Positions 1 through 64,000 are shown, counted from the stretch's first letter. The stretch is 64,000 nucleotides of DNA from Omnitrophica bacterium GWA2_41_15 (GCA_919902105.1 CAKKQO010000037.1:5598-69597), one strand, 5' to 3'. The notes: a model not told the origin generated them from the letters alone. Translations and numbers: made by a program.

Positions 1-7645: not shown

Positions 7646-9778
7646 TTATATTTCTTGTTTTAAGCCGGCTGTTTTTTGCCATAATTCAATTACTTTGTCT
7701 ATATTTTTATTGTTAGCAAAATATTCTTCTATTTTCTTAGAGGCGGTTATTCCCATTTCTTTTGCCCTCTCTGGATTATCTATAAGATCACTAATCCTGT
7801 CCGCCATTGTCCGGTAATCCTTTTGTTCAACTATAAAACCGTTTTCCCCATCAGCGATTAAGTCTCTTGCCCCGGCAAATTTAGTTACAACAACGGCTCT
7901 ACCTGCCGCCATTGCCTCAGCCATAGCAATACAGGTTCCCTCAAATATAGAGGGCACGACATATACGTCGCATGCTGAAAGATATTGCGGTATTTTCATA
8001 TGCGGAATATTTCCAGTGAATACTACGTTATTGCTTATTTCTAACTCTAAAGCGCTTCTTTTTAAAAAATCTCCCTGGCTTCCTGAGCCGCCGATTAATA
8101 AAAGCGTGGATGGCCGGCTGTTTAGGACCAGCTTAAATGCCTTAAATAGCGTGGGGATGTCTTTCTGCTGCACAAGACGTCCAGCAAATAGGATTAATTT
8201 GTCGTACTTGCCATTTAAGTACTGTGCCCTTATATTTTGCCCATCCACCCCTTTAAACTTTGAAAGGTCGGCATTTACCGGTATAACAGATATCTTATCC
8301 TGTTTAATTCGCAGCTTATCTGCCAGTTTTTCTTTTTCGTATTTTGTGCCTACCCGTATAGTATCTGCCCTTTTTAGGATAAATTTACCTAAAATATTAA
8401 AAAATTTATTAATTTTTCTTAAATTTATCCAGTATTGATTATCGCAAAAGTCAATATGCGTCTGCACATTTAAAGGTATTTTAAAGCATTTTTTGAGCAA
8501 ATAACCTATAATGCCTGTTGTAAAAGGGTCTTCTGCCGTGATAGCATTAATCTCATTACTTTTGCATATTCGGGATGCAATTTTAAACGCGTCTAAAATA
8601 AATAAACACTTATTTTTTGAATTGGTCGGATAAATATAAAGATTATCTGCCCATTGTTCTTTTTTAAGAGCTAATTCTTTAGGGGAATAGACCACTTGAT
8701 GAAAACTGCCTAAGCGCTTAGCATAGTCAAGTTGCCTTGCTCGCACGTCTCCTCTTACATTATCATCTCTTAACATGAGGTAATCTAGTCCTATGCCCAA
8801 AACATTGGGCATATCAATGTGTCTATTTTGCTGATCAGGAGATTCTCTAAATTGCTTATGCAGATTTACCCCGTATTTGACACCTTTTATAAAATATATG
8901 AATGTTTGTGTATCGCCTTTTAACAGTGCGCTTATGCATCTCATCAGCCATCCGCAAGATAACCAGATAAAAGAAAGCCAAGCAGTGATGCTATGGGAAA
9001 AGTTTTTTAGGAATATATATGTCCAGCTGGAAGCCTCTAAGAAGATACATCTTTGTCTCGTGTGAGGGTTCCGTTCATTTCCTTCTGGGTTATGGATTAG
9101 CCGTGCTCTTGTCGTAATCGCTAAAGGATGTTTTTTAGCAATCCTTAAGCTTAAATCTATATCTTCTCCAAAAGAATATCCGTCCATAATTTTATCAAAG
9201 GTATCATCAAATTTTTCTAAGGTAATAACCTCTCTTTTGTATGAAGAACAGCCGCCGGATAACTTATTCGTGTATATGGGGTTGTGGTATTTATTAAAAT
9301 CTGCGAATATCTTTTTGCGATTATCACGAAAAATTCCCAAGCAGAAAATTTCGTTAAATATTTTAATATTGAAGTTATTGAGAGATTTCTTATTGGTAAT
9401 AACTCCCCCTACACCTGCAAGATCCGGATATTCCTTATAGGTATTAAGACTTTCTTTGATAAAATCTTTATCTAAAACCACGTCATCATCAAAGAAAAAA
9501 ATTATATCGCCTGTTGCTAATTCTATAGCCCTATTTCTTGCCTGAGCGGCCCCTGTTATTTTTGTATCAAGTATGTATTTTAAGCTAATTTTATTTTCCG
9601 CATTATTGTTATAGTTGCTGATTAGATTTTCTGCGATTAACTTAGATTCATCGTTTCTACTCTGGTCAACGATTATTACTTCATCCGGGATTTGGCTCTG
9701 GAGCAACAGACTTTTAAGCATCTCAGTTAAGTCTTTTGGGCGGTTCAGCGTGGGGAGTATTATGGATATTTTTTCCAT
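7646..9778 (-). CDS. Bifunctional glycosyltransferase: N-terminal GT2 domain plus C-terminal GT4 domain
   Basis: N-terminus ISIILPTLNRPKDLTEML...VIIVDQS is GT2-like. C-terminus EGTCIAMAEAMAAGRAVVVT...GENGFIV is GT4-like. Confidence 0.75.
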   Translation of the reverse strand: MEKISIILPTLNRPKDLTEMLKSLLLQSQIPDEVIIVDQSRNDESKLIAENLISNYNNNAENKISLKYILDTKITGAAQARNRAIELATGDIIFFFDDDVVLDKDFIKESLNTYKEYPDLAGVGGVITNKKSLNNFNIKIFNEIFCLGIFRDNRKKIFADFNKYHNPIYTNKLSGGCSSYKREVITLEKFDDTFDKIMDGYSFGEDIDLSLRIAKKHPLAITTRARLIHNPEGNERNPHTRQRCIFLEASSWTYIFLKNFSHSITAWLSFIWLSCGWLMRCISALLKGDTQTFIYFIKGVKYGVNLHKQFRESPDQQNRHIDMPNVLGIGLDYLMLRDDNVRGDVRARQLDYAKRLGSFHQVVYSPKELALKKEQWADNLYIYPTNSKNKCLFILDAFKIASRICKSNEINAITAEDPFTTGIIGYLLKKCFKIPLNVQTHIDFCDNQYWINLRKINKFFNILGKFILKRADTIRVGTKYEKEKLADKLRIKQDKISVIPVNADLSKFKGVDGQNIRAQYLNGKYDKLILFAGRLVQQKDIPTLFKAFKLVLNSRPSTLLLIGGSGSQGDFLKRSALELEISNNVVFTGNIPHMKIPQYLSACDVYVVPSIFEGTCIAMAEAMAAGRAVVVTKFAGARDLIADGENGFIVEQKDYRTMADRISDLIDNPERAKEMGITASKKIEEYFANNKNIDKVIELWQKTAGLKQEI

Positions 9779-9781
9779 TTT

Positions 9782-10783
9782 TTATTTATCTTTAAAATAC
9801 GCTTTTAATTTACGAAGCTTTATCTGCGCAGAAATCGGCAACAAGGAAGCCAATAATAATAGGTATGCAACTGATGGTAATTGGCGATAGCGTATGCTAT
9901 CTAAAAATGCATTACGTGCTTGTTTAATTTTTAAATTTCGCAGATAATGGCGCCCTAATTCCAAATAATCCAAAAAAATCTTATTTTTAATTATTTTGAT
10001 TGTTACTGAATCAATTTGTTTCATTTTGTTATTTTTTAACTCATCATTAAGTATTGCTATTCTAAGCTGTGCACCCTTGGCAATATATTGCTCATAGTTT
10101 TTCGTTAAATTACTTTGCATTGTTTTATAGCAGCTCAGAGCTTCATTTATAAATCCAACCTTGTATTTTCTAATTATGCGTATCCAGAAATCCACATCTT
10201 CGGCAATGGAAATATCAGTGCGGAACATTCCGATATCGTTAATTATATTTTTCTTAAGCATTACTGTTCCCGTCCAAATAGGCCAAATTGTGAATTTTAA
10301 ATAGTCATTATAAAAATTGGAATTAAATATTAAGCACCCGTTATCTTTGTATTCTATTGAATTATTGAGCTTATTCATAAAATTTAAGCTTTTTAATCGT
10401 GCGTTTCTGGAATTAGCGTTTTCACAGATATAATCTGTGAAGAGCATATCCAAATTGCTATATTTTTCAAGAAAATCTACCCTTTTAAGCAAGCTATTTT
10501 CCAGTAGAACGTCATCTGAGTCAAGAAAGCATATATATTTACCTTGGGCTTGGTTTATGCCGGTATTTCTTGCCGCGCCCGGCCCTTGATTTTCCTGATA
10601 AATGTATTTTATTAATCCCTTTTCGATATAAGGCGATAAAGCATCTTTTGTATTATCTGTAGAGCCGTCATCAACTACGATAATTTCATAATCTTTGAAT
10701 GATTGGTTTAAAATGCTCTCAATCGCCTCATTAATGTATTTAGCGCAGTTATAGGTTGGAACAATTATGCTTAGTTTGGTCAT
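9782..10783 (-). CDS. GT2 family glycosyltransferase
   Basis: LSIIVPTYNCAKYINEAIESILNQSFKDYEIIVVDDGSTDNT. Its first roughly 25 codons are duplicated at 12231-12313 and 13278-13334. Confidence 0.8.
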   Translation of the reverse strand: MTKLSIIVPTYNCAKYINEAIESILNQSFKDYEIIVVDDGSTDNTKDALSPYIEKGLIKYIYQENQGPGAARNTGINQAQGKYICFLDSDDVLLENSLLKRVDFLEKYSNLDMLFTDYICENANSRNARLKSLNFMNKLNNSIEYKDNGCLIFNSNFYNDYLKFTIWPIWTGTVMLKKNIINDIGMFRTDISIAEDVDFWIRIIRKYKVGFINEALSCYKTMQSNLTKNYEQYIAKGAQLRIAILNDELKNNKMKQIDSVTIKIIKNKIFLDYLELGRHYLRNLKIKQARNAFLDSIRYRQLPSVAYLLLLASLLPISAQIKLRKLKAYFKDK

Positions 10784-11415
10784 TCTTTTATCTGAGATTC
10801 AAGAATGCGCTCTAATTTTTTGTTTACGCAAAGGCGAATCTTAGGATCATTTATTGCTCTTACCCACTCTTTTGCCTTTTTGAAACTAAACTTTTTTGAG
10901 AAATGTAGTTCTGGAAAGTAGCTGAACTGTTTTTTTTTGCGCGCCGAAACATATAGGCAATCTATAAGCGCCTTTTCTGGTTCTGCTATCAAGAATTTTC
11001 CGCTGTCTCTATACCAATTAAATCCTTTAAAAAATGATGGTGCTATCCTGTGTATGTGAAATACCCCTAATTTTGTAGCAATTGTTTTACTATGCGATAT
11101 TGAAGCCAAGGTTATCGTCTGTGGTATTTGCTCTATAATATCGTGAAGATGTAAGGCGCTTGTAAAGGAAAGATAAACGCGCTGGCTGGGAAGCAAAAAA
11201 GGTATAACTGAATAGGGACTTATTTTTTCATTACCGATATCGAGCGCCCATACTCCTCGCGATATCTTTAGGATTATTCCTTTTTTTTCAAGATGATTAA
11301 GCGTTTGGATAGAATTGGATAGCGTTTTGCCGGCTGCTGCTGCCGCTTCGCGGGTAGTAAAAACGGACCTTTTGAGCTGTTTAATCGCTGTCAAAATTGG
11401 CGTATTATTATGCAT
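10780..11415 (-). CDS. AbiEi-like antitoxin/transcriptional regulator (type IV toxin-antitoxin system)
   Basis: N-terminal winged-HTH region FTTREAAAAAGKTLSNSIQTLNHLEKKGIILKISRGVWAL is typical of AbiEi. It is adjacent to the AbiEii gene with an 8-nt overlap. Confidence 0.65.
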   Translation of the reverse strand: MHNNTPILTAIKQLKRSVFTTREAAAAAGKTLSNSIQTLNHLEKKGIILKISRGVWALDIGNEKISPYSVIPFLLPSQRVYLSFTSALHLHDIIEQIPQTITLASISHSKTIATKLGVFHIHRIAPSFFKGFNWYRDSGKFLIAEPEKALIDCLYVSARKKKQFSYFPELHFSKKFSFKKAKEWVRAINDPKIRLCVNKKLERILESQIKE

Positions 11416-12184
11416 TCCTTTTTATCTCCTCAATAAAATTTGATACTCTTATCTTGATTGCATCCCAAGCGTCTGCTTTAGCATATGCGAGCTGATCATC
11501 GGACGATAAATAAGATACTGCTGTGTCACGGAATTGATTAAAAGTTACATGAGAGACATTTTCTTTTGCTCTTATTAATAAGGATTGCCCGATTTTTTGC
11601 TTTTTACCTTCATATTGCGTGGTTAGGATATAAAGGTCAAAGACATCACGTGCCTGAATGGCAGCTCTCATAACCAATGCTTCTATTTTTTGCGCTATCG
11701 CGGAATTGATGCTGTAGTGAGGAATCAATAATGGTGGCATTTTATACGCGCGTAGAATGTTATCTGAAACCGGCTGGGTAATTGTTTCGCCTTTAAAACC
11801 ACGCCTTGAGAATTCTACTTTTGTAAATAAGTCTTCACCGGAATATGTTAAAAGATGAACCTTAAAACGTTGTGTTGTTTCAGTTTGTTTTGCTTTGGAA
11901 ATATCAGGTGGAAGTACCTTTTCTATTCCAAAAGATTTGAGCGTTTCCTGAAAAGATACCGCCGTAAGAATTTTCATAACCGTATCCTTAAGCCATTCTA
12001 CCTTTACGCCGGAGATATCTAAGTCCATATCCTCGGAATAACGAAAGCTGTTAAAGAAAAAACGCAGGTTTACCCCGCCTTTAAGCGCATAGTTCTCAGG
12101 ACTAGCTTTTTTTGTCAGCCATCTTAGGAATTCAAGGTGAAAAATTTCTCTTAATTGCAGCTGATTATAAATTGTCTGTCCCAT
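11408..12184 (-). CDS. AbiEii/AbiGii-family nucleotidyltransferase toxin (type IV toxin-antitoxin system)
   Basis: ALKGGVNLRFFF...RYSEDMDLDI matches the GGTAL...RxSxDLDF signature of PF08843. Confidence 0.75.
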   Translation of the reverse strand: MGQTIYNQLQLREIFHLEFLRWLTKKASPENYALKGGVNLRFFFNSFRYSEDMDLDISGVKVEWLKDTVMKILTAVSFQETLKSFGIEKVLPPDISKAKQTETTQRFKVHLLTYSGEDLFTKVEFSRRGFKGETITQPVSDNILRAYKMPPLLIPHYSINSAIAQKIEALVMRAAIQARDVFDLYILTTQYEGKKQKIGQSLLIRAKENVSHVTFNQFRDTAVSYLSSDDQLAYAKADAWDAIKIRVSNFIEEIKRNA

Positions 12185-12230
12185 AATATGTATTATAATT
12201 TAGTTTTAACTAAATTTCAAGATATAATTG

Positions 12231-12313
12231 GCTCAAAATGCTCTCAATCGCCTCAGGAATGTATTTAGCGCAGTTATAGGTTGGAACAATTATGCTTAGT
12301 TTGGTCATTTTAG
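12231..12313. repeat. Direct repeat copy B of the 5' end of GT2 gene 9782-10783, containing a truncated pseudo-start MTKLSIIVPTYNCAKYIPEAIESIL
   Basis: About 75 nt nearly identical (2 mismatches) to 10706-10790. Confidence 0.85.
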
Positions 12314-12334
12314 CTGGCAATATATTTTCATTTC

Positions 12335-12364
12335 TTGACATTTGTCTTCTTTGTATCGTATAAT
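12335..12364 (+). promoter_or_regulatory. Sigma-70-type promoter for mntA/hepT: TTGACA, 18-nt spacer, TATAAT
   Basis: ttgaca tttgtcttctttgtatcg tataat, followed by the RBS gaggtaaaag and the ATG at 12385. Confidence 0.6.
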
Positions 12365-12384
12365 CTATATAGTTGAGGTAAAAG

Positions 12385-12795
12385 ATGACGCCTATAAAAA
12401 TTGATAACCAAATATTTGAAAAACTTAATGTAAAACTTGTCTACCTTTTTGGTTCGCGCGCCAAGGGTAATTTCGTAAAAGAAAGCGATTTTGATATCGC
12501 CGTACTTTTTAAAAAAAAACCGTCTGACCCTTTAGCGCTGAAAGAAGTTTCGATCCTTTCGCATAAATTAAGCAAGTTTTTTCCTGCAAAAATTGATATT
12601 GTGAGCTTAAATCAATCATCGTCATTGCTTAAATATGAAGCCATAGCCTCCGGACGCCCTTTATATTGCAGCAGCGAATCCGAGCGGATTAATTTTGAGG
12701 TCTCCGTATTAAAAGAGTATATTGACGAACAGTTTATGCGTGATATATACTTTAAGGCAATGAAAAAGCGCGTTAATAAAGGAGCCTTTTCGTGA
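12385..12795 (+). CDS. mntA: MntA-type minimal nucleotidyltransferase antitoxin
   Basis: LVYLFGSRAKGNFVKESDFDIAVLF matches the GSxxxG...DxD motif. GTGA overlap with the downstream hepT. Confidence 0.75.
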   Translation: MTPIKIDNQIFEKLNVKLVYLFGSRAKGNFVKESDFDIAVLFKKKPSDPLALKEVSILSHKLSKFFPAKIDIVSLNQSSSLLKYEAIASGRPLYCSSESERINFEVSVLKEYIDEQFMRDIYFKAMKKRVNKGAFS

Positions 12796-13214
12796 TTAAT
12801 TCCGAAATAATCAAAGAACGTTTAAAAGAGATAGACGAAAACATTAAAATACTATCAGACCTGAAAAAAATGTCTTTAAAAAGTTTCATTTCTGATGTCA
12901 AAACCTGCAAGGCGGCTGAACGCTGTCTTGAGGTAAGCATACAGTGCGTTATTGATATTTGCCATCATATTATTGCCGCCAGAAATTGGCCGCGGCCAAA
13001 AGACAGCCGCGAGGCAATTATAACTATAGGTCAAAGAGGTATTATCCCCCTTACTTTTTCTAAACGTATACAGCCGATGGCCGGATTGAGAAATATTCTC
13101 GTCCATGAATATATTAAAGTTGATCCAGTTATTATTTACAAGCATCTTCGCCGCCTCGCGGATTTCCGTAAATTTCAGAAATATATCATTATTTATCTTC
13201 AAAAACACACCTAA
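12792..13214 (+). CDS. hepT: HepT (DUF86/HEPN) toxin
   Basis: The HEPN Rx4-6H motif is present as LRNILVHEY. GTG start overlapping the mntA stop. Confidence 0.75.
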   Translation: MINSEIIKERLKEIDENIKILSDLKKMSLKSFISDVKTCKAAERCLEVSIQCVIDICHHIIAARNWPRPKDSREAIITIGQRGIIPLTFSKRIQPMAGLRNILVHEYIKVDPVIIYKHLRRLADFRKFQKYIIIYLQKHT

Positions 13215-13277
13215 TTTTTTTCTATCGCTGCGGTTTATTGTTTATCGTTTTGCTTCATTTGATGACGCGTTAACATA

Positions 13278-13334
13278 AATGTACTTAGCGCAGTTATATG
13301 TGGGGACAATTATGCTTAGTTTGGTCATTTTTTA
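13278..13334. repeat. Direct repeat copy C of the GT2 5' end (MTKLSIIVPTYNCAKYI...), more diverged
   Basis: About 52 nt with 5 mismatches against 10739-10790 and 12262-12313. Confidence 0.8.
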
Positions 13335-13340
13335 TAGGGG

Positions 13341-14270
13341 TTAAATAATATTTTTTTGTATCCGCGCTGCCATTTTACCAAGGTGGCGCGCGCAGCGGCA
13401 TCCATACTTAAGCCTATCATAGCTTTTCCGGGCAAGCATAAACTTAATGCCATCTTCTATAAATGCCTTGATAAACCATAGAGGTATGCCCAGCGGGTAA
13501 TAAAATTTAACCCTTTTATCTTCAAATAAATCCCAAAGTTTTCCTCTGCGATAGAACCAGCCATAAAAATATTTTGGGGAAAGACGATTTGTCGGTATCT
13601 TGTGAAGTATTTTAATATCCGGATTATACAATCCTTTTACTCCCGCTCTTAGAAATCTACTGCAGATTTCAGTATCATGCGCATTTATCATCCTTGTATC
13701 AAAACCTCCGTAAGTATCAAATAACTTTTTTTTAAAGGCAAAATTGTTTCCAAAAAATAATCTTTGCGAATCCGATTCAAAAATTATAGGCTTATCTCCA
13801 TAGTCCAGAATACCAAGGGGGCCTAAAAAATAATCACCAAACCAATTCGGCCTGCTCTCGTTTGGCCATAAAGGCAGGGATTTACCACCTACCATGTTTA
13901 TTCCGGAGTTGTCGCCGTTAAAAGATTTCGCTATGTTAAGTAACCAATATTTATCAATGATGCAGTCATCATCAGTAAAGGCGATTACCTCGCCTTTTGC
14001 TTGCGCTATTCCTTTATTCAAAGCGTAAGGCTTTCCCTGTCTTGGTTCAAATAAATATTTTAACTTTCCATTAGATCTACTTTTATAGCTTTCTACTGTT
14101 TCTTTTGTTTTATCGTTTGAGTTGTTATCTGCAACTATTACTTCGTATTCGTAACTTCCATCGCAATCTTGTTTAACAAGACTCTCTAAAGTCTCTTTTA
14201 AGCTTTCAGAACGGTTGTAGGTTGCGATGATTACGCTGATAAAACTTCTTCTCTTTGCTATATTTGGCAT
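13341..14270 (-). CDS. GT2 family glycosyltransferase
   Basis: SVIIATYNRSESLKETLESLVKQ...VIAFTDDDCIIDKYW. Confidence 0.8.
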   Translation of the reverse strand: MPNIAKRRSFISVIIATYNRSESLKETLESLVKQDCDGSYEYEVIVADNNSNDKTKETVESYKSRSNGKLKYLFEPRQGKPYALNKGIAQAKGEVIAFTDDDCIIDKYWLLNIAKSFNGDNSGINMVGGKSLPLWPNESRPNWFGDYFLGPLGILDYGDKPIIFESDSQRLFFGNNFAFKKKLFDTYGGFDTRMINAHDTEICSRFLRAGVKGLYNPDIKILHKIPTNRLSPKYFYGWFYRRGKLWDLFEDKRVKFYYPLGIPLWFIKAFIEDGIKFMLARKSYDRLKYGCRCARHLGKMAARIQKNII

Positions 14271-15247
14271 AATATTTTACTTTCTTCATTACTTTCTAAA
14301 ACGTATTTATATCCCATAGAGGCGCATCTGCAAATTTCTCCGGAACACTTTTTAGGTGCGTCAAATAGGTTTATTTGGCCATCATACAAATTTCCCAAAT
14401 ACTGCTTATCTCCATAGCATCTGTATATGTCACCCATAGAAGTCATTATTACAAATTTACTTCCCGCGTTACAGTATCTACCTTTAAAATCGGGGAGTCC
14501 CTGAATACAAAATCTATCAAACCATATATCGGAAAGTTTTAATCTTTGTAAATTCTCATCTTGGGTAATATTCGAATTGCTATCGCTCTGGCTTCTTTCT
14601 ATGTATGATTTAATTTTTTCTTGTTCCTGCTTAGAATAGGCATTAGGATAGAGATGACTAAAAAAAGGCATTATTTTCTTAAAAAACCTTGAATCCATTA
14701 GTTTGAATCTTGTGCACATGCCTTTGAATACTTTCGGCCATAGTATTATTCCTTTTGACTTAAAGTAGTTATAATCATTTTCAAATCGGTTTATTAAATA
14801 CGGATACATCAAATATGAGGCAAATACACAAAATCCCTTTTTTTGTAAAATTTGATATTTTCCTATGAAGTCTTGTACCAGATTCAATCTTTCTCTTTCT
14901 TCGATATGCAAGCTGCAATGAATGGAACTCACCTTTTCTGGTTTAATAGTTTCAGCAAAACGGAATATATCTTTGTGGCTTAAATTTGTATTAATACTTA
15001 CAATATGTTGTCTGCATAACTTATCACATAATTTTACAAAATCAGGAACAAAAAATGGTTCTCCTCCCGTAAAACCAATCAACCAGGTTAAGCCTGTTTT
15101 ATTGAAGTTATTGACTACTTTATCAATATCTTTTGGGCCAATAAAACAACTTTTTTTATCCTTTTTATCTAAGCAATAAATACATTCAAAATTACAGAAG
15201 TCATTAATATGCCAATCTACCTCTACATCATATATATCGTAATTCAT
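14258..15247 (-). CDS. Radical SAM protein with a C-terminal SPASM-like Cys cluster
   Basis: CNFECIYC is the CxxxCxxC motif. The C-terminus carries CNAGSKF...CSGEICRC cysteines. Confidence 0.7.
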   Translation of the reverse strand: MNYDIYDVEVDWHINDFCNFECIYCLDKKDKKSCFIGPKDIDKVVNNFNKTGLTWLIGFTGGEPFFVPDFVKLCDKLCRQHIVSINTNLSHKDIFRFAETIKPEKVSSIHCSLHIEERERLNLVQDFIGKYQILQKKGFCVFASYLMYPYLINRFENDYNYFKSKGIILWPKVFKGMCTRFKLMDSRFFKKIMPFFSHLYPNAYSKQEQEKIKSYIERSQSDSNSNITQDENLQRLKLSDIWFDRFCIQGLPDFKGRYCNAGSKFVIMTSMGDIYRCYGDKQYLGNLYDGQINLFDAPKKCSGEICRCASMGYKYVLESNEESKILCQI

Positions 15248-16422
15248 TTGTGGGTCACCATTTCCTCTGTTTTCGTATTAGGCGTAAGATTGCTTAAGTG
15301 TAACTCTATATTAGGAAGCCTGGTTGCTTCATATAGCCGAGCAGAAAATGTAATTTTATCTATATTGGTTCCATCTCTCTGTGGTGATTCTAAATTTAAA
15401 TAGTTATCCATCTGTTTTTCAATCCAATATTTTAAGGATTCCTCATTATTTTTGAGACTTAAAATATTTCTAAAAATATATAAAGCATAGGCGATTTCAA
15501 AACCGAGTGGATTATATGTCCAAGTATATTTGTTTTTATTCGCTTCTTTAAGAAATTGCTCCTTTTGAATATAAATAATTATTTCTTGAATTATTTTTTT
15601 AAACCGTTTATTATCCCACCATCTCTCATCTGGAGCATTGTCATAGGCTAAAGCAAACGCATATAAATTAAAGGGCAAATAGCCAATAGAAAGCTCTTTA
15701 ATCCTGGCAGGAGAACATCTGTGTTTTAGCACCCTTTTTATATAGATTTTTAATCCGGATAATCTATTCAAAGATAAAGAATTACTAAAATATTTTGGTA
15801 TTTCATGTATTATGAGTCCCGGCTCCATAAAAAATAGATTCTTGCGGATATTCATGAAAAAATCTCTCGAACGGTGCAATAACTCTTCATTATTATTTTT
15901 TTTACCAGCGATAAGATTTATAGTAGCAAACCAGAGCTGCTGATTGAAAGTAGGATTAATGCTACCAATATTTCCATCGATATCAAGATTATGCCATAAA
16001 TGCATTTTTTCATCATATTTATGTTTTAATAGCGTATCTTCTGCCGCAGAGAGATAGTCTTTGCGTCCCAACTCTTTTCCTATAAATAGCCATGGCTCTA
16101 TTGCCCAGGCTTGGCCGATCAGGCCATTTGCCTTATCTTCGCCTTCGGATAATCTGCATAAAAATGATGCGTTGTATGGCCTTGCATCTTTAGATAAGAG
16201 ATAATCACAAGCCGATATAGCAGCTTTTAAAAATCGGAATTCTTTTGATATTTCATATGCCTTATAAAAGGCTAATGCCCAATGAGCTGTGTTTCTTACA
16301 GGCGTATCAATATCATTCCACGGCCCATTATTGCCTGCAGGCATACTCCCATCTTCTTTCTGTGTTTTTAACTGAACTTGAGCGGTTTTAAGAATAAAAT
16401 CGTACAAAAATATATTATTCAT
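15244..16422 (-). CDS. Hypothetical protein (392 aa), possibly an alpha/alpha-toroid carbohydrate-active fold
   Basis: No diagnostic motif recognised. The N-terminal roughly 35 codons are duplicated at 17863-17963. Confidence 0.3.
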   Translation of the reverse strand: MNNIFLYDFILKTAQVQLKTQKEDGSMPAGNNGPWNDIDTPVRNTAHWALAFYKAYEISKEFRFLKAAISACDYLLSKDARPYNASFLCRLSEGEDKANGLIGQAWAIEPWLFIGKELGRKDYLSAAEDTLLKHKYDEKMHLWHNLDIDGNIGSINPTFNQQLWFATINLIAGKKNNNEELLHRSRDFFMNIRKNLFFMEPGLIIHEIPKYFSNSLSLNRLSGLKIYIKRVLKHRCSPARIKELSIGYLPFNLYAFALAYDNAPDERWWDNKRFKKIIQEIIIYIQKEQFLKEANKNKYTWTYNPLGFEIAYALYIFRNILSLKNNEESLKYWIEKQMDNYLNLESPQRDGTNIDKITFSARLYEATRLPNIELHLSNLTPNTKTEEMVTHK

Positions 16423-16431
16423 ATAAAACTA

Positions 16432-17823
16432 TTACATATAACCCAAGGCAACGAGTTGATGCTTGATTTTATCAATATTTATGTCGGATTCTTTGATAGT
16501 TTTCATTTCTCTAAAACTTTTAAGGTTTAAATTTTTGGAAAGTTTATATAATTCGTCGCGCATAGATAATTCTAGGTTACAAACATTTTCTCTCTCTTTC
16601 GGATCTTTCGATATGCAATACAGCTCTATCGGGTTATTGTCTTTATCCAATATTAATTTCCATTCATTAGTCCTTACGCACCTAATAAATTCCGGAACCT
16701 CATATCCTAACCGAGGCGGTAAATCTCCGATATTTTTATTCGGGTCTTTTCCTGTTTCACTTATAACAAAAGAAGTAGAATTATGAGTAGATGTTTTTAT
16801 TAAAGATAAAAGACTCCTGCCATCTGAAGTATGTTTATATTTTGCGTCTAAGATTTCTAAGATGGTCGCGGGTATGTCAACAAGAGAAACAACTTTATCA
16901 ATCTTTTTTCCCGAATTAATAAAAGGAATATACACAAGTAAGGGTATGCGAATAAGCTCTTCGTACAAAGTCCTAATATGTCCAAGCTGGCCATGCTCCA
17001 TAAATTCTTCACCGTGATCAGAAGTAATAATGATAATTGTTTTTTCGATAAGATGTAACTCTTCCAGCTTTTGGACTACCTTTTTTATTAAAAAATCTGT
17101 ATATTTAATCTCTCCATCATATTTCGCAATTATAAACTCTAAATCTTCTTTATTTTTAAGCGGTTCCCAAGCATAAATTGATTTCCTATTAGTATTGTAA
17201 GTTGAGCGCATGCCCTTTGAATAAATATCAAACTTCCTCGGCGGATTAAATGGTACGTGACAATTAAAGCCATGAAGAAAAAGAAAAAATGGTAATTTCT
17301 TATGTCTTTCCAGCCATCCAAAACAATCCCTTAAATTGTCTTCAAAACGACTTCCTTTGCTTCTATAAGTAGAAAAACCGCGATTAAAACCGAAATTCGC
17401 AGAAACATAACCACCCCCATGAAAACCTGCCGTATTGTAACCGCTTTGATTTAATATCTCGGCTAAAGTCTTGATTTCTTCTGGCAGGATACCTGGCCGG
17501 GGCGACTGGACCAAGCCGAGTCGAGAAGCATACATTCCGGTAAACAGTGAAGCATGCGCAGGAACTGTCCATGCTGAAGTGCTAAAGGCATTAGTAAAAA
17601 GTGCACATCTTTGAGAAAATTCGTCTATGTATGGAGACGTATTCCTTTCGTATCCATAGCAACTTAAGTGATCGGCCCTTAACGTATCTATAGAAATTAA
17701 AATAACATTGTATTTATTTGCTAAGTTACCAGAACGATTATTTTTTATCTTAATGGTTCGCGCTATATGCTGATTTTTCATTGTATTTACTTTATGTTTA
17801 AAGCTATCAATAGCATTATTCAT
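16432..17823 (-). CDS. Sulfatase-fold (PF00884-like) hydrolase/transferase whose nucleophile motif is TVPAH instead of CTPSR
   Basis: LISIDTLRADHLSCYGY...FTNAFSTSAWTVPAHASLFTGMYASRLG aligns to the arylsulfatase motif CTPSRAALLTGRY with Cys to Thr and Arg to His. The ATG at 17823 is preferred over the TTG the ORF track uses at 17832. Confidence 0.65.
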   Translation of the reverse strand: MNNAIDSFKHKVNTMKNQHIARTIKIKNNRSGNLANKYNVILISIDTLRADHLSCYGYERNTSPYIDEFSQRCALFTNAFSTSAWTVPAHASLFTGMYASRLGLVQSPRPGILPEEIKTLAEILNQSGYNTAGFHGGGYVSANFGFNRGFSTYRSKGSRFEDNLRDCFGWLERHKKLPFFLFLHGFNCHVPFNPPRKFDIYSKGMRSTYNTNRKSIYAWEPLKNKEDLEFIIAKYDGEIKYTDFLIKKVVQKLEELHLIEKTIIIITSDHGEEFMEHGQLGHIRTLYEELIRIPLLVYIPFINSGKKIDKVVSLVDIPATILEILDAKYKHTSDGRSLLSLIKTSTHNSTSFVISETGKDPNKNIGDLPPRLGYEVPEFIRCVRTNEWKLILDKDNNPIELYCISKDPKERENVCNLELSMRDELYKLSKNLNLKSFREMKTIKESDINIDKIKHQLVALGYM

Positions 17824-17862
17824 ATTAATCAATATAACCCAGTTCTTCTAATTTATTCTTTG

Positions 17863-17963
17863 GGCCGTTATTGCCTGCAGGCATACTGCCATCGTCATTT
17901 TGTGCTTTTAATTGCGCCTGGGCGCTCTTAATAATAATATCGTATAAAAACATAATATTGCTC
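17863..17963. repeat. Diverged duplicate of the 5' end of gene 15244-16422, encoding remnant MFLYDIIIKSAQAQLKAQNDDGSMPAGNNGP...
   Basis: About 100 nt at about 75% identity to 16322-16422, including the 20-nt identical core ttattgcctgcaggcatact. Confidence 0.75.
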
Positions 17964-18046
17964 TTCGTTGTGTCCACTTTTTCGGAGGAACATTAGTCTT
18001 TTATATTAAAATTAAATAACTCTGAAATTACTTGTTCCATGATTTT

Positions 18047-19804
18047 TTAAATGTAGCCTAAATCAGCCAGGCGTTTTTCAACTTTGGAAATATCTTCTTT
18101 ATCGTTACTATTTTTAACCCGTTTAATTTCACTATTTTTTTCGGAAACTACTTTGTATTCTATTGGTTTTTGAATTAAGTAATCGTTTTTTATCGCATCT
18201 TTGAGAACTTTACCATCAAAATCGTATAAAATAGGTATCCCAAGAAGGTAAAGAATGCTAGGAGTTAGGTCGATAATTTGCGCATTTTCTAAATGTAGAG
18301 CTTTTTTGAAACTGTTCCCATAACAAATTATAACGCCATTTTTTTTATGCGTTCCTGTCCAGTCTTCACTTAATCTAAAAATCTCCCTGGTATTGGCGCC
18401 GCTTCGCAATAGATATCTTCCATCTTCGATTTCTAAGCACAGGTCAAAACCATCTTGAGTAAATGGACCCGAATAAATTTCTTCTTTTTTATCAATTTTT
18501 ACTCTTAGATTTCGACCTAATTCTGGATCGAACAAGTTACTAATAAGGCCTATAACCCGTCCTCTAATATCATTATAATCGCCCTTAGAACTGATGATGC
18601 CATCAGGTTCTCTATTTTTGAGGTTAAAAAAAATGGTATTATCTGCATAGCCAGAATAGCAAAACGTTTTTTTCCAGTTTATGCTTTGCCAATACATACT
18701 TCCAACGTCAGAGCCGAATGTTATTTTTCTAGGCTTTTTGAGACAAACATCATTCTTTTGAATAACTTTAATATTTTTGTAAAAGATATTTCTTACAATT
18801 AATTTTAACACTCTATAAAGGTAACATTTTTCGTGCATTTTTTTTCTAATTTTATCAGTTATTATTTCAATTTTTTTTAGCAAAGAATTATTCTTATAAT
18901 ATAAAAAACCATTCTCCTCAAGTATTCTATGTAATGAAATTATTTTTTCCCTTGGTCCAAATCCGTGATCGGAGATTATAAATAAAGAGGTGTTTTCATC
19001 TGTGCGGATGATAAACTCTCCAATTATCGAATCCAATTTTTGATAATATTTGATTATTAGCGGTAGAAATTTTTCGGCCTCAATTGGATCATGTTTTGAA
19101 TGTGTTGGGTCGATGTAATGCCAGCAGAAATGTTGAAGCCAATCAGTCTCACCAAAAACGAGCACAAATAAATCCCAATCCAATGCATCCATGAGTTTAA
19201 AACTTATTTCTTTCCTTTGTTCGGAGCATTTAATTATATCAGCGAAAAAACTTTCCTTTTCGTCTTTAGAATAATTCATCCAATTTATATTTAATATGTA
19301 TTCTTCTTTTTTAATCCCACTTTTTTCAAATAAATTATTTGGAAATGTAAAATTACAATTATTATCCGGTGTTGTTAAGCCACAACTTATCATACCTCCC
19401 CTTATTTCAAATGGAGGGTAAGTCATCGGTAAATTTATTACTCCACTTGTTCTTTTAAAATCAGTAAGTATCTCAAAAATAGTTTTTGTTTTTATATCTC
19501 GTGATGTGGTAAATTCTTTGTTATAAGTTTTATTTCTAAAAGGTTTAATGAAATCAAAAACACCGTGTTTCCCGGGATTAACTCCTGTCATAAACGAGGT
19601 CCACGAAGTACTTGAACGATACGGTATTGTTGATTTAAGTTCGCCAGAGGCGCCGTTATCGACAAGAAATTTTAGATTGGGCAGTAACCCTTGCTCCATC
19701 CAGGGCCTTAAATTCGTCCAGGTAGCGCCATCTAAACCAATTACGATTACCCGCGATTTAGTAGTTTCGGTTTTATTTTCCATTAAAAATCGCCTTTTTA
19801 ACAT
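18047..19804 (-). CDS. Alkaline-phosphatase-superfamily protein (type I phosphodiesterase / nucleotide pyrophosphatase family, PF01663-like)
   Basis: VIVIGLDGATW...STIPYRSSTSWTSFMTGVNPGKHGVF resembles the NPP motif KTFPNHYS.VTGLYPESHGI. The start may instead be MENKTE (19783). Confidence 0.65.
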   Translation of the reverse strand: MLKRRFLMENKTETTKSRVIVIGLDGATWTNLRPWMEQGLLPNLKFLVDNGASGELKSTIPYRSSTSWTSFMTGVNPGKHGVFDFIKPFRNKTYNKEFTTSRDIKTKTIFEILTDFKRTSGVINLPMTYPPFEIRGGMISCGLTTPDNNCNFTFPNNLFEKSGIKKEEYILNINWMNYSKDEKESFFADIIKCSEQRKEISFKLMDALDWDLFVLVFGETDWLQHFCWHYIDPTHSKHDPIEAEKFLPLIIKYYQKLDSIIGEFIIRTDENTSLFIISDHGFGPREKIISLHRILEENGFLYYKNNSLLKKIEIITDKIRKKMHEKCYLYRVLKLIVRNIFYKNIKVIQKNDVCLKKPRKITFGSDVGSMYWQSINWKKTFCYSGYADNTIFFNLKNREPDGIISSKGDYNDIRGRVIGLISNLFDPELGRNLRVKIDKKEEIYSGPFTQDGFDLCLEIEDGRYLLRSGANTREIFRLSEDWTGTHKKNGVIICYGNSFKKALHLENAQIIDLTPSILYLLGIPILYDFDGKVLKDAIKNDYLIQKPIEYKVVSEKNSEIKRVKNSNDKEDISKVEKRLADLGYI

Positions 19805-21053
19805 CCATTATACTTTCTACGTTACTGATATCACAGTTTCGCGAATATATGAATGCATCATCAAAGGTATGCATACCGTTAAGGTGCGAATGTTCAAATA
19901 CACTTATGTCTCCGGTTCTTCCTTTCAGGTCATATCCTCGTATAGGATGGGCGATTATGTCTGCGGCATCTTCAAGATATGGGCCAGAATAGAGCTCTTC
20001 CCTAAAAAATACCTTATCTATTATCTTCTCGCCTTGGCGGTCTTTAAATTCAAGCAGGCGGCTTTTGACAACGTTCCTTACGGAATTATAATCATTCGCT
20101 TTAACTGTCCCCTTTTCTTCCCTGCCCTCTAAATTAATAAATATCCTGCCGGGAAGCAGAGAATAGCAAATAGAGTTTTTATCGTAATCAGGTAATTTTT
20201 CATCAGTATTTGTAAATTTAAGCAGATTCTGTTCTTTAAGCCAGGCATTGAGTTGGACTTCAGCTTTGACGCCGCAGAAGCCATGGTCGGAAAGAATAAT
20301 TAACTGGTCAGTTTTTAAAAGTTTTTCATTTAACTTTTTTATAAAAACGTCTAATTTTTCAAAAAAATTAACGATATCTTTGTAAAATCCGTTTTTGTTT
20401 TCTAAGTCGCTCCATAAAAAATGAAATAACCTATCTGTTTCCATAATATGCAGCTGAAAATAATCCCATTCTTGTTTGTCTATTAATTCAAAGGCAACTT
20501 CAAATCGCCTCTCTAGCGCAAGATGCAACTCGTCCATAAACTTGCGTTTATTCTCTTTTGCCAGGCTTGCGTCAACATCTATTATGTAGCCCTTTTCTTT
20601 AAGATAATTTGAAAACTCTTTAGGGTAGGATGATTTATCTATGTCCGTGCATAAAAAACAGGATATCAGTATGCCGTTTACCTCTTCCGGGGGGTATGTT
20701 ATAGGAACGTTTATTACAATTACTTTTTTGCCCTGTTCTGATAATTCCTGCCAGATTGTTTTGGCGCGCCTGTTGCGCGCGGTGGGTATTTCTATCTGGA
20801 AAGGGTTAGGGTGCCTATCCACAAAGCCGAATATGCTATGGCCTGCGGGATTTAGGCCGGTAGCAAAGCTTGTCCAGGCAACAGATGAGACAGTTGGATA
20901 TACCGAATCCATCCTTTTGGCAGGGCTATCCTTAAATAGCCCCAAGAGATTAGGCATTGTTTCCTGAACAAGGCCATTATTTAGAAATGAATAAGGCACG
21001 CCGTCTAAGCCTAAGACAAATGTGCGTTTTTTATGTTTTTTGCCGAATATCAT
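19773..21053 (-). CDS. Alkaline-phosphatase-superfamily protein (PF01663-like), tandem paralogue of 18047-19804
   Basis: FVLGLDGVPYSF...YPTVSSVAWTSFATGLNPAGHSIFGF. Confidence 0.65.
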   Translation of the reverse strand: MIFGKKHKKRTFVLGLDGVPYSFLNNGLVQETMPNLLGLFKDSPAKRMDSVYPTVSSVAWTSFATGLNPAGHSIFGFVDRHPNPFQIEIPTARNRRAKTIWQELSEQGKKVIVINVPITYPPEEVNGILISCFLCTDIDKSSYPKEFSNYLKEKGYIIDVDASLAKENKRKFMDELHLALERRFEVAFELIDKQEWDYFQLHIMETDRLFHFLWSDLENKNGFYKDIVNFFEKLDVFIKKLNEKLLKTDQLIILSDHGFCGVKAEVQLNAWLKEQNLLKFTNTDEKLPDYDKNSICYSLLPGRIFINLEGREEKGTVKANDYNSVRNVVKSRLLEFKDRQGEKIIDKVFFREELYSGPYLEDAADIIAHPIRGYDLKGRTGDISVFEHSHLNGMHTFDDAFIYSRNCDISNVESIMDVKKAIFNGK

Positions 21054-21078
21054 TACGATATCCCTTCTGTGTTTGTTA

Positions 21079-21166
21079 TGATGCCTCCGGCAGAGATATT
21101 TTCGTTTTTCACCAATACAAAACGGCTTATTTCGCGGATATTTTTAAATGTGTCAATTACTATCGC
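21079..21166. repeat. Diverged duplicate of the 3' end of cysN (compare 22711-22799), lying directly upstream of gene 19773-21053 and ending in a TAATG stop/start overlap
   Basis: About 88 nt at about 80% identity. Encodes ...[29 protein letters not shown]. Confidence 0.8.
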
Positions 21167-21178
21167 GCGCGGGGGCGT

Positions 21179-21982
21179 TCAGCTGAGCAAGTTAATAAAA
21201 GTGCGAGATTCAAGCAATCTAAGCTCATTTTGATCCTCAAGAAACCTGCCCACGTCATCTCTAGCCTTAGCCCAATCTAACGCTTCAACGACCTTCTTAA
21301 TTTCTGTTTTCCAGTTCTGGGTATTAAGCGTAATAAAATTTTTCTGTGTTTGAGCCATTGCATTGTTTAGCATAATGTAATTGGGTTCTATACCTTTAAA
21401 TTTAGCCAGATACCACATTAAATCATACCAATCCCTTCCTTTTGTATATTCACGGCATAAAAGCGCGTGGACTTTTCCCGCCAGTAATGAAGGCAGGTCA
21501 TAATGCAGTGCATAGAACATAAACGTTGATTTATATACTGAATTTGTTTCTACTCCTCCACGGGGAGGATTTGTATCAATTTCTATTTTAATAATAATTT
21601 TTTGATCCTTTAACGGGCTGAGGCCGGTTTCATAAAGAATCCCTGAAAATTTTAGCAAAGCGCTGTGCACTGTCCGCTCACTGTTGTGTTTAATGTTTAA
21701 ATCGTAACCAGCTAAATTGAATTCCTGTTGAATTTGACTAATCATCGGATTAAAATCATAATTTTTAGCCCTATTTGATAGACTAAAATCAATGTCTTCT
21801 GAGAATCGCCTAATCTGGTGAACAAAACGCAGAGCTGTGCCGCCGGTAAAAACAAGATTTTGATAAAATTTTGTTTTGTAGACAACGTACAAGAAATAGG
21901 CCTGTAAATATTCTCTTACCCTATTTAAATTATTATTAAGGGTTAATTTAGGATCAACGACTGACTTAATGTAATCTCTCAT
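21179..21982 (-). CDS. AbiEii/AbiGii-family nucleotidyltransferase toxin
   Basis: FTGGTALRFVHQIRRFSEDIDFSLS matches the PF08843 signature. Confidence 0.75.
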   Translation of the reverse strand: MRDYIKSVVDPKLTLNNNLNRVREYLQAYFLYVVYKTKFYQNLVFTGGTALRFVHQIRRFSEDIDFSLSNRAKNYDFNPMISQIQQEFNLAGYDLNIKHNSERTVHSALLKFSGILYETGLSPLKDQKIIIKIEIDTNPPRGGVETNSVYKSTFMFYALHYDLPSLLAGKVHALLCREYTKGRDWYDLMWYLAKFKGIEPNYIMLNNAMAQTQKNFITLNTQNWKTEIKKVVEALDWAKARDDVGRFLEDQNELRLLESRTFINLLS

Positions 21983-22620
21983 TTTAAAGTTTTATATCGT
22001 TTCTTTTCCAGCCTACTGAATTTCATAAAAGACCGGGCAATATTATTAGTTTTCTTGTTATATCTTAACCTTAATTCGTTAAAACGCTTAAAATTAAGAA
22101 TCTCAGAGTTCTGGAACCTGTAAGATTCAAATTCGCTTTCCACCCCTTTTAAATCTTGATGAAAATAAAAAAAATCAAGAAGAGCCTTTTCAGGATAAGC
22201 GATGAAGTAATTCTCTCCGCTATCAACCATTTTGGTATATCCGCCAAAAACGCTTTCTTTAACTGAACGATACTCAAAAGTACCGATCGGGGTATTATAA
22301 GTTGTCGTTTTCTTAGATGTGACTGAAGTATAAACCGTAACTTTTTCCGGAATAATGTCGTAGTAGCCCAAAGCGTATTCAAGACTCACGTATGACGGAG
22401 AAAGTAGAAAGTTTGAAATAAAACCCATTGATAAAGGTTTTTTACGTAAGTCTTCATTTAGCAGGTAAACACCTCTCTTAAGCGGAATAAGATGTCCGCG
22501 CTTAAGCCAATATTGCACTTCACAGCGAAGCATTTGGAGATTTCCTCCGTGCAAAGCGAAAGTGGAGGAATCAATAATTGGATATTCGCTATATTTTTTT
22601 ACGAACTCTGCAAGTTTCAT
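21979..22620 (-). CDS. AbiEi-like antitoxin (type IV toxin-antitoxin system)
   Basis: LKRGHLIPLKRGVYLL...SLEYALGYYDII is typical of the AbiEi N-terminal domain. ATGA overlap with the downstream AbiEii gene. Confidence 0.65.
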   Translation of the reverse strand: MKLAEFVKKYSEYPIIDSSTFALHGGNLQMLRCEVQYWLKRGHLIPLKRGVYLLNEDLRKKPLSMGFISNFLLSPSYVSLEYALGYYDIIPEKVTVYTSVTSKKTTTYNTPIGTFEYRSVKESVFGGYTKMVDSGENYFIAYPEKALLDFFYFHQDLKGVESEFESYRFQNSEILNFKRFNELRLRYNKKTNNIARSFMKFSRLEKKRYKTLK

Positions 22621-22694
22621 TTCTCTATATCATAAAATTTATATATTTACAGAAACAAGTATAGCACAAAACTACGATTTGTCAAGATAATACG

Positions 22695-23984
22695 TCATTC
22701 GATATTAGTGATTATGCCGCCGGCGGAAATATTCTCGTTTTTTACCAATACAAAGCGCCCTATCTCGCGGGTGTTTTTAAAGGTGTCAATTACTATCGGC
22801 TTTTTGGTTTTGATGGTTACTTCGCCGATTTCAAGGTTTTCTAAATTTTGCGCGTCTGTTTCTATTAACTCTAAACTTGATGAGTTAATCCGTCTATGTA
22901 TCGCTTCAATCTTACAGCTTATTTCTTGCGTTGCGCAGCGCAATAAAACCTTCTCATCCTTGTTGTAGCCCTGTTTAGACATCCAGAAGACGCTTGTCTG
23001 GAATGTATCCGATACTTTCGGCTCTTTGCCTTTCTCGCATAATACATTACCTCTGTCTAAGAATACCGCGTCTTCTGTGGTTATGCCTGTGCTTTCTTGC
23101 GCAGATGCAGATTTAGCATCGCTTAAGAATTTTTCAATGCTTTTTACCCTCGTAATCTGCCCTTCAGGCAGCACTTTAACAACCTGTCCTTCTTTTATCG
23201 CCCCTGTCTCAACTCTGCCTACGATAATGCGTTTATCGTCTATCTTATATATATCCTGCACAGGAAAGATAAGCGGCTGGTTTTCTAAAGGCGCTTTATT
23301 CTTAAGTTGGCTAAGCCCTTCTAACATTGTCGGCCCTTTATACCAAGGCATATTGGTTGATTTATTGGCAATATTGTCGCCTTTTAAGGCAGAGATGGGT
23401 ATGTAGAGTTTCGGGGTTATGTTTAAGGTAATTAAGAACTTTCCTATCTTAGTTTTTAGTTCTATGTATTTTTCTGCATTAAAATCTATCAAATCCACCT
23501 TATTTATGAGGACGATTACCTGTTCTATTCCCAGCATAGAAAGGATAGTAGCGTGGCGCTTGGTCTGTTCTTGTATTCCTTCCTTGGCATCAATTATTAA
23601 AATAGCTGCCTCTGCCTGAGAGGCGCCGGTAATCATATTTTTTACGAATTCCACATGGCCCGGAGCATCAATGATTACGTATTCTTTCTTGTCTGTTTTA
23701 AAGAAGACTTGGGTTGTATCTATGGTGATGCCTTGTCGGCGCTCTTCTTCTAAATGGTCAAGAAGATAGGCGAATTCCGTATCTCTGCCTAATTCTTGGG
23801 AAGTTTTCCTTATCTCCTCCATTTTATCCGGAGGTAGAGAATTAGTATCGTAGAGCAGGCGGCCGATTAAGGTTGACTTTCCGTGGTCAACGTGTCCGAC
23901 GATGACGAATTTTAGCGACCGTTCGTCGCAGTTCGTGGTTCGTTGTTCTTTGTTCGTTGCTTGATTGTAATGCTCGCTAGTCAT
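22695..23984 (-). CDS. cysN: Sulfate adenylyltransferase subunit 1 (GTPase)
   Basis: [15 protein letters not shown] (G1 box plus the CysN-specific KSTLIGRLL), DAPGH and NKVD motifs. 429 aa with no fused APS-kinase domain. Confidence 0.85.
23921..23968. repeat. GTTCGT-rich segment (4 copies about 10 nt apart) overlapping the cysN 5' end; imperfect inverted partner of 24361-24405
   Basis: ccgttcgtcgcagttcgtggttcgttgttctttgttcgttgc. The partner's reverse complement is tttgttcgtagttcgtcgttcttagttcttcgtt. Confidence 0.5.
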
Positions 23985-24355
23985 AGAGTCCTCTTTGAAT
24001 TTTTAATATATTTGATGAAGCCTCCGATAAGGTTTTTCACTTGCGAACACTTTTGATACATTTCTTCAAATTGTGCATCCTCTATATATTTTTGTTCCAA
24101 AGCAATATAAAGATGAGATTGTATTTCCGAACATGAGCGCTGGCTGTAGCTTAAGAACTTAGCAAATTCTAGATTAGATGAGCAGTCAAAGCCCTCTGCG
24201 ATATTCGCCATTACCGATATGCCAGCTTTCCTGATTTGTTCAACCAAGGCGTAATCTACCTTAAATCTATTTTCTTTGCTGACCTTATATATAAGGCCGA
24301 CTAATATTTTTGCCTCTTGCCATGATTTAATTTCTTCAAATTTAGTAATTTTCAT
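23981..24355 (-). CDS. Four-helix-bundle protein (23S rRNA intervening-sequence protein family, PF05635-like)
   Basis: A 124-aa helical protein resembling the family encoded in 23S rRNA intervening sequences and common in glycan loci. It sits between cysD and cysN and is flanked by ACGAAC/GTTCGT-rich inverted repeats. Confidence 0.55.
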
Positions 24356-24360
24356 TTTGC

Positions 24361-24405
24361 CTGAAATATTTAACGAAGAACTAAGAACGACGAACTACGA
24401 ACAAA
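24361..24405. repeat. ACGAAC-rich segment, inverted partner of 23921-23968
   Basis: aacgaagaactaagaacgacgaactacgaacaaac. Confidence 0.5.
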
Positions 24406-24407
24406 CA

Positions 24408-25208
24408 TCACATGTATCCTAATGATCTCAACTTCTGCATCATATAGGCGGATTCTTTATCTTGGGCGCGTCCACTGCGCTCAGATACTTTAGAGGTTTT
24501 TAGCTCTTCAATTATTTTATCTATAGTGTCGGCATCAGAGTCCACCGGGTTACAGCAAGTTTGACAGCCAATGCTTCTGTATCTTTTTCCATTTTTTGCC
24601 AGATAAAGCGAAGTGATGGGTATATTTTCGCGCCTTACATATTCCCAGATATCTATCTCCCGCCAGCTAAGTAATGGATGAATCCTCAGATGTTCTTCAT
24701 CTTTTGCCTTTGATTTATATTGGTCCCATAATTCCGGCGGCTGGTCTTTATAATTCCATTCAAAGTCTTCATCGCGAGGCGAGAAAAATCTTTCCTTTGC
24801 CCGTATGCCGTGCTCATCGCGCCTGATGCCTAAATACAGGGCTTTAAAGCCGTATTTTGCTATTGCGTCTTTTAAGGCATTTGTTTTAAGCTCGGTGCAG
24901 CAGGTTAATTTTTGCTTATCGGGTCCTACACCGTGTTTTATCGCCTCTTCGTTTTTGTGCACAATAAGGTTAAGATTCCATTTTTTGGCGTATTCATCGC
25001 GGAATTGGTATATTTCCTTAAATTTATATCCGGTGTCTATATGAAGCACGGGAAAAGGAAGCTTTCCATAAAATGCCTTGTGCAGAAGCCATAAAAGGGC
25101 GGTAGAATCTTTGCCGATAGACCAAAGCATTGCTACTTTTTTAAATTGATAATATGCCTCTCTGATGATAAAGATGCTTTCATTTTCTAATGCTGAAATT
25201 TTATCCAT
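24408..25208 (-). CDS. cysD: Sulfate adenylyltransferase subunit 2 (PAPS-reductase-like fold)
   Basis: WSIGKDSTALLWL is the PP-loop SGGKDS-like motif. The C-terminus CQTCCNPVD is typical of CysD. Confidence 0.85.
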   Translation of the reverse strand: MDKISALENESIFIIREAYYQFKKVAMLWSIGKDSTALLWLLHKAFYGKLPFPVLHIDTGYKFKEIYQFRDEYAKKWNLNLIVHKNEEAIKHGVGPDKQKLTCCTELKTNALKDAIAKYGFKALYLGIRRDEHGIRAKERFFSPRDEDFEWNYKDQPPELWDQYKSKAKDEEHLRIHPLLSWREIDIWEYVRRENIPITSLYLAKNGKRYRSIGCQTCCNPVDSDADTIDKIIEELKTSKVSERSGRAQDKESAYMMQKLRSLGYM

Positions 25209-26451
25209 TATTGTTCCATATCTCCCACTTTACTTTTGGTAAGAATACTGCTTTTATCTGCTTATTAAATTTATTTAATTCTATCTTAAAAATATCTTTA
25301 TTTCGTCTTGTGTAGGCACAAATCATATCCTTATCCCAGATAGAAATGCGCGCCACATATATACCGGGGGCAAGATTTATCCTGCCCAGGTCTATTTTTA
25401 TCCTGCCGCCTCCTTTAAGACTATTTATGGAAACGCCGTTGTCTTTTGTGTTTACCGAGCAGCATATCACTCCGTCGGCTCTGGCAATATCTAAACTAAA
25501 TACGGGATTTTCAATTGCCTCTTTTGCAAAATATTCAACAGTTATAGCTATCGGCTCCTCCCCCTGAAAGCTGCTTTTGATTTTATAATCCCCGTTTGAG
25601 ATTAAAACGTTTGAAATCTCTATCGGTGTATGTTGGTCTATTTTTACTCTATATCCTTCGCTATATGCCTTCTTTTTAATCTTTTCTTCCTCTTTTTTAT
25701 AGACTAAATTTTGGTAGTGTATAATTACTTCGTCTGTCGCGCCCTCTTTAAAGATTTGCCCGCCCTCTATTAAGATTACCCTCTTGCATAAGCTTTGCAC
25801 CAAAGCAAGATTATGCGAGACAAGTATAATAGTAGTATTTAATTCCAGAAGCTCTCTCATTTTATTTGCGCATTTTGCCTGAAAGGCAATATCGCCTACG
25901 GATAAAACCTCATCTACCAAGAGAATATCCGGCTCCATATGCGCCGCCACTGAAAAACCTAACCGCGAATACATCCCTGAAGAATACCTTTTAACCGGGG
26001 TATCAATGAATTCTCCCAGCTCGGAAAAATCAACTATTGAGGCAAATTTACTATCTATCTCTTTTTTTCTCATCCCTAAGATTGTTCCGTTTAGATAGAT
26101 GTTTTCGCGGCCGGTAAGTTCCGGATGAAAGCCGGCGGTTACCTCTATTAGTGCCGAGAGTTTTCCGTTTATTTTTATCTCACCCTTATTAGGGCGCAGA
26201 ATACCGGATAAAAGTTTTAAGGCGGTGCTTTTACCGGCGCCGTTAGGTCCGATAATGCCTAAGACTTCGCCCTTTTTAACTTTAAAATCTACATCCTGCA
26301 AAGCCCAGAATTCCTCTTTTTTTAGGATGTCGTTATTATTAGTAAAAGGCAGGGCCCTGCCGAACATAGCGGGGATTAAATCCCTAATGGAGTTTAGCTT
26401 CTCGCCCCTATTGAACTTCTTCCATACCTGATTAAATTCTATGACATTCAT
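25201..26451 (-). CDS. wzt: Polysaccharide ABC transporter ATP-binding protein with a C-terminal Wzt_C-like carbohydrate-binding domain
   Basis: Walker A GIIGPNGAGKST, signature YSSGMYSRLGF, Walker B ILLVDEVLSVGD, followed by a roughly 160-aa beta-rich C-terminal extension. Confidence 0.8.
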   Translation of the reverse strand: MNVIEFNQVWKKFNRGEKLNSIRDLIPAMFGRALPFTNNNDILKKEEFWALQDVDFKVKKGEVLGIIGPNGAGKSTALKLLSGILRPNKGEIKINGKLSALIEVTAGFHPELTGRENIYLNGTILGMRKKEIDSKFASIVDFSELGEFIDTPVKRYSSGMYSRLGFSVAAHMEPDILLVDEVLSVGDIAFQAKCANKMRELLELNTTIILVSHNLALVQSLCKRVILIEGGQIFKEGATDEVIIHYQNLVYKKEEEKIKKKAYSEGYRVKIDQHTPIEISNVLISNGDYKIKSSFQGEEPIAITVEYFAKEAIENPVFSLDIARADGVICCSVNTKDNGVSINSLKGGGRIKIDLGRINLAPGIYVARISIWDKDMICAYTRRNKDIFKIELNKFNKQIKAVFLPKVKWEIWNNNG

Positions 26452-26454
26452 AGT

Positions 26455-27231
26455 CTATATTCTCTCTGCAAATTGCGGCTCCAGCCTTCTGAAAAATCTT
26501 ATGCCTAAGGCAAAAATCAATATTGAACTTAACCCCGCATAGGAAAACCATAAAATATCCGGCATCTGATGCAGGACAACAGTGCTGTTGATAGATTCCA
26601 ATATGCTGGCTATGGGGTTGAGCAGCATTAGTGTTTTCCATTTGCCGAATGTGCTTACAGAGTAAAATACAGGCGTAAAAAATATGCCGAACATAAGAAT
26701 TGTTTCCACGATATATTTTACGTCCCTATAGAAAAGATTAGCCGCTGACAATATCAAGCTTAATCCGGTAGTAAAAAGTATTAAAAATAACAAGAGAAAC
26801 GGAATAAGCAAAATGTGTATGCTCAGGCCGATACGCGCGATAGCAAGCATTAGCGATAAGGTGCAGATGGCGATTAAAAAATCAAATAGACAGGCAAGCA
26901 CAGCCCCGAAAGGCAGGACTTCGCGGGGAAAATAAATCTTGGTGATAAGTGAGCTGTTTTGCACCAGGCTGTTCACTGAGAATTTTATCGCGCTGACAAA
27001 AAATGTCCAAGGGAGGACTTTAACCGTAATAGAGATAACCTCAGATAAATCTAAAGGCCTGCCTGAAATAAAAGCAATCGCCTGTTTTACTATAATTCCT
27101 GCGAGTATTGCCATAATCGGCATAAATATGGCCCAGGCAAGGCCCATTATTGCCTGTTTATACCTTACCCTGATATCGCGCATCGCCAGCATAAATAAAA
27201 GGTCTCGGTATTTTATAAGTTGATTAAACAT
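26455..27231 (-). CDS. wzm: ABC-2 type polysaccharide exporter permease
   Basis: A polytopic membrane protein of 258 aa lying immediately upstream of wzt on the same strand. Confidence 0.7.
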   Translation of the reverse strand: MFNQLIKYRDLLFMLAMRDIRVRYKQAIMGLAWAIFMPIMAILAGIIVKQAIAFISGRPLDLSEVISITVKVLPWTFFVSAIKFSVNSLVQNSSLITKIYFPREVLPFGAVLACLFDFLIAICTLSLMLAIARIGLSIHILLIPFLLLFLILFTTGLSLILSAANLFYRDVKYIVETILMFGIFFTPVFYSVSTFGKWKTLMLLNPIASILESINSTVVLHQMPDILWFSYAGLSSILIFALGIRFFRRLEPQFAERI

Positions 27232-27242
27232 TTACTGGTATC

Positions 27243-27298
27243 CTCTTAAAATCATCATCCAAACGTTCAATGTCATCTTCTTCCAAGTAGCTTCCGCT
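27243..27298. repeat. Duplicate of the manC 3' end (compare 28710-28765), encoding ...QSGSYLEEDDIERLDDDF
   Basis: About 56 nt with 4-5 mismatches. Confidence 0.8.
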
Positions 27299-27365
27299 CT
27301 GGATTTCGCCTTGTAACGCTGCGCCTGCCAAACTGAATTCGGACAAGTAGACGTAATGAACTGTG

Positions 27366-28028
27366 CTAAATTATTTTTTGCGCCAGACGATGAAGCTCTG
27401 GATTCGCTAAAGCTGACACTTTCTTTTTTACTGCCCGGGAATAATATTCTCTTTCTGTCTTGCTCAGCTTTTCGCCTTTGAGCTTTTTAAAAAACAGCTC
27501 TTTCTGTTTAGGAGAAAAAACCTGTGAAAGCGCGTATTCAACATCAAATTCCTCTTTCATAGCGACAAAGTCTTTTAGTTTTGTTTCTTCTTTTTGAAAA
27601 TAGTTATTGAATGTGGTTTTCAATCTCTGAGGCGATAAGCGCTTGCCGCAAACCGTAAGCGCTTCTCCTCTCTTAAATTGGCTAAGATATAAGTTGAAAA
27701 CTCTTTGATACCGCGAGAGATTCTTAAAAACACCTTTGGACCAGGAAAATTTTAAACCAAGGGTTTCATATAGAGCAAGCGACATCGCGAGCAATTGATC
27801 AAGGCATTTTTTTTCAGCATGTTTTTTTAACTGAACCTTTACTTTTTCATACTCGAACAAGCCGTCTTTGGCGGCATTAACCAATAAAAGAGGAAACCCT
27901 TCCCAGAGCCGCAGGTCGCGGTTTACAACAACCCGAGCCAAGGTGGTATTAACGTCAACATCTTCGTCTTTTTTAAAAAGAGGGTAACCCATCATCTCGA
28001 CTTTTTTTAAGAGCGCTTCATTTTTCAT
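27366..28028 (-). CDS. Hypothetical protein (about 220 aa), downstream partner of the NTase-like gene 28018-28608
   Basis: Start taken at MKNEALLKK (28028). The ORF track's longer N-terminal extension would overlap the upstream gene by 100 nt. Confidence 0.3.
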   Translation of the reverse strand: MKNEALLKKVEMMGYPLFKKDEDVDVNTTLARVVVNRDLRLWEGFPLLLVNAAKDGLFEYEKVKVQLKKHAEKKCLDQLLAMSLALYETLGLKFSWSKGVFKNLSRYQRVFNLYLSQFKRGEALTVCGKRLSPQRLKTTFNNYFQKEETKLKDFVAMKEEFDVEYALSQVFSPKQKELFFKKLKGEKLSKTEREYYSRAVKKKVSALANPELHRLAQKII

Positions 28029-28608
28029 TGTATAATCCCTCTTTACGCAGAATTTTGACAAAATGCGATAAATTCTTATTAACTTTTTCTTCCGAAACGT
28101 CATATGAGGCAGTTTCACTAAAACGTTTCAAAAGGATATCTAGGTTAATATCGTGTTTTTTGGTTTTTACCAAAAGCAGACAGTCATCCATATCAGTACT
28201 GCTTGCCCTAAAAAGTTTACTGATGATAAGATCATAATGATTGAGCACCCCCAGATAAATAGATTTAAACTCTTTAATTAGCGCGTGATTGCCTTCTTTA
28301 AGCGGCGATTCCAGCAATTCTGTGGTATGGATTCGTTTTCCTTTGAACAAGTCAAAAATAAAACCCCCGTCTTTTGTCCATCCGGAACCGCTAGCGTTCC
28401 TATAGCCTAAGTCTTGTAAAATACGCAAGAGATAGTCATGTTCTGCTTCGTTGGGCGCTAATAGGTCAATATCTTTTGTGGATTCTTTTATACCTAAAAG
28501 CGTCAGAGCCGTGCCGCCGCAGGCGATCAAATGTATTTTTCGCTTGAGATAGCCATTCCATATAGAAAGCGTATCTAGCAAGCTTTCTTTGTTTATTCTA
28601 TATTCCAT
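28018..28608 (-). CDS. Short AbiEii-like nucleotidyltransferase-fold protein (196 aa)
   Basis: IACGGTALTLLGIKESTKDIDLL carries a GGTAL motif followed by SxKDIDL. Confidence 0.5.
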   Translation of the reverse strand: MEYRINKESLLDTLSIWNGYLKRKIHLIACGGTALTLLGIKESTKDIDLLAPNEAEHDYLLRILQDLGYRNASGSGWTKDGGFIFDLFKGKRIHTTELLESPLKEGNHALIKEFKSIYLGVLNHYDLIISKLFRASSTDMDDCLLLVKTKKHDINLDILLKRFSETASYDVSEEKVNKNLSHFVKILRKEGLYNEK

Positions 28609-28705
28609 ACAATTGTTTGTATAAATTCATACAACTTCTTGTATATAATTATACAACATATTTGATATCTTGTCAAGGTCTTTGCTAGTGGAATCTGAAG
28701 CGCAG

Positions 28706-30142
28706 CTATCTATTAAAATCATCATCCAAACGTTCGATGTCGTCTTCTTCCAAGTAGCTTCCGCTTTGCACTTCCACTATTTTTAACGCAGAGTCTTTAG
28801 GGTTTTCTAAGCGGTGGACGTGCCCGGCAGAGACAAAGATGCTTTCATTGCTGTTAATTAAGCTTACCTTGCCTTCGCAGGTTACTTTTGCTGTGCCTTC
28901 CACCACTACCCAGTGTTCGCTTCTAAACTTATGCCTCTGAAGGCTTAGGCGTTTATGCGGCACTAATTCGATAAGTTTAACCTTATATCCTTTGCCGGTG
29001 TTTATGACCGTGTAGGTTCCCCACGGCCGCTTGACAGTATGCGAGGAAAAATGTTCGTATCCCCCCTTTTTCTTAACGAGCTCTACCATCTGTTTAACAT
29101 CTTCGGCTCTGTCCTTAGCGCAGACCAATAGAGCGTCTTCAGTATCCACAATAATTAGATCTTTAAGGCCTACGGTGGAAATTAAGTGATTTTTGCCTAT
29201 GACAGTAATATCCCTGCTGTTGATGTCAATGGAGTTTGCCTGAATGATGTTTCCGCTCTTGTCTTTAGGCAGAAGCGCATCCAGCGCAGAGAGCGTGCCT
29301 AAATCGCTCCAGCCTAATTTCTCGGCAGGTATGACAACAGTTTGCCTTGATTTTTCCAATACGCCGTAGTCGATAGAGATAGATTCAAACAGAGAATAGG
29401 TCTTATCAATATCAGCGCCATCGCTTACTCTCTTGAGGGCGGTGTATAGTTGCGGAAGGTATCTTTTTAGTTCATCTAAAATAACCCTGGATTTAGCGAT
29501 AAACATTCCGCTGTTCCAGAGGTAGTTTTTGTTTTTGATGAATCTTTGCGCTGTTTTTAAGTCCGGTTTTTCGGTAAATTTTTCAACTTTATAATATTTC
29601 GGATTTCGGCATTCGGATTTCGGATTTATCTTGATATATCCATACCCTGCGGCAGGATATGTTGGCTTTATGCCCAATGTTACGAGGTAGCCCTTATGCG
29701 CGGCTAAAATGGCATTTTTAACCAGCGATTTAAATTTTTCCAGATTAGCGATATGGTGGTCAGCCGGCAGGATTATGAGTAGTGAGTCCGTATCTTTTTT
29801 AATAAGATTAAACGCGGCGAGTCCTATTGCCGGAGCGGTATTTTTTCCCTGAGGCTCTAAGATTATATTTTCTTCTGGGATGCCGAATATAGATATTTGA
29901 TTCTCTAGTTCAAACTTATGCAGGTTGTTAGTTACGATATAAATTCGGTTAGGATTAATTAAAGGGATAATCCGCTTTATAGTCTGCTGAAGTAAGGATT
30001 CTTCGTTATAGAATTTAAGCAGGTGTTTTGGTTCAAGTTGGCGGCTGAGCGGCCAGAATCGGCTGCCTACGCCACCGGCTAATATGACCGCATACATGTT
30101 AGTTTTATTCGTAAGTATCGAGTCGCGAGTATTGCGTGTCAT
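28706..30142 (-). CDS. manC: Mannose-1-phosphate guanylyltransferase / mannose-6-phosphate isomerase (bifunctional, cupin C-terminus)
   Basis: MYAVILAGGVGSRFWPLSR nucleotidyltransferase N-terminus and a cupin-type C-terminus. The true start is probably the M at about 30097. Confidence 0.85.
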   Translation of the reverse strand: MTRNTRDSILTNKTNMYAVILAGGVGSRFWPLSRQLEPKHLLKFYNEESLLQQTIKRIIPLINPNRIYIVTNNLHKFELENQISIFGIPEENIILEPQGKNTAPAIGLAAFNLIKKDTDSLLIILPADHHIANLEKFKSLVKNAILAAHKGYLVTLGIKPTYPAAGYGYIKINPKSECRNPKYYKVEKFTEKPDLKTAQRFIKNKNYLWNSGMFIAKSRVILDELKRYLPQLYTALKRVSDGADIDKTYSLFESISIDYGVLEKSRQTVVIPAEKLGWSDLGTLSALDALLPKDKSGNIIQANSIDINSRDITVIGKNHLISTVGLKDLIIVDTEDALLVCAKDRAEDVKQMVELVKKKGGYEHFSSHTVKRPWGTYTVINTGKGYKVKLIELVPHKRLSLQRHKFRSEHWVVVEGTAKVTCEGKVSLINSNESIFVSAGHVHRLENPKDSALKIVEVQSGSYLEEDDIERLDDDFNR

Positions 30143-30924
30143 TATAAATACCTATAGATATACTCCGGAATATGGTAGCGGATACCGGTAAGTATGAAGC
30201 CTAAGACTTTTGCTTCCGCCTGTAAAAGCAGGCTTTCTGCGTGGTGGATTATGCCGCGCTGGGTCCTGCCAGCCTGGACAACTAAAAATACTCCGTCTGC
30301 CTGCGCCCCTAGGACCTGCGGGTCTGTAAGAGGTATAACCGGCGGCGTATCTAAAATTATGTAATCATACTTGGCGCGGATAGTGCTAAGCAGTTCTTTC
30401 ATTTTATATGAGCCGAGTAGTTCAGCGGGATTTAGCGGCGCCTTGCCTGAGGCAATTACGTCTAAATTCTCTACGCCAAAGTTAAATACGCAAGATTCAA
30501 AGGCAGTGCCGTTGGTTAAAAAGTCTGAAAGCCCTGCCTCGGGCTGGATATTTAAGTACTTTGCGACCTTACCTTTTCTCATATCGGCATCAACAAGCAG
30601 TACCCTTTTATTATTTACGTCATTAGCAAGGGCTATAGAAAGGTTTAAAGAAGTGATAGTTTTTCCTTCGTTGTGTATTGCGCTGCTGATAACAAAAACC
30701 TTTGATTTATTGGTTGTTTTGAGAGACTGGATATTGGTGCGTAAGATTTTATACTGTTCGGAGATAGGAGATTTAGGGTCAAAGTAGGCAACAACGTGCG
30801 GGTCAATTTTAGAGTCTCCTATCCGTTGGACGACAAATTCTTTTGCTAGGCTAGAAACTTTTCTTTCAATATGCGATAATCTTTCTTGTGCTGCTTTTTT
30901 TAGTGCATCGGTGATTTTTCCCAC
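30142..30924 (-). CDS. BY-kinase (CpsD/CapB-type tyrosine-protein kinase cytoplasmic domain)
   Basis: Walker A SAIHNEGKTITSLNL, Walker A' VLLVDADMRKG, Walker B ILDTPPV, and a C-terminal Tyr cluster YHIPEYIYRYL. Confidence 0.8.
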   Translation of the reverse strand: MGKITDALKKAAQERLSHIERKVSSLAKEFVVQRIGDSKIDPHVVAYFDPKSPISEQYKILRTNIQSLKTTNKSKVFVISSAIHNEGKTITSLNLSIALANDVNNKRVLLVDADMRKGKVAKYLNIQPEAGLSDFLTNGTAFESCVFNFGVENLDVIASGKAPLNPAELLGSYKMKELLSTIRAKYDYIILDTPPVIPLTDPQVLGAQADGVFLVVQAGRTQRGIIHHAESLLLQAEAKVLGFILTGIRYHIPEYIYRYL

Positions 30925-30947
30925 GGTTTGTTCCCTCCTGAAAATGA

Positions 30948-31769
30948 TTACATTGATTGTACTGTTGAAAATGGCGCTTCTTTAATAGTTTCCTCCATTA
31001 TTTTTGCATCTATCTGTTTTGCTTCATAGACATAGCCGGATAAAAGCGCGCTGTCGCAGATGAGATTGACCAGCCGGGGGACGCCTTTACTAAAGCCGTA
31101 GATTAAACCTAACGCCTCGTCAGTAAAGAAATCAAAGCCGTTGTTTGAGGCAATCGTTAGGCGGTGCCGAATATATCCAACCATCTCCTCTTTACTTAAT
31201 GGATAAATATGATAATGCACGGCAATACGCTGCCTTAACTGGGTGAGGCTTTCTAATTGCAGCTTTTTCTTTAGCTGGGGTTGGCCCATCAGGATAATCT
31301 GGATGAGTTTTTCGGTTTCGGTTTCTAAGTTTGAAATCATCCTTATCTCTTCCAATACTGAAGGGGTTAAATTTTGCGCCTCGTCAATTATCAAAACAAC
31401 ATTCATATTTTGCGATAATTGCTCGACAAGGAATTCGTTTAAGCGTGAAAGTAATCTGGCTTTACTTGCAGGTTTATAATCAACCCCAAAGTCATCCAAG
31501 ATGCTCATCAACAATTCTTTTGCGTTAACATAAGTATTAGTGATAAGGGCGGTTTTAGTGTTGGGGTCAAGTTTATTCAATAATGCCCTGCAGACAGTGG
31601 TTTTACCGGCGCCGATTTCACCTGTGATAGCCACAAAACCCTTGCGTTCATTGATAGCATAAATCAGGCTGTCTAAGGCCTCGCTATGCTTTGAGCTTGG
31701 AAAAAAGAACTTCGGGTCAGGCGTTATATTAAATGGTTTTTCTTTAAAACCATAGAATTTTTCATACAT
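30948..31769 (-). CDS. ExeA-like AAA ATPase (AAA_22 family) associated with exopolysaccharide systems
   Basis: ITGEIGAGKTT...LIIDEAQNL. Confidence 0.65.
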   Translation of the reverse strand: MYEKFYGFKEKPFNITPDPKFFFPSSKHSEALDSLIYAINERKGFVAITGEIGAGKTTVCRALLNKLDPNTKTALITNTYVNAKELLMSILDDFGVDYKPASKARLLSRLNEFLVEQLSQNMNVVLIIDEAQNLTPSVLEEIRMISNLETETEKLIQIILMGQPQLKKKLQLESLTQLRQRIAVHYHIYPLSKEEMVGYIRHRLTIASNNGFDFFTDEALGLIYGFSKGVPRLVNLICDSALLSGYVYEAKQIDAKIMEETIKEAPFSTVQSM

Positions 31770-31784
31770 AGCCCACCCCCTTGG

Positions 31785-33080
31785 TTATTTACCATTTATA
31801 AACGAGTATACCATTAAAATCATCACTAATGATATCCCTGCTGTTAAAGAAAAGACGATACGTTTTTTAACCACATTTTTTTCTTTTAGTAAGTCTTCTG
31901 CGGTAATAATTCTGGATATGCCCCCTAAAATAGGATAATTAAGGCAGGCCTTGGCCTCTTCTATGCCTACTAAAGAATGGTCCATAAGTTCCATCAGTAA
32001 AACCAAGCCCGCACCTACTGCTGCGCCTAAAAATATACCGATAAATACAACCATTAATTTATTCGGTTTAGTGGGCTTTATGGGCAGACGCGGCGGATCG
32101 AGAATGATATATTTAGTTCCCTGTGTTGAAACATCAAGGCGTTTAGTTATTTTAGCTACCTCAAGCTTCTGTAAAAGTATATTGTAAATATTTTCATCAA
32201 TTTTTACATCCTGCGATAGGGCAGTATCAATTTTATCCACCAGCAGCATTTTATATAGGGCCTCATTAATTGTTCCTGCTGTTTGCGGTTCTCCGGATTT
32301 GGCATTATCTAAGTCTAGGGAGTCTCGCAGGCTCTTCAGCTCTCCCTTTAATTGGTCATTACCTGAACTTATAGGTGCAGATTCTGAATCGAAGTTTTCT
32401 TTGGCTAAGTCTTCTTTTGCCTTGTTAATTCTATTGCGTAAATCTTTAACACTGGGGTGGTTTTCTGTAGAGTCTATGAGGAGATTATCAAGGTCATCTT
32501 GCATTTTCGCAATTTTACCTTCTAGTATTTTTTTCTTATAGAGTTTTAATTGGTCGTTTATGAAGTTTATAGCGTCATCGGTCTCTTCATTCTGCATTTC
32601 GATGTTTTGGTTAACAAGTATCTCAGTCAATGTTTTTACTACCGCTTGGGCTTTGGCGGGATTTGCATCTTCAAAAGAAATCTTAATTATATTCTGGCCG
32701 CCTAAAAGGACCTTAATTCTTTTGCGTATGCTTAAAATAAGATTTTCATATTCATAGCGGGTTTTAACGGCGTTATCTAACCTAAGTGCTTTAACCATCT
32801 GTGTTAGGCTATTCCAGCTTAAGATCTGTTCTTGAATACTGCGCATCCTCTCGGTTAATTTGGTCGACACTGCCAGGGAACTAATGATGGGATTAATAAT
32901 CTTACCCTCTTCGACTAACATAAGAGTGCTTGATTCGTAGCTTTTAGGCAGAATATAACTTGTGACTATTCCGCTTATTAAGCCTATGTATATTGCTGCG
33001 AGTAGCAGCCATTTCCGCCTAAAAATTATTTTTATATAATCTATAGGCGTTATCGCGTGGGTTGATTCTAAGTTTTCCAT
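31785..33080 (-). CDS. Polysaccharide co-polymerase (Wzz/chain-length-determinant family); partner of the BY-kinase
   Basis: N- and C-terminal transmembrane segments flank a long coiled-coil-rich periplasmic region. The protein ends GISLVMILMVYSFINGK. Confidence 0.7.
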   Translation of the reverse strand: MENLESTHAITPIDYIKIIFRRKWLLLAAIYIGLISGIVTSYILPKSYESSTLMLVEEGKIINPIISSLAVSTKLTERMRSIQEQILSWNSLTQMVKALRLDNAVKTRYEYENLILSIRKRIKVLLGGQNIIKISFEDANPAKAQAVVKTLTEILVNQNIEMQNEETDDAINFINDQLKLYKKKILEGKIAKMQDDLDNLLIDSTENHPSVKDLRNRINKAKEDLAKENFDSESAPISSGNDQLKGELKSLRDSLDLDNAKSGEPQTAGTINEALYKMLLVDKIDTALSQDVKIDENIYNILLQKLEVAKITKRLDVSTQGTKYIILDPPRLPIKPTKPNKLMVVFIGIFLGAAVGAGLVLLMELMDHSLVGIEEAKACLNYPILGGISRIITAEDLLKEKNVVKKRIVFSLTAGISLVMILMVYSFINGK

Positions 33081-33096
33081 ATATTTTCTCCTCTTA

Positions 33097-33864
33097 TTAT
33101 GGTATGCCTGCTCCTGCTGAAACGACTGTCTTTCCGGTGGAGGCCGCGTTTGTAAGCGGCGCTGTCACTGGAGAGATTACTCTCATCACTTTAGCCATAA
33201 CCGTTGACGGAACATATAGCACATCTCCAGGCAGCATATTAATGTTCTTTTTAAGGTCTCCGCCATAAAGAACGCTATAAATATCGACTTTTGTGTTTAT
33301 TGGTTTTCCGCTTATATCAGGCCGGATAAGCCGGCATTTGCGCATTGCCGCAGACATTAAAGGCAGTCCGGCCGTAACTACGGCTTCGCGCACACTAAGA
33401 GTGTTCCCCATCATATAATATTTACCCGGCCTGGATACTTCGCCGATTACATAAAATACTTTGCTTTTATAGTCTAAAATCGTGATATTGATTTCCGGTT
33501 CAACTACATACTGAGAAATGATATTGGTTAGCTTCTTATTCAGCTCATCCTTGGCAAGGCCGGCTACCTCGATATCTCCGACAAACTTATATTGAATTTT
33601 TCCGTCTTTGTTGACTTTAAATTTATCGCTGAATTCAGGATGCCTTCTGACTAAAATTTCAATTATGTCTTCAGCGCCTAAGGTATATTCTTCATCAGAA
33701 GCATTAGTTGTTGTATTCGCTATACTAGAAGCAAGGTTTACTGCCTGAATTTCCAAGATGGGTTTCTCAGTGACAGTTTCGGGTTGTGCTTCAGTGGTAT
33801 CTGCTGAGCAAACACTACTTGTAATAATTAGCAATCCAAATAATATAATAATACAATATCTCAT
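33097..33864 (-). CDS. wza: Polysaccharide export outer-membrane protein (Wza-like Poly_export plus SLBB domains)
   Basis: Signal peptide MRYCIIILFGLLIITSSVCSA; LGAEDIIEILV...VIGEVSRPGKYYM is the typical Poly_export/SLBB pattern. Confidence 0.75.
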   Translation of the reverse strand: MRYCIIILFGLLIITSSVCSADTTEAQPETVTEKPILEIQAVNLASSIANTTTNASDEEYTLGAEDIIEILVRRHPEFSDKFKVNKDGKIQYKFVGDIEVAGLAKDELNKKLTNIISQYVVEPEINITILDYKSKVFYVIGEVSRPGKYYMMGNTLSVREAVVTAGLPLMSAAMRKCRLIRPDISGKPINTKVDIYSVLYGGDLKKNINMLPGDVLYVPSTVMAKVMRVISPVTAPLTNAASTGKTVVSAGAGIP

Positions 33865-33893
33865 TTTAATCCTCCCTCTTTGCTTAAATAATG

Positions 33894-34082
33894 TTATTCA
33901 CGCAATGTATCGTGGAAATCTCTTATGTTAGTTAAATCATCTTGAGTATACACTCTCCAGCCGCGCCAATCGCGCTTAGACTTTTTAATTTTCCCTCCCG
34001 CCTCCCAGCGGATTAGGGTTTTAGTCGTTACCCCGATTTCTTTTGCTACATCTGTGATAGTTAATCTTCCGTTTCCAGCCAT
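33894..34082 (-). CDS. Small HTH DNA-binding protein of the excisionase/MerR-like family (HTH_17-like), first gene of the polysaccharide operon
   Basis: LTITDVAKEIGVTTKTLIRWEAGGKIKKSKRDWRGWRVYTQDDL fits the excisionase-family pattern. A strong GAGGAGG RBS precedes the start. Confidence 0.55.
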   Translation of the reverse strand: MAGNGRLTITDVAKEIGVTTKTLIRWEAGGKIKKSKRDWRGWRVYTQDDLTNIRDFHDTLRE

Positions 34083-34101
34083 ATTCTGTCCTCCTCAATG
34101 A

Positions 34102-34119
34102 GTCCCGAAAGTTCGGGAC
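34102..34119. promoter_or_regulatory. Perfect 18-bp palindrome GTCCCGAAAGTTCGGGAC in the leader of the HTH gene
   Basis: Read directly from the sequence. It lies between the predicted sigma-54 promoter and the ATG at 34082. Confidence 0.6.
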
Positions 34120-34240
34120 GAATTGAACCTTTTAAAATGTCTAAATAAAAGAGTATTCAATGTTAGAATGTCCTACTAAGTCTGGGAAAATCTATTTTCA
34201 AAAAAAAGCCTTATTTTCGCCTAAGGCAATAATAAATAGA

Positions 34241-34256
34241 GCAAGTTTTGTGCCAA
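34241..34256 (-). promoter_or_regulatory. Sigma-54 (-24/-12) promoter, TTGGCAC-AAAAC-TTGC, driving the HTH gene and the downstream polysaccharide operon
   Basis: The reverse complement of gcaagttttgtgccaa is TTGGCACAAAACTTGC, which matches the TGGCAC-N5-TTGC consensus exactly. It is about 160 nt upstream of the ATG and rpoN is adjacent. Confidence 0.6.
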
Positions 34257-34398
34257 GTCCTATTTCAAGTTAGTTTTAATAATGATATTTTTATATAACC
34301 ATATATTTTACAAATAGTTAAGGCTCTAAAAAATAAATTTTTTCGATTTACTTTATATCTCTTTCAATCCCCTTTGTGTATAAAAAATGAACATTAAC

Positions 34399-34427
34399 TT
34401 GACAAATTTGTATAAGTCTGTTATACT
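34399..34427 (+). promoter_or_regulatory. Sigma-70 promoter for rpoN: TTGACA, 17-nt spacer, TATACT
   Basis: ttgaca aatttgtataagtctgt tatact, about 95 nt upstream of the rpoN ATG. Confidence 0.6.
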
Positions 34428-34452
34428 TATAAACTACCGGCTCTAAATAGTG

Positions 34453-34478
34453 CATTGCCTTAACCACCTAAGGCAATG
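34453..34478. promoter_or_regulatory. Perfect inverted repeat CATTGCCTTA-N6-TAAGGCAATG in the rpoN leader, about 200 bp upstream of the divergent sigma-54 promoter
   Basis: Read directly from the sequence. A related half-site TAAGGCAAT also occurs at 34222-34231. Confidence 0.55.
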
Positions 34479-34522
34479 TTTATTTTCCGTGATTCTTAAA
34501 TACTTTTAAAATTAATAGCATT

Positions 34523-35851
34523 ATGGAGCAAATTTTAGCGCAAAGACAAAAACAACAGCTTCTCCTCTCTCCCCAGTTGCAACAAGCCATTCATATCCTG
34601 CAATTACCCTTTATTGAATTAAAGAACCTCATTGAGCAAGAGGTAGAAAATAACCCCTGTCTTGAGGTATACAAGCCAGAGCCGCAATCCCAGACAGGAC
34701 CAATAAAAGATAATAGATATACAAATTTTCCTTTATCGGATTCCATAATAGAGTCCGAGAATAATATGCAGGTTAAACAGATTACCCTACAAGAACACCT
34801 TTTAAGACAGATGCGCTTAACCTTTCAGCATGAGAGAGATTTACGAATAGGCGAATTAATAATCGGCAGCCTTGATGAGCGGGGATATCTAATGATTGCC
34901 GCAGATGAGATTGCCGGGATAGTTAACGCGGAAGTTGAAACCATAGAAGCGATTATAACTATAATACAAACTTTTGATCCTGTTGGTTGTGCTTTCAGAA
35001 ACATTAAGGAATGCCTATTGGCTCAATTAAGGTTTAAGGGCAGGCAAAGCTCTCTTATATATAAAATTGTAGAGTTATATTTAGAAGACTTGGCCAATAA
35101 AAGATGCGCTTTAATTGCTAAACAGCTAAACGTAGATTTAGAGGAAATAAAATCAGCCGCTAAAGAAATCTCATTGCTTGAGCCAAATCCGGCGCGAAAT
35201 TTCTCTTACGTTGATAAGTCAGTATATATTATACCGGATATAATTGTAGATTCCGGCGGCGAAGGGAGTTATAAGGTTAGCCTTAATGAAGATGAACCGT
35301 TTTTCTTGAGGGTAAATAATTTTTATAAGTCGGTGCTCGCTCGAAAAAATATATCCGATAAAGAAAGGGATTTTATCAGGGAAAGAATCTCTGCCGGGCA
35401 GAATTTTATCAAATGTATCCAAATGCGCAAGGAAACGATTAAGCGGCTTGCAGAATATTTAGTTAAGTTTCAGGAGGAGTTTTTAGATAAAGGCCGGGAA
35501 TATCTTAAGCCTTTAACGTTTAAACAGGTTGCCCAAGAAATAGGCAGAGATGAATCTACTGTATGCCGCGCGGTAAATAATAAATATATGGATACTCCTC
35601 AGGGTATTTTTAGGCTTAAGGATTTATTTTCTAGTCAGGTTAACGGCACAGGTGATACTCAAGCTATATCCTCTGCTAGCATTAAAGAACGTATTCGTAT
35701 TCTGGTGGAGAATGAAGACAAGGTCAATCCTTTAAGCGATGAGGACTTATTAAAACAATTACACTTAGAAAATCTTAAATTGTCCCGCAGAACAATCGCT
35801 AAATACCGGACTCAACTTAAAATCCTCCCCTCCTATCTCAGAAAAGCATAA
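34523..35851 (+). CDS. rpoN: RNA polymerase sigma-54 factor
   Basis: The Gln/Leu-rich N-terminus MEQILAQRQKQQLLLSPQLQQAIHILQLP and the C-terminal RpoN box RRTIAKYRTQLKI. Confidence 0.9.
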   Translation: MEQILAQRQKQQLLLSPQLQQAIHILQLPFIELKNLIEQEVENNPCLEVYKPEPQSQTGPIKDNRYTNFPLSDSIIESENNMQVKQITLQEHLLRQMRLTFQHERDLRIGELIIGSLDERGYLMIAADEIAGIVNAEVETIEAIITIIQTFDPVGCAFRNIKECLLAQLRFKGRQSSLIYKIVELYLEDLANKRCALIAKQLNVDLEEIKSAAKEISLLEPNPARNFSYVDKSVYIIPDIIVDSGGEGSYKVSLNEDEPFFLRVNNFYKSVLARKNISDKERDFIRERISAGQNFIKCIQMRKETIKRLAEYLVKFQEEFLDKGREYLKPLTFKQVAQEIGRDESTVCRAVNNKYMDTPQGIFRLKDLFSSQVNGTGDTQAISSASIKERIRILVENEDKVNPLSDEDLLKQLHLENLKLSRRTIAKYRTQLKILPSYLRKA

Positions 35852-35853
35852 CC

Positions 35854-35882
35854 CCATGTAGACCTACGCGGTCTACATGGGT
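35854..35882. repeat. REP-like palindrome, copy 1: CCCATGTAGACC-tacgc-GGTCTACATGGG
   Basis: Perfect 12-bp stem with a 5-nt loop, immediately after the rpoN stop. Confidence 0.9.
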
Positions 35883-35900
35883 TGAACTCGATACAACTAA

Positions 35901-36356
35901 TTACGCAGATGTTGTGATGGGGTTACCGACAGAGATTTGACCGCCTTTTATAACCTTAGCAAAAATTCCTTCTTTAGGCATAATACAGGTGCCAATTTTT
36001 TTATAAGTCTCGCAGTAATTATGACATTCCTTGCCGATTTGGCTTACTTCTAAGATTATTGTATCCTTTATAATAAGCCTATCCCCTATCTTTAATTTCG
36101 CCAGATTTATGCCTTGGGTAGTAATGTTTTCGGCGAAATCGCCCGGTTTAAACTTAATTTCCTGCTTTTTAACTTTTGGGCAGTCCTGTTGTTGAGAGAT
36201 GCTTTCCCATGAGAGTAAACTAACTTGGCGGGTTTTATCTCCGGCGTGAACGTCCCCTTCTATGCCAAAATTTTCTATTAAATTAGCTGTTGGGATTTGA
36301 GTTTTAGGAAGCCCTTTTTTTGCGCTGATATTTATGGAAAACACCTTTTCCTTCAT
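35901..36356 (-). CDS. MOSC-domain protein
   Basis: A 151-aa YiiM-like MOSC beta-barrel protein adjacent to moaC. Confidence 0.6.
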   Translation of the reverse strand: MKEKVFSINISAKKGLPKTQIPTANLIENFGIEGDVHAGDKTRQVSLLSWESISQQQDCPKVKKQEIKFKPGDFAENITTQGINLAKLKIGDRLIIKDTIILEVSQIGKECHNYCETYKKIGTCIMPKEGIFAKVIKGGQISVGNPITTSA

Positions 36357-36381
36357 TTTTCATTTATTTTTGTTTTACCTT

Positions 36382-36404
36382 ATGTAGACCGCGTAGGTCT
36401 ACAG
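36382..36404. repeat. REP-like palindrome, copy 2 (inverted orientation, loop gcgta)
   Basis: tgtagaccgcgtaggtctaca. Confidence 0.9.
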
Positions 36405-36845
36405 GGGTCTGGTAAATTTTCCGCTTTTACCGCCTTCTTTTTCTAAGAGCTTTACTTCTATAGTCATATTTTTATCTAAATATTTGCACATATCATAGAC
36501 ATTTAGTGCGGCTATTGCTGCCGCGTTTAACGCCTCCATTTCAAAGCCGGTGCGTGCATTGCCTGAAACTTCGGATTTTATCAGAAGCGCGTCCTTCTTA
36601 AAGGAAAAAGAGATATCAATGTGGGAAAATTCTATTGGATGAGCGAGCAGGATTAAATCCCTGGTTTTTTTTGCCGCCTGTATGCCGGCAAGGGTTGAAA
36701 CTGCTAATGCATCTCCCTTTTTAATTTTACCTTGCATAATTAACTTTAAGGTTTCTTTTTGCATGGAAACCTTCGCCTCCGCCACCGCCCTGCGCTGTGT
36801 TTTCGGTTTATCTGATACATTCACCATTGCTATTTTTTTGTTCAT
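36399..36845 (-). CDS. moaC: Cyclic pyranopterin monophosphate synthase accessory protein
   Basis: MVNVSDK...ALAVSTLAGIQAAKKT...GFEMEALNAAAIAALNVYDMCK is typical of MoaC. Confidence 0.85.
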   Translation of the reverse strand: MNKKIAMVNVSDKPKTQRRAVAEAKVSMQKETLKLIMQGKIKKGDALAVSTLAGIQAAKKTRDLILLAHPIEFSHIDISFSFKKDALLIKSEVSGNARTGFEMEALNAAAIAALNVYDMCKYLDKNMTIEVKLLEKEGGKSGKFTRPL

Positions 36846-37750
36846 GAGAGCATCCCTTCTAAATTTTTACCTAGAATGTTCTGTTTATCTTCTTGGGAGA
36901 TTTTTAAATTCCTGACTGCGTTTATCGAGCCGGCAATATCTTTTTTTGCCGGCCAGTCGCTTCCCCAGAGGATATGCCCAGGCCCTAATAATTCTAAGGC
37001 GGCTTGGAAGTTTGTGTCTTTCGTGTCGCCGCTGGTATCCACATAGATATTCTTTAGATATTCGCCAGGATTGCCTTTTAAGTCTTTTACGAAATTTATG
37101 CCGCGAAGCATGCCATAAGTTGCCTCAAAACGGCCGGCTAAATGCGTAATTACTCCCCCGAAATAGGCAAAGATAAATTTAACGCCAGCAAATTCGCGTA
37201 ATATATCCGCCATTAAGAGTTTACCGATACAAATAGTAGTATCAAAGACGTATTCAATTACCGGCGTAAGCAATGGGTCTTTGACGCGCTCAAAACCGAT
37301 TGGGTTGATGATCTGGGAATGGACGAATACGGGAATATTCTTTTGCGCAGCTTCATTATAAACAGGTAAAAATAGAACATCATCTAAATATTTACCATTG
37401 TAACTACTGGCTAAAGAAATTGCCTTAAAGCCAAGTTTTTCGGTTGCGCGCTTAATTTCATCAAGTATATCCTGTCCATTGTCTATCGGCAGGATTGAGG
37501 CGCCGATAAATCGGCTAGGATAGCGTTTAATAATTTTTCCGACGTTATCGTTATAAATCCGCGCTACTTTACTGATGCTTCCTAATTTTAAATGCGCATC
37601 TGAGGTGGGATAACTTAAGACGGCCATATCAATGCCTGTCTCATCCATCATCTTAAGATGCGCTTCAATGTCCCCCCAGCCCTGATGAAAAAAATGGGCG
37701 TTATTGATAATATCTTGGGGTAACCAGTGGCTATGTGCGTCGATTATCAT
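36842..37750 (-). CDS. Amidohydrolase-2 family metal-dependent hydrolase (TIM barrel)
   Basis: The N-terminus MIIDAHSHW and C-terminus WGSDWP are typical of PF04909. Confidence 0.7.
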   Translation of the reverse strand: MIIDAHSHWLPQDIINNAHFFHQGWGDIEAHLKMMDETGIDMAVLSYPTSDAHLKLGSISKVARIYNDNVGKIIKRYPSRFIGASILPIDNGQDILDEIKRATEKLGFKAISLASSYNGKYLDDVLFLPVYNEAAQKNIPVFVHSQIINPIGFERVKDPLLTPVIEYVFDTTICIGKLLMADILREFAGVKFIFAYFGGVITHLAGRFEATYGMLRGINFVKDLKGNPGEYLKNIYVDTSGDTKDTNFQAALELLGPGHILWGSDWPAKKDIAGSINAVRNLKISQEDKQNILGKNLEGMLS

Positions 37751-38352
37751 ATTGTTAGTTCTGCTGTGTCAATATAAAGCGCGCCTTTTGCCTCAGCCAG
37801 CGGCTCAAATTGAAAACTTTTTACGGGAAAGTCTAATATGGCATTTGCATTGGCTGTCTGCGGCTGCCAGTCGCCTCTGGCAAAGAATTCGTTGAACGGA
37901 CAGCTTATTTGTTTCCAGCCGCTAAAATCATCGGTAATTATAAAACGCCACATTTCATTGCCGGAATCTTTAATATCGAAGGCAATTTTTGTTTTTGAGC
38001 CGCTGCCGTAGATATAAAAACTTATGGCGTTGTATTTTTTCCAGTCAATGCTTTCCGGAGTGAGGAGCCATGCAGAATTTTTAACGTCTAAACTGAATCC
38101 TTTGGCTATCCACATGTAACCGCCTGAAACTGCATCGTAAACTATTTTTAGTGATTGCGCGCCTGAATTTTTAATATTTGTATCGGCAGTTACTGCGACT
38201 GATGAGCCGTTGCCTGAGCCAAAGTCCACCGTGCCATTTTCTCCTCCGGAAATTTCACCTTCAAAATCTTCGATTAACAAACCTTTTTCCTGCGCAAAAC
38301 AAGGCATTGAGAATAAGAAAAACAGAATAAGAATAAGTTTTGTTATTTTCAT
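37747..38352 (-). CDS. Secreted protein with a putative carbohydrate-binding-module-like beta-sandwich
   Basis: Signal peptide MKITKLILILFFLFSMPCFA; the remainder is low in sequence complexity and tentatively CBM-like. Confidence 0.35.
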   Translation of the reverse strand: MKITKLILILFFLFSMPCFAQEKGLLIEDFEGEISGGENGTVDFGSGNGSSVAVTADTNIKNSGAQSLKIVYDAVSGGYMWIAKGFSLDVKNSAWLLTPESIDWKKYNAISFYIYGSGSKTKIAFDIKDSGNEMWRFIITDDFSGWKQISCPFNEFFARGDWQPQTANANAILDFPVKSFQFEPLAEAKGALYIDTAELTI

Positions 38353-38404
38353 TATTTTGCCCCCTGTTTTTAAAATTTTATTCTTTGAATTTTGCCATTT
38401 GTCA

Positions 38405-39178
38405 TTACTTCTCAGGATGCACCTGTTTAAACGGTATTACCGGCGCAGTCCACGGTGTCTGCTGATTTATTACTGCAATCTCTAACGGACAGACATTTGC
38501 CGGAACGGTTAAGGCAAATTTAACTGCGTTTTCAATTGCTTCGGTTGTCATCAGCCGAGAAGTATCGGCGGTTATTTCCTGCAATTTTCCCGTTAAATCC
38601 GTATCGGTTACGCCGGGAAGAATCGATGTTATTTTTATCCCGCGGTCACGCATTTCCCAGAATAAGCCTTTAGAAAATGCCCTTAGTCCTACTTTAAGCG
38701 AGCTATAAACCAGAAAATTTCTCGGTAACGGGTCACATAAAGTTGAGCCGGAGACCAGATTGATAATCGCACCGCTTTTGTTGTTAATCATATCGTTTAT
38801 GACGAGACGTATCAGGCGCACATATCCGAGATAATTAGTATGCGCTAATTTTTCGAAATCTTCAAGCGGTTGTTTTTCAAAAGGATACTGGCTGGATACG
38901 CCGGCATTATTAATCAAGATGTCAATTTTACCGAATTTGTCTTTAGTTTTATTAATCAGATTTTCCAAATCTTCTAATTTGGTTACATCGCAAGGCACAG
39001 CTAAAACCCCTACTTTGTATTTTTGGGCGATTTCATCCGCCGTTTCTTCCAACGGCCCTTCGGCTCGCGCAGCAATGCTTAAGTTTATGCCTAAGCTTGC
39101 GCAGGTTTTGGCAATGGCTTTGCCTATGCCGCGGCTGGCGCCGGTTATAATTGCCGTTTTTCCTTTTAAGTCAGGCAT
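38405..39178 (-). CDS. SDR-family oxidoreductase (FabG-like ketoreductase)
   Basis: TGASRGIGKAIA, NNAG and the YSSLK (YxxxK) motifs. Confidence 0.85.
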   Translation of the reverse strand: MPDLKGKTAIITGASRGIGKAIAKTCASLGINLSIAARAEGPLEETADEIAQKYKVGVLAVPCDVTKLEDLENLINKTKDKFGKIDILINNAGVSSQYPFEKQPLEDFEKLAHTNYLGYVRLIRLVINDMINNKSGAIINLVSGSTLCDPLPRNFLVYSSLKVGLRAFSKGLFWEMRDRGIKITSILPGVTDTDLTGKLQEITADTSRLMTTEAIENAVKFALTVPANVCPLEIAVINQQTPWTAPVIPFKQVHPEK

Positions 39179-39188
39179 TTATCCTCCT

Positions 39189-39641
39189 TTAGGCATTAAT
39201 TTTCTCACTTGCTTCCTTTTCGATAATTTCTTTAAAAATTTTTAGGTTTTCTTTAGAATGTTTGTTAATGAAGCCCTCTACCTGCTCGTCATTGAATTTG
39301 GCTTTTGTATCCATTTCAAAGTGTTGTATCCATATTAGCTCGATGCCCTCCGCTTTGTGAGTGTAGAGCCAGATAATTTTCATATATTTAAAGGGGAATT
39401 TTGGCTCTTCCCGTTCGGCATAGGCAAAAAATTTATCTTTAAAAAGCAGCCGCCATGACTGCCAGGATTTTCCTTCATCATCAGTCAGGCGGAAAGTTAT
39501 TTTATTGCCTTCTTTTTTCACGACTTCTGCTTTTTGGTATTCTGTACCAAATAGCTCTGTCCAGCGTAGTATATCATTGGAAATATCAAAAACTTTATCG
39601 TACGGCGCGTTAATGATTATAGAATTACAAGTATGTCCCAT
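39189..39641 (-). CDS. SRPBCC / polyketide cyclase-dehydrase-like protein
   Basis: A 150-aa protein of the Polyketide_cyc2-like fold; tentative. Confidence 0.45.
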   Translation of the reverse strand: MGHTCNSIIINAPYDKVFDISNDILRWTELFGTEYQKAEVVKKEGNKITFRLTDDEGKSWQSWRLLFKDKFFAYAEREEPKFPFKYMKIIWLYTHKAEGIELIWIQHFEMDTKAKFNDEQVEGFINKHSKENLKIFKEIIEKEASEKINA

Positions 39642-39698
39642 AATTCCTCCCTTCGGTCGGAAAGTTTACAGTTAATAATGAACAGTTTACAGAAAAAA

Positions 39699-40013
39699 TC
39701 ATTTACCAGAAAGGCTTAAAAGTATTGCTAAGTTCTCATTCGCGCTTAGTGAGTGTGGCGCGTTTTTCGGCATAAAAATAAATATACCCGGTTTCATTTT
39801 GATCTTTTTGCCGTTTAATACAAATGTTCCCTTCCCTTTTAAAACCGTAACCGCGGCTTCTCTGGTTGAAGTATGCTCGGAAATATCGCTGCCTTTAGCT
39901 AAACACATTAGCGTATGATTAGAAATATCCGTCTTAACCAAAACCTTACTAAAAATGCCCTGTTTGGGGAATTCCATCATCTGCTCTAAATTTTCTATTG
40001 CTGATTTAACCAT
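39699..40013 (-). CDS. Cupin-domain protein
   Basis: GKGTFVLNGKKIKMKPGIFIFMPKNAPHSL matches the cupin motif pair. Confidence 0.6.
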   Translation of the reverse strand: MVKSAIENLEQMMEFPKQGIFSKVLVKTDISNHTLMCLAKGSDISEHTSTREAAVTVLKGKGTFVLNGKKIKMKPGIFIFMPKNAPHSLSANENLAILLSLSGK

Positions 40014-40023
40014 AAATTACCTC

Positions 40024-40818
40024 TTATGTTATAATTGCCGCTACTCTTGCCCAAGCAGCACCAGTTTTTCTGATTTTCACCGGAAGGCAATGGATTTTAA
40101 AGCCGTAATCGGGTAACTTGTCCAAATTGGCTAACCTCTCAATATGAATAAATTCCCTAATTCTGCCGTAAAAATGCGCCGGGTATAAAGGTTTCTTTTG
40201 TTCTAAGAACTCTTTAAGCATAAACCTGTAGGGCCTATCTATTCCCATCGTATCTACGCCGAAAATTTTTATTCCATGGTCTAAGAGATAATCTATTGCC
40301 GAAATATCCACTCCCGGATAATCCGAGAAGTATTTTGGTCCACCGTATAGCTTATCCGCTCCAGTGGCTAAAAGAACGATATTGAAAGGCTTAAGCTGGT
40401 AGTTAATTTTTGAAAGGGCGGATTTGATATCGCTGTTGGTGATAACTTCATTCGGTTTTTTGTGCTTAAGGTCAATTTTTACGCCGTTCTGTATGCAATA
40501 TTCTAAGGGAATTTCTTCGGCGGTTTTTGCGGCGCGCCCTTCTGATTTTGAGCCGTAGTGGTAGGAGTAGTCAAGGTGCGTGCCAATATGTACCGGCGAA
40601 TGCACCGTTTCTAACGATAAAAATTCTTCATCGGGCAAGTCTTCTTTTCTGATGATGCGCATACCGAGAGCATATTTTATCTTACCCAGCAGGGTTTTCC
40701 CCATCATCACGCGATTAAACTTTTCCACCCCCGCCGCGTGGTTTACGCGTTCAATCTCAACCTTATGCACTTCAAATGCCGTATCATCAATCGGCAAACT
40801 CAAATCAATTATTTTCAT
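40024..40818 (-). CDS. Cyclase-family protein (kynurenine-formamidase-like, PF04199)
   Basis: HIGTHLD matches the HxGTHxD motif. Confidence 0.7.
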   Translation of the reverse strand: MKIIDLSLPIDDTAFEVHKVEIERVNHAAGVEKFNRVMMGKTLLGKIKYALGMRIIRKEDLPDEEFLSLETVHSPVHIGTHLDYSYHYGSKSEGRAAKTAEEIPLEYCIQNGVKIDLKHKKPNEVITNSDIKSALSKINYQLKPFNIVLLATGADKLYGGPKYFSDYPGVDISAIDYLLDHGIKIFGVDTMGIDRPYRFMLKEFLEQKKPLYPAHFYGRIREFIHIERLANLDKLPDYGFKIHCLPVKIRKTGAAWARVAAIIT

Positions 40819-40829
40819 CTCATCTAACC

Positions 40830-40852
40830 ATGTAGACCGCGTAGGTCTACAT
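40830..40852. repeat. REP-like palindrome, copy 3 (loop gcgta), downstream flank of the RAYT gene
   Basis: atgtagaccgcgtaggtctacat. Confidence 0.9.
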
Positions 40853-40857
40853 AAGGT

Positions 40858-41523
40858 TTATTCTATAAACAAGTCTTTAATTCGCGTTAATTCTCTTTGG
40901 TATGAAATTCTATCCTCTGTAAATTTTTTATAATTTCCCGGCAGAACATTGATATGGCTATTAAAATGACAGTATCTTGGCGTTTCTTCAATGCCTAAGT
41001 ATTCTCTATACGAGGAGTACCGCCATAATTCAGGCTTATCTACTAAAAAAGCAGTTACAGGATTTAAATGTATGTACCGACTTAAATGAAGAAGTTGCTC
41101 TTCGTTCTCTACGAGTTTACTTTTAAATCGGCTTTCCCAGAGAGGTCCTTTACGCTTATGTTTTGTATTGAAATAACGTGTATAGCTATTGAGAATATTA
41201 TTTACAGAACGCGAAATTCCATTATCTTCTAATTGTTTAAAAATTAAATGAATATGGGTTGGCATTATGCAATATGCGATTATATCTACGATCTTGGCTT
41301 TTTGGCGAAGATAATCGCCAAGAACTATATTTATATCAGAATTGTTTGTTTCGTTCAACTCAAGAAAGCGCGCCAGGCATGAGGAGTGTTTGCCTATCAT
41401 GTAATATCTCACTGTTGTTAGGATTCTTTGATATTCCCAGTTGGTGTTAAATATGGTGAATCCGGCTATGCTCTTATTAAAGATATGATAAATTTCGCCC
41501 GTAACTAATGGATGTTGTCTCAT
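40858..41523 (-). CDS. REP-associated tyrosine transposase (RAYT; IS200/IS605 TnpA-like Y1 HUH enzyme)
   Basis: The HUH motif is present as IMPTHIHLIF and the catalytic Tyr motif as YIHLNPV. The gene is flanked by inverted REP copies 3 and 4. Confidence 0.8.
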   Translation of the reverse strand: MRQHPLVTGEIYHIFNKSIAGFTIFNTNWEYQRILTTVRYYMIGKHSSCLARFLELNETNNSDINIVLGDYLRQKAKIVDIIAYCIMPTHIHLIFKQLEDNGISRSVNNILNSYTRYFNTKHKRKGPLWESRFKSKLVENEEQLLHLSRYIHLNPVTAFLVDKPELWRYSSYREYLGIEETPRYCHFNSHINVLPGNYKKFTEDRISYQRELTRIKDLFIE

Positions 41524-41531
41524 TACCGTTT

Positions 41532-41554
41532 ATGTAGACCTACGCGGTCTACAT
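41532..41554. repeat. REP-like palindrome, copy 4 (loop tacgc), upstream flank of the RAYT gene
   Basis: atgtagacctacgcggtctacat. Confidence 0.9.
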
Positions 41555-41556
41555 GG

Positions 41557-41790
41557 TTAGAATTTGGAAGTGATGATTTTTTCAATATCGTTTACAGTAC
41601 TGAATTTAGTGATTTCTTTGGCGCTGAATTTTGTGCTAAATGCCTTCTCAAGGGCAATTACTGCCTCAACCATTTCCGTTGAATCAACGCCGATGCTATC
41701 TTGCAAAGAAACCTCGTCTTTTAATTCTTCAGGTTTAATCTTTAGCAATTTAACCAATGTATCCTTAATTTTAGTTTTTGTTTCCATTTT
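41557..41790 (-). CDS. Acyl carrier protein
   Basis: LQDSIGVDSTEMVEAVIALEKAF carries the Ser of the DS phosphopantetheine-attachment motif. The start is taken at METKTK, not at the longer ORF-track start. Confidence 0.75.
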   Translation of the reverse strand, partial: KMETKTKIKDTLVKLLKIKPEELKDEVSLQDSIGVDSTEMVEAVIALEKAFSTKFSAKEITKFSTVNDIEKIITSKF

Positions 41791-41803
41791 TTTCTCCCTG
41801 AAT

Positions 41804-43264
41804 TTAGATATGCACTTCGCCTTTGGTGGCACCTGCTTCCCATCGGCCGACACCTGCCATTACGTCTTTAAAGCAAAGTTTGGCGAGTTCGTCAAAATCG
41901 CTTTCTAAGATACGGTGGATTCTTCCCGGCTTTGAATAAAATTCGCGCATACACCAAGCGCCTAACTCGCCTAATTGCTGAAGGGATAAATGGTCTGTTG
42001 GCATAACCGGATGCAGGAAATCCCATTGCAGGAAATTAATTGTTTTAGGGTTAATCCAGTTTTTCTTTAAGCCCATCCTCCACATCGGTGAATTCGGCGA
42101 AGGTGTAACATAGCCGATCCATAAGATATCCGGGTCAACCTCGTCGGTAAATTCATATCTTTGTTTGATAATCGCCTCGTTGTCATAATCAAAACCCATC
42201 ATAATATCGGCAACTACGGCGATGTCGTGTTTACGTAATATCTCAACTGTGCGTTTTATCTGCTCAACAGTAATGCCTTTGGCGATTTTCTTTAATTCTT
42301 CCGGCGTAGTAACTTCTATGCCGAATACGCCGATAAAAAGGCCGGTTTCTTTCATTAGGGGTAATATTGGCTCACAGTTAACCCAGTCAATCGCGCGCCC
42401 CAAAGAAACCCATTTAATCGGGTTATTATGGGCTTTTTTGAGTTCGCAGAATTTCTTTACCCTTTCCGGATTGGTATTAAAGTTATCGTCTTGTAAAACT
42501 ACTACTTTTACACCGTATTTTTTATGTAAGATATCCAATTCTTCAATTACCCTTTCTGGAGATTTTGCCCGCCATTTCAAGAAGTCCGAAGGGTTGCGCG
42601 GGTCATACTGGTCCCATTCATAACAGAATGTGCAGGCAGAGGGACATCCCCGCGAGGTGACCATATCCACAAACGGCTTCCAGTGGGTATGCCCGACATA
42701 TTTATCCATCGGGAATAAATCATAAGCCGGAAGCGGAAGTTTATCCAAGTCCATATTCAGCGGGCTGTAGGGGCCCATTACGGGTTTACCGCTGGCGCGG
42801 CTGGTGACACCGGCAACTTTCGTTAGGTCTTTTTTCTTGTCTATTGCCTCTATTAAATCGCCGAATGATTCTTCTTCGCCCATAACTACAAAATCTACGG
42901 CCGGATTTGCCGTAAGTGTTTCCGTAGGCATTGCTGAATACCAAAGCCCGCCGAAAATAATCTTGGTTTTAGGCAGAGCTTCTTTTATCCGTTTTGCTGC
43001 GTCGTTAAAATGCGCTACCACAGCGTATCCGCCGTAAGAATGTAATTGCTCCCCTAAAACTACGATATCAGGATTTTTTTCTTTTACTTTAGCGACCATT
43101 TCATCTGCCTGGATTTCAAGGGCCTTACAGTCTAAAACTTCTATCGTTTCGTATCCTTTTTCCCTGACATACGCCGCCCAGTGCGCGTAGAGCTGGTTAG
43201 GTGCTACATGTTTTCCATGCGTTGCCCAAGCGCCTACTTTCGGCATAACAAATAAAATTTTCAT
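41804..43264 (-). CDS. B12-binding-domain radical SAM enzyme (class B radical SAM methyltransferase-like)
   Basis: N-terminal cobalamin-binding region IVVLGEQLH...FGGLW and the radical SAM CxxxCxxC motif as SRGCPSACTFC. Confidence 0.8.
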   Translation of the reverse strand: MKILFVMPKVGAWATHGKHVAPNQLYAHWAAYVREKGYETIEVLDCKALEIQADEMVAKVKEKNPDIVVLGEQLHSYGGYAVVAHFNDAAKRIKEALPKTKIIFGGLWYSAMPTETLTANPAVDFVVMGEEESFGDLIEAIDKKKDLTKVAGVTSRASGKPVMGPYSPLNMDLDKLPLPAYDLFPMDKYVGHTHWKPFVDMVTSRGCPSACTFCYEWDQYDPRNPSDFLKWRAKSPERVIEELDILHKKYGVKVVVLQDDNFNTNPERVKKFCELKKAHNNPIKWVSLGRAIDWVNCEPILPLMKETGLFIGVFGIEVTTPEELKKIAKGITVEQIKRTVEILRKHDIAVVADIMMGFDYDNEAIIKQRYEFTDEVDPDILWIGYVTPSPNSPMWRMGLKKNWINPKTINFLQWDFLHPVMPTDHLSLQQLGELGAWCMREFYSKPGRIHRILESDFDELAKLCFKDVMAGVGRWEAGATKGEVHI

Positions 43265-43279
43265 TCTAACCCCTTCCTT

Positions 43280-44512
43280 TTAAGGTTTTTCAACAATTAA
43301 AACCGCGTTTATCCCGCCTCTTCCGCGGGAGATAATCAGTGCTTTATTTATTTTATATTCCCTTGCTTGGTTGGCGACATAATTTAAGCCGTTAGGGTTC
43401 GGATTTTCTAAGTTTATCGTCGGCGGAATTAAGCCGTTCTCCATTGCCAATACGGTGATAATTGTATCCAAAGCGCCAGATGCCCCTAATAAATTTCCGA
43501 ACATTGATTTGGGACAGCTAACTGGAATATCTTTGGTATTATTGCCGAACACTTCTTTTATCGCCGTAACTTCGCTATTATCCCATAAGTCTAGCGCTAA
43601 TCCGTCTAAACTGATAAAATCTATCTCTTCGGGGTTAGTTTTTGCGCGTTCTAATACTAATCTTATTGCTCTAGCTAATTGTTTGCCGTAAGTGTCAGGA
43701 TTGATTCGGTTTGCCCCATCGCAGGTTGAGGCATAACCGGAAATTGTTGCCATGATATTGGCGCCTCTTTTTTGGGCGCGCTCCACACTTTCTAAAACCA
43801 TAATCCCCGCGCCTTCTGCGATGACAAAGCCGGATTTATCTTTATCAAACGGACGATAGGCGGTTTCCGGATGTTCATTATCTTCTGAAAGTCCGCCGTA
43901 AGTATTGCAACAAAGTAACGCATAAGGCGTAACCGGCGCCTCCATCCCTCCGGCTAAAATCATATTTAGTTTTCCTTTTTGCAATGTTTTGTTAGCATAA
44001 CCGATTGCCTCAAGAGAGCTGGCGCGGTCAGCAACCACTGTTTTTGAAAATCCCTTTATGCCGTAATATATGGAAACTTGTCCTTGGGGCGCGGCCGGAA
44101 ACCAGGCAGATGCCATATAGGGAGAAACACCTTGGCGTCCTTCTATATACATATCGCGCAATTCCGTTTCGGCATAGAGCCAGCCGCCAAGAGCATTGCC
44201 GAGGAAAATGCCTATGAGATTCGGGTCTTCGTTTCTAATCTCTATACCGGCATCTTGCAGGGCAAGTTCTGAAGCGATCAGCGCCATATGGGAAAAGGCA
44301 TCAATTTTTTTTAAGAGCCGTTCTGGGATGTGGGAATATTTTTCCAGTTCATCAATTTGCCCGGCGATGTGCGATGGATATTTTGAAGCGTCAAAGCGGG
44401 TAATTTCTTTAATAAAAGACCTGCCGGATTTAACATTCGCCCAAAACTGGCGCTTTCCTATTCCGCTGGGCGCAACTACTCCCACACCTGTAACTGCAAT
44501 TTTGTCTAGCAT
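43280..44512 (-). CDS. Beta-ketoacyl-synthase-like protein lacking the catalytic Cys/His/His triad (chain-length-factor-like partner)
   Basis: The thiolase fold is present, but ADRASS replaces the A-C-SS active-site motif, and the two His motifs read SLDGLALD and GNLLGASG. Confidence 0.7.
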   Translation of the reverse strand: MLDKIAVTGVGVVAPSGIGKRQFWANVKSGRSFIKEITRFDASKYPSHIAGQIDELEKYSHIPERLLKKIDAFSHMALIASELALQDAGIEIRNEDPNLIGIFLGNALGGWLYAETELRDMYIEGRQGVSPYMASAWFPAAPQGQVSIYYGIKGFSKTVVADRASSLEAIGYANKTLQKGKLNMILAGGMEAPVTPYALLCCNTYGGLSEDNEHPETAYRPFDKDKSGFVIAEGAGIMVLESVERAQKRGANIMATISGYASTCDGANRINPDTYGKQLARAIRLVLERAKTNPEEIDFISLDGLALDLWDNSEVTAIKEVFGNNTKDIPVSCPKSMFGNLLGASGALDTIITVLAMENGLIPPTINLENPNPNGLNYVANQAREYKINKALIISRGRGGINAVLIVEKP

Positions 44513-44520
44513 CTATTTTA

Positions 44521-44549
44521 ACCATGTAGACCTACGCGGTCTACATGGT
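44521..44549. repeat. REP-like palindrome, copy 5 (perfect 12-bp stem) between the two KS genes
   Basis: accatgtagacctacgcggtctacatggt. Confidence 0.9.
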
Positions 44550-45811
44550 TATCCTTTGAATCGTTTCATAATTAACGATGAGTGGATTCCAGAAAATCCG
44601 CTTGAGGTTTTTAAAATCGTATTCACTTTTTTTTCGCGCGCTTTATTGGGGATATAATCCAAGTCGCATAAATGGTCTTTTCCTTCCTGATTTATTGTCG
44701 GCGGTAAAATATTTTTTTCAAAAATCATACAACCCGCCGTTAGTTCTATGGCGTTTGCCGCGGCCAAGGGATGGCCGATCATTGATTTAAGCGAGCTAAT
44801 CGGCAATTTATAGGCATAGTCGCCAAAGACCATTTTGTAAGCACTGGTTTCAAAGATGTCGTTCATTCGGGTAGATGAGCCGTGGGCATTTATGTAATCG
44901 ATATCTTGCGGCTTAATTTCAGCGTCTTTAAGCGCAAGACTAATACAATTTGCCATCGCTGTTCCGTCAGCCGGTAAGTCCGTCATGTGATATGCATTAC
45001 AGCTTGTGCCAAAACCGATGACCTCGGCATAGATATGGGCATTGCGTTTTAAGGCATGGTTTAATTCTTCTAAAACTAAAATGCCTGCCCCTTCAGAAAG
45101 CACAAATCCGTCACGCTTATTGTCAAATGGCCGGCTGGCTTTTTCCGGACAGTCGTTACGCACAGATAAGACGTTTACTACGTCAAAGGCGCCGAAAGTT
45201 ATCGGCGTAATCGGTGCCTCTGCCGCGCCTGCTATTATAATATCCGCCTCACCGTCTTGAATTACTTCAAGGGCATATCCTAAAGAATCAGTTCCGGCAG
45301 TGCATCCGGTAGAAATAGTGTTGCAAATTCCCTTTAGGCCGTAGCGGCTTGAGATTTCAATAGACGGTGTATTAAACATAGAGGCATCGTAGAGGTCAGG
45401 CCGAACTTTAGATGGGTCAATCGGCTCTTTTCCGTCGTTAGTCACTAAGGCAAATTCCTCTTCCATATATTTTGTGCCGCAGATGGCATTGGCTAAACTA
45501 ACGCCGATCACTTCAGGATTTTCTTTGGAGAAATTTAGTTTTGAGCCCTCTATTGCTATCTTGGCCGCACAGACTGCAAACTGCACATACCTATCCATAC
45601 GCATAACTTCATCATGCGTCAGGCCAAATTTAAAGGGGTTAAAATCGCGGACTTCCGCGGCGATTTTTGTGTTAAAAATAGAAACGTCAAAGCCGTCAAC
45701 TAGCTTTACCCCGGATTTTCCCGAGATAAATGCCTGATAGGCATTGTCTTTGCCGATGCCGTTAGGCGAAATAACGCCGATACCGGTTATGACGACGCGG
45801 CGTTTTAACAT
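44549..45811 (-). CDS. Beta-ketoacyl synthase (KS-alpha/FabF-like, catalytically competent)
   Basis: Active-site Cys in ISTGCTAGTDS, and the two His motifs NAHGSSTRMND and KSMIGHPLAAANA. Confidence 0.8.
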   Translation of the reverse strand: MLKRRVVITGIGVISPNGIGKDNAYQAFISGKSGVKLVDGFDVSIFNTKIAAEVRDFNPFKFGLTHDEVMRMDRYVQFAVCAAKIAIEGSKLNFSKENPEVIGVSLANAICGTKYMEEEFALVTNDGKEPIDPSKVRPDLYDASMFNTPSIEISSRYGLKGICNTISTGCTAGTDSLGYALEVIQDGEADIIIAGAAEAPITPITFGAFDVVNVLSVRNDCPEKASRPFDNKRDGFVLSEGAGILVLEELNHALKRNAHIYAEVIGFGTSCNAYHMTDLPADGTAMANCISLALKDAEIKPQDIDYINAHGSSTRMNDIFETSAYKMVFGDYAYKLPISSLKSMIGHPLAAANAIELTAGCMIFEKNILPPTINQEGKDHLCDLDYIPNKAREKKVNTILKTSSGFSGIHSSLIMKRFKG

Positions 45812-45814
45812 ATT

Positions 45815-46408
45815 TTATTTCTCCTCCTGCTCTATCCCGCTTACCTTAAACACAATCTTTCCTCCATCCGGACAAGTCACAGTATCAATAGCATCGGGTT
45901 CTTTCATAAACCAAAACTTTCCGCCAAAGTTTAAAGCAAATAATGCAGGAAAGGCGGTATGGAATGCCGCTCCGCAAAACCCGGGTATGCATTTTAGCCC
46001 GGTGGTTTCCCATTTATCGCCTACCTTATAACCAAAGCTGCATTTCCCTTCTGCCTTTACTACCTCAATGACCATCTTCTTTGGTTGAGGGCCCTTATAA
46101 TTAGGGTCTTTGGGAATAAATTCAACTTTCCCTTCCTTATTTAAGATTTCTACCTTAAACTCTAATTTCCCGCCATCTGGACAGGTAATCAGCAATGAAC
46201 GTTGGTTCTCCATAAAAGGAAATTTTGCACCCCAACTTAAGGCATAAATCACCGGGAATAATACATGCGCTAAGCCCAAACAGAAGAACTCGGGCGGATG
46301 GGTAAAATCCTCTAAAATCAGTTCATCGCCAATTTTATAGCCGTGATAGCAATGGCCTTCAACTTTATTGACCGTAAGTTTTAATTTAGGAAAAGGAGTA
46401 TCGATCAT
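45815..46408 (-). CDS. Cys-rich hypothetical protein built of two tandem repeats of about 95 aa, each ending in TCPDGGK
   Basis: Repeat 1 reads VEGHCYHGYKIGDE...ITCPDGGKLEFKV and repeat 2 reads AEGKCSFGYKVGDK...VTCPDGGKIVFKV. ATGA overlap with the upstream PanE-like gene. Confidence 0.4.
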   Translation of the reverse strand: MIDTPFPKLKLTVNKVEGHCYHGYKIGDELILEDFTHPPEFFCLGLAHVLFPVIYALSWGAKFPFMENQRSLLITCPDGGKLEFKVEILNKEGKVEFIPKDPNYKGPQPKKMVIEVVKAEGKCSFGYKVGDKWETTGLKCIPGFCGAAFHTAFPALFALNFGGKFWFMKEPDAIDTVTCPDGGKIVFKVSGIEQEEK

Positions 46409-47400
46409 TTAGTCACGGCCTCAATTAATTCCTCTTTACTCAAAAATTTTCCGGTTTTCTCCACCTGATGCACCATTTCAACTAGTTTTTCGTTTAGGGG
46501 TGCCTTGAGATTATTTTTCTTAGCTAGATTCACAAACTCGCCGTTGATGTAGTCTATCTCAGATGTGCGATTTCTTTTAATACTTTGTAATATAGAGCCG
46601 TAAAGCGGCTGGCGGCTTAGATTAAACATAATATTAGAAAAAATCTTCGCCGCTTCATCACGCGGCATATTTGCAAGCGCCACATATCGTCTAATGTCGA
46701 ATTCCGGTAGCGACACCGGCTGAATTCCGCATTTTTCTATGATATTAAAGGTTTCTTTAAGCAGTTGAATGCTTATCGCCGCCATCTCTACCTCTTTAAA
46801 AGTCTCTTGCATGCTGAGGCCTACGACAGCGGGGATGCAGTTATTTAAGTTGATAAATAACTTTGTCCATTTCATCCCCTTTATGTGTTCAGAAACACTA
46901 ACTTTAAAAGTGCTACTTAAGGATTGCTCTACCTCTTTTAATTTATCGTCAATTTTTCCGTCTAACCGACCAATAATGCAGCCACCTTCAAAGTTATGGG
47001 TGATATGGCCGTAATCCAAATAAGTTGAGCCGAACATTACGATGCTGGAAATAATATCCGCGCCTTTAGCTGACTTGGCGACAATTTCATCAGCGCGTAT
47101 CCCGTTTTGCGTAGTTAAAATTATGCTATTTACTAAAAATGTTTCGTTTTGTGAAATTGCTTCTTCTATGTCTTGCGTTTTGACCGCTAATATTACTAAA
47201 TCCGCGGGTGTATCCATTTGCGCGCGCGCGTTTATTTTTACTGATAATTTGCCGCGTACGCCTTCAATCTTTAAACCATTTTTATTGATAAATTCGGCCT
47301 GTTCTTTTTTAGCGACTAAGATGACGTCTGCACCCTTATCCTTTAGATACGCCGCGACTAATCCGCCGATTGCCCCTGCGCCAATGACTGCTATTCTCAT
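46405..47400 (-). CDS. Ketopantoate-reductase-family (PanE/ApbA) NAD(P)-dependent oxidoreductase
   Basis: MRIAVIGAGAIGG Rossmann N-terminus with an ApbA_C-like C-terminus. Confidence 0.7.
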   Translation of the reverse strand: MRIAVIGAGAIGGLVAAYLKDKGADVILVAKKEQAEFINKNGLKIEGVRGKLSVKINARAQMDTPADLVILAVKTQDIEEAISQNETFLVNSIILTTQNGIRADEIVAKSAKGADIISSIVMFGSTYLDYGHITHNFEGGCIIGRLDGKIDDKLKEVEQSLSSTFKVSVSEHIKGMKWTKLFINLNNCIPAVVGLSMQETFKEVEMAAISIQLLKETFNIIEKCGIQPVSLPEFDIRRYVALANMPRDEAAKIFSNIMFNLSRQPLYGSILQSIKRNRTSEIDYINGEFVNLAKKNNLKAPLNEKLVEMVHQVEKTGKFLSKEELIEAVTK

Positions 47401-47672
47401 TTTGGGTATCCGTATTTTTTATAGTCAAACCCGCTTTTTTCTAACAAGCGCACCATCATGCTATAAAATGGCGATGGCACGTCCGAGAAAAAGGCGGAAA
47501 TTACGTCTTGTTCTCCTACTTCTCCGGCGTTACGCCTAAAGGCATTTTCCTCCGCCTTTTTAGTGACAACGCTTTCGGTAATCCGACGGTGAAAGACCGG
47601 AATTTTCGCGATCATTTCTTTAAATTTTTGCTGAGTCTCACTATCCCAGTTCATTTTATATTTTTTACGCAA
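47397..47672 (-). CDS. Small PCP_red-like domain protein (protochlorophyllide-reductase 57-kDa subunit C-terminal-like, PF08369)
   Basis: MNWDSETQQKFKEMIAKIPVFHRRITESVVTKKAEENAFRRNAGEVGEQDV fits the W..EA...L..IP.F.R pattern. Confidence 0.4.
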   Translation of the reverse strand: MRKKYKMNWDSETQQKFKEMIAKIPVFHRRITESVVTKKAEENAFRRNAGEVGEQDVISAFFSDVPSPFYSMMVRLLEKSGFDYKKYGYPK

Positions 47673-49200
47673 ACCACGACGTAACCAAAGATTTACCTGT
47701 AGGGTTTAAGTCAATATTTACGTGTTTGGTTTGAGTGTATTCTAAGAGACCTTCTTTGCCAAGTTCGCGGCCAAAACCACTTTCTTTGTATCCCCCAAAA
47801 GGCGCTTCGTTATAAAAACCGCCATAGGTATTTATCCAGACGGTTCCACAGCGCAGTTGCTGTGCTACTTGATTGGCGCGGGTTAGGTCCTTGGTCCAGA
47901 CCATCGCGGCTAAGCCAAAGCGTGTATTATTTGCGATTTTAACCGCTTCATCTTGTCCGGAAAATTTAATAATTGATAGCACCGGCCCGAATATTTCCTC
48001 TTGCGCAATACGCGCGTTATTATCCACATCCGTAAATATCGTTGGCTCCAAATAAAACCCATTTTCCAAACCATGTAGACCTACGCGGTCTACATCGGGG
48101 ATGGTGCCGCCAGAGATGAGTTTGGCTTCATGTTTACCGATTTCGATATAATTTAAAACGTTTTGCCGATGCTCAGCTGAAATTAATGGACCAAAGTCGG
48201 TGTCGTAAGATGCGGCATTACCGATTTTTAACTTTTTAGTTTTTGTAACCAATAAATCAATAAATTTATCGTATATTTTATCTTCAAGTATTAATCGTGA
48301 GCCGGCGGTGCACATCTGCCCTTGATTCATAAAGATTGCCGACATTGAACCGCCAACTGCCGCCTCTATATCGCAGTCGGCAAATACAATATTTGGGCTT
48401 TTGCCGCCCAATTCAAGAGAGAGTTTTTTGGTGTTGCCTGATGCCATTTTCATTATTTCTTTTCCCGCGGTATTTCCCCCGGTAAAAGAGACCATATCTA
48501 CGAGTTTACTCTCACAGATTGTTTTACCTACCTCATTAGCGGTTCCGGTAATAATATTCACTACGCCTTTGGGTAAGCCAGCCTCTTGTATTATTTTGGC
48601 TAATTCTAAGCAGCTTAATGAAGCAAGTTGTGAGGGTTTAAAAACTATCGTGTTTCCCAAAATAATTGCCGGTGCTATTTTCCAAGCCGCCATTAAAAAC
48701 GGATAATTCCAAGGGATAATCTGGCCGATAACGCCTATTGGCTCGCGAAATGTAAAACTTAGCGCCGGATTATGTATAGGTATGGTTTCGCCTTTAACCG
48801 CAGATGCCGCAGCTGCAAAATACTCAAAGGCCGATGCGGCTGTCGGGATATCAATAAAAGTGGTTTGTTTTATAGTTTTTCCGGTGTCTTGCGATTCCAA
48901 CTTGGCTAATTCCGCTGCTTCTTCCCTTATAATCTGGGCAATTTTTTGTAGATAGGGCGCGCGTTCAATAATCTGCATTTTAGGCCAGTCGCCGCTATCA
49001 AAGGCGAATCTAGCGGCTTTAATCGCTTTTTCTGTATCTTTAGCGTCTGCGGCAGGAAATTCCGCCAATGTTTCTCCAATAGAAGGATTAATACTGGCAA
49101 TAGTATTTTTATTACCGGCTTCTACAAATTCGCCATTAATATACGTTTGATATTTTTTCATTTTTTTCTCGCTACTCACTTCGTGGGTGCTAGTTTCCAC
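47665..49200 (-). CDS. NAD(P)+-dependent aldehyde dehydrogenase
   Basis: ELGGKSP, catalytic Cys in QGQMCTAGSRL, and EEIFGPV. The loop TIPDVDRVGLHGLEN is encoded by REP copy 6. Confidence 0.85.
   Translation of the reverse strand: METSTHEVSSEKKMKKYQTYINGEFVEAGNKNTIASINPSIGETLAEFPAADAKDTEKAIKAARFAFDSGDWPKMQIIERAPYLQKIAQIIREEAAELAKLESQDTGKTIKQTTFIDIPTAASAFEYFAAAASAVKGETIPIHNPALSFTFREPIGVIGQIIPWNYPFLMAAWKIAPAIILGNTIVFKPSQLASLSCLELAKIIQEAGLPKGVVNIITGTANEVGKTICESKLVDMVSFTGGNTAGKEIMKMASGNTKKLSLELGGKSPNIVFADCDIEAAVGGSMSAIFMNQGQMCTAGSRLILEDKIYDKFIDLLVTKTKKLKIGNAASYDTDFGPLISAEHRQNVLNYIEIGKHEAKLISGGTIPDVDRVGLHGLENGFYLEPTIFTDVDNNARIAQEEIFGPVLSIIKFSGQDEAVKIANNTRFGLAAMVWTKDLTRANQVAQQLRCGTVWINTYGGFYNEAPFGGYKESGFGRELGKEGLLEYTQTKHVNIDLNPTGKSLVTSWFA
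48073..48095. repeat. REP-like palindrome, copy 6, lying inside the aldehyde dehydrogenase CDS in frame and encoding DVDRVGLH
   Basis: atgtagacctacgcggtctacat within ORF 47665-49200. Confidence 0.85.
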
Positions 49201-50168
49201 AAATCAAAGATGCGGTTAAACGGGGCATACCAGCGGGATAGTTTTGCCATATCGCCTTTTAGTTTAAGCTTGTGTTGTGTTGCCGCAGCAAAAGGGTCAA
49301 GTTTTCTCTCGAAAACCAAGCGCCAGACAGCCGCAGGCCCCGAGATAACAAATTCCGCGTCTTCATCGTTGGTTACTTCTTCAATTTTTCCTTTATTAAA
49401 GTGAAAATTATAAACTTTATTTTCTTCATCAACCCTTATTGCTAATTTCGTGGTTAAATTAAGCGCCTCTCCCTTTTCTTTTGCTTCCTTATCCTCATTA
49501 ACCAGAGAAACAATTTTATTAATATGATCTTTTGAAAATAAATCGTATTTTTTGACCGTATCAACCGCGTAGGTTGATATTGGTTTTAGGTTAGAAAATG
49601 TTGCGGGAGCGTTTCTCAGGGTAAGGTTTACTTTGCAGGCTTCTTCTAACATTTCAAGCCATGAGAATGCCTCTTTGAAAGATGACCCGACTGAGACAAT
49701 GCCGTGTTTTTTTAAGACAACGATATTGCTTAAGCTTAATGCATCTAAAACAGGTAAAACATTGGTTACAATCGGGCCACCCTGCTCAATTACCGGGATG
49801 TTAGACAGATAAAGACGCGCTTCGTAGCTGAATATATCTAATGTGTTAAATTTAGCATAAAAGGCAGTAGTAAAGTTTGGGTGGGCATGGATAATGGCAT
49901 TAATCCCCTCTTTTTCATAAGCCGCCAAATGCATTGCTAATTCTGATGTGGGTTTTAAGTTAGTTCCAGAAACAGGTTTACCTTTCTTATCAACGATTAT
50001 GATTTCCTCTTCGCTTAAATAACCCAGATAAGCATTATGCGCGGTGACTAAAAACTTATCCTTATCCAGGCGTAGAGAAATATTGCCGCAGGGGCCGCTG
50101 ACAAAAGAGCGGTTATGCAGTTCTTTCGCCCAGAATACTATTTCTTTACGTTCTCTTGCATATAACAT
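49176..50168 (-). CDS. Class II aldolase/adducin-family protein fused to a C-terminal SCP2 sterol-carrier domain
   Basis: Aldolase_II-type N-terminus (HAHP, GIVSVG) and a C-terminus ISGPAAVWRLVFERKLDPFAAATQHKLKLKGDMAKL that looks SCP2-like. Confidence 0.6.
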   Translation of the reverse strand: MLYARERKEIVFWAKELHNRSFVSGPCGNISLRLDKDKFLVTAHNAYLGYLSEEEIIIVDKKGKPVSGTNLKPTSELAMHLAAYEKEGINAIIHAHPNFTTAFYAKFNTLDIFSYEARLYLSNIPVIEQGGPIVTNVLPVLDALSLSNIVVLKKHGIVSVGSSFKEAFSWLEMLEEACKVNLTLRNAPATFSNLKPISTYAVDTVKKYDLFSKDHINKIVSLVNEDKEAKEKGEALNLTTKLAIRVDEENKVYNFHFNKGKIEEVTNDEDAEFVISGPAAVWRLVFERKLDPFAAATQHKLKLKGDMAKLSRWYAPFNRIFDLWKLAPTK

Positions 50169-50177
50169 TATATTTAC

Positions 50178-50204
50178 CCCATGTAGACCTACGCGGTCTA
50201 CATG
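50178..50204. repeat. REP-like palindrome, copy 7
   Basis: ccatgtagacctacgcggtctacatgg. Confidence 0.9.
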
Positions 50205-50219
50205 GTTAGCTATTTATCC

Positions 50220-50651
50220 TTAGTTTAAGGATTCGTTCTGCGGCGTAATCACCTTTGTTTTGTTAACACAGGTTTTTATCCCTAAAAAAGTCTTGGCGTT
50301 TTGATCGGGAAACTTATCTAATTTAACATCTTTCCCTTTTTGTATTTCAAGCGCAACAGCGTGCCGCTGGGCAAGTATTTTTACCGCCTGCGCGCCCACC
50401 GGAAAAGTATTATCGTCAAAACCAAACAGATATACTTTATCTATGGCCTTTAAGAAAAATAAATGCCCTAAGCCGTTATCAGAAATAAGCGTAGATTTTA
50501 TTTTCCTTTTTTCTAATGCTTTTGCGACTATCTTTGCCCCCAAAAGATACGGACGCATCTCAGGGATAAGGATATGTTTATCCTTTACTTCTCTATAAAA
50601 ATCTTCCGGGGGTATGCCATAAATAAGTATGTATTTATTTATCCTTTCCAT
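50220..50651 (-). CDS. Truncated eIF-2B/MtnA-family paralogue (C-terminal Rossmann-like half only)
   Basis: KIKSTLISDNGLGHLFFLKAIDKVYLFGFDDNTF aligns to the MtnA stretch IPATLIVDSAAGSLM..GKIDAVIVGADRV but lacks the NKIGT motif. Confidence 0.35.
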   Translation of the reverse strand: MERINKYILIYGIPPEDFYREVKDKHILIPEMRPYLLGAKIVAKALEKRKIKSTLISDNGLGHLFFLKAIDKVYLFGFDDNTFPVGAQAVKILAQRHAVALEIQKGKDVKLDKFPDQNAKTFLGIKTCVNKTKVITPQNESLN

Positions 50652-51637
50652 TTTTTCGCAAACTCCTGCGGCGTATATATTCCGTCAAAAAAGATTAAGC
50701 CGCTGATTAGTTCATTAGGCACAACGTCAAAAGCCGGATAAAGCGCATCTTGGCTTTTGGAAGTAAGCCATTTATTTCTAAATAAGAGCATTTCTTCCTT
50801 GGGGCGGTATTCTATTTTTATGTCTTTTATGCTTTTAGTTTCTCCCGGAGGCTGGACAAAAGAATAAAACGGTATACGGAAATGTTTTGCTAAAACCGCA
50901 AGCTGATAGGTTCCGGTTTTATTGGCAATATCGCCGCCAATGGTGACGCGGTCAGCGCCAGTTAGGACCATATCTATGCGGCATCTTTTTAAAATGTCCG
51001 CCGCTTGATTATCGCAAAAAAGATACACGGAAATATCAGCCCGGTTTAATTCCCAGGTGGTAAGGCGCGAGCCTTGAAAATACGGCCGGGTTTCTGCGGC
51101 AAAAAATTCTACATGTTTACCTAATTTTTCCGCTTCATTTGTTAATGCAACTAATTCGCCTGAAATATTACAATGGGTTAAGATACGCGTATTTTGGGGA
51201 ATAACTTGCGCGGCAAGTTTTGCCCGGTACCTGCGCGCATTCTGTATTGACTCGATATAATTGATTACGGTATTTTTAAGCCCGGCAAAAAAATTATCAT
51301 TTTTGTCGTTCTTAAGCATATTGATTAATTCGTCTTTTAGCTGTCCAAAGGCAAAGGTTGGCCGGCTTTTAATAAATTTTTCGGTTGTTTCTTCTAGAAG
51401 CGGCAGGAACTTATTTAATGCGTCTATTTTTCTATTTTTTGCCTCGAGAATAAGTATGTAATAAAATAAAAGCACCTGCCCAAAAGCACGCGTCTTCATT
51501 TCCGCCAGCACCGAAAGTGCGTTTTTTAGATTTTTTACCTTGATGTATTTTACGTCAAAAGGAAGCCGCGTTTCGTCTAAAACCGCGATATGCCCGCCCT
51601 TAAAGATAGCTGGATGGAACAACAATGATTCTTTCAT
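50639..51637 (-). CDS. mtnA: eIF-2B alpha/beta/delta-family isomerase (methylthioribose-1-phosphate isomerase or ribose-1,5-bisphosphate isomerase)
   Basis: LTGADRVTIGGDIANKTGTYQLAVLAKHFRIPFY. Confidence 0.75.
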   Translation of the reverse strand: MKESLLFHPAIFKGGHIAVLDETRLPFDVKYIKVKNLKNALSVLAEMKTRAFGQVLLFYYILILEAKNRKIDALNKFLPLLEETTEKFIKSRPTFAFGQLKDELINMLKNDKNDNFFAGLKNTVINYIESIQNARRYRAKLAAQVIPQNTRILTHCNISGELVALTNEAEKLGKHVEFFAAETRPYFQGSRLTTWELNRADISVYLFCDNQAADILKRCRIDMVLTGADRVTIGGDIANKTGTYQLAVLAKHFRIPFYSFVQPPGETKSIKDIKIEYRPKEEMLLFRNKWLTSKSQDALYPAFDVVPNELISGLIFFDGIYTPQEFAKKWKG

Positions 51638-52386
51638 TACTTACTTTCTAAGAGTTTAATTGCCTCAAACGCAACTTTGATAATCTTCTGTTCGGCTTCG
51701 TAGTAATTGATATTCGTAAAACCCATTTCACCGGTAATTACGTTATCCGAGACGGCCATAATTGAGGCAGCCTTACAGTTATTTAACTGGGCAATGGTCA
51801 GGAAGCTTGATGAAACCATATCCACGGCAATTGCGCCTTTAGATATAAAACTTTCAACGATTTGGCGCGTTTCGCGCAAGAGCGCGTCAGTTGTCCAAAT
51901 CGGGCCTTTGTGGTAACGCACACCTAAATTTTGCGCCGCCTTAACTAAGGCATCGGTTAATTTATTGTCTGGTATTGTTTTAAAATTGTCTTTTACGTAG
52001 TATGGGGTAACGCCATCGCCGCGGATGGCAGAGGTTACAATAATGATGTCTCCTATTTGTATATCTTCGCGAAGTGCACCACTTGAGCCGGTGCGAATTA
52101 AATTATCTACCCCGCCGTTTGTGAGGATTTCGGCGCTGATGGCGCTGTCTGCAGAATACCTGCCTCCGTTTCCTACCGTAACCTTTGTGCCGTTAAAATC
52201 TCCGGAATAAAAGGTATATTCCATAAAAGAGAAGTTCCTCACCGGATTTTTTATCTGTTTTAAGGCCGCATCGCGGCGGTCAGCTGGGCCGGTGACAAGC
52301 GCATATTTTCCAAAGTCATGCGGTTTTATCCCAAGCATATATAATAATTCTTTCGCCGTTAAGTGAATATCTTTCTTCATTGGCAT
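51637..52386 (-). CDS. Purine/uridine/MTA nucleoside phosphorylase family protein (PNP_UDP_1)
   Basis: ALVTGPADRRDA...TGSSGALRE...DMVSSS pattern. Confidence 0.7.
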   Translation of the reverse strand: MPMKKDIHLTAKELLYMLGIKPHDFGKYALVTGPADRRDAALKQIKNPVRNFSFMEYTFYSGDFNGTKVTVGNGGRYSADSAISAEILTNGGVDNLIRTGSSGALREDIQIGDIIIVTSAIRGDGVTPYYVKDNFKTIPDNKLTDALVKAAQNLGVRYHKGPIWTTDALLRETRQIVESFISKGAIAVDMVSSSFLTIAQLNNCKAASIMAVSDNVITGEMGFTNINYYEAEQKIIKVAFEAIKLLESK

Positions 52387-53876
52387 TTCAATGCCTCCTT
52401 ATCAACCTTACCTACCCTGTTTTTTGGTATAGAGCCAACAAATTCTATTCTCTGTGGCACTTTAAAGTGCGCAAGGTGCTCTTGGCAAAAAACCCTTAAA
52501 TCACTCTCGCAAAGATCGCTGCGTTTGTTTTTAACGACAAATGCCTTAATAGTTTCCCCTCTTAACTTATCCGGCACTCCGATAACCGCGGCCTCTAAAA
52601 TATCTTGATGCTTATGCAGGGCTGCTTCTACTTCCGGCGCATAGACTAATTGTCCGGAAACCTTAATCATTTCTTTTTTTCTGCCTGCGATATATAAAAA
52701 CCTTTCTTCATTAAACCTGCCTAAATCTCCGGTATAAAACCAGCCGTTTTTTAGCACACGGTTTGTTTCTTGCGGGTTTTTATAATAACCCTTCATTACT
52801 ACCCAGCTTTTTATGGCTACCTCTCCTATTTCACCAGGCGCAACCGGCTCATCTTTTTCGTCGATGATGGAGATTTCAATCCATGGCGCGGGCTTACCGA
52901 CGCTGGCGATATTTTTACTACCTAAGGGGATAACTGTATTCGGCGGGCAGGTTTCGGTTAGCCCCCAGCCGTTTAAAAGATGCGTATTCGGGCAGTATTG
53001 ATGAAAACGCGCCAGGACATCGGAGCTGCTGGGCGCGCCAAAGACCACCATCCAGCGCAAGGAAGATAAATCATGCCTCTCGAACTCTTTTAGCTGTAAA
53101 ATCGCATAATACATTGAAGGCACAATATGAAAACAAGTTACTTTATACCTTTCAATGTTCTTTAAGAATTCAAGTGGTGAAAACCGTTCCATTAGAACCA
53201 GTGTAATATTAAAACAGACACAGTTCTGGATATAGATTAATCCGCCGCTGTGTGAAAGCGGAAGACTTGAAAGTTTTATGTCTTTCTCGGTCAGGTCAAC
53301 AAAATATTTCATTGCCTCGGGCGAGCCGGATAGATGTTTATAGGTAAGTAATACACCCTTGGGATTTCCGCTGGTGCCCGAAGTATACATTATTAAGGCA
53401 TCGTCAGTTTCCGAGACTTGATTTTGCGGGGTAATACTTTCGGCATTATGCATAATTTCTTCAAAACTAATGAATTCGCCGCTATCTTTCCCCAAAATAA
53501 TAATATTTTCCAAAGATTTTACCTGTTTTTTAATTTCTTCCAAAGATACATCCGGCTTTCTTGCGGTAATAAGGAGTTTAGTTTCGGAATGTTTCAGGCA
53601 GGAAATTAACTCTTCGTTCTTAAACATAAAATCAAGAGGGACAACCGTCACGCCTAAGCAAAACAAAGATAAGTAACTATAGACATATTCCGGGCAATTC
53701 GGAAGATAAATTGCTGCCTTATCCTGTTTCTTTACGCCATTTTTTTTAAGCGCCTCGGCTAACTTAAAGACGTTATCTTTTAGTCGGCTAAAGCTTACGG
53801 CGTTATCCTTAAAGATTAAGGCAGGTTTATCAGGCGAGATTTTGGCGTTGTGGATTAGGAGCTTTATTGTATCCAT
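52377..53876 (-). CDS. AMP-dependent synthetase/ligase (acyl-CoA synthetase family)
   Basis: AMP-binding motif I YTSGTSGNPKGV, plus GWGLTE and a C-terminal Lys motif. Confidence 0.85.
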   Translation of the reverse strand: MDTIKLLIHNAKISPDKPALIFKDNAVSFSRLKDNVFKLAEALKKNGVKKQDKAAIYLPNCPEYVYSYLSLFCLGVTVVPLDFMFKNEELISCLKHSETKLLITARKPDVSLEEIKKQVKSLENIIILGKDSGEFISFEEIMHNAESITPQNQVSETDDALIMYTSGTSGNPKGVLLTYKHLSGSPEAMKYFVDLTEKDIKLSSLPLSHSGGLIYIQNCVCFNITLVLMERFSPLEFLKNIERYKVTCFHIVPSMYYAILQLKEFERHDLSSLRWMVVFGAPSSSDVLARFHQYCPNTHLLNGWGLTETCPPNTVIPLGSKNIASVGKPAPWIEISIIDEKDEPVAPGEIGEVAIKSWVVMKGYYKNPQETNRVLKNGWFYTGDLGRFNEERFLYIAGRKKEMIKVSGQLVYAPEVEAALHKHQDILEAAVIGVPDKLRGETIKAFVVKNKRSDLCESDLRVFCQEHLAHFKVPQRIEFVGSIPKNRVGKVDKEALKCQ

Positions 53877-53916
53877 AGTAAAATTTTACTACCTTCACAA
53901 TAGTAAAATTTTACTA
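53876..53916. promoter_or_regulatory. Two identical, perfectly palindromic 16-mers TAGTAAAATTTTACTA (53876-53891 and 53901-53916) bracketing the RBS of the acyl-CoA ligase gene, directly downstream of the PadR gene
   Basis: Read directly from the sequence. On the mRNA the order is palindrome, UUGUGAAGG, palindrome, AUG. Confidence 0.7.
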
Positions 53917-54053
53917 AATTTAAGGCAGTTTGTCAAATGATTTTATTGTCCGCTGTATGTTTTTTACTGTTACTTTTAGTTTTTTCGCTGGGTTGGCATG
54001 AAAATAATACAAGGCATAAAGGCAGAGTTAATGTTATAAAAAATATTTTTTTG

Positions 54054-54632
54054 TTAAAATGCGCATTTAATTAAGTATCGGCTGAACTTTATTTCTGTTT
54101 TTATAAGTTCAATATTATGCCGAATAATTAGGGCCAAGGAATGTTTTCTTCTATTTTTTTCAAGGTCTTCTTCCGTTTTGATTAACCAGTTTTCTATGCG
54201 TTTAAGCCAATTCATTCTCTGGCACAGGCGTTTCTCTACCATATTTTTATCCGTATATTTTAAAAAATAAAGCGATACATCCGTATTGATAAACGGACGC
54301 TCAAGCATTAAAAAATTCTTATAGAGCATCTTTTTGAATGCGGCTCTGCCTTTTTGCGTGATATGGTAAACGAATTTTTCATGGTGTTTTTTTGTTTTTA
54401 TGTGTTTTTCGCTAAGTAATCCCTCCTTTTGCATCCGTCTTAAGGGATAATAAATAGATGTGCTCTCGATTGAGGCGTATTTTGCGGCAATTTCGCGGAT
54501 GAGTTTCTTGATTTGATAGCCATGTTTAGGGCCGTCCATCAAGAGCCCAAGAATGATTAAATCTTGTATCATAGATATTGTGCTTGTCCCGAATGCTGTT
54601 TTCCTTCGCAGTATTACTTCGGGATCCCGCAT
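54054..54632 (-). CDS. PadR-family transcriptional regulator
   Basis: ILGLLMDGPKHGYQIKKLI...IYYPLRRMQKEGLL is the PadR winged-HTH pattern. Confidence 0.7.
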   Translation of the reverse strand: MRDPEVILRRKTAFGTSTISMIQDLIILGLLMDGPKHGYQIKKLIREIAAKYASIESTSIYYPLRRMQKEGLLSEKHIKTKKHHEKFVYHITQKGRAAFKKMLYKNFLMLERPFINTDVSLYFLKYTDKNMVEKRLCQRMNWLKRIENWLIKTEEDLEKNRRKHSLALIIRHNIELIKTEIKFSRYLIKCAF

Positions 54633-54645
54633 TTGAAAATTTTAT

Positions 54646-54719
54646 TGGAGCGAGCGATGGGAATCGAACCCACATATATAGCTTGGAAGGCTATTGTTCT
54701 ACCACTGAACTACGCTCGC
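54646..54719 (-). tRNA. tRNA-Gly (anticodon UCC)
   Basis: Folded by hand. Acceptor stem GCGAGCG/CGCUCGC, anticodon stem ATAGC/GCTAT, loop CTTCCAA, T-arm GGTTCGATTCC, CCA encoded. Confidence 0.85.
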
Positions 54720-54764
54720 ATATATAAATGATAAATACCAAATTTCAAATGACAAATTACAAAA

Positions 54765-55529
54765 TTATGATTTTTGTTTTAATTCTTCGCGGTCGAATTT
54801 GTTGGTGCGGATTTTGGCTAATTCCCAGCTGTAGTCATAAAGATGCAAACCTTTACTGACCGCGATAATCTCGCCATCTTCTACGCCGATTTCGTCAGCC
54901 ATATAATTTTTGACCAATTGCAGGCCGCCACAATTAGAGGGAAACCCTCCCCAAAGATCCCATGACCTAAAATAGAGGATGAAATGCAGTTTGCCGTACC
55001 TGATGCGCGTGTCAATCAGGCGCAGGCATGGCGGATCGGCTAATTTAATATCGCTAGGCATCCCAATTTCCATTATTGCCTGATTTGTGCCGTGGCCCTG
55101 GGTTTTATAGATTTTAATGACTTCTTCCACTTGGTTACATTCTAGAGGAATCTCTTTTATTAGTCCGCTTGCAACATCGATTTTTACTCTGATTTTAGGA
55201 TCGACTAATCTTTCGCCGTAGGTATAATCTTCGGTATTGGTCTTTTGGCCGGTAAGAAGATAACTTAAGTATGAGTTTATATAGTCCATATCTGTCGGCG
55301 GCGGGATATTCATTCCTTCCGGAATTATGGGAATTATTTGACGGGAGGGTTTTTTCACTCGCACACTTACAAAATCAAATTCAAGCCGTTTTTGGCCTTT
55401 ATAACTGCCGCGGTCAATAGTATAGATATGGCCTTTATCAAGGATTTGATAGAGGCATTGAAACCAGGCATCATCTAAGTCAAAGGCGTCGATATGGACG
55501 GGAGTTAGGAATGTTTCTTTTTCGGGCAT
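54765..55529 (-). CDS. Divergent thymidylate-synthase (ThyA) family protein
   Basis: LADPPCLRLIDTRIRYGKLHFILYFRSWDLWGGFPSNCGG aligns to the ThyA stretch PPCH..FQFYV.DGKLS.QLYQRSxDxxLGxPFNIASYA. Confidence 0.6.
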   Translation of the reverse strand: MPEKETFLTPVHIDAFDLDDAWFQCLYQILDKGHIYTIDRGSYKGQKRLEFDFVSVRVKKPSRQIIPIIPEGMNIPPPTDMDYINSYLSYLLTGQKTNTEDYTYGERLVDPKIRVKIDVASGLIKEIPLECNQVEEVIKIYKTQGHGTNQAIMEIGMPSDIKLADPPCLRLIDTRIRYGKLHFILYFRSWDLWGGFPSNCGGLQLVKNYMADEIGVEDGEIIAVSKGLHLYDYSWELAKIRTNKFDREELKQKS

Positions 55530-55614
55530 TTTAAAAGTATCAAAGAGTCAAAGCGCCAAAGATTCAAAGTTTTTTACTTTGATGCTCTGACACTTTGATA
55601 CTCTGATGCTAACA

Positions 55615-55699
55615 TGGTGGGCAGGAGAGGGTTCGAACCTCTGAAGCATTGCGCAACAGATTTACAGTCTGTCCCCTTTGGCCACTTGGGTACCTGCCC
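55615..55699 (-). tRNA. tRNA-Tyr (anticodon GUA), long variable arm
   Basis: Acceptor stem GGGCAGG/CCTGCCC, anticodon stem-loop ACAGA-CTGTAAA-TCTGT, long extra arm, GGTTCGAACCC T-arm, CCA encoded. Confidence 0.85.
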
Positions 55700-56005
55700 G
55701 TCGTTCACTATAGATATTGATATGGTTGTCTACGCAAAAAAATAATAGTAATTAGTTTATCAAAAATTTCATTGGGAAACTATGACGTTCACTCCTTAAA
55801 GAAAAACCCTGATGGTTTTTCTTTAATATTTCTTTTCCTTCCGCAAGGATGCGAACGCCTCTGGAGAGAAAACAATCTTTTCTCTCCAGTCCTCTCTTTT
55901 TAGGTTTTCGGCTGTTGATTTTATATCCCGCTTTGCGGGATAACAGCCTTCGAACCTTATTTTGCTTTACTCAAGTTTAAATATCAAAAAATCGAAATAT
56001 TTCTA
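55700..56005 (-). other. Structured, non-coding spacer of about 300 nt between tRNA-Thr and tRNA-Tyr with at least three strong hairpins
   Basis: Hairpins CTGGAGAGAAAA-caatc-TTTTCTCTCCAG (12-bp stem) and GGCTGTT...ATCCCGC-tttg-GCGGGAT...AACAGCC, plus CCTT-GCGG-AAGG. No ORF is present. Confidence 0.4.
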
Positions 56006-56081
56006 TGGAGCTGGCGAGAGGACTTGAACCTCCGGCCTGAGGTTTACAAAACCCCTGCTCTACCAACTGAGCTACGCCAGC
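56006..56081 (-). tRNA. tRNA-Thr (anticodon UGU)
   Basis: Acceptor stem GCTGGCG/CGCCAGC, anticodon loop TTTGTAA, T-arm GGAGGTTCAAGTCCTCT, CCA encoded. Confidence 0.85.
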
Positions 56082-56082
56082 G

Positions 56083-56943
56083 TCAACTACATTTTTTAAT
56101 TGCCGCGGGGATTTTTTCGATGATGTCCGAAGCAATCATTCCCAGCTGTGTTTTTTCGTGAGCGGCAAGGTCGCCAGCTAAACCGTGAATATAGACGCCG
56201 TATTTTGCGGAGTTAAACGCATCTAACCCTTGCGCTAAAAATGCGCCGATGATGCCGCTTAATACATCGCCTGATCCGGCTGTGGCCATTCCCGGGTTTC
56301 CGGTTTTGTTTAGATAAATATTGTTTTTATCTGCAACAAGCGTATTATGGCCTTTTAGCACAACCGTAATATTATAATCAGAAGCCACTCTTTTTGCAAC
56401 ACTTTTACGGTTTTTGTTTATTTCAGCGATACTTAAGCCGGTCAGCCTTGACATCTCTCCGGGGTGAGGTGTTAATATCGTCGTTCGTCGTTCGTCGTTC
56501 GTCGTTCGTAGGATATTTAGATGGTCGGTTAATGCGTTCAGACCGTCAGCGTCGATGACCATTGGCTTGGGGCAATTTTGGATAATCCTGCGAATTAACT
56601 TTTGCGTGGCTTTATTCTGCGACAGCCCCGGGCCGATCACTAATACGTCTGCTTTTTTGTCCAAAAATTCGCTGATTTGCGGGTAGGCTTTGAGGCTTAA
56701 TGTTTTATCTTTGGTTTCGGCGAGCGGTTTTAGCATCAGCTCGACTATACGCCGGGCAAAAATATTATGCAGGGAGCCAGCTATGCCTAAAGTTACTAAT
56801 CCTGCGCCGCAACGTAAGCAAGCGGTTGCGGTAAGTATTGCCGAGCCCGTCATTCCTAACGAGCCGGCTAAAATAAATACGTGCCCAAAGTCGCCTTTAT
56901 GAGCGTTAGCCTTTCTTTGTAATAATTGCGCTGGCAACCGCAT
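56083..56943 (-). CDS. nnr: ADP-dependent NAD(P)H-hydrate dehydratase (YjeF C-terminal family)
   Basis: KGDFGHVFILAGS...LTPHPGEMSRL...GNPGMATAGSGDVLSG. Contains the heptamer repeat at 56482-56509. Confidence 0.8.
   Translation of the reverse strand: MRLPAQLLQRKANAHKGDFGHVFILAGSLGMTGSAILTATACLRCGAGLVTLGIAGSLHNIFARRIVELMLKPLAETKDKTLSLKAYPQISEFLDKKADVLVIGPGLSQNKATQKLIRRIIQNCPKPMVIDADGLNALTDHLNILRTTNDERRTTILTPHPGEMSRLTGLSIAEINKNRKSVAKRVASDYNITVVLKGHNTLVADKNNIYLNKTGNPGMATAGSGDVLSGIIGAFLAQGLDAFNSAKYGVYIHGLAGDLAAHEKTQLGMIASDIIEKIPAAIKKCS
56482..56509. repeat. Heptanucleotide tandem repeat (TCGTTCG)x4 inside the nnr CDS, encoding TNDERRTT
   Basis: atatcgtcgttcgtcgttcgtcgttcgtcgttcgtagg; the minus strand reads (ACGAACG)x4. 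Confidence 0.8.
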
Positions 56944-57262
56944 AATCTTTAATGTGGGAAATAGAAAGCGAAATTTTATATTTTTTATCCGCCTTGGTTA
57001 ACTTTACTATTGGTTTTCCGGATTGATTGTTGGTGATTTCTATGTCTTTAAAGGCGAATTCCGCAGAACCTGCAGCTTTAATCACCGCTTCTTTGGCGGC
57101 AAACCTGCCGGCTAAGTGTTCATAACTGAAGCGTTTACTTTTAGCATAGGCAATCTCTTTATCAGTAAAGACGCGGCTTAAAAACAAATCGCCCCATCTT
57201 TTAACCGACTGTTTGAGCCGTTTTACTTCGACGATATCTATGCCGGTGCCGATTATTTCCAT
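56906..57262 (-). CDS. acpS: Holo-[acyl-carrier-protein] synthase
   Basis: MEIIGTGIDIVEVKRL...RFAAKEAVIKA. Confidence 0.8.
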   Translation of the reverse strand: MEIIGTGIDIVEVKRLKQSVKRWGDLFLSRVFTDKEIAYAKSKRFSYEHLAGRFAAKEAVIKAAGSAEFAFKDIEITNNQSGKPIVKLTKADKKYKISLSISHIKDYAVASAIITKKG

Positions 57263-57264
57263 AA

Positions 57265-57310
57265 ACCGATTTCACCCCCGCGGTGCACGTTTACGTACAC
57301 CGCGGGGGTG
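57265..57310. repeat. GC-rich palindrome CACCCCCGCGGTG-N12-CACCGCGGGGGTG between pdxJ and acpS
   Basis: Read directly from the sequence. It abuts the acpS start codon. Confidence 0.6.
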
Positions 57311-57316
57311 TGTAAT

Positions 57317-58105
57317 CTATCGTGGGTTTATTAACCCCAGCATTTCCTTGACCGCATTTTCTAACCCGACAAATACCGCCCGGGTAATTATGGAATAGCC
57401 AATATTTAATTCTTCGACTTCAGGGATGTTTACTATTGGCGTAACATTCTCATAATCAAGGCCATGACCGGCAAAAACTGCAAGGCCGATTTCCGCAGCA
57501 AAACGCGCGGATTTTTTTATCTGCGCTAATTCTTTATTCTTTTCTTTAGCGGCAGCGTTAGCGTATCTTCCTGTATGTAATTCGATGGCATTGGCGTTAA
57601 TCTCTTTAGCCATATCGATTTGGCAGATATCTGGTTCGATAAATAAACTTACTTTAATGCCGCTGTCTTTTAGTTTATCTATAACGTTTCTAACTTTTAA
57701 TTTTAAGGAAATTATGTCCAGGCCGCCTTCGGTAGTCAATTCAGCTCGTTTTTCCGGGACTAAAGTTGCTTGTTCAGGCTTAGTTTTTATGGCGATAGCC
57801 ACAATTTCCGGATCAATGGACATCTCTAAATTTAAATGCGTAGTTACGCTCTCTTTAAGCCGCTTTAAGTCATTGTCATTAATATGGCGGCGGTCTTCCC
57901 TGAGATGCGCCACAATTCCATCTGCTCCGGCGCGCTCAACCACCCTTGCCGCCTTAACAGGATCCGGATACGTTCCTTTCCGGAGTTGCCGCAAGGTCGC
58001 AATATGGTCGATATTCACCCCTAATCTTTTTACCCCGTTAGAGATAGGTCGTCTTTCGACGACCGTCTCTGTATCTGATATTCTTCTATTGCGCAAGCGC
58101 TTCAT
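57317..58105 (-). CDS. pdxJ: Pyridoxine 5'-phosphate synthase
   Basis: GVNIDHIATLRQLRKGTYPDPV...AHLREDRRHI. Confidence 0.9.
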   Translation of the reverse strand: MKRLRNRRISDTETVVERRPISNGVKRLGVNIDHIATLRQLRKGTYPDPVKAARVVERAGADGIVAHLREDRRHINDNDLKRLKESVTTHLNLEMSIDPEIVAIAIKTKPEQATLVPEKRAELTTEGGLDIISLKLKVRNVIDKLKDSGIKVSLFIEPDICQIDMAKEINANAIELHTGRYANAAAKEKNKELAQIKKSARFAAEIGLAVFAGHGLDYENVTPIVNIPEVEELNIGYSIITRAVFVGLENAVKEMLGLINPR

Positions 58106-58156
58106 TATAATACAAATTTTGTAATTTTAGGGTTGAAGTGTTATCTCTAACGGGGT

Positions 58157-59062
58157 TTATTTTATTTGGCATTGTATGATTGCATCGCAGACATCGGCTA
58201 CATTACGCATCTGGCCTATGTCATGCATGCGGACAATATGCGCGCCCTGGGCAATGCTTAAGGCTACTGCCGCGGCTGTGCCGAAGATGCGCTCTTGGAC
58301 ATCCTTGTTTAGAATTTTCCCGATAAAGGACTTTCGGGACGGCCCCACTAAAATAGGCCGCTTCAAAACCTCAAACTCTCTCAGCCGATTTATAATTTCT
58401 AAATTATGTTCGGCAGTTTTTCCAAATCCTATTCCGGGGTCTATTATTATTTTATCCGGATTTATGCCAGAATCAACAGCTATTTCTATTTTTTTAGAAA
58501 GATACTTAATAATTTCAGGGATTAAAGATTTATAGTGAGGCCTATTTTGCATGTCCTGCGGCCTGCCCTGCATATGCATAAGCACAACCGCGGCATCATA
58601 TTTTTTTATTATTTCCGGCATTTTTTTGTCAGAGAGCGCTGTGATGTCATTAACGAAAGAAGCCCCATTATCTAATGCGGCTTGAGCAACTTCATGTTTA
58701 TAGGTATCGATAGAAAGAGGAATCTTTATTTTTTTTGCTAATACCTTTATCAGAGGAATAACCCGATTTAATTCTTCTTTGACCGATATAGGCTTTGCTC
58801 CGGGCCGGCTTGATTCACCGCCGATATCCAAAATATCTGCCCCATCTTTCATCATCTCTTTCGCTATATTGATAATTTTATTTGCTTCTAGCTTGGAGCT
58901 TGCAGCCTGCAGCCTGTAAAGCCCATCTCCGCTAAAGGAATCTGGCGTAAGGTTTAATATTCCCATTATCTGGGTACGTTCTCCAAGTCTTAGTTTGAAT
59001 CCTCTGGCTTTCAGAATAAAGCTTTGCCGCAGGGAAATCCTGTCGTTATGGGATGGTTTCAT
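58157..59062 (-). CDS. folP: Dihydropteroate synthase
   Basis: ILNLTPDSFSGDG...DIGGESSRPG. Confidence 0.85.
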   Translation of the reverse strand: MKPSHNDRISLRQSFILKARGFKLRLGERTQIMGILNLTPDSFSGDGLYRLQAASSKLEANKIINIAKEMMKDGADILDIGGESSRPGAKPISVKEELNRVIPLIKVLAKKIKIPLSIDTYKHEVAQAALDNGASFVNDITALSDKKMPEIIKKYDAAVVLMHMQGRPQDMQNRPHYKSLIPEIIKYLSKKIEIAVDSGINPDKIIIDPGIGFGKTAEHNLEIINRLREFEVLKRPILVGPSRKSFIGKILNKDVQERIFGTAAAVALSIAQGAHIVRMHDIGQMRNVADVCDAIIQCQIK

Positions 59063-59091
59063 GTGTCAAGCGAGTTTTAGGCCCTGTAGAA

Positions 59092-60990
59092 TTAGGAGGC
59101 AGTTGTAGCGGGAGTTTTATCTTTATTAGTATCAGTTATACCTAAGCCGGTGATTTTTTTAACTTCTTCGACATCTAAAACCTCTTTTTCTAAGAGCGTA
59201 TTGGCTAAAAGCGTAAGTTTGTCTCTGTGCTGCTCTATGAGGGTTTTAGCGCGCTCATAAGCGTGATAAATTATCTTTCTGACCTCTTCATCGATGAGCT
59301 TAGCGGTTTCTTCGCTATAATCCCTTTCTTCCATAATGTCACGGCCTAAAAATAACGGGCCATGGTGCGAACCGAGGGTAATATTGCCGATTTTTTCGCT
59401 CATTCCGAATTCACAGACCATTTTCCGGGCAAGTTTACTTGTCCGTCCTAAGTCGTCCTGAGCGCCGGTAGTAATCTCGCCCAATATCATTTGCTCAGCC
59501 ACCCTCCCCGCTAAACTCACAGTCAAAATGGCAAGCAATTCATTCTTTGAATAATTATGTTTATCCTCCTGCGGTGGCATAAGCGTATAACCTCCGGCCA
59601 TACCCCGGGGGATGATTGAGACTTTTGTTAAGGGATTTGCCTCCGGTATTAAAAGCGATAACAGCGCATGGCCGGCTTCATGGAATGCCGTAATCTCCCT
59701 TTCGCGTTTAGAGATTATTCTGCTTTTTGTCTCCGGCCCCATAATTACTCGCTCCATCGCCGCTTCCATTTCTTTTACAGTAACCGCTTCTTTATTAAAA
59801 CGCGCCGCCAAGAGTGCAGCTTCATTACATAAATTTGCTAAATCGGCACCTGAAAATCCGGAAGTTTGCCTGGCAATGGCTTTTAAATCTACTTCCGGGG
59901 CAAGTTTAATTTTACGCGTATGCACCTTTAATATTGCCTCTCTACCTACGATATCGGGCAGATTAACGACTATGTGCCGGTCAAACCTTCCGGGGCGCAG
60001 TAACGCCGGATCTAAGGTATCAGGACGGTTAGTTGCAGCAATAATGATTAAACCCTCGGTGGTATCGAAGCCATCCATCTCTGACAAGAGCTGGTTTAAA
60101 GTCTGTTCTCTTTCATCATGCCCGCCGCCAATGCCTGCAAAACGCTGCCTGCCAACAGCGTCTATTTCGTCAATAAATACAATGCCGCCCTTGCCTGAAA
60201 TTTTTGCCGCATGCCTGCCCTGTTCAAAAAGGTCACGCACACGCGATGCTCCCACACCAACGAACATCTCTACGAAATCCGAGCCGCTGATAGAAAAAAA
60301 CGGCACCCCTGCTTCTCCTGCTACTGCTTTGGCTAAAAGTGTTTTTCCGCATCCGGGGGGGCCTACGAGTAAAACTCCTTTGGGAATTTTTCCTCCCAGT
60401 TTTTGGAATCTCTTTGGGTCTTTTAGGAATTCAATTACTTCCTGCAGTTCTTCTTTTGCCTCTTCTATGCCGGCTACATCCTGAAAGGTTATTTTTTTAG
60501 CGGATAAATCTTCCTGGGGTTTAGAGCGTATTTTTCCAAATGACCAAATTTTGTTGCCTAATTGATTTCCGCGATAGCTAAAATACCAGAGAAAGGCGAT
60601 AAAAAGAACCATCGGGCCTAAAGTATAAAACAGGCTCGCCCAGAAAGTCTTTAAGGGTTTTATTTCAAATTGCCCAACGTTATTTCGCAATAAAGGGATT
60701 AAATCAGAATCTCCCTCGGGAATATTCACAATAAATCTTTCGCCGTCACTAAACTCTCCTTGAAGCATACTTTCAGTTTTAGAAACAGACTTTATCCTTA
60801 GGTTGCTGGGATTTTCTTTAAGCAGGCGATAGAATTCTCCATAGCTGAGCTCTTTAGCGCCCCCCTTAACTCCAATGTTCGGATAAAGCATATATAACAA
60901 AGCGAGGAAAATGGCTATGCTTAATATCAACCTTCGTAAGACAAAGTTATCCTTCGGCGCCTTTTTATTATTACTTGCTGTTTTGTTCAT
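59092..60990 (-). CDS. ftsH: ATP-dependent zinc metalloprotease FtsH
   Basis: AAA motif [26 protein letters not shown] region, and the HEAGHAL zinc motif. Confidence 0.95.
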
Positions 60991-61054
60991 CGTAGATATT
61001 TCTCCTCTAATCGTTTAGTATTGTATAACAAACAAAAGGTTTAATCAAGATTTA

Positions 61055-62044
61055 TTACCTGACGATAAATTTAATAAGCCGCTCACCTTTTAATGCCGAT
61101 ATGCCCTGCGGCAAATCAACTATAGAACCAAATTTTCTATTATCTATTAAATCTTCCAGCTCCTCTATGTGCCGATAATCTATGCGCCTTAGATTGCCTT
61201 TAAGTTTCTCGATGCTTAGACGCAGTATCATGCGCCTTAAAGCAGGGTGCAGCTTTAGAATATCCTTTATCTTGATGCGTATCTCTTTACAATTTTTTGG
61301 GATTTTTATTTTTTTAAAACATCCTTCTGCCTCTTTTCTCATAAAGTCATAATCTAAACTAGCGCTCTCTGCGGTATGAGAAAGGATATCAACGATATTT
61401 TTGTTGTATTTCTTTAATTCCGGAATAAGACGGTTACGGATACGGTTCCTAAAATAGATGTCTTGCTTATTTGTTTTATCAACCCGATAAGGGATGAACT
61501 TAGCGGATAGATAAGCCAAAACTTCATTTTTAGTTACCTCGATTAACGGACGGATAAATATATATTTTGATATTTTTCTTCTAGGCAATATTGCCGAAAG
61601 TCCGTATAATCCCGCACCCCTTAATAAGCGCATAAGCACGGTTTCTGACTGGTCGTCTTTCGTATGCCCCGATGCAATTTTATCGGCCCCTACCTCATTG
61701 GCAACCCGGAATAAAAAATCCTGGCGCATTTTTCTTGCTGTTTCTTCAAGCGACGAATTAGTTTTTAACTTCCTTACATCTATTTCTTCATAGAAAAATG
61801 GGATTTTAAATTTTTCTGATAATTTTTGCGCAAATAATAAATCCTGATGGGAATCTCTTCCTCTGAACATATGATTAAGGTGAGCGCAAATAAGTTTAAG
61901 GCAAAAATCTTTTTTTAGGGAATTTAGCAGGTATAAAAGAGAGACGGAATCCGGCCCGCCGGAAAGCGCAACTAAGACGCAATCCCCCTTCTTTAAAAGT
62001 CTGTATTTTTGAACGGTTGATTTGACCCTATCGGTGAGCTTCAT
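61055..62044 (-). CDS. tilS: tRNA(Ile)-lysidine synthetase
   Basis: The PP-loop is present as VALSGGPDSVSLLYLL. Confidence 0.85.
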   Translation of the reverse strand: MKLTDRVKSTVQKYRLLKKGDCVLVALSGGPDSVSLLYLLNSLKKDFCLKLICAHLNHMFRGRDSHQDLLFAQKLSEKFKIPFFYEEIDVRKLKTNSSLEETARKMRQDFLFRVANEVGADKIASGHTKDDQSETVLMRLLRGAGLYGLSAILPRRKISKYIFIRPLIEVTKNEVLAYLSAKFIPYRVDKTNKQDIYFRNRIRNRLIPELKKYNKNIVDILSHTAESASLDYDFMRKEAEGCFKKIKIPKNCKEIRIKIKDILKLHPALRRMILRLSIEKLKGNLRRIDYRHIEELEDLIDNRKFGSIVDLPQGISALKGERLIKFIVR

Positions 62045-62091
62045 CAGACGACAAACTACTCCAAGAAAAAGACTTCATAATTTATTCAATG

Positions 62092-62165
62092 TGACGGCGA
62101 GTGGATTTGAACCACTGACCGAGCGGGTATGAGCCGCTTGCTCTACCAGGCTGAGCTACGCCGCC
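62092..62165 (-). tRNA. tRNA with anticodon CAU; elongator Met or Ile2 (lysidine), not initiator
   Basis: Acceptor stem GGCGGCG/CGCCGTC with a paired 1:72, anticodon stem AGCGG/CCGCT (no GGG:CCC), loop CTCATAC, CCA not encoded. It lies directly downstream of tilS. Confidence 0.75.
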
Positions 62166-62177
62166 AAAATTAAGTTT

Positions 62178-62396
62178 TTATTTATGCATAAAAAGTGACA
62201 AATTACCCATCAGGAAAAAGAACGCCGCGACAAGTATAATTAAAATAATAGTAATCAAAAGGATTGCCCGGCGGCAGATATAAGTAATTAGGCATACCAG
62301 AAAAAAAATCGGTAGTCCAATTTTTAGTGTAAGGGGAATATCCAGCGTCCCCCACCATTCTGGTATAGAAATTAGTATGTTTTTGACATTATACAT
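62178..62396 (-). CDS. Small hydrophobic hypothetical protein (72 aa)
   Basis: ORF only; two predicted transmembrane helices. Confidence 0.25.
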   Translation of the reverse strand: MYNVKNILISIPEWWGTLDIPLTLKIGLPIFFLVCLITYICRRAILLITIILIILVAAFFFLMGNLSLFMHK

Positions 62397-62517
62397 TGTA
62401 TTAATTCCGAATTTCTAATGACGAATGCCGAATAAATGACGAAATCTTAATGTCGAATTTAATAATTGCATCATTATGGTTTTATTAGGCATTCGGATTT
62501 ATGATTTAGTCATTTCT

Positions 62518-63306
62518 TTATTTCTTTCTATACGCATCTAAAAATGAATCGCAGTATATTTGTCTATTTAAAATTAGCTCCGCCGTAATCAGCGCATCCA
62601 TCAGGTCTTTATCTAAAGGGTCCAGGATTGCCCCGTCAAGACCGCAGGCCTGAGCCATTACTAAAAAAGTGCGGTTGATTAGGCTGCGGACACCTGTCCC
62701 TTGCGATACATTACTTAGACCGACGATTGTCTTTGGCGGCGGTTCCGACAGGAGCTTAAATTCTCTTATCGCCTCAAGTGCTTCCGTGCCTTGCGATTGC
62801 GCGACATTTACCGGCAGGATTATTGGGTCAAGATATAAATCAGATAGATTAAAATTATTTTCCTGGCAGTAGGTTACAATTTGTGCCGCAAGCTCTAGGC
62901 GCTGGAAGCGGTCCTGCGGCACGCCTTTTTTATTCATTGCAAGACCGATAAGCAGGCTGTTATACCTTAGCGCCAGCGGTACGAGTATATCCAGCCTTTC
63001 CTTATCTGCGCCGGTTGAATTAATGATAGTTTTATTTTTGGCCATTGATAGACCGGCCTCAATGACATCGGCTTTTGTAGAGTCCAGGCATAGCGGGGTG
63101 TCTACCACTTCCTGTATAGATTCTACCAGCCATTTCATCGTATCGCCAGGCGTTGCGGAAGCCGGGCCGCAGTTGACATCCAAGGCGCTTGCGCCGGCCT
63201 TTGTCTGGGCAAGAGCAATTTCTTGGATTATTTTCTTGTTCTTATCCTTTATTGCTTCACGGACATTTCTATACATTCCGTTAATCAGTTCGCCTACGAT
63301 GAACAT
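62518..63306 (-). CDS. Pterin-binding (DHPS-like TIM barrel) methyltransferase, methyltetrahydrofolate:corrinoid MeTr/AcsE-like
   Basis: IVGELINGMYRNVREAI...ALDVNCG...NST is typical of the Pterin_bind domain. Confidence 0.6.
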   Translation of the reverse strand: MFIVGELINGMYRNVREAIKDKNKKIIQEIALAQTKAGASALDVNCGPASATPGDTMKWLVESIQEVVDTPLCLDSTKADVIEAGLSMAKNKTIINSTGADKERLDILVPLALRYNSLLIGLAMNKKGVPQDRFQRLELAAQIVTYCQENNFNLSDLYLDPIILPVNVAQSQGTEALEAIREFKLLSEPPPKTIVGLSNVSQGTGVRSLINRTFLVMAQACGLDGAILDPLDKDLMDALITAELILNRQIYCDSFLDAYRKK

Positions 63307-63364
63307 GGGTTAATTCTCCTTGTCAGCTAGACAACACCCGCGCAATTCCAATTAGCGCGGGGTG

Positions 63365-63970
63365 TCATCTTTTCATTAATTCTTCTATATTTTTCTTGAT
63401 TAACTCAATTGCCTTGGGATGGCGCATTATCAGGATATCTGCGCCGGCCTGTAAAAAGGCGGAGGCAGTTACTGTTTCCCAGAGTATTCCACGCTCAAGT
63501 TCATTTCCCCATTCCGGACACTCTTTAGCGGTAGTTTTTGCTTCTTTTGCGCGCCATGCCTCCTGCCCTACAAAGCAGATGAAGGCTTGAGAAAGTATCC
63601 TGTCGCCGCCAAGAGCGGCAAGGCGCGCGCGCTCCATAATAGAGTAAGCATACTCTAATCCGTAACCTAAGGCGCCAACCGTCGGGTTGATTACTATTCT
63701 GTTTACGGCAAATCCCATTTCACTGATTAAGATATTTAGCTGTTTGGCAATATTTATATCAATGGGTGATTCAGCGATAATATTATGCCCGTAAGCAAGG
63801 CAGGCGGCAGTTAGGGTCTTATAATTCTTTTGCAGCGCATCTCCGATAAGGCAACGTTCGCCTTTGGCCGCCTCGGCAATCTTAGGCAAAACCAAATTAT
63901 CTTTGGCTTCATCATTACAGCCGATAATAATCAAAGGAATTTTAACAGCGCTTAAGACGTCTCTTATCAA
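63365..63970 (-). CDS. CdhD/AcsD-like (corrinoid Fe-S protein small subunit / acetyl-CoA decarbonylase-synthase delta-like) TIM-barrel protein; start uncertain
   Basis: Adjacent to the AcsE-like gene. The start codon is TTG and the assignment is tentative. Confidence 0.35.
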   Translation of the reverse strand: MIRDVLSAVKIPLIIIGCNDEAKDNLVLPKIAEAAKGERCLIGDALQKNYKTLTAACLAYGHNIIAESPIDINIAKQLNILISEMGFAVNRIVINPTVGALGYGLEYAYSIMERARLAALGGDRILSQAFICFVGQEAWRAKEAKTTAKECPEWGNELERGILWETVTASAFLQAGADILIMRHPKAIELIKKNIEELMKR

Positions 63971-64000
63971 TTTTACTGCTTCATCAGCAGATTTATTGCC

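What the first reader, a model, noticed from the sequence alone, without database searches (positions are those of the whole stretch)
10706..13334. Three copies of the GT2 gene start (MTKLSIIVPTYNCAKYI...) bracket two toxin-antitoxin cassettes like a cassette array
The 5' end of GT2 gene 9782-10783, including its ATG, is repeated at 12231-12313 (2 mismatches in 75 nt) and at 13278-13334 (5 mismatches in 52 nt). Between copies A and B lies AbiEii/AbiEi; between B and C lies MntA/HepT on the opposite strand with its own sigma-70 promoter. Copies B and C retain start codons but run into stop codons after about 30 codons. This looks like serial insertion into one hotspot, each event regenerating the GT2 start.
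Basis: seen in the sequence. Interest (0 to 1): 0.75.

Follow-up and report, generated by a model that had tools for sequence, protein, structure and literature searches.

The report
Gene-start stubs flank inserted toxin-antitoxin cassettes
Two small toxin-antitoxin modules were inserted one after the other in front of a sugar-transferase gene of a groundwater Omnitrophota bacterium, each event leaving a short dead copy of the gene's start, and the same footprint marks many other small cassettes in this and related genomes.

Summary
The first about 82-86 nt (copy B) and 54 nt (copy C) of GT2 gene 9782-10783(-) are repeated upstream, and bracket an AbiEii/AbiEi module and an oppositely oriented MntA/HepT module. 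Each module has a near-consensus sigma-70-type promoter. Independent assemblies show the same junctions. Two relatives (L065, L066) have the upstream GT2 gene directly abutting this GT2 gene, so the cassettes are insertions.

It is not a site-specific array. The repeat has no hairpin, no recombinase is seen nearby, and at least three other gene termini in the window carry their own 65-105 nt stub on the far side of a 1.5 kb cassette. The signature recurs in about 80 metagenomic loci with the same AbiE family, at about 12 times the background density.

Stub and functional copies differ mainly at third codon positions (53 of 69). They are therefore alleles, not decaying target-site duplications.

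Best explanation: homology-anchored insertion-duplication. Foreign DNA carrying a cassette plus a short piece of the neighbouring conserved gene integrates into that gene, by single crossover of a small circle or an HFIR-like event. The mechanism is inferred. The closest known analogues are Rhs/T6SS displacement arrays. I rate it a new variant of a known kind, of moderate interest.

The parts
13341..14270 (-). Upstream GT2 gene (GT2_up), the native left neighbour of the target gene
   Evidence: Pfam Glycos_transf_2. Its C-terminus is homologous to the gene that directly precedes GT2 in cassette-free relatives L065 and L066.
13275..13328 (-). Copy C: outermost orphan stub of the GT2 5' end (54 nt, 28-codon ORF), lying 12 nt after the GT2_up stop
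   Evidence: It has 5 differences from copy A, 4 of them at third codon positions.
12309..13274 (+). MntA/HepT (type VII toxin-antitoxin) cassette, opposite orientation: promoter 12335-12364, MntA-like NTase 12385-12795, HepT 12792-13214, and a 60-nt tail
   Evidence: Pfam Polbeta/NTP_transf_2 and HepT-like. Promoter matches 12/12. The closest non-self HepT is 73% identical.
12224..12308 (-). Copy B: second orphan stub of the GT2 5' end (82-86 nt; 32 codons from its ATG)
   Evidence: Its last 6 nt (AATTAT) overlap the conserved left end of the AbiE cassette, giving junction microhomology.
10784..12226 (-). AbiEii/AbiEi (type IV toxin-antitoxin) cassette, toxin gene first: promoter 12220-12192 containing the palindrome TTTAGTTAAAACTAAA, AbiEii 11408-12184, AbiEi 10780-11415. 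The AbiEi TGA stop overlaps the GT2 ATG (ATGA).
   Evidence: Pfam. Promoter. The promoter/operator block is conserved in 62 loci from unrelated contexts. The AbiEi C-terminus varies in length among homologues.
9782..10783 (-). Functional GT2 gene; its first 85 nt (10699-10783) are copy A
   Evidence: Pfam Glycos_transf_2, E = 1.5e-38. Synonymous divergence from L065 is mosaic: third-position identity is 96/120 in codons 1-120 against 107/213 in the rest.
17855..17959 (-). Same footprint elsewhere: orphan 5' stub (79% identical) of the 392-aa gene 15244-16422, fused in frame to 12 codons of a sulfatase-like C-terminus. The stub and the functional copy at 16315-16419 bracket sulfatase gene 16432-17832.
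21065..21165 (-). Same footprint: orphan 3' stub (82% identical; 15 of 18 differences at third positions) of GTPase gene 22695-23984. The stub and the functional copy at 22698-22798 bracket a second, unrelated AbiE module at 21179-22620.
27243..27307 (-). Same footprint: orphan 3' stub (91% identical) of manC-like gene 28706-30142. The stub and the functional copy at 28710-28774 bracket a DUF6036 nucleotidyltransferase plus partner module at 27366-28608, which has its own TTGACA-17-TATAAT promoter.

Best explanation
The ancestral arrangement was GT2_up, a spacer of about 12 nt, then GT2, as still seen in relatives. Two foreign DNA pieces integrated here in turn. Each carried a self-contained toxin-antitoxin module plus a short allelic copy of the GT2 5' end, and each used that short piece of GT2 homology to integrate (homology-anchored insertion-duplication). 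The route I think most likely is a small circular molecule (cassette plus gene-end segment) entering by a single crossover within the GT2 5' end. That necessarily yields stub, cassette, intact gene. A second circle entering one of the two copies gives three copies bracketing two cassettes. The intact gene keeps a start codon, the displaced copy is left as a dead stub, and the addictive toxin-antitoxin module resists later loss. Shown here: the insertion polarity, the allelic nature of the stubs, the recurrence of the footprint at other gene termini and in many other genomes, and the absence of att-like features. Inferred: the circular intermediate, the single crossover, and the order of the two events. 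Also inferred: GT2 and downstream genes may now be transcribed from the AbiE promoter, because the MntA/HepT module points against the operon and the AbiEi stop overlaps the GT2 ATG.
For: Cassette-free alleles exist in L065 and L066. Every repeat starts or ends at a gene terminus, where donor and recipient homology would stop, and runs 35-147 nt inward to a variable junction. Differences between stub and functional copy are at third codon positions in 53 of 69 cases, p = 2e-13. The two copies are therefore alleles shaped by purifying selection, as expected if one comes from a donor genome. Copies A and B share a perfect 50-nt block that could support a crossover. The signature is general. The window has 7 such pairs. 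The 80 AbiE loci have 6.1 per 64 kb, against 0.5 per 64 kb in 899 kb of unrelated loci. In a separate test, 9 of 38 non-redundant AbiE contexts exceeded the control 95th percentile, though two of those (L136 low-complexity, L118 a remnant of another AbiEi gene) are doubtful. Cassettes recur next to the same conserved gene in different genomes: a DUF6036 module lies at manC termini in the window, L085 and L105. One 'cassette' is an ordinary sulfatase gene whose imported fragment starts inside a donor coding region, so no toxin-antitoxin-specific machinery is needed. Experimental precedent: a partial duplication of the homologous segment is the product of a single crossover by a recircularised molecule (PMC3240628). 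A circle-plus-single-crossover model was proposed for strings of Rhs core stubs (PMC2935791). Omnitrophota polysaccharide loci are reported as recombinationally hypervariable, and toxin-antitoxin genes as frequent transferred cargo (bioRxiv 10.64898/2026.05.20.726742).
Against: No circular form or donor genome was observed. The closest relatives of these cassettes are only 73-75% identical in protein, so no recent transfer is documented. Some repeat pairs are short and only 79-84% identical (D3, D4), which makes them poor substrates for RecA-type crossover unless they diverged later. The synonymous bias could also arise if stubs recombine with cassette-free alleles in the population. The cassette ends are strikingly tight and reproducible, starting within about 10 nt of the -35 box in dozens of contexts. 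A purely random-fragment model does not predict this without invoking selection for compactness. The 360-nt block of low synonymous divergence at the GT2 5' end is longer than the repeat and fits a linear HFIR-like import better than a crossover confined to 86 nt.
Confidence: 0.5

Rival explanations
1. Linear, HFIR-like import. A linear donor fragment (cassette plus donor GT2 allele) recombines homologously inside or downstream of GT2 and joins illegitimately, at a few bases of microhomology, 54 or about 82 nt into the resident GT2. It replaces the interval and leaves the resident 5' end as a stub. The outcome is the same as for the circle route, but the functional 5' part of GT2 would be donor DNA.
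For: Microhomology is seen at junctions: AAT(T)AT at stub B/AbiE and GAAT at the D3 stub. The D3 insert begins 36 nt before the stop of a donor gene, which looks like a random fragment end. GT2 codons 1-120 are much closer to L065 at synonymous sites than codons 121-333 or GT2_up (96/120 against 107/213, p = 6e-8), as if about 360 nt came in with the cassette. A long anchor tolerates 80% identity better than a 100-nt crossover does. HFIR has been proposed for T6SS orphan immunity arrays (PMC5361080).
Against: Documented HFIR events usually delete recipient DNA rather than duplicate it (PMC3240628). The illegitimate joint would have to fall within 150 nt or less of the gene terminus in every one of more than ten cases. 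Stubs B and C are about as close to L065 as copy A is, so the mosaic block may be an older or unrelated event.
Confidence: 0.27
2. Site-specific integration with accretion. The cassettes would be remnants of, or mobilised in trans by, integrative elements whose attachment site mimics the GT2 5' end. Comparable cases are phage 21 and e14 in icd, CIME/ICE accretion, and tycheposon arrays. On this reading the three copies are attL, a hybrid att, and attR.
For: Direct repeats regenerate an intact target gene, and three copies bracket two units, which is the classic accretion picture. Mostly synonymous differences are also known for gene-end mimics; this rests on my own knowledge of the icd case.
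Against: No integrase or transposase is recorded in window 1-24.4 kb. The units are only 1.0-1.4 kb and hold nothing but a toxin-antitoxin pair and its promoter. The repeat lengths differ (54 against 82-86 nt). At least four different gene termini in 30 kb carry their own repeats. The same AbiE cassette family sits at many unrelated targets. There are no relatives on viral contigs.
Confidence: 0.1
3. True long target-site duplications. A dedicated cut-and-paste or NHEJ-like insertion of precisely bounded cassettes into staggered breaks 35-150 nt apart duplicates the target.
For: Cassette ends are tight and reproducible across contexts. Repeats are target-derived and differ at each site. Some pairs are perfect or nearly so: D8 is 35/35, and L068 has 78 identical nt.
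Against: The repeat boundaries coincide with start or stop codons in all coding cases and never extend into the neighbouring gene, which random staggered cuts would not do. The third-position bias (53/69) is unexpected for a decaying non-coding copy (p = 7e-8 against a generous 45% expectation). There are no terminal inverted repeats and no transposase. A sulfatase gene with a partial foreign gene end behaves the same way.
Confidence: 0.08
4. Artefact or regulatory element. The serial arrangement would be a chimeric assembly of strain variants joined through the repeat, or the repeats would be a conserved leader of GT genes.
For: The source is a metagenome assembly, and one independent assembly breaks contigs in this region.
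Against: Each junction is seen in at least two assemblies, including one contig that spans copy B, MntA/HepT, copy C and GT2_up. The motif occurs only at these three places in 64 kb. The similarity to the next GT gene's start is only 61-71%, at the protein motif IIxPTYN.
Confidence: 0.03

Closest known systems
Rhs / CDI / T6SS 'displacement' arrays (orphan toxin tips or immunity genes, each preceded by a partial copy of the conserved core)
   Same: Both show strings of direct repeats that are partial, variable-length copies of a conserved gene part. Each marks an incoming module that shunted the previous gene end aside. Proposed mechanisms are a circle plus single crossover (PMC2935791) or HFIR (PMC5361080). 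Growth is serial, and the copies are allelic rather than freshly duplicated.
   Different: Here the anchor is the 5' or 3' terminus of ordinary biosynthetic or housekeeping genes (GT2, manC, a GTPase), not a polymorphic-toxin core. The incoming modules are autonomous toxin-antitoxin operons with their own promoters, or once a sulfatase gene. The displaced piece is only a 35-150 nt non-functional stub, so no reservoir of alternative functional ends is created.
Insertion-duplication by single crossover of a circular molecule (Campbell-type integration), as recovered experimentally in E. coli
   Same: The product is homology segment, insert, homology segment, with a partial duplication whose length equals the homology carried by the circle (109-950 bp in PMC3240628).
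   Different: The natural repeats here are shorter (35-147 nt) and diverged. No plasmid or circle was observed, and the cargo is a single toxin-antitoxin module.
Integron cassette arrays and Acinetobacter pdif modules (arrays that often include toxin-antitoxin cassettes)
   Same: Both are arrays of small, promoter-bearing toxin-antitoxin cassettes in either orientation, separated by a repeated sequence.
   Different: Here there is no attC-like hairpin, no dif-like site and no integrase nearby. The repeat is coding sequence of the adjacent gene and differs at every site.
Integrative elements that regenerate the end of a protein or tRNA gene (phage 21 and e14 in icd; CIME accretion; tycheposons)
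   Same: Direct repeats are made of a gene end, the intact gene is preserved, and tandem accretion gives three repeats around two units.
   Different: Those elements depend on a site-specific recombinase with one target per element family. Here no recombinase is present, and the same cassette family is found at many unrelated targets.

Membership tests
Integron gene-cassette array | attC recombination site (imperfect palindrome folding as single-stranded DNA) at each cassette boundary | tested here: not met
   The repeats fold no better than shuffles on either strand (z = 0.7 to 1.2). They are the coding 5' end of GT2.
Integron gene-cassette array | IntI integrase and attI next to the array | tested here: not met
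   The precomputed Pfam lists for all called genes covering window 1-24.4 kb show no integrase or recombinase. The rest of the genome is unavailable.
Site-specific integrative element with accretion (CIME/ICE, tycheposon, icd-type) | Direct repeats made of the target gene's end that leave the gene intact | tested here: met
   GT2 keeps a full ORF with a Glycos_transf_2 domain.
Site-specific integrative element with accretion (CIME/ICE, tycheposon, icd-type) | Tyrosine or serine recombinase in the element or acting on it, and one target specificity per element family | tested here: not met
   No recombinase lies in or near the cassettes. AbiE cassettes with the same conserved promoter lie at unrelated targets in 38 non-redundant contexts.
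Displacement / insertion-duplication arrays (Rhs-type) | Variable-length partial copies of a conserved gene, in direct orientation, next to each incoming module, and serial | tested here: met
   The stubs are 54 and 82-86 nt. Other sites have 35-147 nt.
Displacement / insertion-duplication arrays (Rhs-type) | The copies are alleles from different lineages rather than fresh duplications | tested here: met
   53 of 69 differences are at third codon positions. The caveat is that recombination of stubs with cassette-free alleles could mimic this.
Displacement / insertion-duplication arrays (Rhs-type) | Circular intermediate carrying the module plus a core fragment | not testable with these tools
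   This needs raw reads (outward-facing pairs or split reads) or PCR.
Displacement / insertion-duplication arrays (Rhs-type) | Modules are polymorphic-toxin tips with immunity genes attached to the conserved core | tested here: not met
   The modules are free-standing AbiE and MntA/HepT operons. The locus therefore works like this family but is not a member.
Homology-facilitated illegitimate recombination (HFIR) | One homologous anchor plus one illegitimate joint with 3-10 bp microhomology | tested here: inconclusive
   Possible microhomologies are AAT(T)AT and GAAT. A mosaic block in GT2 codons 1-120 is compatible with an anchor crossover. No donor sequence is available to prove the joints.
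Homology-facilitated illegitimate recombination (HFIR) | The insertion is normally accompanied by a deletion of recipient DNA | tested here: not met
   The recipient DNA is duplicated, not deleted, and GT2_up and GT2 are both intact. The definition is taken from PMC3240628.
Transposon / insertion sequence | Transposase, terminal inverted repeats, and a fixed-length target-site duplication | tested here: not met
   There is no transposase domain and there are no inverted repeats at the cassette ends. The repeat lengths are 54 against 82-86 nt, and 35-147 nt elsewhere.
AbiE (type IV) and MntA/HepT (type VII) toxin-antitoxin systems | Paired AbiEii NTase with AbiEi regulator; paired MNT-type NTase with HepT RNase; autoregulated promoter | tested here: met
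   Pfam PF08843, PF13338, PF18765/PF01909 and PF01934 all score above their cut-offs. A conserved palindrome lies between -35 and -10. Toxicity and neutralisation were not tested.

The most novel reading that the evidence does not exclude
Small toxin-antitoxin operons of Omnitrophota and co-occurring groundwater bacteria may form a recombinase-less class of mobile cassette. Each would travel as a minimal unit (from the -35 box to the stop codon) together with a 35-150 nt 'decoy' copy of the terminus of a conserved host gene. That decoy would serve as a portable homology arm for integration at the orthologous gene in new hosts. Excision by recombination between the two copies would regenerate the circle, and arrays would grow by accretion. 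This would be a natural knock-in system that exploits only host recombination plus toxin-antitoxin addiction.
Probability: 0.2. Interest if true: 0.7.

Novelty: new variant of a known kind. Interest (0 to 1): 0.5.

Why it matters
How chromosomal toxin-antitoxin and defence modules reach the middle of conserved operons without any mobility genes is poorly documented. This locus records two successive events. The wider survey shows a recurrent, easily searchable footprint: a short allelic stub of a neighbouring gene's start or end on the far side of a 1-3 kb cassette. In loci that carry this AbiE family, many of them from groundwater and sediment metagenomes, the footprint is about 12 times more frequent than in unrelated loci. 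If it reflects circle-mediated or one-sided homologous integration, three things follow. It gives a way to date and orient gene gains in uncultured lineages. It explains how addictive modules invade hypervariable polysaccharide loci. And it warns annotators that short 'pseudo-starts' and 'pseudo-ends' are recombination scars rather than regulatory leaders. It also suggests that insertion can rewire operon expression, since GT2 now sits directly behind an autoregulated AbiE promoter.

Tried and rejected
- The genome-contig scan with the GT2 protein found only distant GT2 genes (35% or less over full length).
- Exact-protein look-ups for GT2, GT2_up and HepT returned only the same arrangement, so no alternative allele of the same strain was found.
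- Searches for near-identical copies of the cassettes elsewhere found a best AbiEi match of 75% and a best HepT match of 73%. No recent mobility could be shown.
- The MntA/HepT homologue contexts L158-L166 have no flanking repeats.
- The viral-contig scans for the AbiEi family and for the repeat found nothing.
- The attC-like fold was rejected.
- No terminal inverted repeats lie at the cassette ends.
- GC content is only slightly higher in the cassettes (0.36-0.40 against 0.29-0.35) and is not diagnostic.
- The D8 pair (35 nt perfect, 3726-3760 and 5439-5473 around the Fic gene) does not fit the gene-terminus rule, because it lies about 100 codons inside a gene. It remains unexplained.
- The GT2 mosaic block could not be used to tell native from imported alleles, because stubs B and C are as close to L065 as copy A is.
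- The original HFIR papers (PMC122324, PMC122325) are not held in the library.

Full report
**1. The observation**

On the minus strand the gene order is as follows.

- Radical-SAM gene, 14258-15247.
- GT2_up, 13341-14270.
- Copy C, 13275-13328.
- The MntA/HepT module, which lies on the plus strand at 12385-13214.
- Copy B, 12224-12308.
- AbiEii, 11408-12184.
- AbiEi, 10780-11415.
- GT2, 9782-10783, whose first 85 nt are copy A.
- A GT2-GT4 fusion gene, 7646-9778.

Copy B is identical to copy A for 50 nt from the ATG and then has 4-5 mismatches up to nt 82-86. Copy C has 5 mismatches in 54 nt. A 50-nt probe with up to 3 mismatches is expected 0.00 times by chance.

All three copies start at the start codon. 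Upstream of a shared A-ATG the three sequences are unrelated. B and C hit stop codons after 32 and 28 codons.

The promoters are TTGACA-18-TATAAT (12/12) for MntA/HepT and TTGAAA-17-TATAAT (11/12) for AbiE.

The source is a Candidatus Omnitrophota genome from Hainich groundwater. Independent assemblies reproduce every junction, so this is not a chimeric join.

**2. The cassettes are insertions**

The closest relative found is L065 (Logan SRR22388270). Its GT2 is 77% identical, and the same GT2-GT4 fusion gene follows it. In L065 the GT2_up C-terminus (...GKMAARMQKNII*) is followed by 10 nt and then the GT2 ATG. A second relative, L066 (GT2 53% identical), is also cassette-free. Its second criterion (a common GT leader) fails too, because the motif occurs only three times in the window.

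**3. The same footprint at other gene termini**

A whole-window repeat search found that, apart from a REP-like palindrome family, essentially all significant repeats are direct pairs 1.0-1.7 kb apart that bracket a small cassette.

- A 105-nt 5' stub of the 392-aa gene 15244-16422 lies upstream of a sulfatase gene (79% identity).
- A 101-nt 3' stub of GTPase gene 22695-23984 lies downstream of a second AbiE module (82%). That module is only 24-32% identical to the first AbiE module.
- A 65-nt 3' stub of a manC-like gene lies downstream of a DUF6036 nucleotidyltransferase module (91%).
- A perfect 35-nt pair lies around a Fic gene.

These are documented. Every toxin-antitoxin module is compact, with its own near-consensus promoter starting a few nt from the junction.

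The sulfatase case is informative. After 105 nt of homology, the stub continues in frame into ...KNKLEELGYID*, the C-terminus of a sulfatase/phosphodiesterase-type gene. Compare ...LADLGYI* and ...LVALGYM* of the neighbouring genes. The stop is followed 1 nt later by the sulfatase ATG. The inserted DNA therefore began inside a donor coding region, and no toxin-antitoxin-specific mechanism is required.

**4. The stubs are alleles, not decaying duplications**

Differences between each stub and its functional copy fall overwhelmingly at third codon positions.

| Pair | Differences at codon positions 1 / 2 / 3 |
|---|---|
| D3 | 4 / 4 / 14 |
| D4 | 1 / 2 / 15 |
| D5 | 1 / 0 / 5 |
| Copy A vs copy C | 1 / 0 / 4 |

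With four clear cases from other genomes the total is 53 of 69. This gives p = 2e-13 against one third, and p = 7e-8 against a generous 45% expectation for 'one copy decays freely'.

Copy A vs copy B is the exception, at 1 / 3 / 1. At the five variable positions, the cassette-free relative agrees with B at three and with A at two.

The repeat boundary always coincides with the start or stop codon and never runs on into the neighbouring gene. This is what is expected if the boundary marks where donor and recipient stop being homologous. It is not expected of randomly placed staggered cuts.

One caveat applies. Recombination of a stub with cassette-free alleles in the population could also import synonymous differences.

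**5. Generality**

The AbiEi protein belongs to a large family with the toxin gene first (1523 hits; best non-self 75%). A metagenome scan returned 80 loci. Of 83 loci examined (these 80 plus the window, L067 and L068), 62 share the promoter/operator T[CA]TTG[CA]AATTTAGTTAWAACTAAAYTATAAT. Conservation begins only about 7-10 nt upstream of it, and the contexts beyond that point are unrelated.

I tested 300 nt upstream against 1250-2100 nt downstream of that promoter. Of 38 non-redundant contexts, 9 scored far above the between-locus control (control 95th percentile 26, maximum 50). Two of these nine are doubtful: L136 is low-complexity, and L118 is a remnant of another AbiEi gene.

Examples:

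- The 3' end of an upstream gene is duplicated beyond the cassette in L082, where all 3 differences are synonymous and the orphan keeps the native TAATG stop/start overlap with the next gene. The same occurs in L126 and in L099/L100 (147 nt).
- A duplicated terminator occurs in L123.
- 5' stubs of a manC-like gene (MNNTYAVILAGG...) lie ahead of DUF6036 and AbiE modules in L085 and L105.
- A stub of AbiEi itself lies beyond an AAA_14 gene in L102.

Short, high-identity direct repeats (28-160 nt, at least 80% identical) spaced 0.5-3.5 kb occur at 6.1 per 64 kb in these 400 kb. In 899 kb of unrelated loci fetched with the GT2 query the rate is 0.5 per 64 kb. The window has 7 cassette-bracketing pairs.

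An Omnitrophica genome (L068 and the same locus in nine other samples) shows an array of AbiE, peptidase C1, AAA_14, a DUF6036 pair and a MarR-like gene. Related 48-121 nt segments follow each unit.

**6. Mechanism**

The data fit homology-anchored insertion-duplication. Incoming DNA carries a cassette plus a short allelic piece of the adjacent conserved gene and integrates into that gene.

Two routes give the same product.

- (a) A small circle integrates by a single crossover within the short homology. This is the experimentally recovered source of partial duplications (109-950 bp) in E. coli (PMC3240628). It is also the model proposed for strings of Rhs core stubs (PMC2935791).
- (b) A linear HFIR-like event has its homologous crossover further inside the gene and its illegitimate joint 35-150 nt from the terminus.

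Evidence for (b):

- Junction microhomologies: AAT(T)AT, where stub B overlaps the conserved AATTAT at the AbiE cassette end, and GAAT at the D3 stub.
- A mosaic block. GT2 codons 1-120 match L065 at 96/120 third positions, against 107/213 for the rest of the gene and 0.63 for the end of GT2_up (p = 6e-8).

Evidence for (a):

- Classical HFIR deletes rather than duplicates.
- A 50-nt perfect block is shared by copies A and B.
- The DUF6036 module is recurrently linked with manC termini in three genomes.

I prefer (a) slightly and cannot separate the two routes with these tools.

The three-copy structure follows from a second integration into either existing copy, so the order of the two events is not fixed. 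Because MntA/HepT points against the operon and the AbiEi TGA overlaps the GT2 ATG, GT2 may now depend on the AbiE promoter. This is inference only.

**7. Alternatives rejected or downgraded**

- An integron or attC array: there is no fold and no integrase, and the repeat is site-specific.
- Site-specific accretion: there is no recombinase, there are several different targets within 30 kb, and one cassette family sits at many targets.
- A transposon with target-site duplication: there is no transposase and there are no inverted repeats, the repeat lengths vary, the boundaries sit at codon termini, and the differences show a synonymous bias.
- An assembly artefact: the junctions are replicated.
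- Phage carriage: there are no viral-contig relatives.

One feature is not fully explained by any random-fragment model: cassette ends are very tight and reproducible across dozens of contexts. This keeps a more dedicated, recombinase-less 'hitchhiking cassette' reading alive, at a probability of about 0.2.

**8. Comparison with known systems and novelty**

Functionally the locus works like Rhs/CDI/T6SS displacement arrays and like Campbell-type insertion-duplication. It is not a member of the polymorphic-toxin systems, of integrons, or of integrase-driven islands.

Recent preprints report that Omnitrophota polysaccharide loci are hypervariable and that toxin-antitoxin genes are frequent transferred cargo (10.64898/2026.05.20.726742; 10.64898/2026.06.07.730766). 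They do not mention direct repeats. Four keyword searches returned no paper whose title or abstract describes gene-terminus stubs flanking toxin-antitoxin cassettes; only the HFIR/displacement papers were opened.

**Verdict**

This is a real, well-supported recombination scar and a new variant of a known kind. Interest is moderate at 0.5. It is raised by the breadth of the pattern and limited by the likelihood that ordinary host recombination explains it.

Noticed in passing
window 16315-16419 / 17855-17959; 21065-21165 / 22698-22798; 27243-27307 / 28710-28774: Three further cassette-bracketing direct-repeat pairs, each a gene-terminus stub. They lie around a sulfatase gene, a second AbiE module and a DUF6036 NTase module. 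Stub and functional copies differ mostly at synonymous positions.
   Followed up: yes
window 3726-3760 and 5439-5473: A perfect 35-nt direct repeat (encoding DILRLVPDYSY) lies either side of the DUF4172-Fic gene 4084-5205. One copy sits about 100 codons inside the NTP_transf_2-like gene 3135-4064, so it does not follow the gene-terminus rule. It is unexplained.
   Followed up: partly
window 35846, 36382, 40820, 41522, 44514, 48063, 50171 (each about 38 nt): A REP-like palindromic element, CCATGTAGACCTACGCGGTCTACATGG, is present in at least 7 mostly intergenic copies in both orientations in the second half of the window.
   Followed up: no
window 6535-6581 and 6593-6639: Two adjacent 47-nt repeats (77% identical), each containing the inverted motif AGTTACCATAC...GTATGGTAACT, lie just upstream of the DUF6788/NTP_transf_8 pair. 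They may be an operator or a small RNA.
   Followed up: no
window 3135-6530: A dense run of toxin-antitoxin or defence-like genes sits inside the polysaccharide locus: an NTP_transf_2-like gene, DUF4172-Fic, and NTP_transf_8 with DUF6788. A 23S_rRNA_IVP four-helix gene lies at 23981-24355.
   Followed up: partly
L068 5200-10900 (Omnitrophica RIFCSPLOWO2_02_FULL_45_16; the same locus in L069-L077): An array of AbiE, peptidase C1, AAA_14/DUF4143, a DUF6036 pair and a MarR-like gene. Related 48-121 nt segments (encoding ..GYRIAADEIDNYIS..) follow each unit. The 121-nt pair around the DUF6036 module is identical for 78 nt, and its last 10-nt patch differs between samples, which suggests conversion between the copies.
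   Followed up: partly
window 27243-28774; L085 2156-3530; L105 896-3978: DUF6036 nucleotidyltransferase toxin-antitoxin modules sit at a terminus of a manC-like (mannose-1-phosphate guanylyltransferase) gene in three different genomes. Each has a manC stub on the far side.
   Followed up: partly
window 12187-12226 and 62 of the 83 loci examined (window, L067, L068, L078-L157): This AbiE family has the toxin gene first (AbiEii then AbiEi). Its promoter is more conserved than its proteins, and it carries the perfect palindrome TTTAGTTAWAACTAAA between -35 and -10, presumably the AbiEi operator.
   Followed up: partly
window 9782-10783 compared with L065 158-1159: The GT2 gene is a mosaic relative to the cassette-free relative. 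Third-position identity is 0.73-0.90 in codons 1-120, drops abruptly to 0.30-0.37 in codons 121-180, and is about 0.6 after that.
   Followed up: partly
protein hit lists: Many contigs carrying AbiEi or HepT homologues are about the length of one cassette (1.0-1.7 kb). This could reflect assembly breaks at variable cassette borders, or it could simply reflect the short-contig bias of the collection.
   Followed up: no

Follow-up and report, generated by a model that had tools for sequence, protein, structure and literature searches.

A conserved two-gene cassette of a DUF6036 nucleotidyltransferase and an uncharacterised all-alpha protein, a candidate toxin-antitoxin pair, in an Omnitrophota surface-polysaccharide locus

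A two-gene cassette lies between manC and wzm

A self-contained cassette of two genes (27366-28676) lies between a sugar-activation gene and a polysaccharide exporter in the DNA analysed here, a 64,000-nucleotide stretch from Omnitrophica bacterium GWA2_41_15 (the window). On balance, and with only moderate confidence, we favour the reading that this cassette is a toxin-antitoxin system of the nucleotidyltransferase kind, functionally comparable to MenAT and AbiE, with a new partner family. Across variable contexts, the two genes are conserved together with their promoter and a TTGTAT/ATACAA array, and the cassette is accessory but old. The genes manC, A, B, wzm, and wzt are all on the minus strand, and the features of the locus are as follows.

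28706-30142, minus strand: intact manC (PF00483, PF22640, and PF01050)
28706-28774, minus strand: manC 3' end, upstream copy of the repeat (ORF call, repeat search, and Pfam)
28648-28676, minus strand: promoter (TTGACA 28676-28671, 17-nt spacer, TATAAT 28653-28648)
28606-28656, minus strand: putative operator array of TTGTAT/ATACAA half-sites, up to the A start codon
28018-28608, minus strand: gene A, 196-aa DUF6036 nucleotidyltransferase (PF19502), proposed toxin
27366-28031, minus strand: gene B, 220-aa all-alpha protein of no described family, proposed antitoxin and autorepressor
27243-27330, minus strand: manC 3'-end remnant (core 27243-27307; weaker similarity to about 27330)
26455-27231, minus strand: wzm, ABC-2 permease (ABC2_membrane), first gene past the cassette
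25201-26451, minus strand: wzt (ABC_tran and Wzt_C)
12385-13214: MNT-HepT pair of the same window, matching MNT and HEPN models (positive control)

A and B overlap by 14 nt (B ATG at 28031; A stop codon at 28018-28020), and AAAGAGGGA precedes the B start. The ORF lister had called a 250-aa B protein from a GTG, but all 40 aligned homologues start at the ATG at 28031 and are 216-224 aa long, so that the 220 aa given in the original prediction are correct. Its description of an uncharacterised, tightly coupled pair laid out like a toxin-antitoxin operon likewise holds. On the coding strand between B and wzm, no terminator-like site was found.

The promoter and the half-site array are conserved with the pair

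The cassette promoter matches the sigma-70 consensus at 12 of 12 positions and is the sole perfect match within 27100-28900. Its TTGAC element keeps a constant distance to the A ATG in 36 of the 39 loci that were aligned in register. As read from the sequence, A and then B would be driven by this strong sigma-70 promoter, and the two genes would be translationally coupled. The array starts with a TTGTAT that overlaps the -10 box (28656-28651) and continues with ATACAA (28644-28639), TTGTAT (28634-28629), ATACAA (28622-28617), and TTGTAT (28612-28607) followed by G; this last unit, TTGTATG, holds the A start codon. As a putative operator, the array would span the transcription start as well as the -10 box and the start codon.

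The palindrome ATACAA-N4-TTGTAT has just two perfect copies in the 64 kb, at 28607-28622 and 28629-28644, where 0.32 would be expected even with one mismatch allowed. When anchored at the ATG, the array is present in 39 of the 61 loci taken from other genomes with at most 4 mismatches over 29 positions, and without any mismatch in 23 of these; it is the half-sites that are constant and the spacers that vary. The RNA of the operator region contains a possible hairpin over the AUG (-8.3 kcal/mol, z = -2.5), and a search for known RNA elements within 26800-29200 gave nothing above noise.

Gene A encodes a predicted nucleotidyltransferase whose nearest solved structure is MenT1

The A protein carries an ACGGTAL...DIDL motif of the polymerase-beta type, in agreement with the 196-aa GGTAL nucleotidyltransferase that had been predicted. 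Its proposed AbiEii-like identity did not survive closer comparison. A belongs to DUF6036 (PF19502; 38.3 bits against a cut-off of 23.6, E=1.5e-9), a family of unknown function, with residues 24-181 aligned to model positions 19-153 of 164; it has no PF08843 match at E up to 0.1, and the PADLOC AbiEii model matches only part of it (residues 127-180, E=1e-3). An identical protein is named 'DUF6036 family nucleotidyltransferase' by NCBI, and no paper mentioning DUF6036 was found in the literature searched.

The AlphaFold model of A (pLDDT 86, pTM 0.82) is predicted to have a MenT-like fold, with a polymerase-beta core and a C-terminal helical domain. The best PDB fold match in Foldseek was the MenT1 toxin (8an5_A, E=2.5e-5, TM 0.60; 8an5_A and 8an4 together, E=2.5e-5 to 4e-4, TM 0.59-0.60), followed in order by TM1012, ANT(2'')-Ia, JHP933, LnuA, MenT4 (6y56, E=1.3e-3), and TglT/MenT3 (6j7q, E=3.7e-3). 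PDB sequence searches with A gave only a marginal AbiGII match (9hlo_B, E=0.08). Among 40-47 homologues, G31, G32, T44, D46, D48, K131, R134, D139, and D142 are invariant, and D86 is nearly so. T44, D46, K131, and D142 would correspond, by motif pattern rather than by residue-level structural alignment, to T39, D41, K137, and D152, the key residues of MenT1 (PMC11375011). In the MenT motifs I-IV, a Ser/Thr phospho-acceptor stands before the first catalytic Asp, motif III supplies a Lys, and motif IV supplies an Asp (PMC11375011, PMC10435456). By prediction, A is a catalytically intact polymerase-beta-fold nucleotidyltransferase, with MenT1 as the nearest solved structure.

The similarity of A to ANT(2'')-Ia (E=1.5e-4 to 2.3e-4) and LnuA (7.7e-4) is nearly as good as that to MenT1, and all three are about equally similar in fold at a TM of only 0.5-0.6, which weakens the MenT reading. 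A could instead be a small-molecule nucleotidyltransferase that acts on a sugar-containing metabolite, an antibiotic, or a surface-polysaccharide precursor, with B as its dedicated regulator or accessory subunit and with no toxicity in the pair. Such a role is consistent with the closest subclade, in which the pair lies inside clusters of sugar-nucleotide and ABC-transporter polysaccharide genes and sometimes overlaps the next biosynthetic gene, and with its presence elsewhere in exosortase/EpsI loci. We nevertheless consider it quite unlikely. No neighbour is constant across the 80 genomes, and many contexts are unrelated to sugars (ribosomal protein L27, a sigma factor, tRNA synthetases, and arrays of AbiE pairs). 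The NCBIfam AadA model (ANT_3pp_I) gives A 12.4 bits against a cut-off of 375, and the likeness to resistance enzymes is one of fold only. Moreover, if the enzyme were the useful part, it would be hard to see why it is repeatedly deleted while the 'accessory' gene and the control region are kept.

Gene B encodes an all-alpha protein outside described families

As originally predicted, B belongs to no known family: it has no match in Pfam, NCBIfam, PADLOC, or PHROG, and 70 diverse members of its family gave no recurrent Pfam family at E up to 1. Profiles of 40 and of 70 sequences gave chance-level PDB matches only (retinoblastoma pocket, IcmQ, and a designed miniprotein). The predicted model of B is all-alpha (pLDDT 78), and Foldseek gave no PDB match with E below 0.9. 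The C-terminal 60 residues (FSPKQKELF..KL.GEKLTKTE.EYYSRVVKKK..ALAN..LHRLA) and an N-terminal RLWEGFP motif are nearly invariant. Comparison of the model and fold showed no recognisable helix-turn-helix or other DNA-binding domain, which counts against the reading that we favour. An AbiEi identity of B was rejected at an hhalign probability of <0.2% against the AbiEi_1, _2, and _4 proteins of neighbouring loci; likewise, none of the 70 family members matched AbiEi_1, _2, _3, or _4 at E up to 1.

The order of the two genes, a nucleotidyltransferase followed by an overlapping gene for a helical protein, is that of MNT-HepT pairs, and the all-alpha model predicted for B would fit a type VII system with the roles reversed, in which A is an antitoxin that nucleotidylates B and B is an all-helical toxin. 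This is very unlikely. B is intact in 11 of 76 loci in which A is deleted or broken, and the presence of B without A would be lethal if A neutralised B. B has no conserved Rx4-6H HEPN motif, and the 70 family members gave no HEPN or HepT match at E up to 1. A matches neither of the MNT models PF01909 and PF18765 and has an extra C-terminal catalytic helical domain, whose K..R..D..D helices are typical of MenT, AbiEii, and ANT enzymes. By contrast, the genuine MNT-HepT pair of the window does match those models.

Asymmetric decay of the pair points to A as the probable harmful partner

The homologues of B fall into 1,913 clusters at 90% identity and 382 at 50%. A and B each comprise about 1,800-1,900 protein clusters, so that the pair is a large existing family and the word 'new' in the original prediction applies to its annotation and not to the family itself. 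Relatives of B are present in at least 309 species genomes, mostly Omnitrophota. Identity to the window proteins is about 53-87% for A and about 44-80% for B, which makes A the more conserved across the family. Of the 76 species-level loci that could be assessed, 65 have an intact A immediately before B (gap -10 to +30 nt), and every context found starting from A also contains B, in a small A-anchored sample of about four independent contexts.

Independent lesions have removed or disrupted A in 11 of the 76 loci, in which B is still a full ORF with its promoter and operator intact, although the constancy of B is partly a selection effect, because the 80 genome loci were chosen by similarity to B. 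Internal deletions in L009/L010 and L015 take the catalytic body of A and retain the promoter, the operator, the A start, and the A 3' end with the B ribosome-binding site. In L052, the first codons of A run straight into B. The loss of A with retention of B and of the promoter and operator suggests that A is the harmful partner and that B is its antidote and probable autorepressor.

The pair is not conserved in synteny. Its neighbours are diverse, as the 138 upstream ORFs represent 143 Pfam families and the 130 downstream ORFs represent 128, and manC adjoins it in only one of the 80 species-level loci. Recurrent neighbours are Fic, AbiEii, PemK, Gp49/HTH_3, AAA_14-DUF4143, glycosyltransferases, and epimerases; L006, L007, and L180 are arrays of AbiEi/AbiEii-type pairs, and a zeta toxin gene adjoins B in L177. 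In hypervariable regions of Omnitrophota, restriction-modification and toxin-antitoxin genes are reported to occur with cell-surface biosynthesis genes (bioRxiv 10.64898/2026.06.07.730766). No relatives of A were present among 2.9 million viral contigs, and carriage by phages is not supported; this absence also counts against the toxin-antitoxin reading.

These distributions also bear on a further reading, in which the pair, inherited vertically in Omnitrophota and moved only by genome rearrangement, is a regulatory device without toxicity, for example with B as a transcription factor set by nucleotidylation by A. Each genome apparently has one copy of the pair (the 80 loci come from 80 assemblies), the pair is very common within one phylum, the sequences of A and B are highly conserved, and neighbouring genes are mostly co-directional (60 of 71 upstream and 52 of 72 downstream). 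However, the TTGTAT palindromes are present nowhere else in the 64-kb window, so that there is no sign of a regulon. In addition, a related genome (L091) is without the pair at the locus, the contexts are enriched in toxin-antitoxin and defence genes, and B relatives occur in assemblies labelled as other phyla, some of which labels may be binning errors. We regard a regulatory device of this kind as unlikely.

A 146-aa ORF upstream of A in L012 and L180 was considered as a third conserved gene and rejected, since the two are the same locus sampled twice (99% identical); this ORF is also unrelated to the 160-aa ORF of L177.

The distribution of the pair, apparently as a single copy per genome and in a large share of one phylum, is less patchy than that of many toxin-antitoxin families and speaks against a toxin-antitoxin function. 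In the subclade nearest the window, the pair is found repeatedly inside polysaccharide clusters, which would also fit a role in those pathways.

Relationship to MenAT, AbiE, and orphan nucleotidyltransferases

The pair resembles MenAT1 (Rv0078B-Rv0078A of Mycobacterium tuberculosis) in several respects and differs from it in others. A and MenT1 share only about 16% sequence identity, with no match at the sequence level, and the MenT toxins fall under DUF1814 and not under DUF6036 as A does. The antitoxin MenA1 is small and its gene is upstream of MenT1, whereas B is unrelated, 220 aa long, and encoded downstream. Likenesses are the size of A, which is close to that of the solved MenT1 chains (184-195 residues), the polymerase-beta core followed by a helical domain with invariant Lys and Asp residues in A, the two-gene operon, and the T44-K-D46 of A compared to T39-R-D41 of MenT1 (PMC11375011).

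AbiE systems likewise combine a nucleotidyltransferase with a partner of about 200 aa. Further likenesses are the K..R..D..D pattern, the promoter inverted repeats that suggest autoregulation in AbiE and would correspond here to the conserved half-site array as a putative operator, and the AbiEii-AbiEi_4 pairs, also in enzyme-first order, beside A and B in L007 and L180. However, A is not an AbiEii protein, and B has neither an AbiEi match nor a predicted winged helix-turn-helix nor a pseudo-nucleotidyltransferase C-terminal domain. Since B is not AbiEi and the enzyme gene comes first, the pair is not a member of AbiE. Nevertheless, the pair probably works like AbiE.

TM1012 of Thermotoga maritima (PDB 2fcl, 2ewr, and 4hx0; second fold match, E=8e-5) and JHP933 of Helicobacter pylori (sixth fold match, E=1.9e-4) are orphan putative nucleotidyltransferases that are small like A; unlike A, they have no partner gene or regulatory array described in the literature searched.

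Proposed mechanism and implications

In the toxin-antitoxin interpretation that we favour, A would be growth-inhibitory. MenT1 and MenT3 add nucleotides to tRNA 3' acceptor ends, and by analogy this is the most likely activity of A. B would neutralise A either through direct binding or through phosphorylation, induced by B, of the invariant T44, a residue that stands two positions before the catalytic D46 as T39 does before D41 in MenT1. B would also bind the half-site array through its invariant lysine-rich C-terminal helices and repress its own operon.

A stronger proposal, which we put forward only tentatively and hold to be rather doubtful, is that B founds a new family of antitoxins and DNA-binding proteins with a fold absent from the PDB and controls a MenT1-like DUF6036 toxin by an undescribed mechanism. 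A single 220-aa protein may both read the 11-bp-phased TTGTAT array, which extends into the start codon, and inactivate the enzyme through induced autophosphorylation. If this were true, the pair would be a very common and possibly the dominant nucleotidyltransferase toxin-antitoxin family of Omnitrophota, a phylum whose members are thought to be ultra-small and host-dependent.

Nucleotidyltransferase toxins such as MenT and AbiEii are an active field, in which the antitoxins are unusually diverse. A toxin-antitoxin function would give a role to DUF6036, a Pfam family without an assigned one, and would bring in a large partner family that lacks annotation (382 clusters at 50% identity), with no domain, solved relative, or fold match. 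The very high conservation of the promoter and operator makes regulation directly testable on a 70-bp fragment, and the asymmetric decay clearly predicts that A, and not B, is the poison. If the pair is non-toxic, the value of these results is limited to better annotation.

The duplicated manC tail as a possible scar of old recombination

The duplication of the manC 3' end noted in the original prediction is real and slightly longer than claimed: 27243-27307 and 28710-28774 are 91% identical over 65 nt and form by far the longest repeat within 26000-30000. At the protein level, manC residues 457-478 match 27307-27242 with 91% identity (E=3e-7). By contrast, a recent insertion into this genome is contradicted by the closest relative, L001. 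There the cassette also follows manC, with 85% nucleotide identity, and an orthologous remnant of the manC tail is present (7595-7662, 88% identical over 68 nt). The remnants of the window and L001 both read LQxExQSGSY, compared to LKIVEVQSGSY in the intact manC genes. In L001, the remnant sits beyond an extra gene and is followed by different polysaccharide genes. The relative L091 has the same upstream genes and then manC-epimerase-wzm-wzt without the cassette. It is the nearest approach to a direct 'empty' manC-wzm junction; the 80 metagenome loci anchored on wzm contained no such junction.

From the V/I codon to the last sense codon, the two repeat copies have seven differences, four at synonymous third-codon positions. 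They resemble two manC alleles rather than a fresh duplication, with sites too few for a test. We propose that the duplicated tail is the scar of an old recombination that joined two blocks, an upstream one ending in manC-A-B and a downstream one that began with the tail of a different manC allele, fused to wzm. The cassette would be a passenger within a hypervariable surface-polysaccharide locus.

Direct repeats on both sides of the cassette, in the window and in L001, and the intact gene upstream of it could also mark the target site of a mobile element with site-specific integration into the manC 3' end, which restores manC, as the original prediction implied. This is highly improbable. No integrase, transposase, or tRNA lies within the 1.4-kb cassette or next to it, and the nearest tRNA that could provide an integration site is >25 kb off. 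Of the 80 genome loci, only L011 has manC beside the pair, and L011 and L001 are one and the same contig, so that manC is not a preferred target. Moreover, the L001 repeats enclose an additional, unrelated TIM-barrel-like gene, and the copies differ as two alleles do. The GC profile showed no discontinuity across the cassette, and a foreign base composition is not supported.

The cassette would also illustrate that surface-polysaccharide loci of Omnitrophota double as parking places for selfish or defensive modules, which matters for how serotype-like variation is read. The remnant reading frame in the window ends ...LQGEIQSGSYLEEDDIERLDDDFKRIPVNV*, and its stop overlaps the wzm ATG at 27229-27231 (ATGTTTAA), as an old translationally coupled manC-wzm junction would.

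Layout of the cassette and its duplicated flank

Every gene in this region of the window lies on the minus strand, in the order manC, A, B, remnant, wzm and wzt, where A encodes a DUF6036 nucleotidyltransferase, B encodes its partner protein, and the remnant duplicates the 3' end of manC. We refer to A and B with their own control region as the cassette.

30142 to 28706, minus: manC (NTP_transferase, ManC beta-helix and mannose-6-P isomerase domains)
97 nt: spacer between manC and A
28608 to 28018, minus: A, 196 aa
28031 to 27366, minus: B, 220 aa
27307 to 27243, minus: core of the manC 3'-end copy, in the short non-coding stretch between B and wzm
27231 to 26455, minus: wzm
26451 to 25201, minus: wzt

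The duplication of the manC 3' end around two genes, proposed in the original prediction, was borne out, with a repeat nine bases longer than first given. The repeat covers 65 nt at 91% identity, is unrivalled within 26000-30000, and retains 20 of 22 residues when read as protein (E=3e-7). Base composition showed no break across the cassette. The B start was assigned to the ATG at 28031, rather than to the upstream GTG chosen by the ORF lister, because all aligned homologues are 216-224 aa long and begin there. This ATG is preceded by AAAGAGGGA, and B shares 14 nt with the end of A.

A and B form one unit with a promoter and putative operator

A Candidatus Omnitrophota metagenome-assembled genome encodes proteins identical to A and to B. 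At 90% identity, 1,913 homologous clusters were counted for B and 1,763 for A, the two often lying on contigs of equal length. HMMER, run exhaustively over 1.84 billion representatives, placed the B family in 382 clusters at 50% identity, nearly all of them stand-alone proteins of ~220 aa. B relatives occur in at least 309 genomes of a species-level collection; about 47 of the best 80 of these carry an Omnitrophota label and the remainder assorted taxonomic labels, and some of the non-Omnitrophota labels among B-bearing genomes probably arose from errors of binning or naming.

A lies directly upstream of B in 80 genome loci (gap -10 to +30 nt); of the 76 loci that allow assessment, 65 have an intact A. 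B directly followed in every A-anchored context (five look-ups, about four independent contexts), a small sample on which the statement that intact A never occurs without B rests. Nearest neighbours of the pair elsewhere are mostly co-directional (upstream 60/71, downstream 52/72). Non-shadow ORFs of at least 120 aa in the 64-kb window are themselves nearly all on the minus strand. The control region upstream of A contains the following features.

28676 to 28648, minus: sigma-70 promoter, perfect TTGACA-17-TATAAT
-10 box to A start codon, minus: half-site array TTGTAT-N6-ATACAA-N4-TTGTAT-N6-ATACAA-N4-TTGTATG
28590-28642, minus: predicted hairpin in the A 5' leader, AUACAAacaaUUGUAUG, which buries the AUG (-8.3 kcal/mol, z = -2.5)

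The final array unit, TTGTATG, includes the ATG of A. The array contains two perfect ATACAA-N4-TTGTAT palindromes, and the 64-kb window has no others; 0.32 would be expected even with one mismatch allowed. When anchored at the ATG, the array recurs in 39 of 61 loci of other genomes if up to 4 mismatches over its 29 specified positions are allowed; 23 of the 61 are perfect, and 36 of the 39 have TTGAC at the distance expected. Most of the remaining loci contain the same half-sites in a shifted register. Conservation of the half-sites across genomes, together with variable spacers, fits binding of the DNA by a sequence-specific protein, of which the array would be the target. In eight loci (L047, L048, L051, L061, L072, L078, L080, L087), the ATG is separated from the standard array by one or two additional TTGTAT/ATACAA units, or the half-sites read TTGTAC/GTACAA; thus, the putative operator appears to expand and drift while remaining palindromic. 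The A leader contains no Shine-Dalgarno sequence adjoining the ATG, and the predicted hairpin may add a translational layer atop the DNA operator.

A is a predicted MenT-like enzyme and B belongs to no matched family

A falls in DUF6036 above the Pfam threshold, a family that Pfam describes as 'nucleotidyltransferase of unknown function' and of which we found no mention in the literature searched. The AlphaFold model of A is confident (pLDDT 86, pTM 0.82), and its best Foldseek match was the M. tuberculosis MenT1 toxin (8an5_A, E=2.5e-5, TM 0.60), followed in order by TM1012, ANT(2'')-Ia, JHP933, LnuA, MenT4 and TglT/MenT3. Residues G31-G32, T44, D46, D48, K131, R134, D139 and D142 are invariant and D86 nearly so; they make up the polymerase-beta metal-binding motif and the Lys/Arg/Asp helices common to MenT, AbiEii and ANT enzymes. 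Functionally tested residues of MenT1 are T39 (the phospho-acceptor), D41, K137 and D152 (PMC11375011), and from the residue pattern we infer that its T-x-D and downstream Lys and Asp recur in A. Given the fold matches and the invariant motif residues, A appears to be an active member of the MenT/AbiEii/ANT structural group. A main uncertainty of the toxin reading is that the fold of A resembles small-molecule transferases equally well.

B matched no family in Pfam, NCBIfam, PADLOC or PHROG, and weak Pfam matches among 70 diverse members were not recurrent. Profiles of 40 and 70 sequences found no match among PDB sequences, and Foldseek of the B model against the PDB returned nothing better than E=0.97. 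A relationship of B to the AbiEi_1, _2 and _4 proteins of neighbouring loci was considered and rejected. Apart from one small hairpin, the modelled structure is entirely alpha-helical (pLDDT 78). Its most conserved parts are the N-terminal RLWEGFP motif and, more strongly still, the lysine-rich final 60 residues, which hardly vary among family members. The operator half-sites are as invariant as this C-terminal end, and our working proposal is that the C-terminal helical region of B may read TTGTAT.

The part of the original prediction that described an uncharacterised, toxin-antitoxin-like pair therefore stands, since A and B are a coupled unit and B lacks a known family, whereas AbiE membership does not. 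A is a DUF6036 member and not AbiEii/DUF1814 by Pfam (no PF08843 match), and B is in no AbiEi/MenA family among those tested. The PADLOC AbiEii and NCBIfam AadA models reached residues 127-185 of A only, far under any cut-off, and the A profile against PDB sequences gave only a marginal AbiGII match over the same helices. As functional analogues, MenAT and AbiE would be the best; in each of them, a nucleotidyltransferase toxin is paired with a protein antidote under an autoregulated promoter. MenT antitoxins already come from several unrelated families (PMC11375011), so a further antitoxin family would be a new variant and not a new kind of system.

A is repeatedly lost while B is retained

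A is missing or disrupted beside a full-length B ORF in 11 of the 76 assessable loci; as similarity to B was the basis for choosing the loci, selection accounts for part of the intactness of B. These lesions arose independently of one another and comprise internal deletions in L027 and L036, frameshifts in L034 and L035, a premature end in L072, truncation at the 5' or 3' end in L057 and L081, and complete loss in L015, L050, L052 and L064. In L009/L010 and L015, an internal deletion takes the catalytic body of A and spares the promoter, the operator, the first codons of A, and its last codons, which bear the B ribosome-binding site; in L052, the first three A codons are joined to B. Repeated loss of A with retention of B and the control region is the pattern expected if A is the toxin. 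It runs contrary to a HepT-MNT-like reading, in which B would be toxic and A the antidote. A-B also falls outside the HepT-MNT definition, unlike another pair in the window:

12385-13214, plus: 136-aa Polbeta/NTP_transf_2 protein and 140-aa HepT-like protein with a 4-nt overlap, a canonical type VII toxin-antitoxin

These MNT-HepT genes are almost the sole plus-strand genes in a long minus-strand array. On balance, we favor a self-regulated MenT-like toxin with a novel antitoxin/repressor, riding in a hypervariable polysaccharide locus. The A-B family has many members, lacks annotation and lends itself readily to testing; the partner fold is probably new, and the functional class is well known.

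Genomic context and history of the cassette

Neighbors of A-B are highly diverse. Recurrent ones include toxin-antitoxin/defence-type genes (Fic, AbiEii, PemK, Gp49/HTH_3, AAA_14-DUF4143, zeta toxin, restriction enzymes) and sugar/polysaccharide genes, and both categories are reported to be enriched in hypervariable regions of complete Omnitrophota genomes (preprint, bioRxiv 10.64898/2026.06.07.730766). AbiEii-AbiEi_4 pairs, enzyme-first like A-B, lie beside it in L180 (2470-3877) and L007 (6204-7455), and a zeta toxin gene is immediately downstream in L177 (6353-6928). manC was not a recurrent neighbor elsewhere in the 80 genome loci. In the closest subclade, A-B lies just after a conserved export block (Poly_export, Wzz, AAA_22, AAA_31, plus DAGK in relatives) and sugar-nucleotide genes, and the immediate neighbors differ.

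Gene order in the window and in related loci
Window: manC-A-B-remnant-wzm-wzt
L001 (closest relative): manC-A-B-X-remnant-pyruvyl transferase and further genes
L171, L174, L179: manC-deacetylase-ATP-grasp-A-B-acetyltransferase-wzm-wzt (L179 contig begins at the deacetylase gene)
L177: UDP-glucose dehydrogenase-epimerase-160-aa ORF-A-B-zeta toxin
L091: same upstream genes as the window, then manC-epimerase-wzm-wzt

L091 contains neither cassette nor remnant. Its 336-aa NAD-dependent epimerase (4006-5016) lies between manC and wzm and overlaps both; therefore, the manC-wzm interval is a variable slot even without the cassette. The varying neighbors and the cassette-free L091 locus indicate that the cassette is accessory. 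L001 has the following features.

6823-7605: gene X, 260 aa, weak xylose-isomerase-like TIM-barrel match, between B and the remnant, its 3' end overlapping the remnant in another frame
within 7560-7680: remnant, longer than that of the window (about 38 codons, QRVETAEAGTTLQSEVQSGSYLEEDDIERLDDDFHGNR*)

L001 also has a GC-rich inverted repeat after the B stop. Cassette DNA is 85% identical between the window and L001, and its position after manC predates their split, which contradicts the idea of a fresh insertion at manC. The remnants of the two genomes are orthologs, sharing 88% identity across 68 nt; each has LQxExQSGSY in place of the LKIVEVQSGSY of the intact manC genes. In the window, the stop codon that closes the remnant's reading frame overlaps the wzm ATG, as would be seen at a translationally coupled manC-wzm junction. 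Remnant and intact tail (28710-28774) differ at seven positions from the V/I codon to the last sense codon, four of them synonymous third-codon changes, a pattern that hints at divergence of two manC alleles while both were functional, although the sites are too few to test this. Recombination would then have fused two blocks, an upstream one that ended with manC-A-B and a downstream one that started inside another manC, and we infer that the cassette probably did not insert itself. No recombinase or tRNA gene was found near the cassette.

A further small gene separates the neighboring cys genes:

23981-24355, minus: '23S rRNA intervening sequence protein', 124 aa, PF05635, four-helix bundle

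It is wedged between cysD (24408-25208) and cysN (22695-23984), with its end overlapping the cysN start; in L001, cysD leads directly into cysN with no PF05635 gene between. Genes of this family are also present in polysaccharide loci L009 and L177.

What the first reader, a model, noticed from the sequence alone, without database searches (positions are those of the whole stretch)
35854..50204. REP/RAYT system: seven copies of CCATGTAGACC-tacgc-GGTCTACATGG, with two inverted copies flanking a RAYT gene
A 23-29 nt perfect palindrome recurs seven times in 15 kb (35854, 36382, 40830, 41532, 44521, 48073 and 50178). Five copies have the loop tacgc and two have gcgta. The Y1 HUH transposase at 40858-41523 is flanked by one copy of each orientation, which is the canonical REPIN/RAYT arrangement. 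The copies sit at gene boundaries throughout the biosynthetic cluster, where they may act as terminators or recombination sites.
Basis: partly seen in the sequence, partly recalled or inferred. Interest (0 to 1): 0.6.

Follow-up and report, generated by a model that had tools for sequence, protein, structure and literature searches.

The report
REP hairpins and RAYT in Omnitrophota operon
A short DNA hairpin is copied seven times around a single domesticated transposase gene inside a conserved biosynthetic operon of an uncultured Omnitrophota bacterium; this is a known kind of system (REP/RAYT), unusual here because two copies sit in frame inside enzyme genes and are translated.

Summary
Seven exact copies of GTAGACC-TACGC/GCGTA-GGTCTAC lie at 35853-50205 and none elsewhere in the 64 kb (0.01 expected by chance). 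ORF 40858-41523(-) is a Y1 HUH transposase: H90/H92/Y150 are invariant in homologues, and its best sequence and fold match is E. coli TnpA_REP (4er8). It has a hairpin within 10 nt of each end.

The gene holds the same slot (ACP | RAYT | cyclase) in at least five other Omnitrophota genomes, always flanked by hairpins of the form ACC-5 nt-GGT. One relative (JAPLLY01) carries 82 exact copies, mostly inverted doublets (REPINs). So REP/RAYT is supported.

Corrections:
- The window has no doublets.
- Copy 48073-48095 is not at a gene boundary. It lies in frame inside an aldehyde dehydrogenase and encodes VDRVGLH.
- An eighth, variant hairpin (49559-49579) lies in frame in an aldolase-SCP2 linker.
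- Relatives show empty sites, a flipped loop and a different compensated stem at the same codons, which indicates turnover.
- Flanking orientation is not conserved across relatives.
- Only one copy looks like a terminator.
- The copy number in the source genome could not be measured.

Verdict: a new member of a known kind, with unusual intragenic behaviour.

The parts
40858..41523 (-). RAYT-type Y1 HUH transposase gene (221 aa). HUH = H90-I-H92; catalytic Tyr = Y150 in RYIHLNP.
   Evidence: Pfam Y1_Tnp, 1.3e-10. NCBIfam REP_Tyr_transpos, 70.5 bits, below the cutoff of 80. The only PDB sequence hit is 4er8 TnpA_REP. AF2 model has pLDDT 90.4 and its best Foldseek hit is 4er8 at 7e-8, against 2e-4 for IS608 TnpA. 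H90, H92 and Y150 are invariant in 71 homologues.
41532..41554 (.). REP copy upstream of the RAYT, lying between the ACP stop (41557) and the RAYT start (41523). Loop is TACGC on the + strand, GCGTA on the operon strand.
   Evidence: Present at the orthologous site in PCWA01 (1 mismatch) and as a doublet in JAPLLY01.
40830..40852 (.). REP copy downstream of the RAYT, lying between the RAYT stop (40858) and the cyclase start (40818). Loop is GCGTA on the + strand.
   Evidence: Orthologous copies occur in PCWA01 and JAPLLY01.
35853..35881 (.). REP copy (29-nt palindrome) between the convergent 3' ends of rpoN (+, ends 35851) and the MOSC gene (-, ends 35901). It is the only copy with a terminator-like tail in the sense direction, and it sits at a synteny breakpoint relative to PCWA01.
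   Evidence: PCWA01 has cysD/cysN at this position; their homologues lie at about window 22695-25208.
36383..36403 (.). REP copy between MoaC and MOSC. It supplies MoaC's TAG stop codon (36399-36401).
   Evidence: Shared with PCWA01 (L046 16028).
44519..44551 (.). REP copy (33-nt palindrome TAACCATGTAGACC-N5-GGTCTACATGGTTA) between the two ketosynthase genes.
   Evidence: The site is empty in PCWA01, where the two genes overlap. In L055 and L057 it is occupied by different stem variants.
48073..48095 (.). REP copy in frame inside the aldehyde dehydrogenase gene. It encodes VDRVGLH in a surface-loop position.
47665..49200 (-). Aldehyde dehydrogenase gene that hosts the in-frame REP.
   Evidence: Full-length match to betaine aldehyde dehydrogenases, E = 1.9e-134. 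Homologues with and without the insert are compared.
49559..49579 (.). Variant REP-like hairpin TATCAACC-gcgta-GGTTGATA, in frame in the linker of the aldolase_II-SCP2 gene (49176-50168, -).
   Evidence: The orthologous codons in L053, L046 and L055 carry hairpins with different, still fully paired stems.
50179..50205 (.). REP copy between the 143-aa gene (stop at 50220) and the aldolase_II-SCP2 start (50168).
   Evidence: Identical copy in L053. The site is empty, with overlapping genes, in PCWA01 and L055. L057 carries a different variant.

Best explanation
This is a REP/RAYT system of an uncultured Omnitrophota bacterium.

A single Y1 HUH tyrosine transposase gene (RAYT) has been inherited at a fixed slot between the acyl-carrier-protein gene and a cyclase gene of a conserved biosynthetic operon. 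It is bracketed by its cognate hairpin. The unit is about 27-33 nt: TAACC-AT-GTAGACC-[5-nt loop]-GGTCTAC-AT-GGTTA.

By analogy with E. coli TnpA_REP and the IS200/IS605 transposases, the enzyme should bind the hairpin once it extrudes in single-stranded DNA. It should then cut and rejoin single strands through a 5'-phosphotyrosine intermediate, which seeds copies of the hairpin elsewhere.

In this lineage the hairpin population is small and sits close to the RAYT. Six copies lie in very short intercistronic gaps. One 27-nt copy, and one older variant, landed in frame in tolerant loop or linker codons of two enzymes and are translated.

Shown: the repeat, the enzyme family, fold and catalytic residues, conserved synteny, presence/absence and sequence turnover at orthologous sites, and genome-wide dispersal as REPIN doublets in a relative.

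Inferred: that this RAYT is the enzyme that moves the hairpins, that the clustering reflects action near its own gene, and any effect on operon mRNA.
For: - Repeat: 7 exact copies against 0.01 expected, clustered with P = 6e-4. The ssDNA hairpins fold at -9 to -14.7 kcal/mol, z = -4.4 to -9.8.
- Enzyme: Y1_Tnp. REP_Tyr_transpos is the best NCBIfam hit. 4er8 TnpA_REP is the only PDB sequence hit and the best fold hit, 7e-8 against 2e-4 for IS608/ISDra2. H90, H92 and Y150 are invariant.
- Fixed locus: the RAYT lies between the PP-binding and Cyclase genes in PCWA01 (67% aa), JAPLLY01 (73%), L055 (55%) and WOR_2 genomes (57%). These RAYTs fall in one 18-of-117 clade of an NJ tree.
- Hairpin class follows the protein family: RAYT homologues in Scalindua rubra and in another contig, in unrelated gene contexts, are flanked by AACC..CCCACC-tcgta/gcgta-GGTGGG..GGTT hairpins.
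- Dispersal: JAPLLY01 holds 82 exact 19-mers on many contigs, 35 of them exact inverted doublets that fold at -25.4 kcal/mol.
- Mobility and turnover: the KS|KS and 143aa|aldolase junctions are empty, with overlapping genes, in PCWA01/L055. At the ALDH site there is a clean 27-nt gap in L055, an exact loop reverse-complement in L053, and a different stem with only compensatory changes in L054: 8 of 19 differences in a gene 86.5% identical, P = 0.002.
Against: - The NCBIfam score (70.5) is below the curated cutoff (80), so the protein is not an equivalog of the characterised RAYTs.
- The window has no REPIN doublets.
- Copy number is low where it could be counted in the nearest singlet-type genome: PCWA01 has 6 exact copies. 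That is close to the 16-mer background Bertels et al. 2017 report for housekeeping genes (PMC5581495).
- The source genome itself could not be retrieved, so genome-wide over-representation is untested for it.
- Flanking orientation is not conserved. In WOR_2 it is direct, as in IS200/IS605 ends.
- No biochemical link between this protein and these hairpins exists.
- The RAYT is far more diverged than its neighbours, and not in step with them: 55% against 84-91% for L055, and 73% against 75-85% for JAPLLY01. Simple vertical descent does not explain this.
Confidence: 0.85

Rival explanations
1. The hairpins are host regulatory elements of this operon, conserved for their own sake and unrelated to the transposase. 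They could be mRNA stabilisers or processing sites, attenuators or terminators, or a protein operator.
For: Six of seven copies lie in intercistronic gaps of one co-directional operon. Several positions are shared between species. Stems at orthologous sites differ but stay fully paired, which looks like structural selection. The copy at the operon end resembles a terminator.
Against: The identical 19-mer occurs 82 times on many contigs in unrelated contexts in JAPLLY01. The same hairpin class flanks RAYT homologues in other phyla and other gene contexts. Junction sites are empty in close relatives whose genes simply overlap. Two copies lie inside coding sequence. Five of seven have no T tract in the sense direction. 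Rfam finds nothing. A secondary, co-opted RNA role is not excluded.
Confidence: 0.08
2. The unit hairpin-transposase-hairpin (about 730 bp) is an IS200-like insertion sequence that inserted into the operon. The other palindromes are solo ends or MITE derivatives mobilised by an ordinary IS transposase.
For: The unit is the size of IS200. The protein belongs to Pfam Y1_Tnp, 'Transposase IS200 like'. In WOR_2 genomes the two flanking hairpins are in direct orientation, as IS200/IS605 ends are. The fold also matches IS608/ISDra2 TnpA at about 2e-4.
Against: The gene keeps the same slot across genomes whose neighbouring proteins are only 74-91% identical. Only one copy was found in 274 kb of JAPLLY01 sequence and one per locus elsewhere. 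The best sequence and fold match is TnpA_REP, not IS200/IS608 TnpA. In a relative the short hairpins, not the gene, are what multiplied.
Confidence: 0.06
3. The repeats are chance palindromes, assembly artefacts, or integron-like attC cassette boundaries.
For: The copies sit at gene boundaries in a co-directional array, which superficially resembles a cassette array.
Against: Shuffles expect 0.01 matches. Independent assemblies from NCBI, ENA, JGI and Logan carry the same elements at the same sites. Gene order is conserved across species rather than shuffled, and no integrase appeared among the called genes of the syntenic loci or the ten window proteins scanned. The elements are 21-33 nt, far shorter than attC sites; that size comparison rests on general knowledge.
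Confidence: 0.01

Closest known systems
REP/REPIN-RAYT systems of Gammaproteobacteria (E. coli TnpA_REP/yafM with REPs; Pseudomonas fluorescens RAYTs with REPINs)
   Same: - A single Y1 HUH transposase with the HUH and Tyr motifs, whose closest structure is 4er8.
- The gene is flanked by short palindromic repeats that also occur elsewhere.
- The gene stays at a fixed locus across species.
- Repeat sequence and RAYT co-vary between lineages.
- In one relative the repeat forms inverted doublets (REPINs) in high copy number.
   Different: - The protein scores below NCBIfam's RAYT cutoff and is longer (221 aa against 165).
- The hairpin is a perfect palindrome, so only the 5-nt loop defines orientation, and that orientation is evolutionarily labile.
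- GTAG lies within the stem and at the loop-stem junction, not 5' of the hairpin.
- The window holds only singlets, in low copy number, packed around the RAYT.
- The RAYT sits inside an operon rather than in its own extragenic space.
- Two copies are intragenic and translated.
- The host phylum is Omnitrophota.
IS200/IS605-family insertion sequences (IS200, IS608, ISDra2)
   Same: The same transposase superfamily and fold. Subterminal hairpins flank the gene. The unit is about 0.7 kb. The presumed chemistry is on single-stranded DNA.
   Different: There is no sign that the gene itself moves: it holds a fixed syntenic slot, and only one copy was seen. In the window the flanking hairpins are identical to each other and inverted, not distinct left and right ends. 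The hairpin alone is what multiplies.
Rickettsia palindromic elements (RPEs) inserted in frame in protein-coding genes
   Same: Palindromic repeat copies sit in frame inside functional enzyme genes at positions that tolerate extra residues, and they are translated (PMC10969869).
   Different: RPEs are about 100-150 bp, encode a conserved peptide, and have no associated RAYT. Here the insert is 27 nt (9 codons), and most copies are intergenic.

Membership tests
REP/RAYT (REPIN-RAYT) system | Y1 HUH transposase with an intact HUH motif and catalytic tyrosine | tested here: met
   H90-I-H92 and Y150 (RYIHLNP) align to the HUH and Tyr of 4er8 and are invariant in 71 aligned homologues (at least 97% conserved in 121).
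REP/RAYT (REPIN-RAYT) system | Protein closer to RAYTs than to IS200/IS605 TnpA | tested here: inconclusive
   The only PDB sequence hit is TnpA_REP, and the best fold hit is 4er8 at 7e-8 against 2e-4 for IS608. However, NCBIfam REP_Tyr_transpos scores 70.5 bits, below the cutoff of 80. No reference set for the RAYT groups of Bertels 2017 was available for placement.
REP/RAYT (REPIN-RAYT) system | RAYT gene immediately flanked by copies of the repeat | tested here: met
   Copies end 8 nt upstream and 5 nt downstream of the ORF. The same holds in PCWA01, JAPLLY01, L055, WOR_2, Scalindua rubra and L060.
REP/RAYT (REPIN-RAYT) system | Flanking repeats in inverted orientation | tested here: inconclusive
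   Met in the window and PCWA01 (-/+) and in L055 (+/-). WOR_2 is +/+, and Scalindua and L060 are -/-. Only the loop defines orientation, and the loop flips at an orthologous site.
REP/RAYT (REPIN-RAYT) system | Flanking repeat over-represented across the genome | not testable with these tools
   The source genome could not be retrieved and is not in the species-representative set. The window has 7 copies against 0.01 expected. Among relatives, JAPLLY01 has 82 and PCWA01 only 6.
REP/RAYT (REPIN-RAYT) system | Repeats organised as inverted doublets (REPINs) | tested here: not met
   None of the 7 window copies is paired, even allowing 4 mismatches. The feature is met in JAPLLY01, which has 35 exact doublets with a 6-7 nt spacer.
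REP/RAYT (REPIN-RAYT) system | RAYT single-copy, vertically inherited, at a fixed locus | tested here: met
   The same ACP|RAYT|cyclase slot is used in at least 5 other genomes. The syntenic RAYTs fall in one NJ clade. One copy was found in 274 kb of JAPLLY01. Whole-genome copy number was not testable, and the RAYT's divergence is out of step with its neighbours.
REP/RAYT (REPIN-RAYT) system | Repeats extragenic | tested here: not met
   Six of seven copies are extragenic. 48073-48095 and the variant at 49559-49579 are in frame inside ORFs, and 36383-36403 supplies MoaC's stop codon.
IS200/IS605 insertion sequence | The element, transposase included, is present in multiple copies or at variable positions | tested here: not met
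   The syntenic position is fixed across genomes, and there was a single tblastn hit per genome in the held loci.
IS200/IS605 insertion sequence | Distinct left and right subterminal hairpins on the same strand | tested here: not met
   The window's flanking hairpins have identical stems and inverted loops. The WOR_2 relative does have direct orientation.
Intrinsic (rho-independent) terminator | GC-rich hairpin followed by a T/U tract in the direction of transcription | tested here: not met
   Only 35853-35881 qualifies on the operon strand. 40830-40852 qualifies only antisense. The other five lack a T tract.
Rickettsia palindromic element-like intragenic repeats | Palindromic element of about 100-150 bp that encodes a conserved peptide and is inserted in frame in many genes | tested here: not met
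   The insert is 27 nt, shown by the clean gap in L055. Only 2 of 8 copies are intragenic. The resemblance is in behaviour only (for the RPE description).

The most novel reading that the evidence does not exclude
The hairpins inside the two enzyme genes, and those at the operon junctions, are not passive relics. They are repeatedly rewritten in place to match the genome's current RAYT specificity, through loop inversion, replacement by another hairpin type, or precise 27-nt loss or gain. In this reading the RAYT, co-transcribed from inside the operon, continually edits a small local set of sites, including translated ones. The hairpin-encoded peptides and the intercistronic structures could then be under host-level selection. 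That would make this an operon-embedded, partly translated REP population, unlike the dispersed extragenic populations described so far.
Probability: 0.3. Interest if true: 0.65.

Novelty: new member of a known kind. Interest (0 to 1): 0.45.

Why it matters
REP/RAYT systems have been studied almost only in Gammaproteobacteria, as large populations of extragenic repeats. This locus shows the same partnership in Omnitrophota, an uncultured phylum, with related RAYT-plus-hairpin pairs in Scalindua and other lineages.

It offers a compact natural series. The same few sites are empty, occupied, loop-flipped or occupied by a different compensated stem in genomes whose neighbouring proteins are 74-94% identical. 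That makes insertion unit size (27 nt), site preference (directly after TAA stop codons, or in tolerant protein loops) and RAYT-hairpin co-evolution directly readable from sequence.

The in-frame copies are a small, clear case of a mobile hairpin adding residues to working enzymes. For annotation, the gene should be labelled a REP-associated tyrosine transposase, not an active IS.

Tried and rejected
- Retrieving the source genome for a genome-wide count failed. Neither the exact RAYT nor its 100%-identical database entry P0001 is in the contig index. The species-representative genome scan did not contain the source. A metagenome scan with the window-type 25-mer returned only 4 loci, from samples already linked to PCWA01- and WOR_2-like genomes.
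- I tested whether perfect conservation of the REP inside ALDH between the window and PCWA01 shows constraint. It does not on its own: the genes are 81% identical, and identical runs of 19-26 nt occur elsewhere in the gene.
- I considered that the RAYT might be a functional, cluster-specific component. Homologues of similar identity in Scalindua rubra and another contig sit in unrelated contexts, so this was rejected.
- I considered that different RAYT lineages repeatedly replaced one another at the slot. The NJ tree puts the syntenic RAYTs in one 18-of-117 clade, so this is not supported. The rate incongruence remains unexplained, and the tree has no support values.
- The terminator role was rejected for 6 of 7 copies.
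- No known RNA family was found in the region or the window apart from four tRNAs.
- Integron attC, chance and artefact readings were rejected.
- Assignment to RAYT Groups 1-5 of Bertels et al. 2017 was not possible without their reference sequences.

Full report
**1. The observation**

An exact search finds the 19-nt core GTAGACC-N5-GGTCTAC at 35858, 36384, 40832, 41534, 44526, 48075 and 50183. With up to three mismatches the only other hit in the 64-kb window is an unrelated one at 29155. Shuffles expect 0.01 matches to the 11-mer arm.

- On the + strand, five copies have the loop TACGC and two (36384, 40832) have GCGTA.
- The perfect palindromes run from 21 to 33 nt. The longest is TAACCATGTAGACC-TACGC-GGTCTACATGGTTA at 44519-44551.
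- As single-stranded DNA the copies fold at -9 to -14.7 kcal/mol, with z-scores of -4.4 to -9.8.
- All seven lie within 14.3 kb. For seven uniformly placed points, P = 6e-4.

**2. The gene between two copies**

ORF 40858-41523(-) encodes 221 aa.

- It matches Pfam Y1_Tnp at 1.3e-10.
- Its best NCBIfam model is REP_Tyr_transpos, but at 70.5 bits it is below the curated cutoff of 80.
- The only solved structure found by sequence is E. coli TnpA_REP, 4er8. The HUH (H90-I-H92) and the Tyr motif (R-Y150-IHLNP) align with it.
- H90, H92 and Y150 are invariant in 71 aligned homologues.
- An AlphaFold2 model (pLDDT 90.4) matches 4er8 best by Foldseek, at 7e-8. IS608 and ISDra2 TnpA follow at about 2e-4.

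The protein is therefore a RAYT-like Y1 HUH enzyme, although not an NCBI equivalog. More than 4,800 database proteins match it, mostly unnamed or labelled 'transposase'. The sources that name them give Omnitrophota, Patescibacteria, Berkelbacteria and Scalindua.

**3. Gene context**

Pfam scans, together with precomputed annotations of syntenic loci, show a co-directional minus-strand operon. In order it encodes: AMP-binding, PNP_UDP_1, IF-2B, a 143-aa protein, aldolase_II-SCP2, aldehyde dehydrogenase, a small DUF2621-like protein, ApbA, a 197-aa protein, two ketosynthases, a B12-binding radical SAM enzyme, ACP, the RAYT, cyclase (PF04199), cupin, an SRPBCC polyketide-cyclase-like protein, SDR, CBM_11, amidohydrolase_2, MoaC and MOSC. 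The operon converges on rpoN.

Six hairpin copies fill very short gaps between these genes. One of them supplies MoaC's stop codon. The gaps on either side of the RAYT (33 and 39 nt) consist almost entirely of hairpin.

**4. Where else the palindrome occurs**

A scan of one genome from each of 185,579 species finds the exact 19-mer in only five genomes, all Omnitrophota MAGs.

| Genome | Exact 19-mers | Arrangement |
|---|---|---|
| JAPLLY01 | 82, on many contigs | 35 exact inverted doublets with a 6-7 nt spacer; they fold as one long hairpin at -25.4 kcal/mol |
| PCWA01 | 6 | singlets |
| JAZDEW01 | 2 | singlets |
| MHGF01 | 1 | singlet |
| JAZDED01 | 1 | singlet |

(Counts.) The JAPLLY01 doublets are REPINs in the sense of Bertels and Rainey.

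The window's own genome is not in that set and could not be fetched. A metagenome scan with the 25-mer gave four loci.

**5. The RAYT is a fixed resident of the operon**

The RAYT occupies the slot between ACP and cyclase in each of these genomes:

| Genome | RAYT aa identity to the window |
|---|---|
| JAPLLY01 | 73% |
| PCWA01 | 67% |
| L055 (519-kb ENA contig) | 55% |
| Omnitrophica WOR_2 genomes | 57% |

- In each genome it is flanked by hairpins.
- In an NJ tree of 117 family members these syntenic RAYTs fall in one clade of 18. Homologues from Scalindua rubra and from another contig (L060), which sit in unrelated gene neighbourhoods, fall outside it.
- Those outside homologues are nevertheless flanked by hairpins of the same design: AACC..CCCACC-tcgta/gcgta-GGTGGG..GGTT.

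Across all these loci the hairpin keeps an apical ACC-[5-nt loop]-GGT and outer AACC/GGTT feet. The lower stem differs:

- GTAG/CTAC in the window, PCWA01 and JAPLLY01
- TTCC/GGAA in L055
- CGC/GCG in WOR_2
- CCC/GGG in Scalindua

This is the RAYT-repeat co-variation expected of REP/RAYT systems.

**6. Orientation is not a stable feature**

Read in the RAYT's direction, the upstream/downstream loops are:

- -/+ in the window and PCWA01
- (+-)/+ in JAPLLY01
- +/- in L055
- +/+ in WOR_2
- -/- in Scalindua and L060

. Because the stems are perfect palindromes, only the loop defines orientation. The window does show the 'canonical inverted' arrangement, but the arrangement is not diagnostic here.

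**7. One copy is inside a gene and is translated**

Copy 48073-48095 lies in frame in the aldehyde dehydrogenase gene, 47665-49200(-). The sequence GAT GTA GAC CGC GTA GGT CTA CAT GGT encodes D-VDRVGLH-G. The enzyme is otherwise a full-length match to betaine aldehyde dehydrogenases (E = 1.9e-134), which have a shorter loop at this point.

Among 120 homologues, only the closest ones (80-93% identity) show extra residues there. Almost all of the more distant ones lack them.

The DNA of the relatives shows the history:

| Relative | State at the ALDH site |
|---|---|
| PCWA01 | The same hairpin in the same frame |
| L053 | The same stem, with the loop exactly reverse-complemented (VDLRGLH) |
| L054 (86.5% nt identity over the gene) | TGTGCACC-cccgc-GGTGCACA (VHPRGAH): 8 differences in the 19-mer (binomial P = 0.002), every stem change compensated |
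| L055 | A clean 27-nt gap, the empty site |
| L057 | A degenerate, expanded version |

The inserted unit is therefore 27 nt, the length of CCATGTAGACC-N5-GGTCTACATGG. The site has seen insertion or loss, loop inversion, and replacement by another hairpin type.

I checked whether the identity between the window and PCWA01 at this site is remarkable in itself. It is not: equally long identical runs occur elsewhere in the gene.

**8. An eighth, variant hairpin**

TATCAACC-gcgta-GGTTGATA at 49559-49579 lies in frame in the linker between the aldolase_II and SCP2 domains of ORF 49176-50168(-). The orthologous codons carry these hairpins, each fully paired:

- GTGTCAACC-cccgc-GGTTGACAC in L053
- TTCCACC-cccgc-GGTGGAA in PCWA01
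- CGTCTCAGCC-cccgg-GGCTGAGACG in L055

The L057 copy is interrupted, and the WOR_2 linker has no hairpin.

**9. Junction sites are polymorphic too**

- The KS|KS junction (44519-44551) is empty in PCWA01, where stop and start overlap. In L055 and L057 it holds different stem variants.
- The 143aa|aldolase junction (50179-50205) is identical in L053, empty with overlapping genes in PCWA01 and L055, and holds another variant in L057.
- Occupied junctions begin directly after the upstream TAA stop, as TAA|CC.
- The copy at 35853-35881 lies where PCWA01 has cysD/cysN. Their homologues are about 10 kb away in the window. That is one association with a rearrangement, not a demonstration of recombination.

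**10. Function of the copies**

Only 35853-35881, at the end of the operon, has a terminator-like T tail in the sense direction. 40830-40852 has one only antisense. Rfam finds nothing in the region.

An effect on mRNA stability, or on RAYT translation, is possible: the upstream hairpin ends 8 nt before the RAYT ATG. This was not tested.

**11. Mechanism**

From established knowledge of TnpA_REP and the IS200/IS605 transposases, these enzymes bind hairpins in single-stranded DNA and cut and join strands through a 5'-phosphotyrosine. The most likely account is that the RAYT mobilises the 27-33-nt hairpin unit. Insertions then survive only where they do no harm: intercistronic gaps, an ALDH surface loop and an interdomain linker. 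In this lineage the population has stayed small and close to the RAYT, whereas in JAPLLY01 it expanded as REPIN doublets.

The link between enzyme and repeat is inferred from association, co-variation and homology. It has not been demonstrated.

**12. What remains unexplained**

The RAYT is much more diverged than its neighbours, and out of step with them.

| Compared genome | Neighbouring proteins (aa identity) | RAYT (aa identity) | Hairpin type relative to the window |
|---|---|---|---|
| L055 | 84-91% | 55% | different |
| JAPLLY01 | 75-85% | 73% | same |

. Either the RAYT evolved faster when the hairpin type switched, or the RAYT-hairpin module was exchanged at this locus. The unsupported NJ tree cannot separate these.

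**13. Comparison and verdict**

The system works like, and largely qualifies as, a REP/RAYT system. The literature read here (PMC5581495; bioRxiv 10.1101/2021.07.10.451892) describes RAYTs as single-copy and vertically inherited, sitting in a constant extragenic space, flanked by over-represented repeats that are usually REPINs.

This locus differs in several ways:

- The protein scores below the curated cutoff.
- The hairpin is a perfect palindrome.
- The window has only singlets.
- Copy number appears low.
- The RAYT is embedded in an operon.
- Two copies are translated. This behaviour is otherwise best known from Rickettsia palindromic elements, which are unrelated in size and machinery (PMC10969869).

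I rate it a new member of a known kind with unusual features. Interest is moderate.

Noticed in passing
L001-L045 (JAPLLY01 loci), e.g. L014 6760-6930: In JAPLLY01 the REP doublet sits at the centre of a longer element of about 125 nt. The element has its own outer inverted repeats, GGGGACGGTTCTATTTTT ... AAAAATAGAACCGTCCCC, and conserved asymmetric inner flanks. The expanded unit there is therefore a composite, MITE-like element rather than a bare REPIN.
   Followed up: partly
window 35901-53876 (minus strand): The biosynthetic operon is conserved in at least six Omnitrophota genomes. It includes two ketosynthases, a B12-binding radical SAM enzyme, ACP, a cyclase, an SRPBCC cyclase-like protein, SDR, ApbA and ALDH, plus methionine-salvage-like genes (PNP_UDP_1, IF-2B, aldolase_II-SCP2) and an AMP-binding enzyme. 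Its product is unknown.
   Followed up: no
window 22695-25208 versus L046 16505-18568: cysD/cysN-like genes (PAPS_reduct and GTP_EFTU domains) lie between MOSC and rpoN in PCWA01. In the window their homologues lie about 10 kb away, on the far side of rpoN. The REP at 35853-35881 occupies the vacated junction.
   Followed up: partly
window 55796-55942: Three strong hairpins (stems of 13, 12 and 8 bp) lie within 150 nt, between tRNA-Thr (56006-56081) and tRNA-Tyr (55615-55699) on the minus strand. They are unrelated in sequence to the REP, although the first has an ACC-N5-GGT apex.
   Followed up: no
L049 5406-5495 and 11841-12483: In the WOR_2 relative the KS|KS spacer holds a different palindrome, ACCGTGTACCG-ttcaccgtaa-CGGTACACGGT. 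A nucleotidyltransferase/HepT-like toxin-antitoxin pair is inserted in the operon after the cupin gene.
   Followed up: no
window 40858-41523 versus L055 17767-18429 and L023 3427-4089: RAYT divergence is out of step with its neighbours. Against L055 the RAYT is 55% identical where neighbours are 84-91%. Against JAPLLY01 it is 73% where neighbours are 75-85%. RAYT similarity tracks hairpin type rather than host relatedness.
   Followed up: partly
L023 1-120 (JAPLLY01): Upstream of the second ketosynthase, JAPLLY01 has G-rich repeated motifs (cccctctccttgtgggaggggttaggggaggggag ...) in place of the first ketosynthase and the REP found in the window.
   Followed up: no
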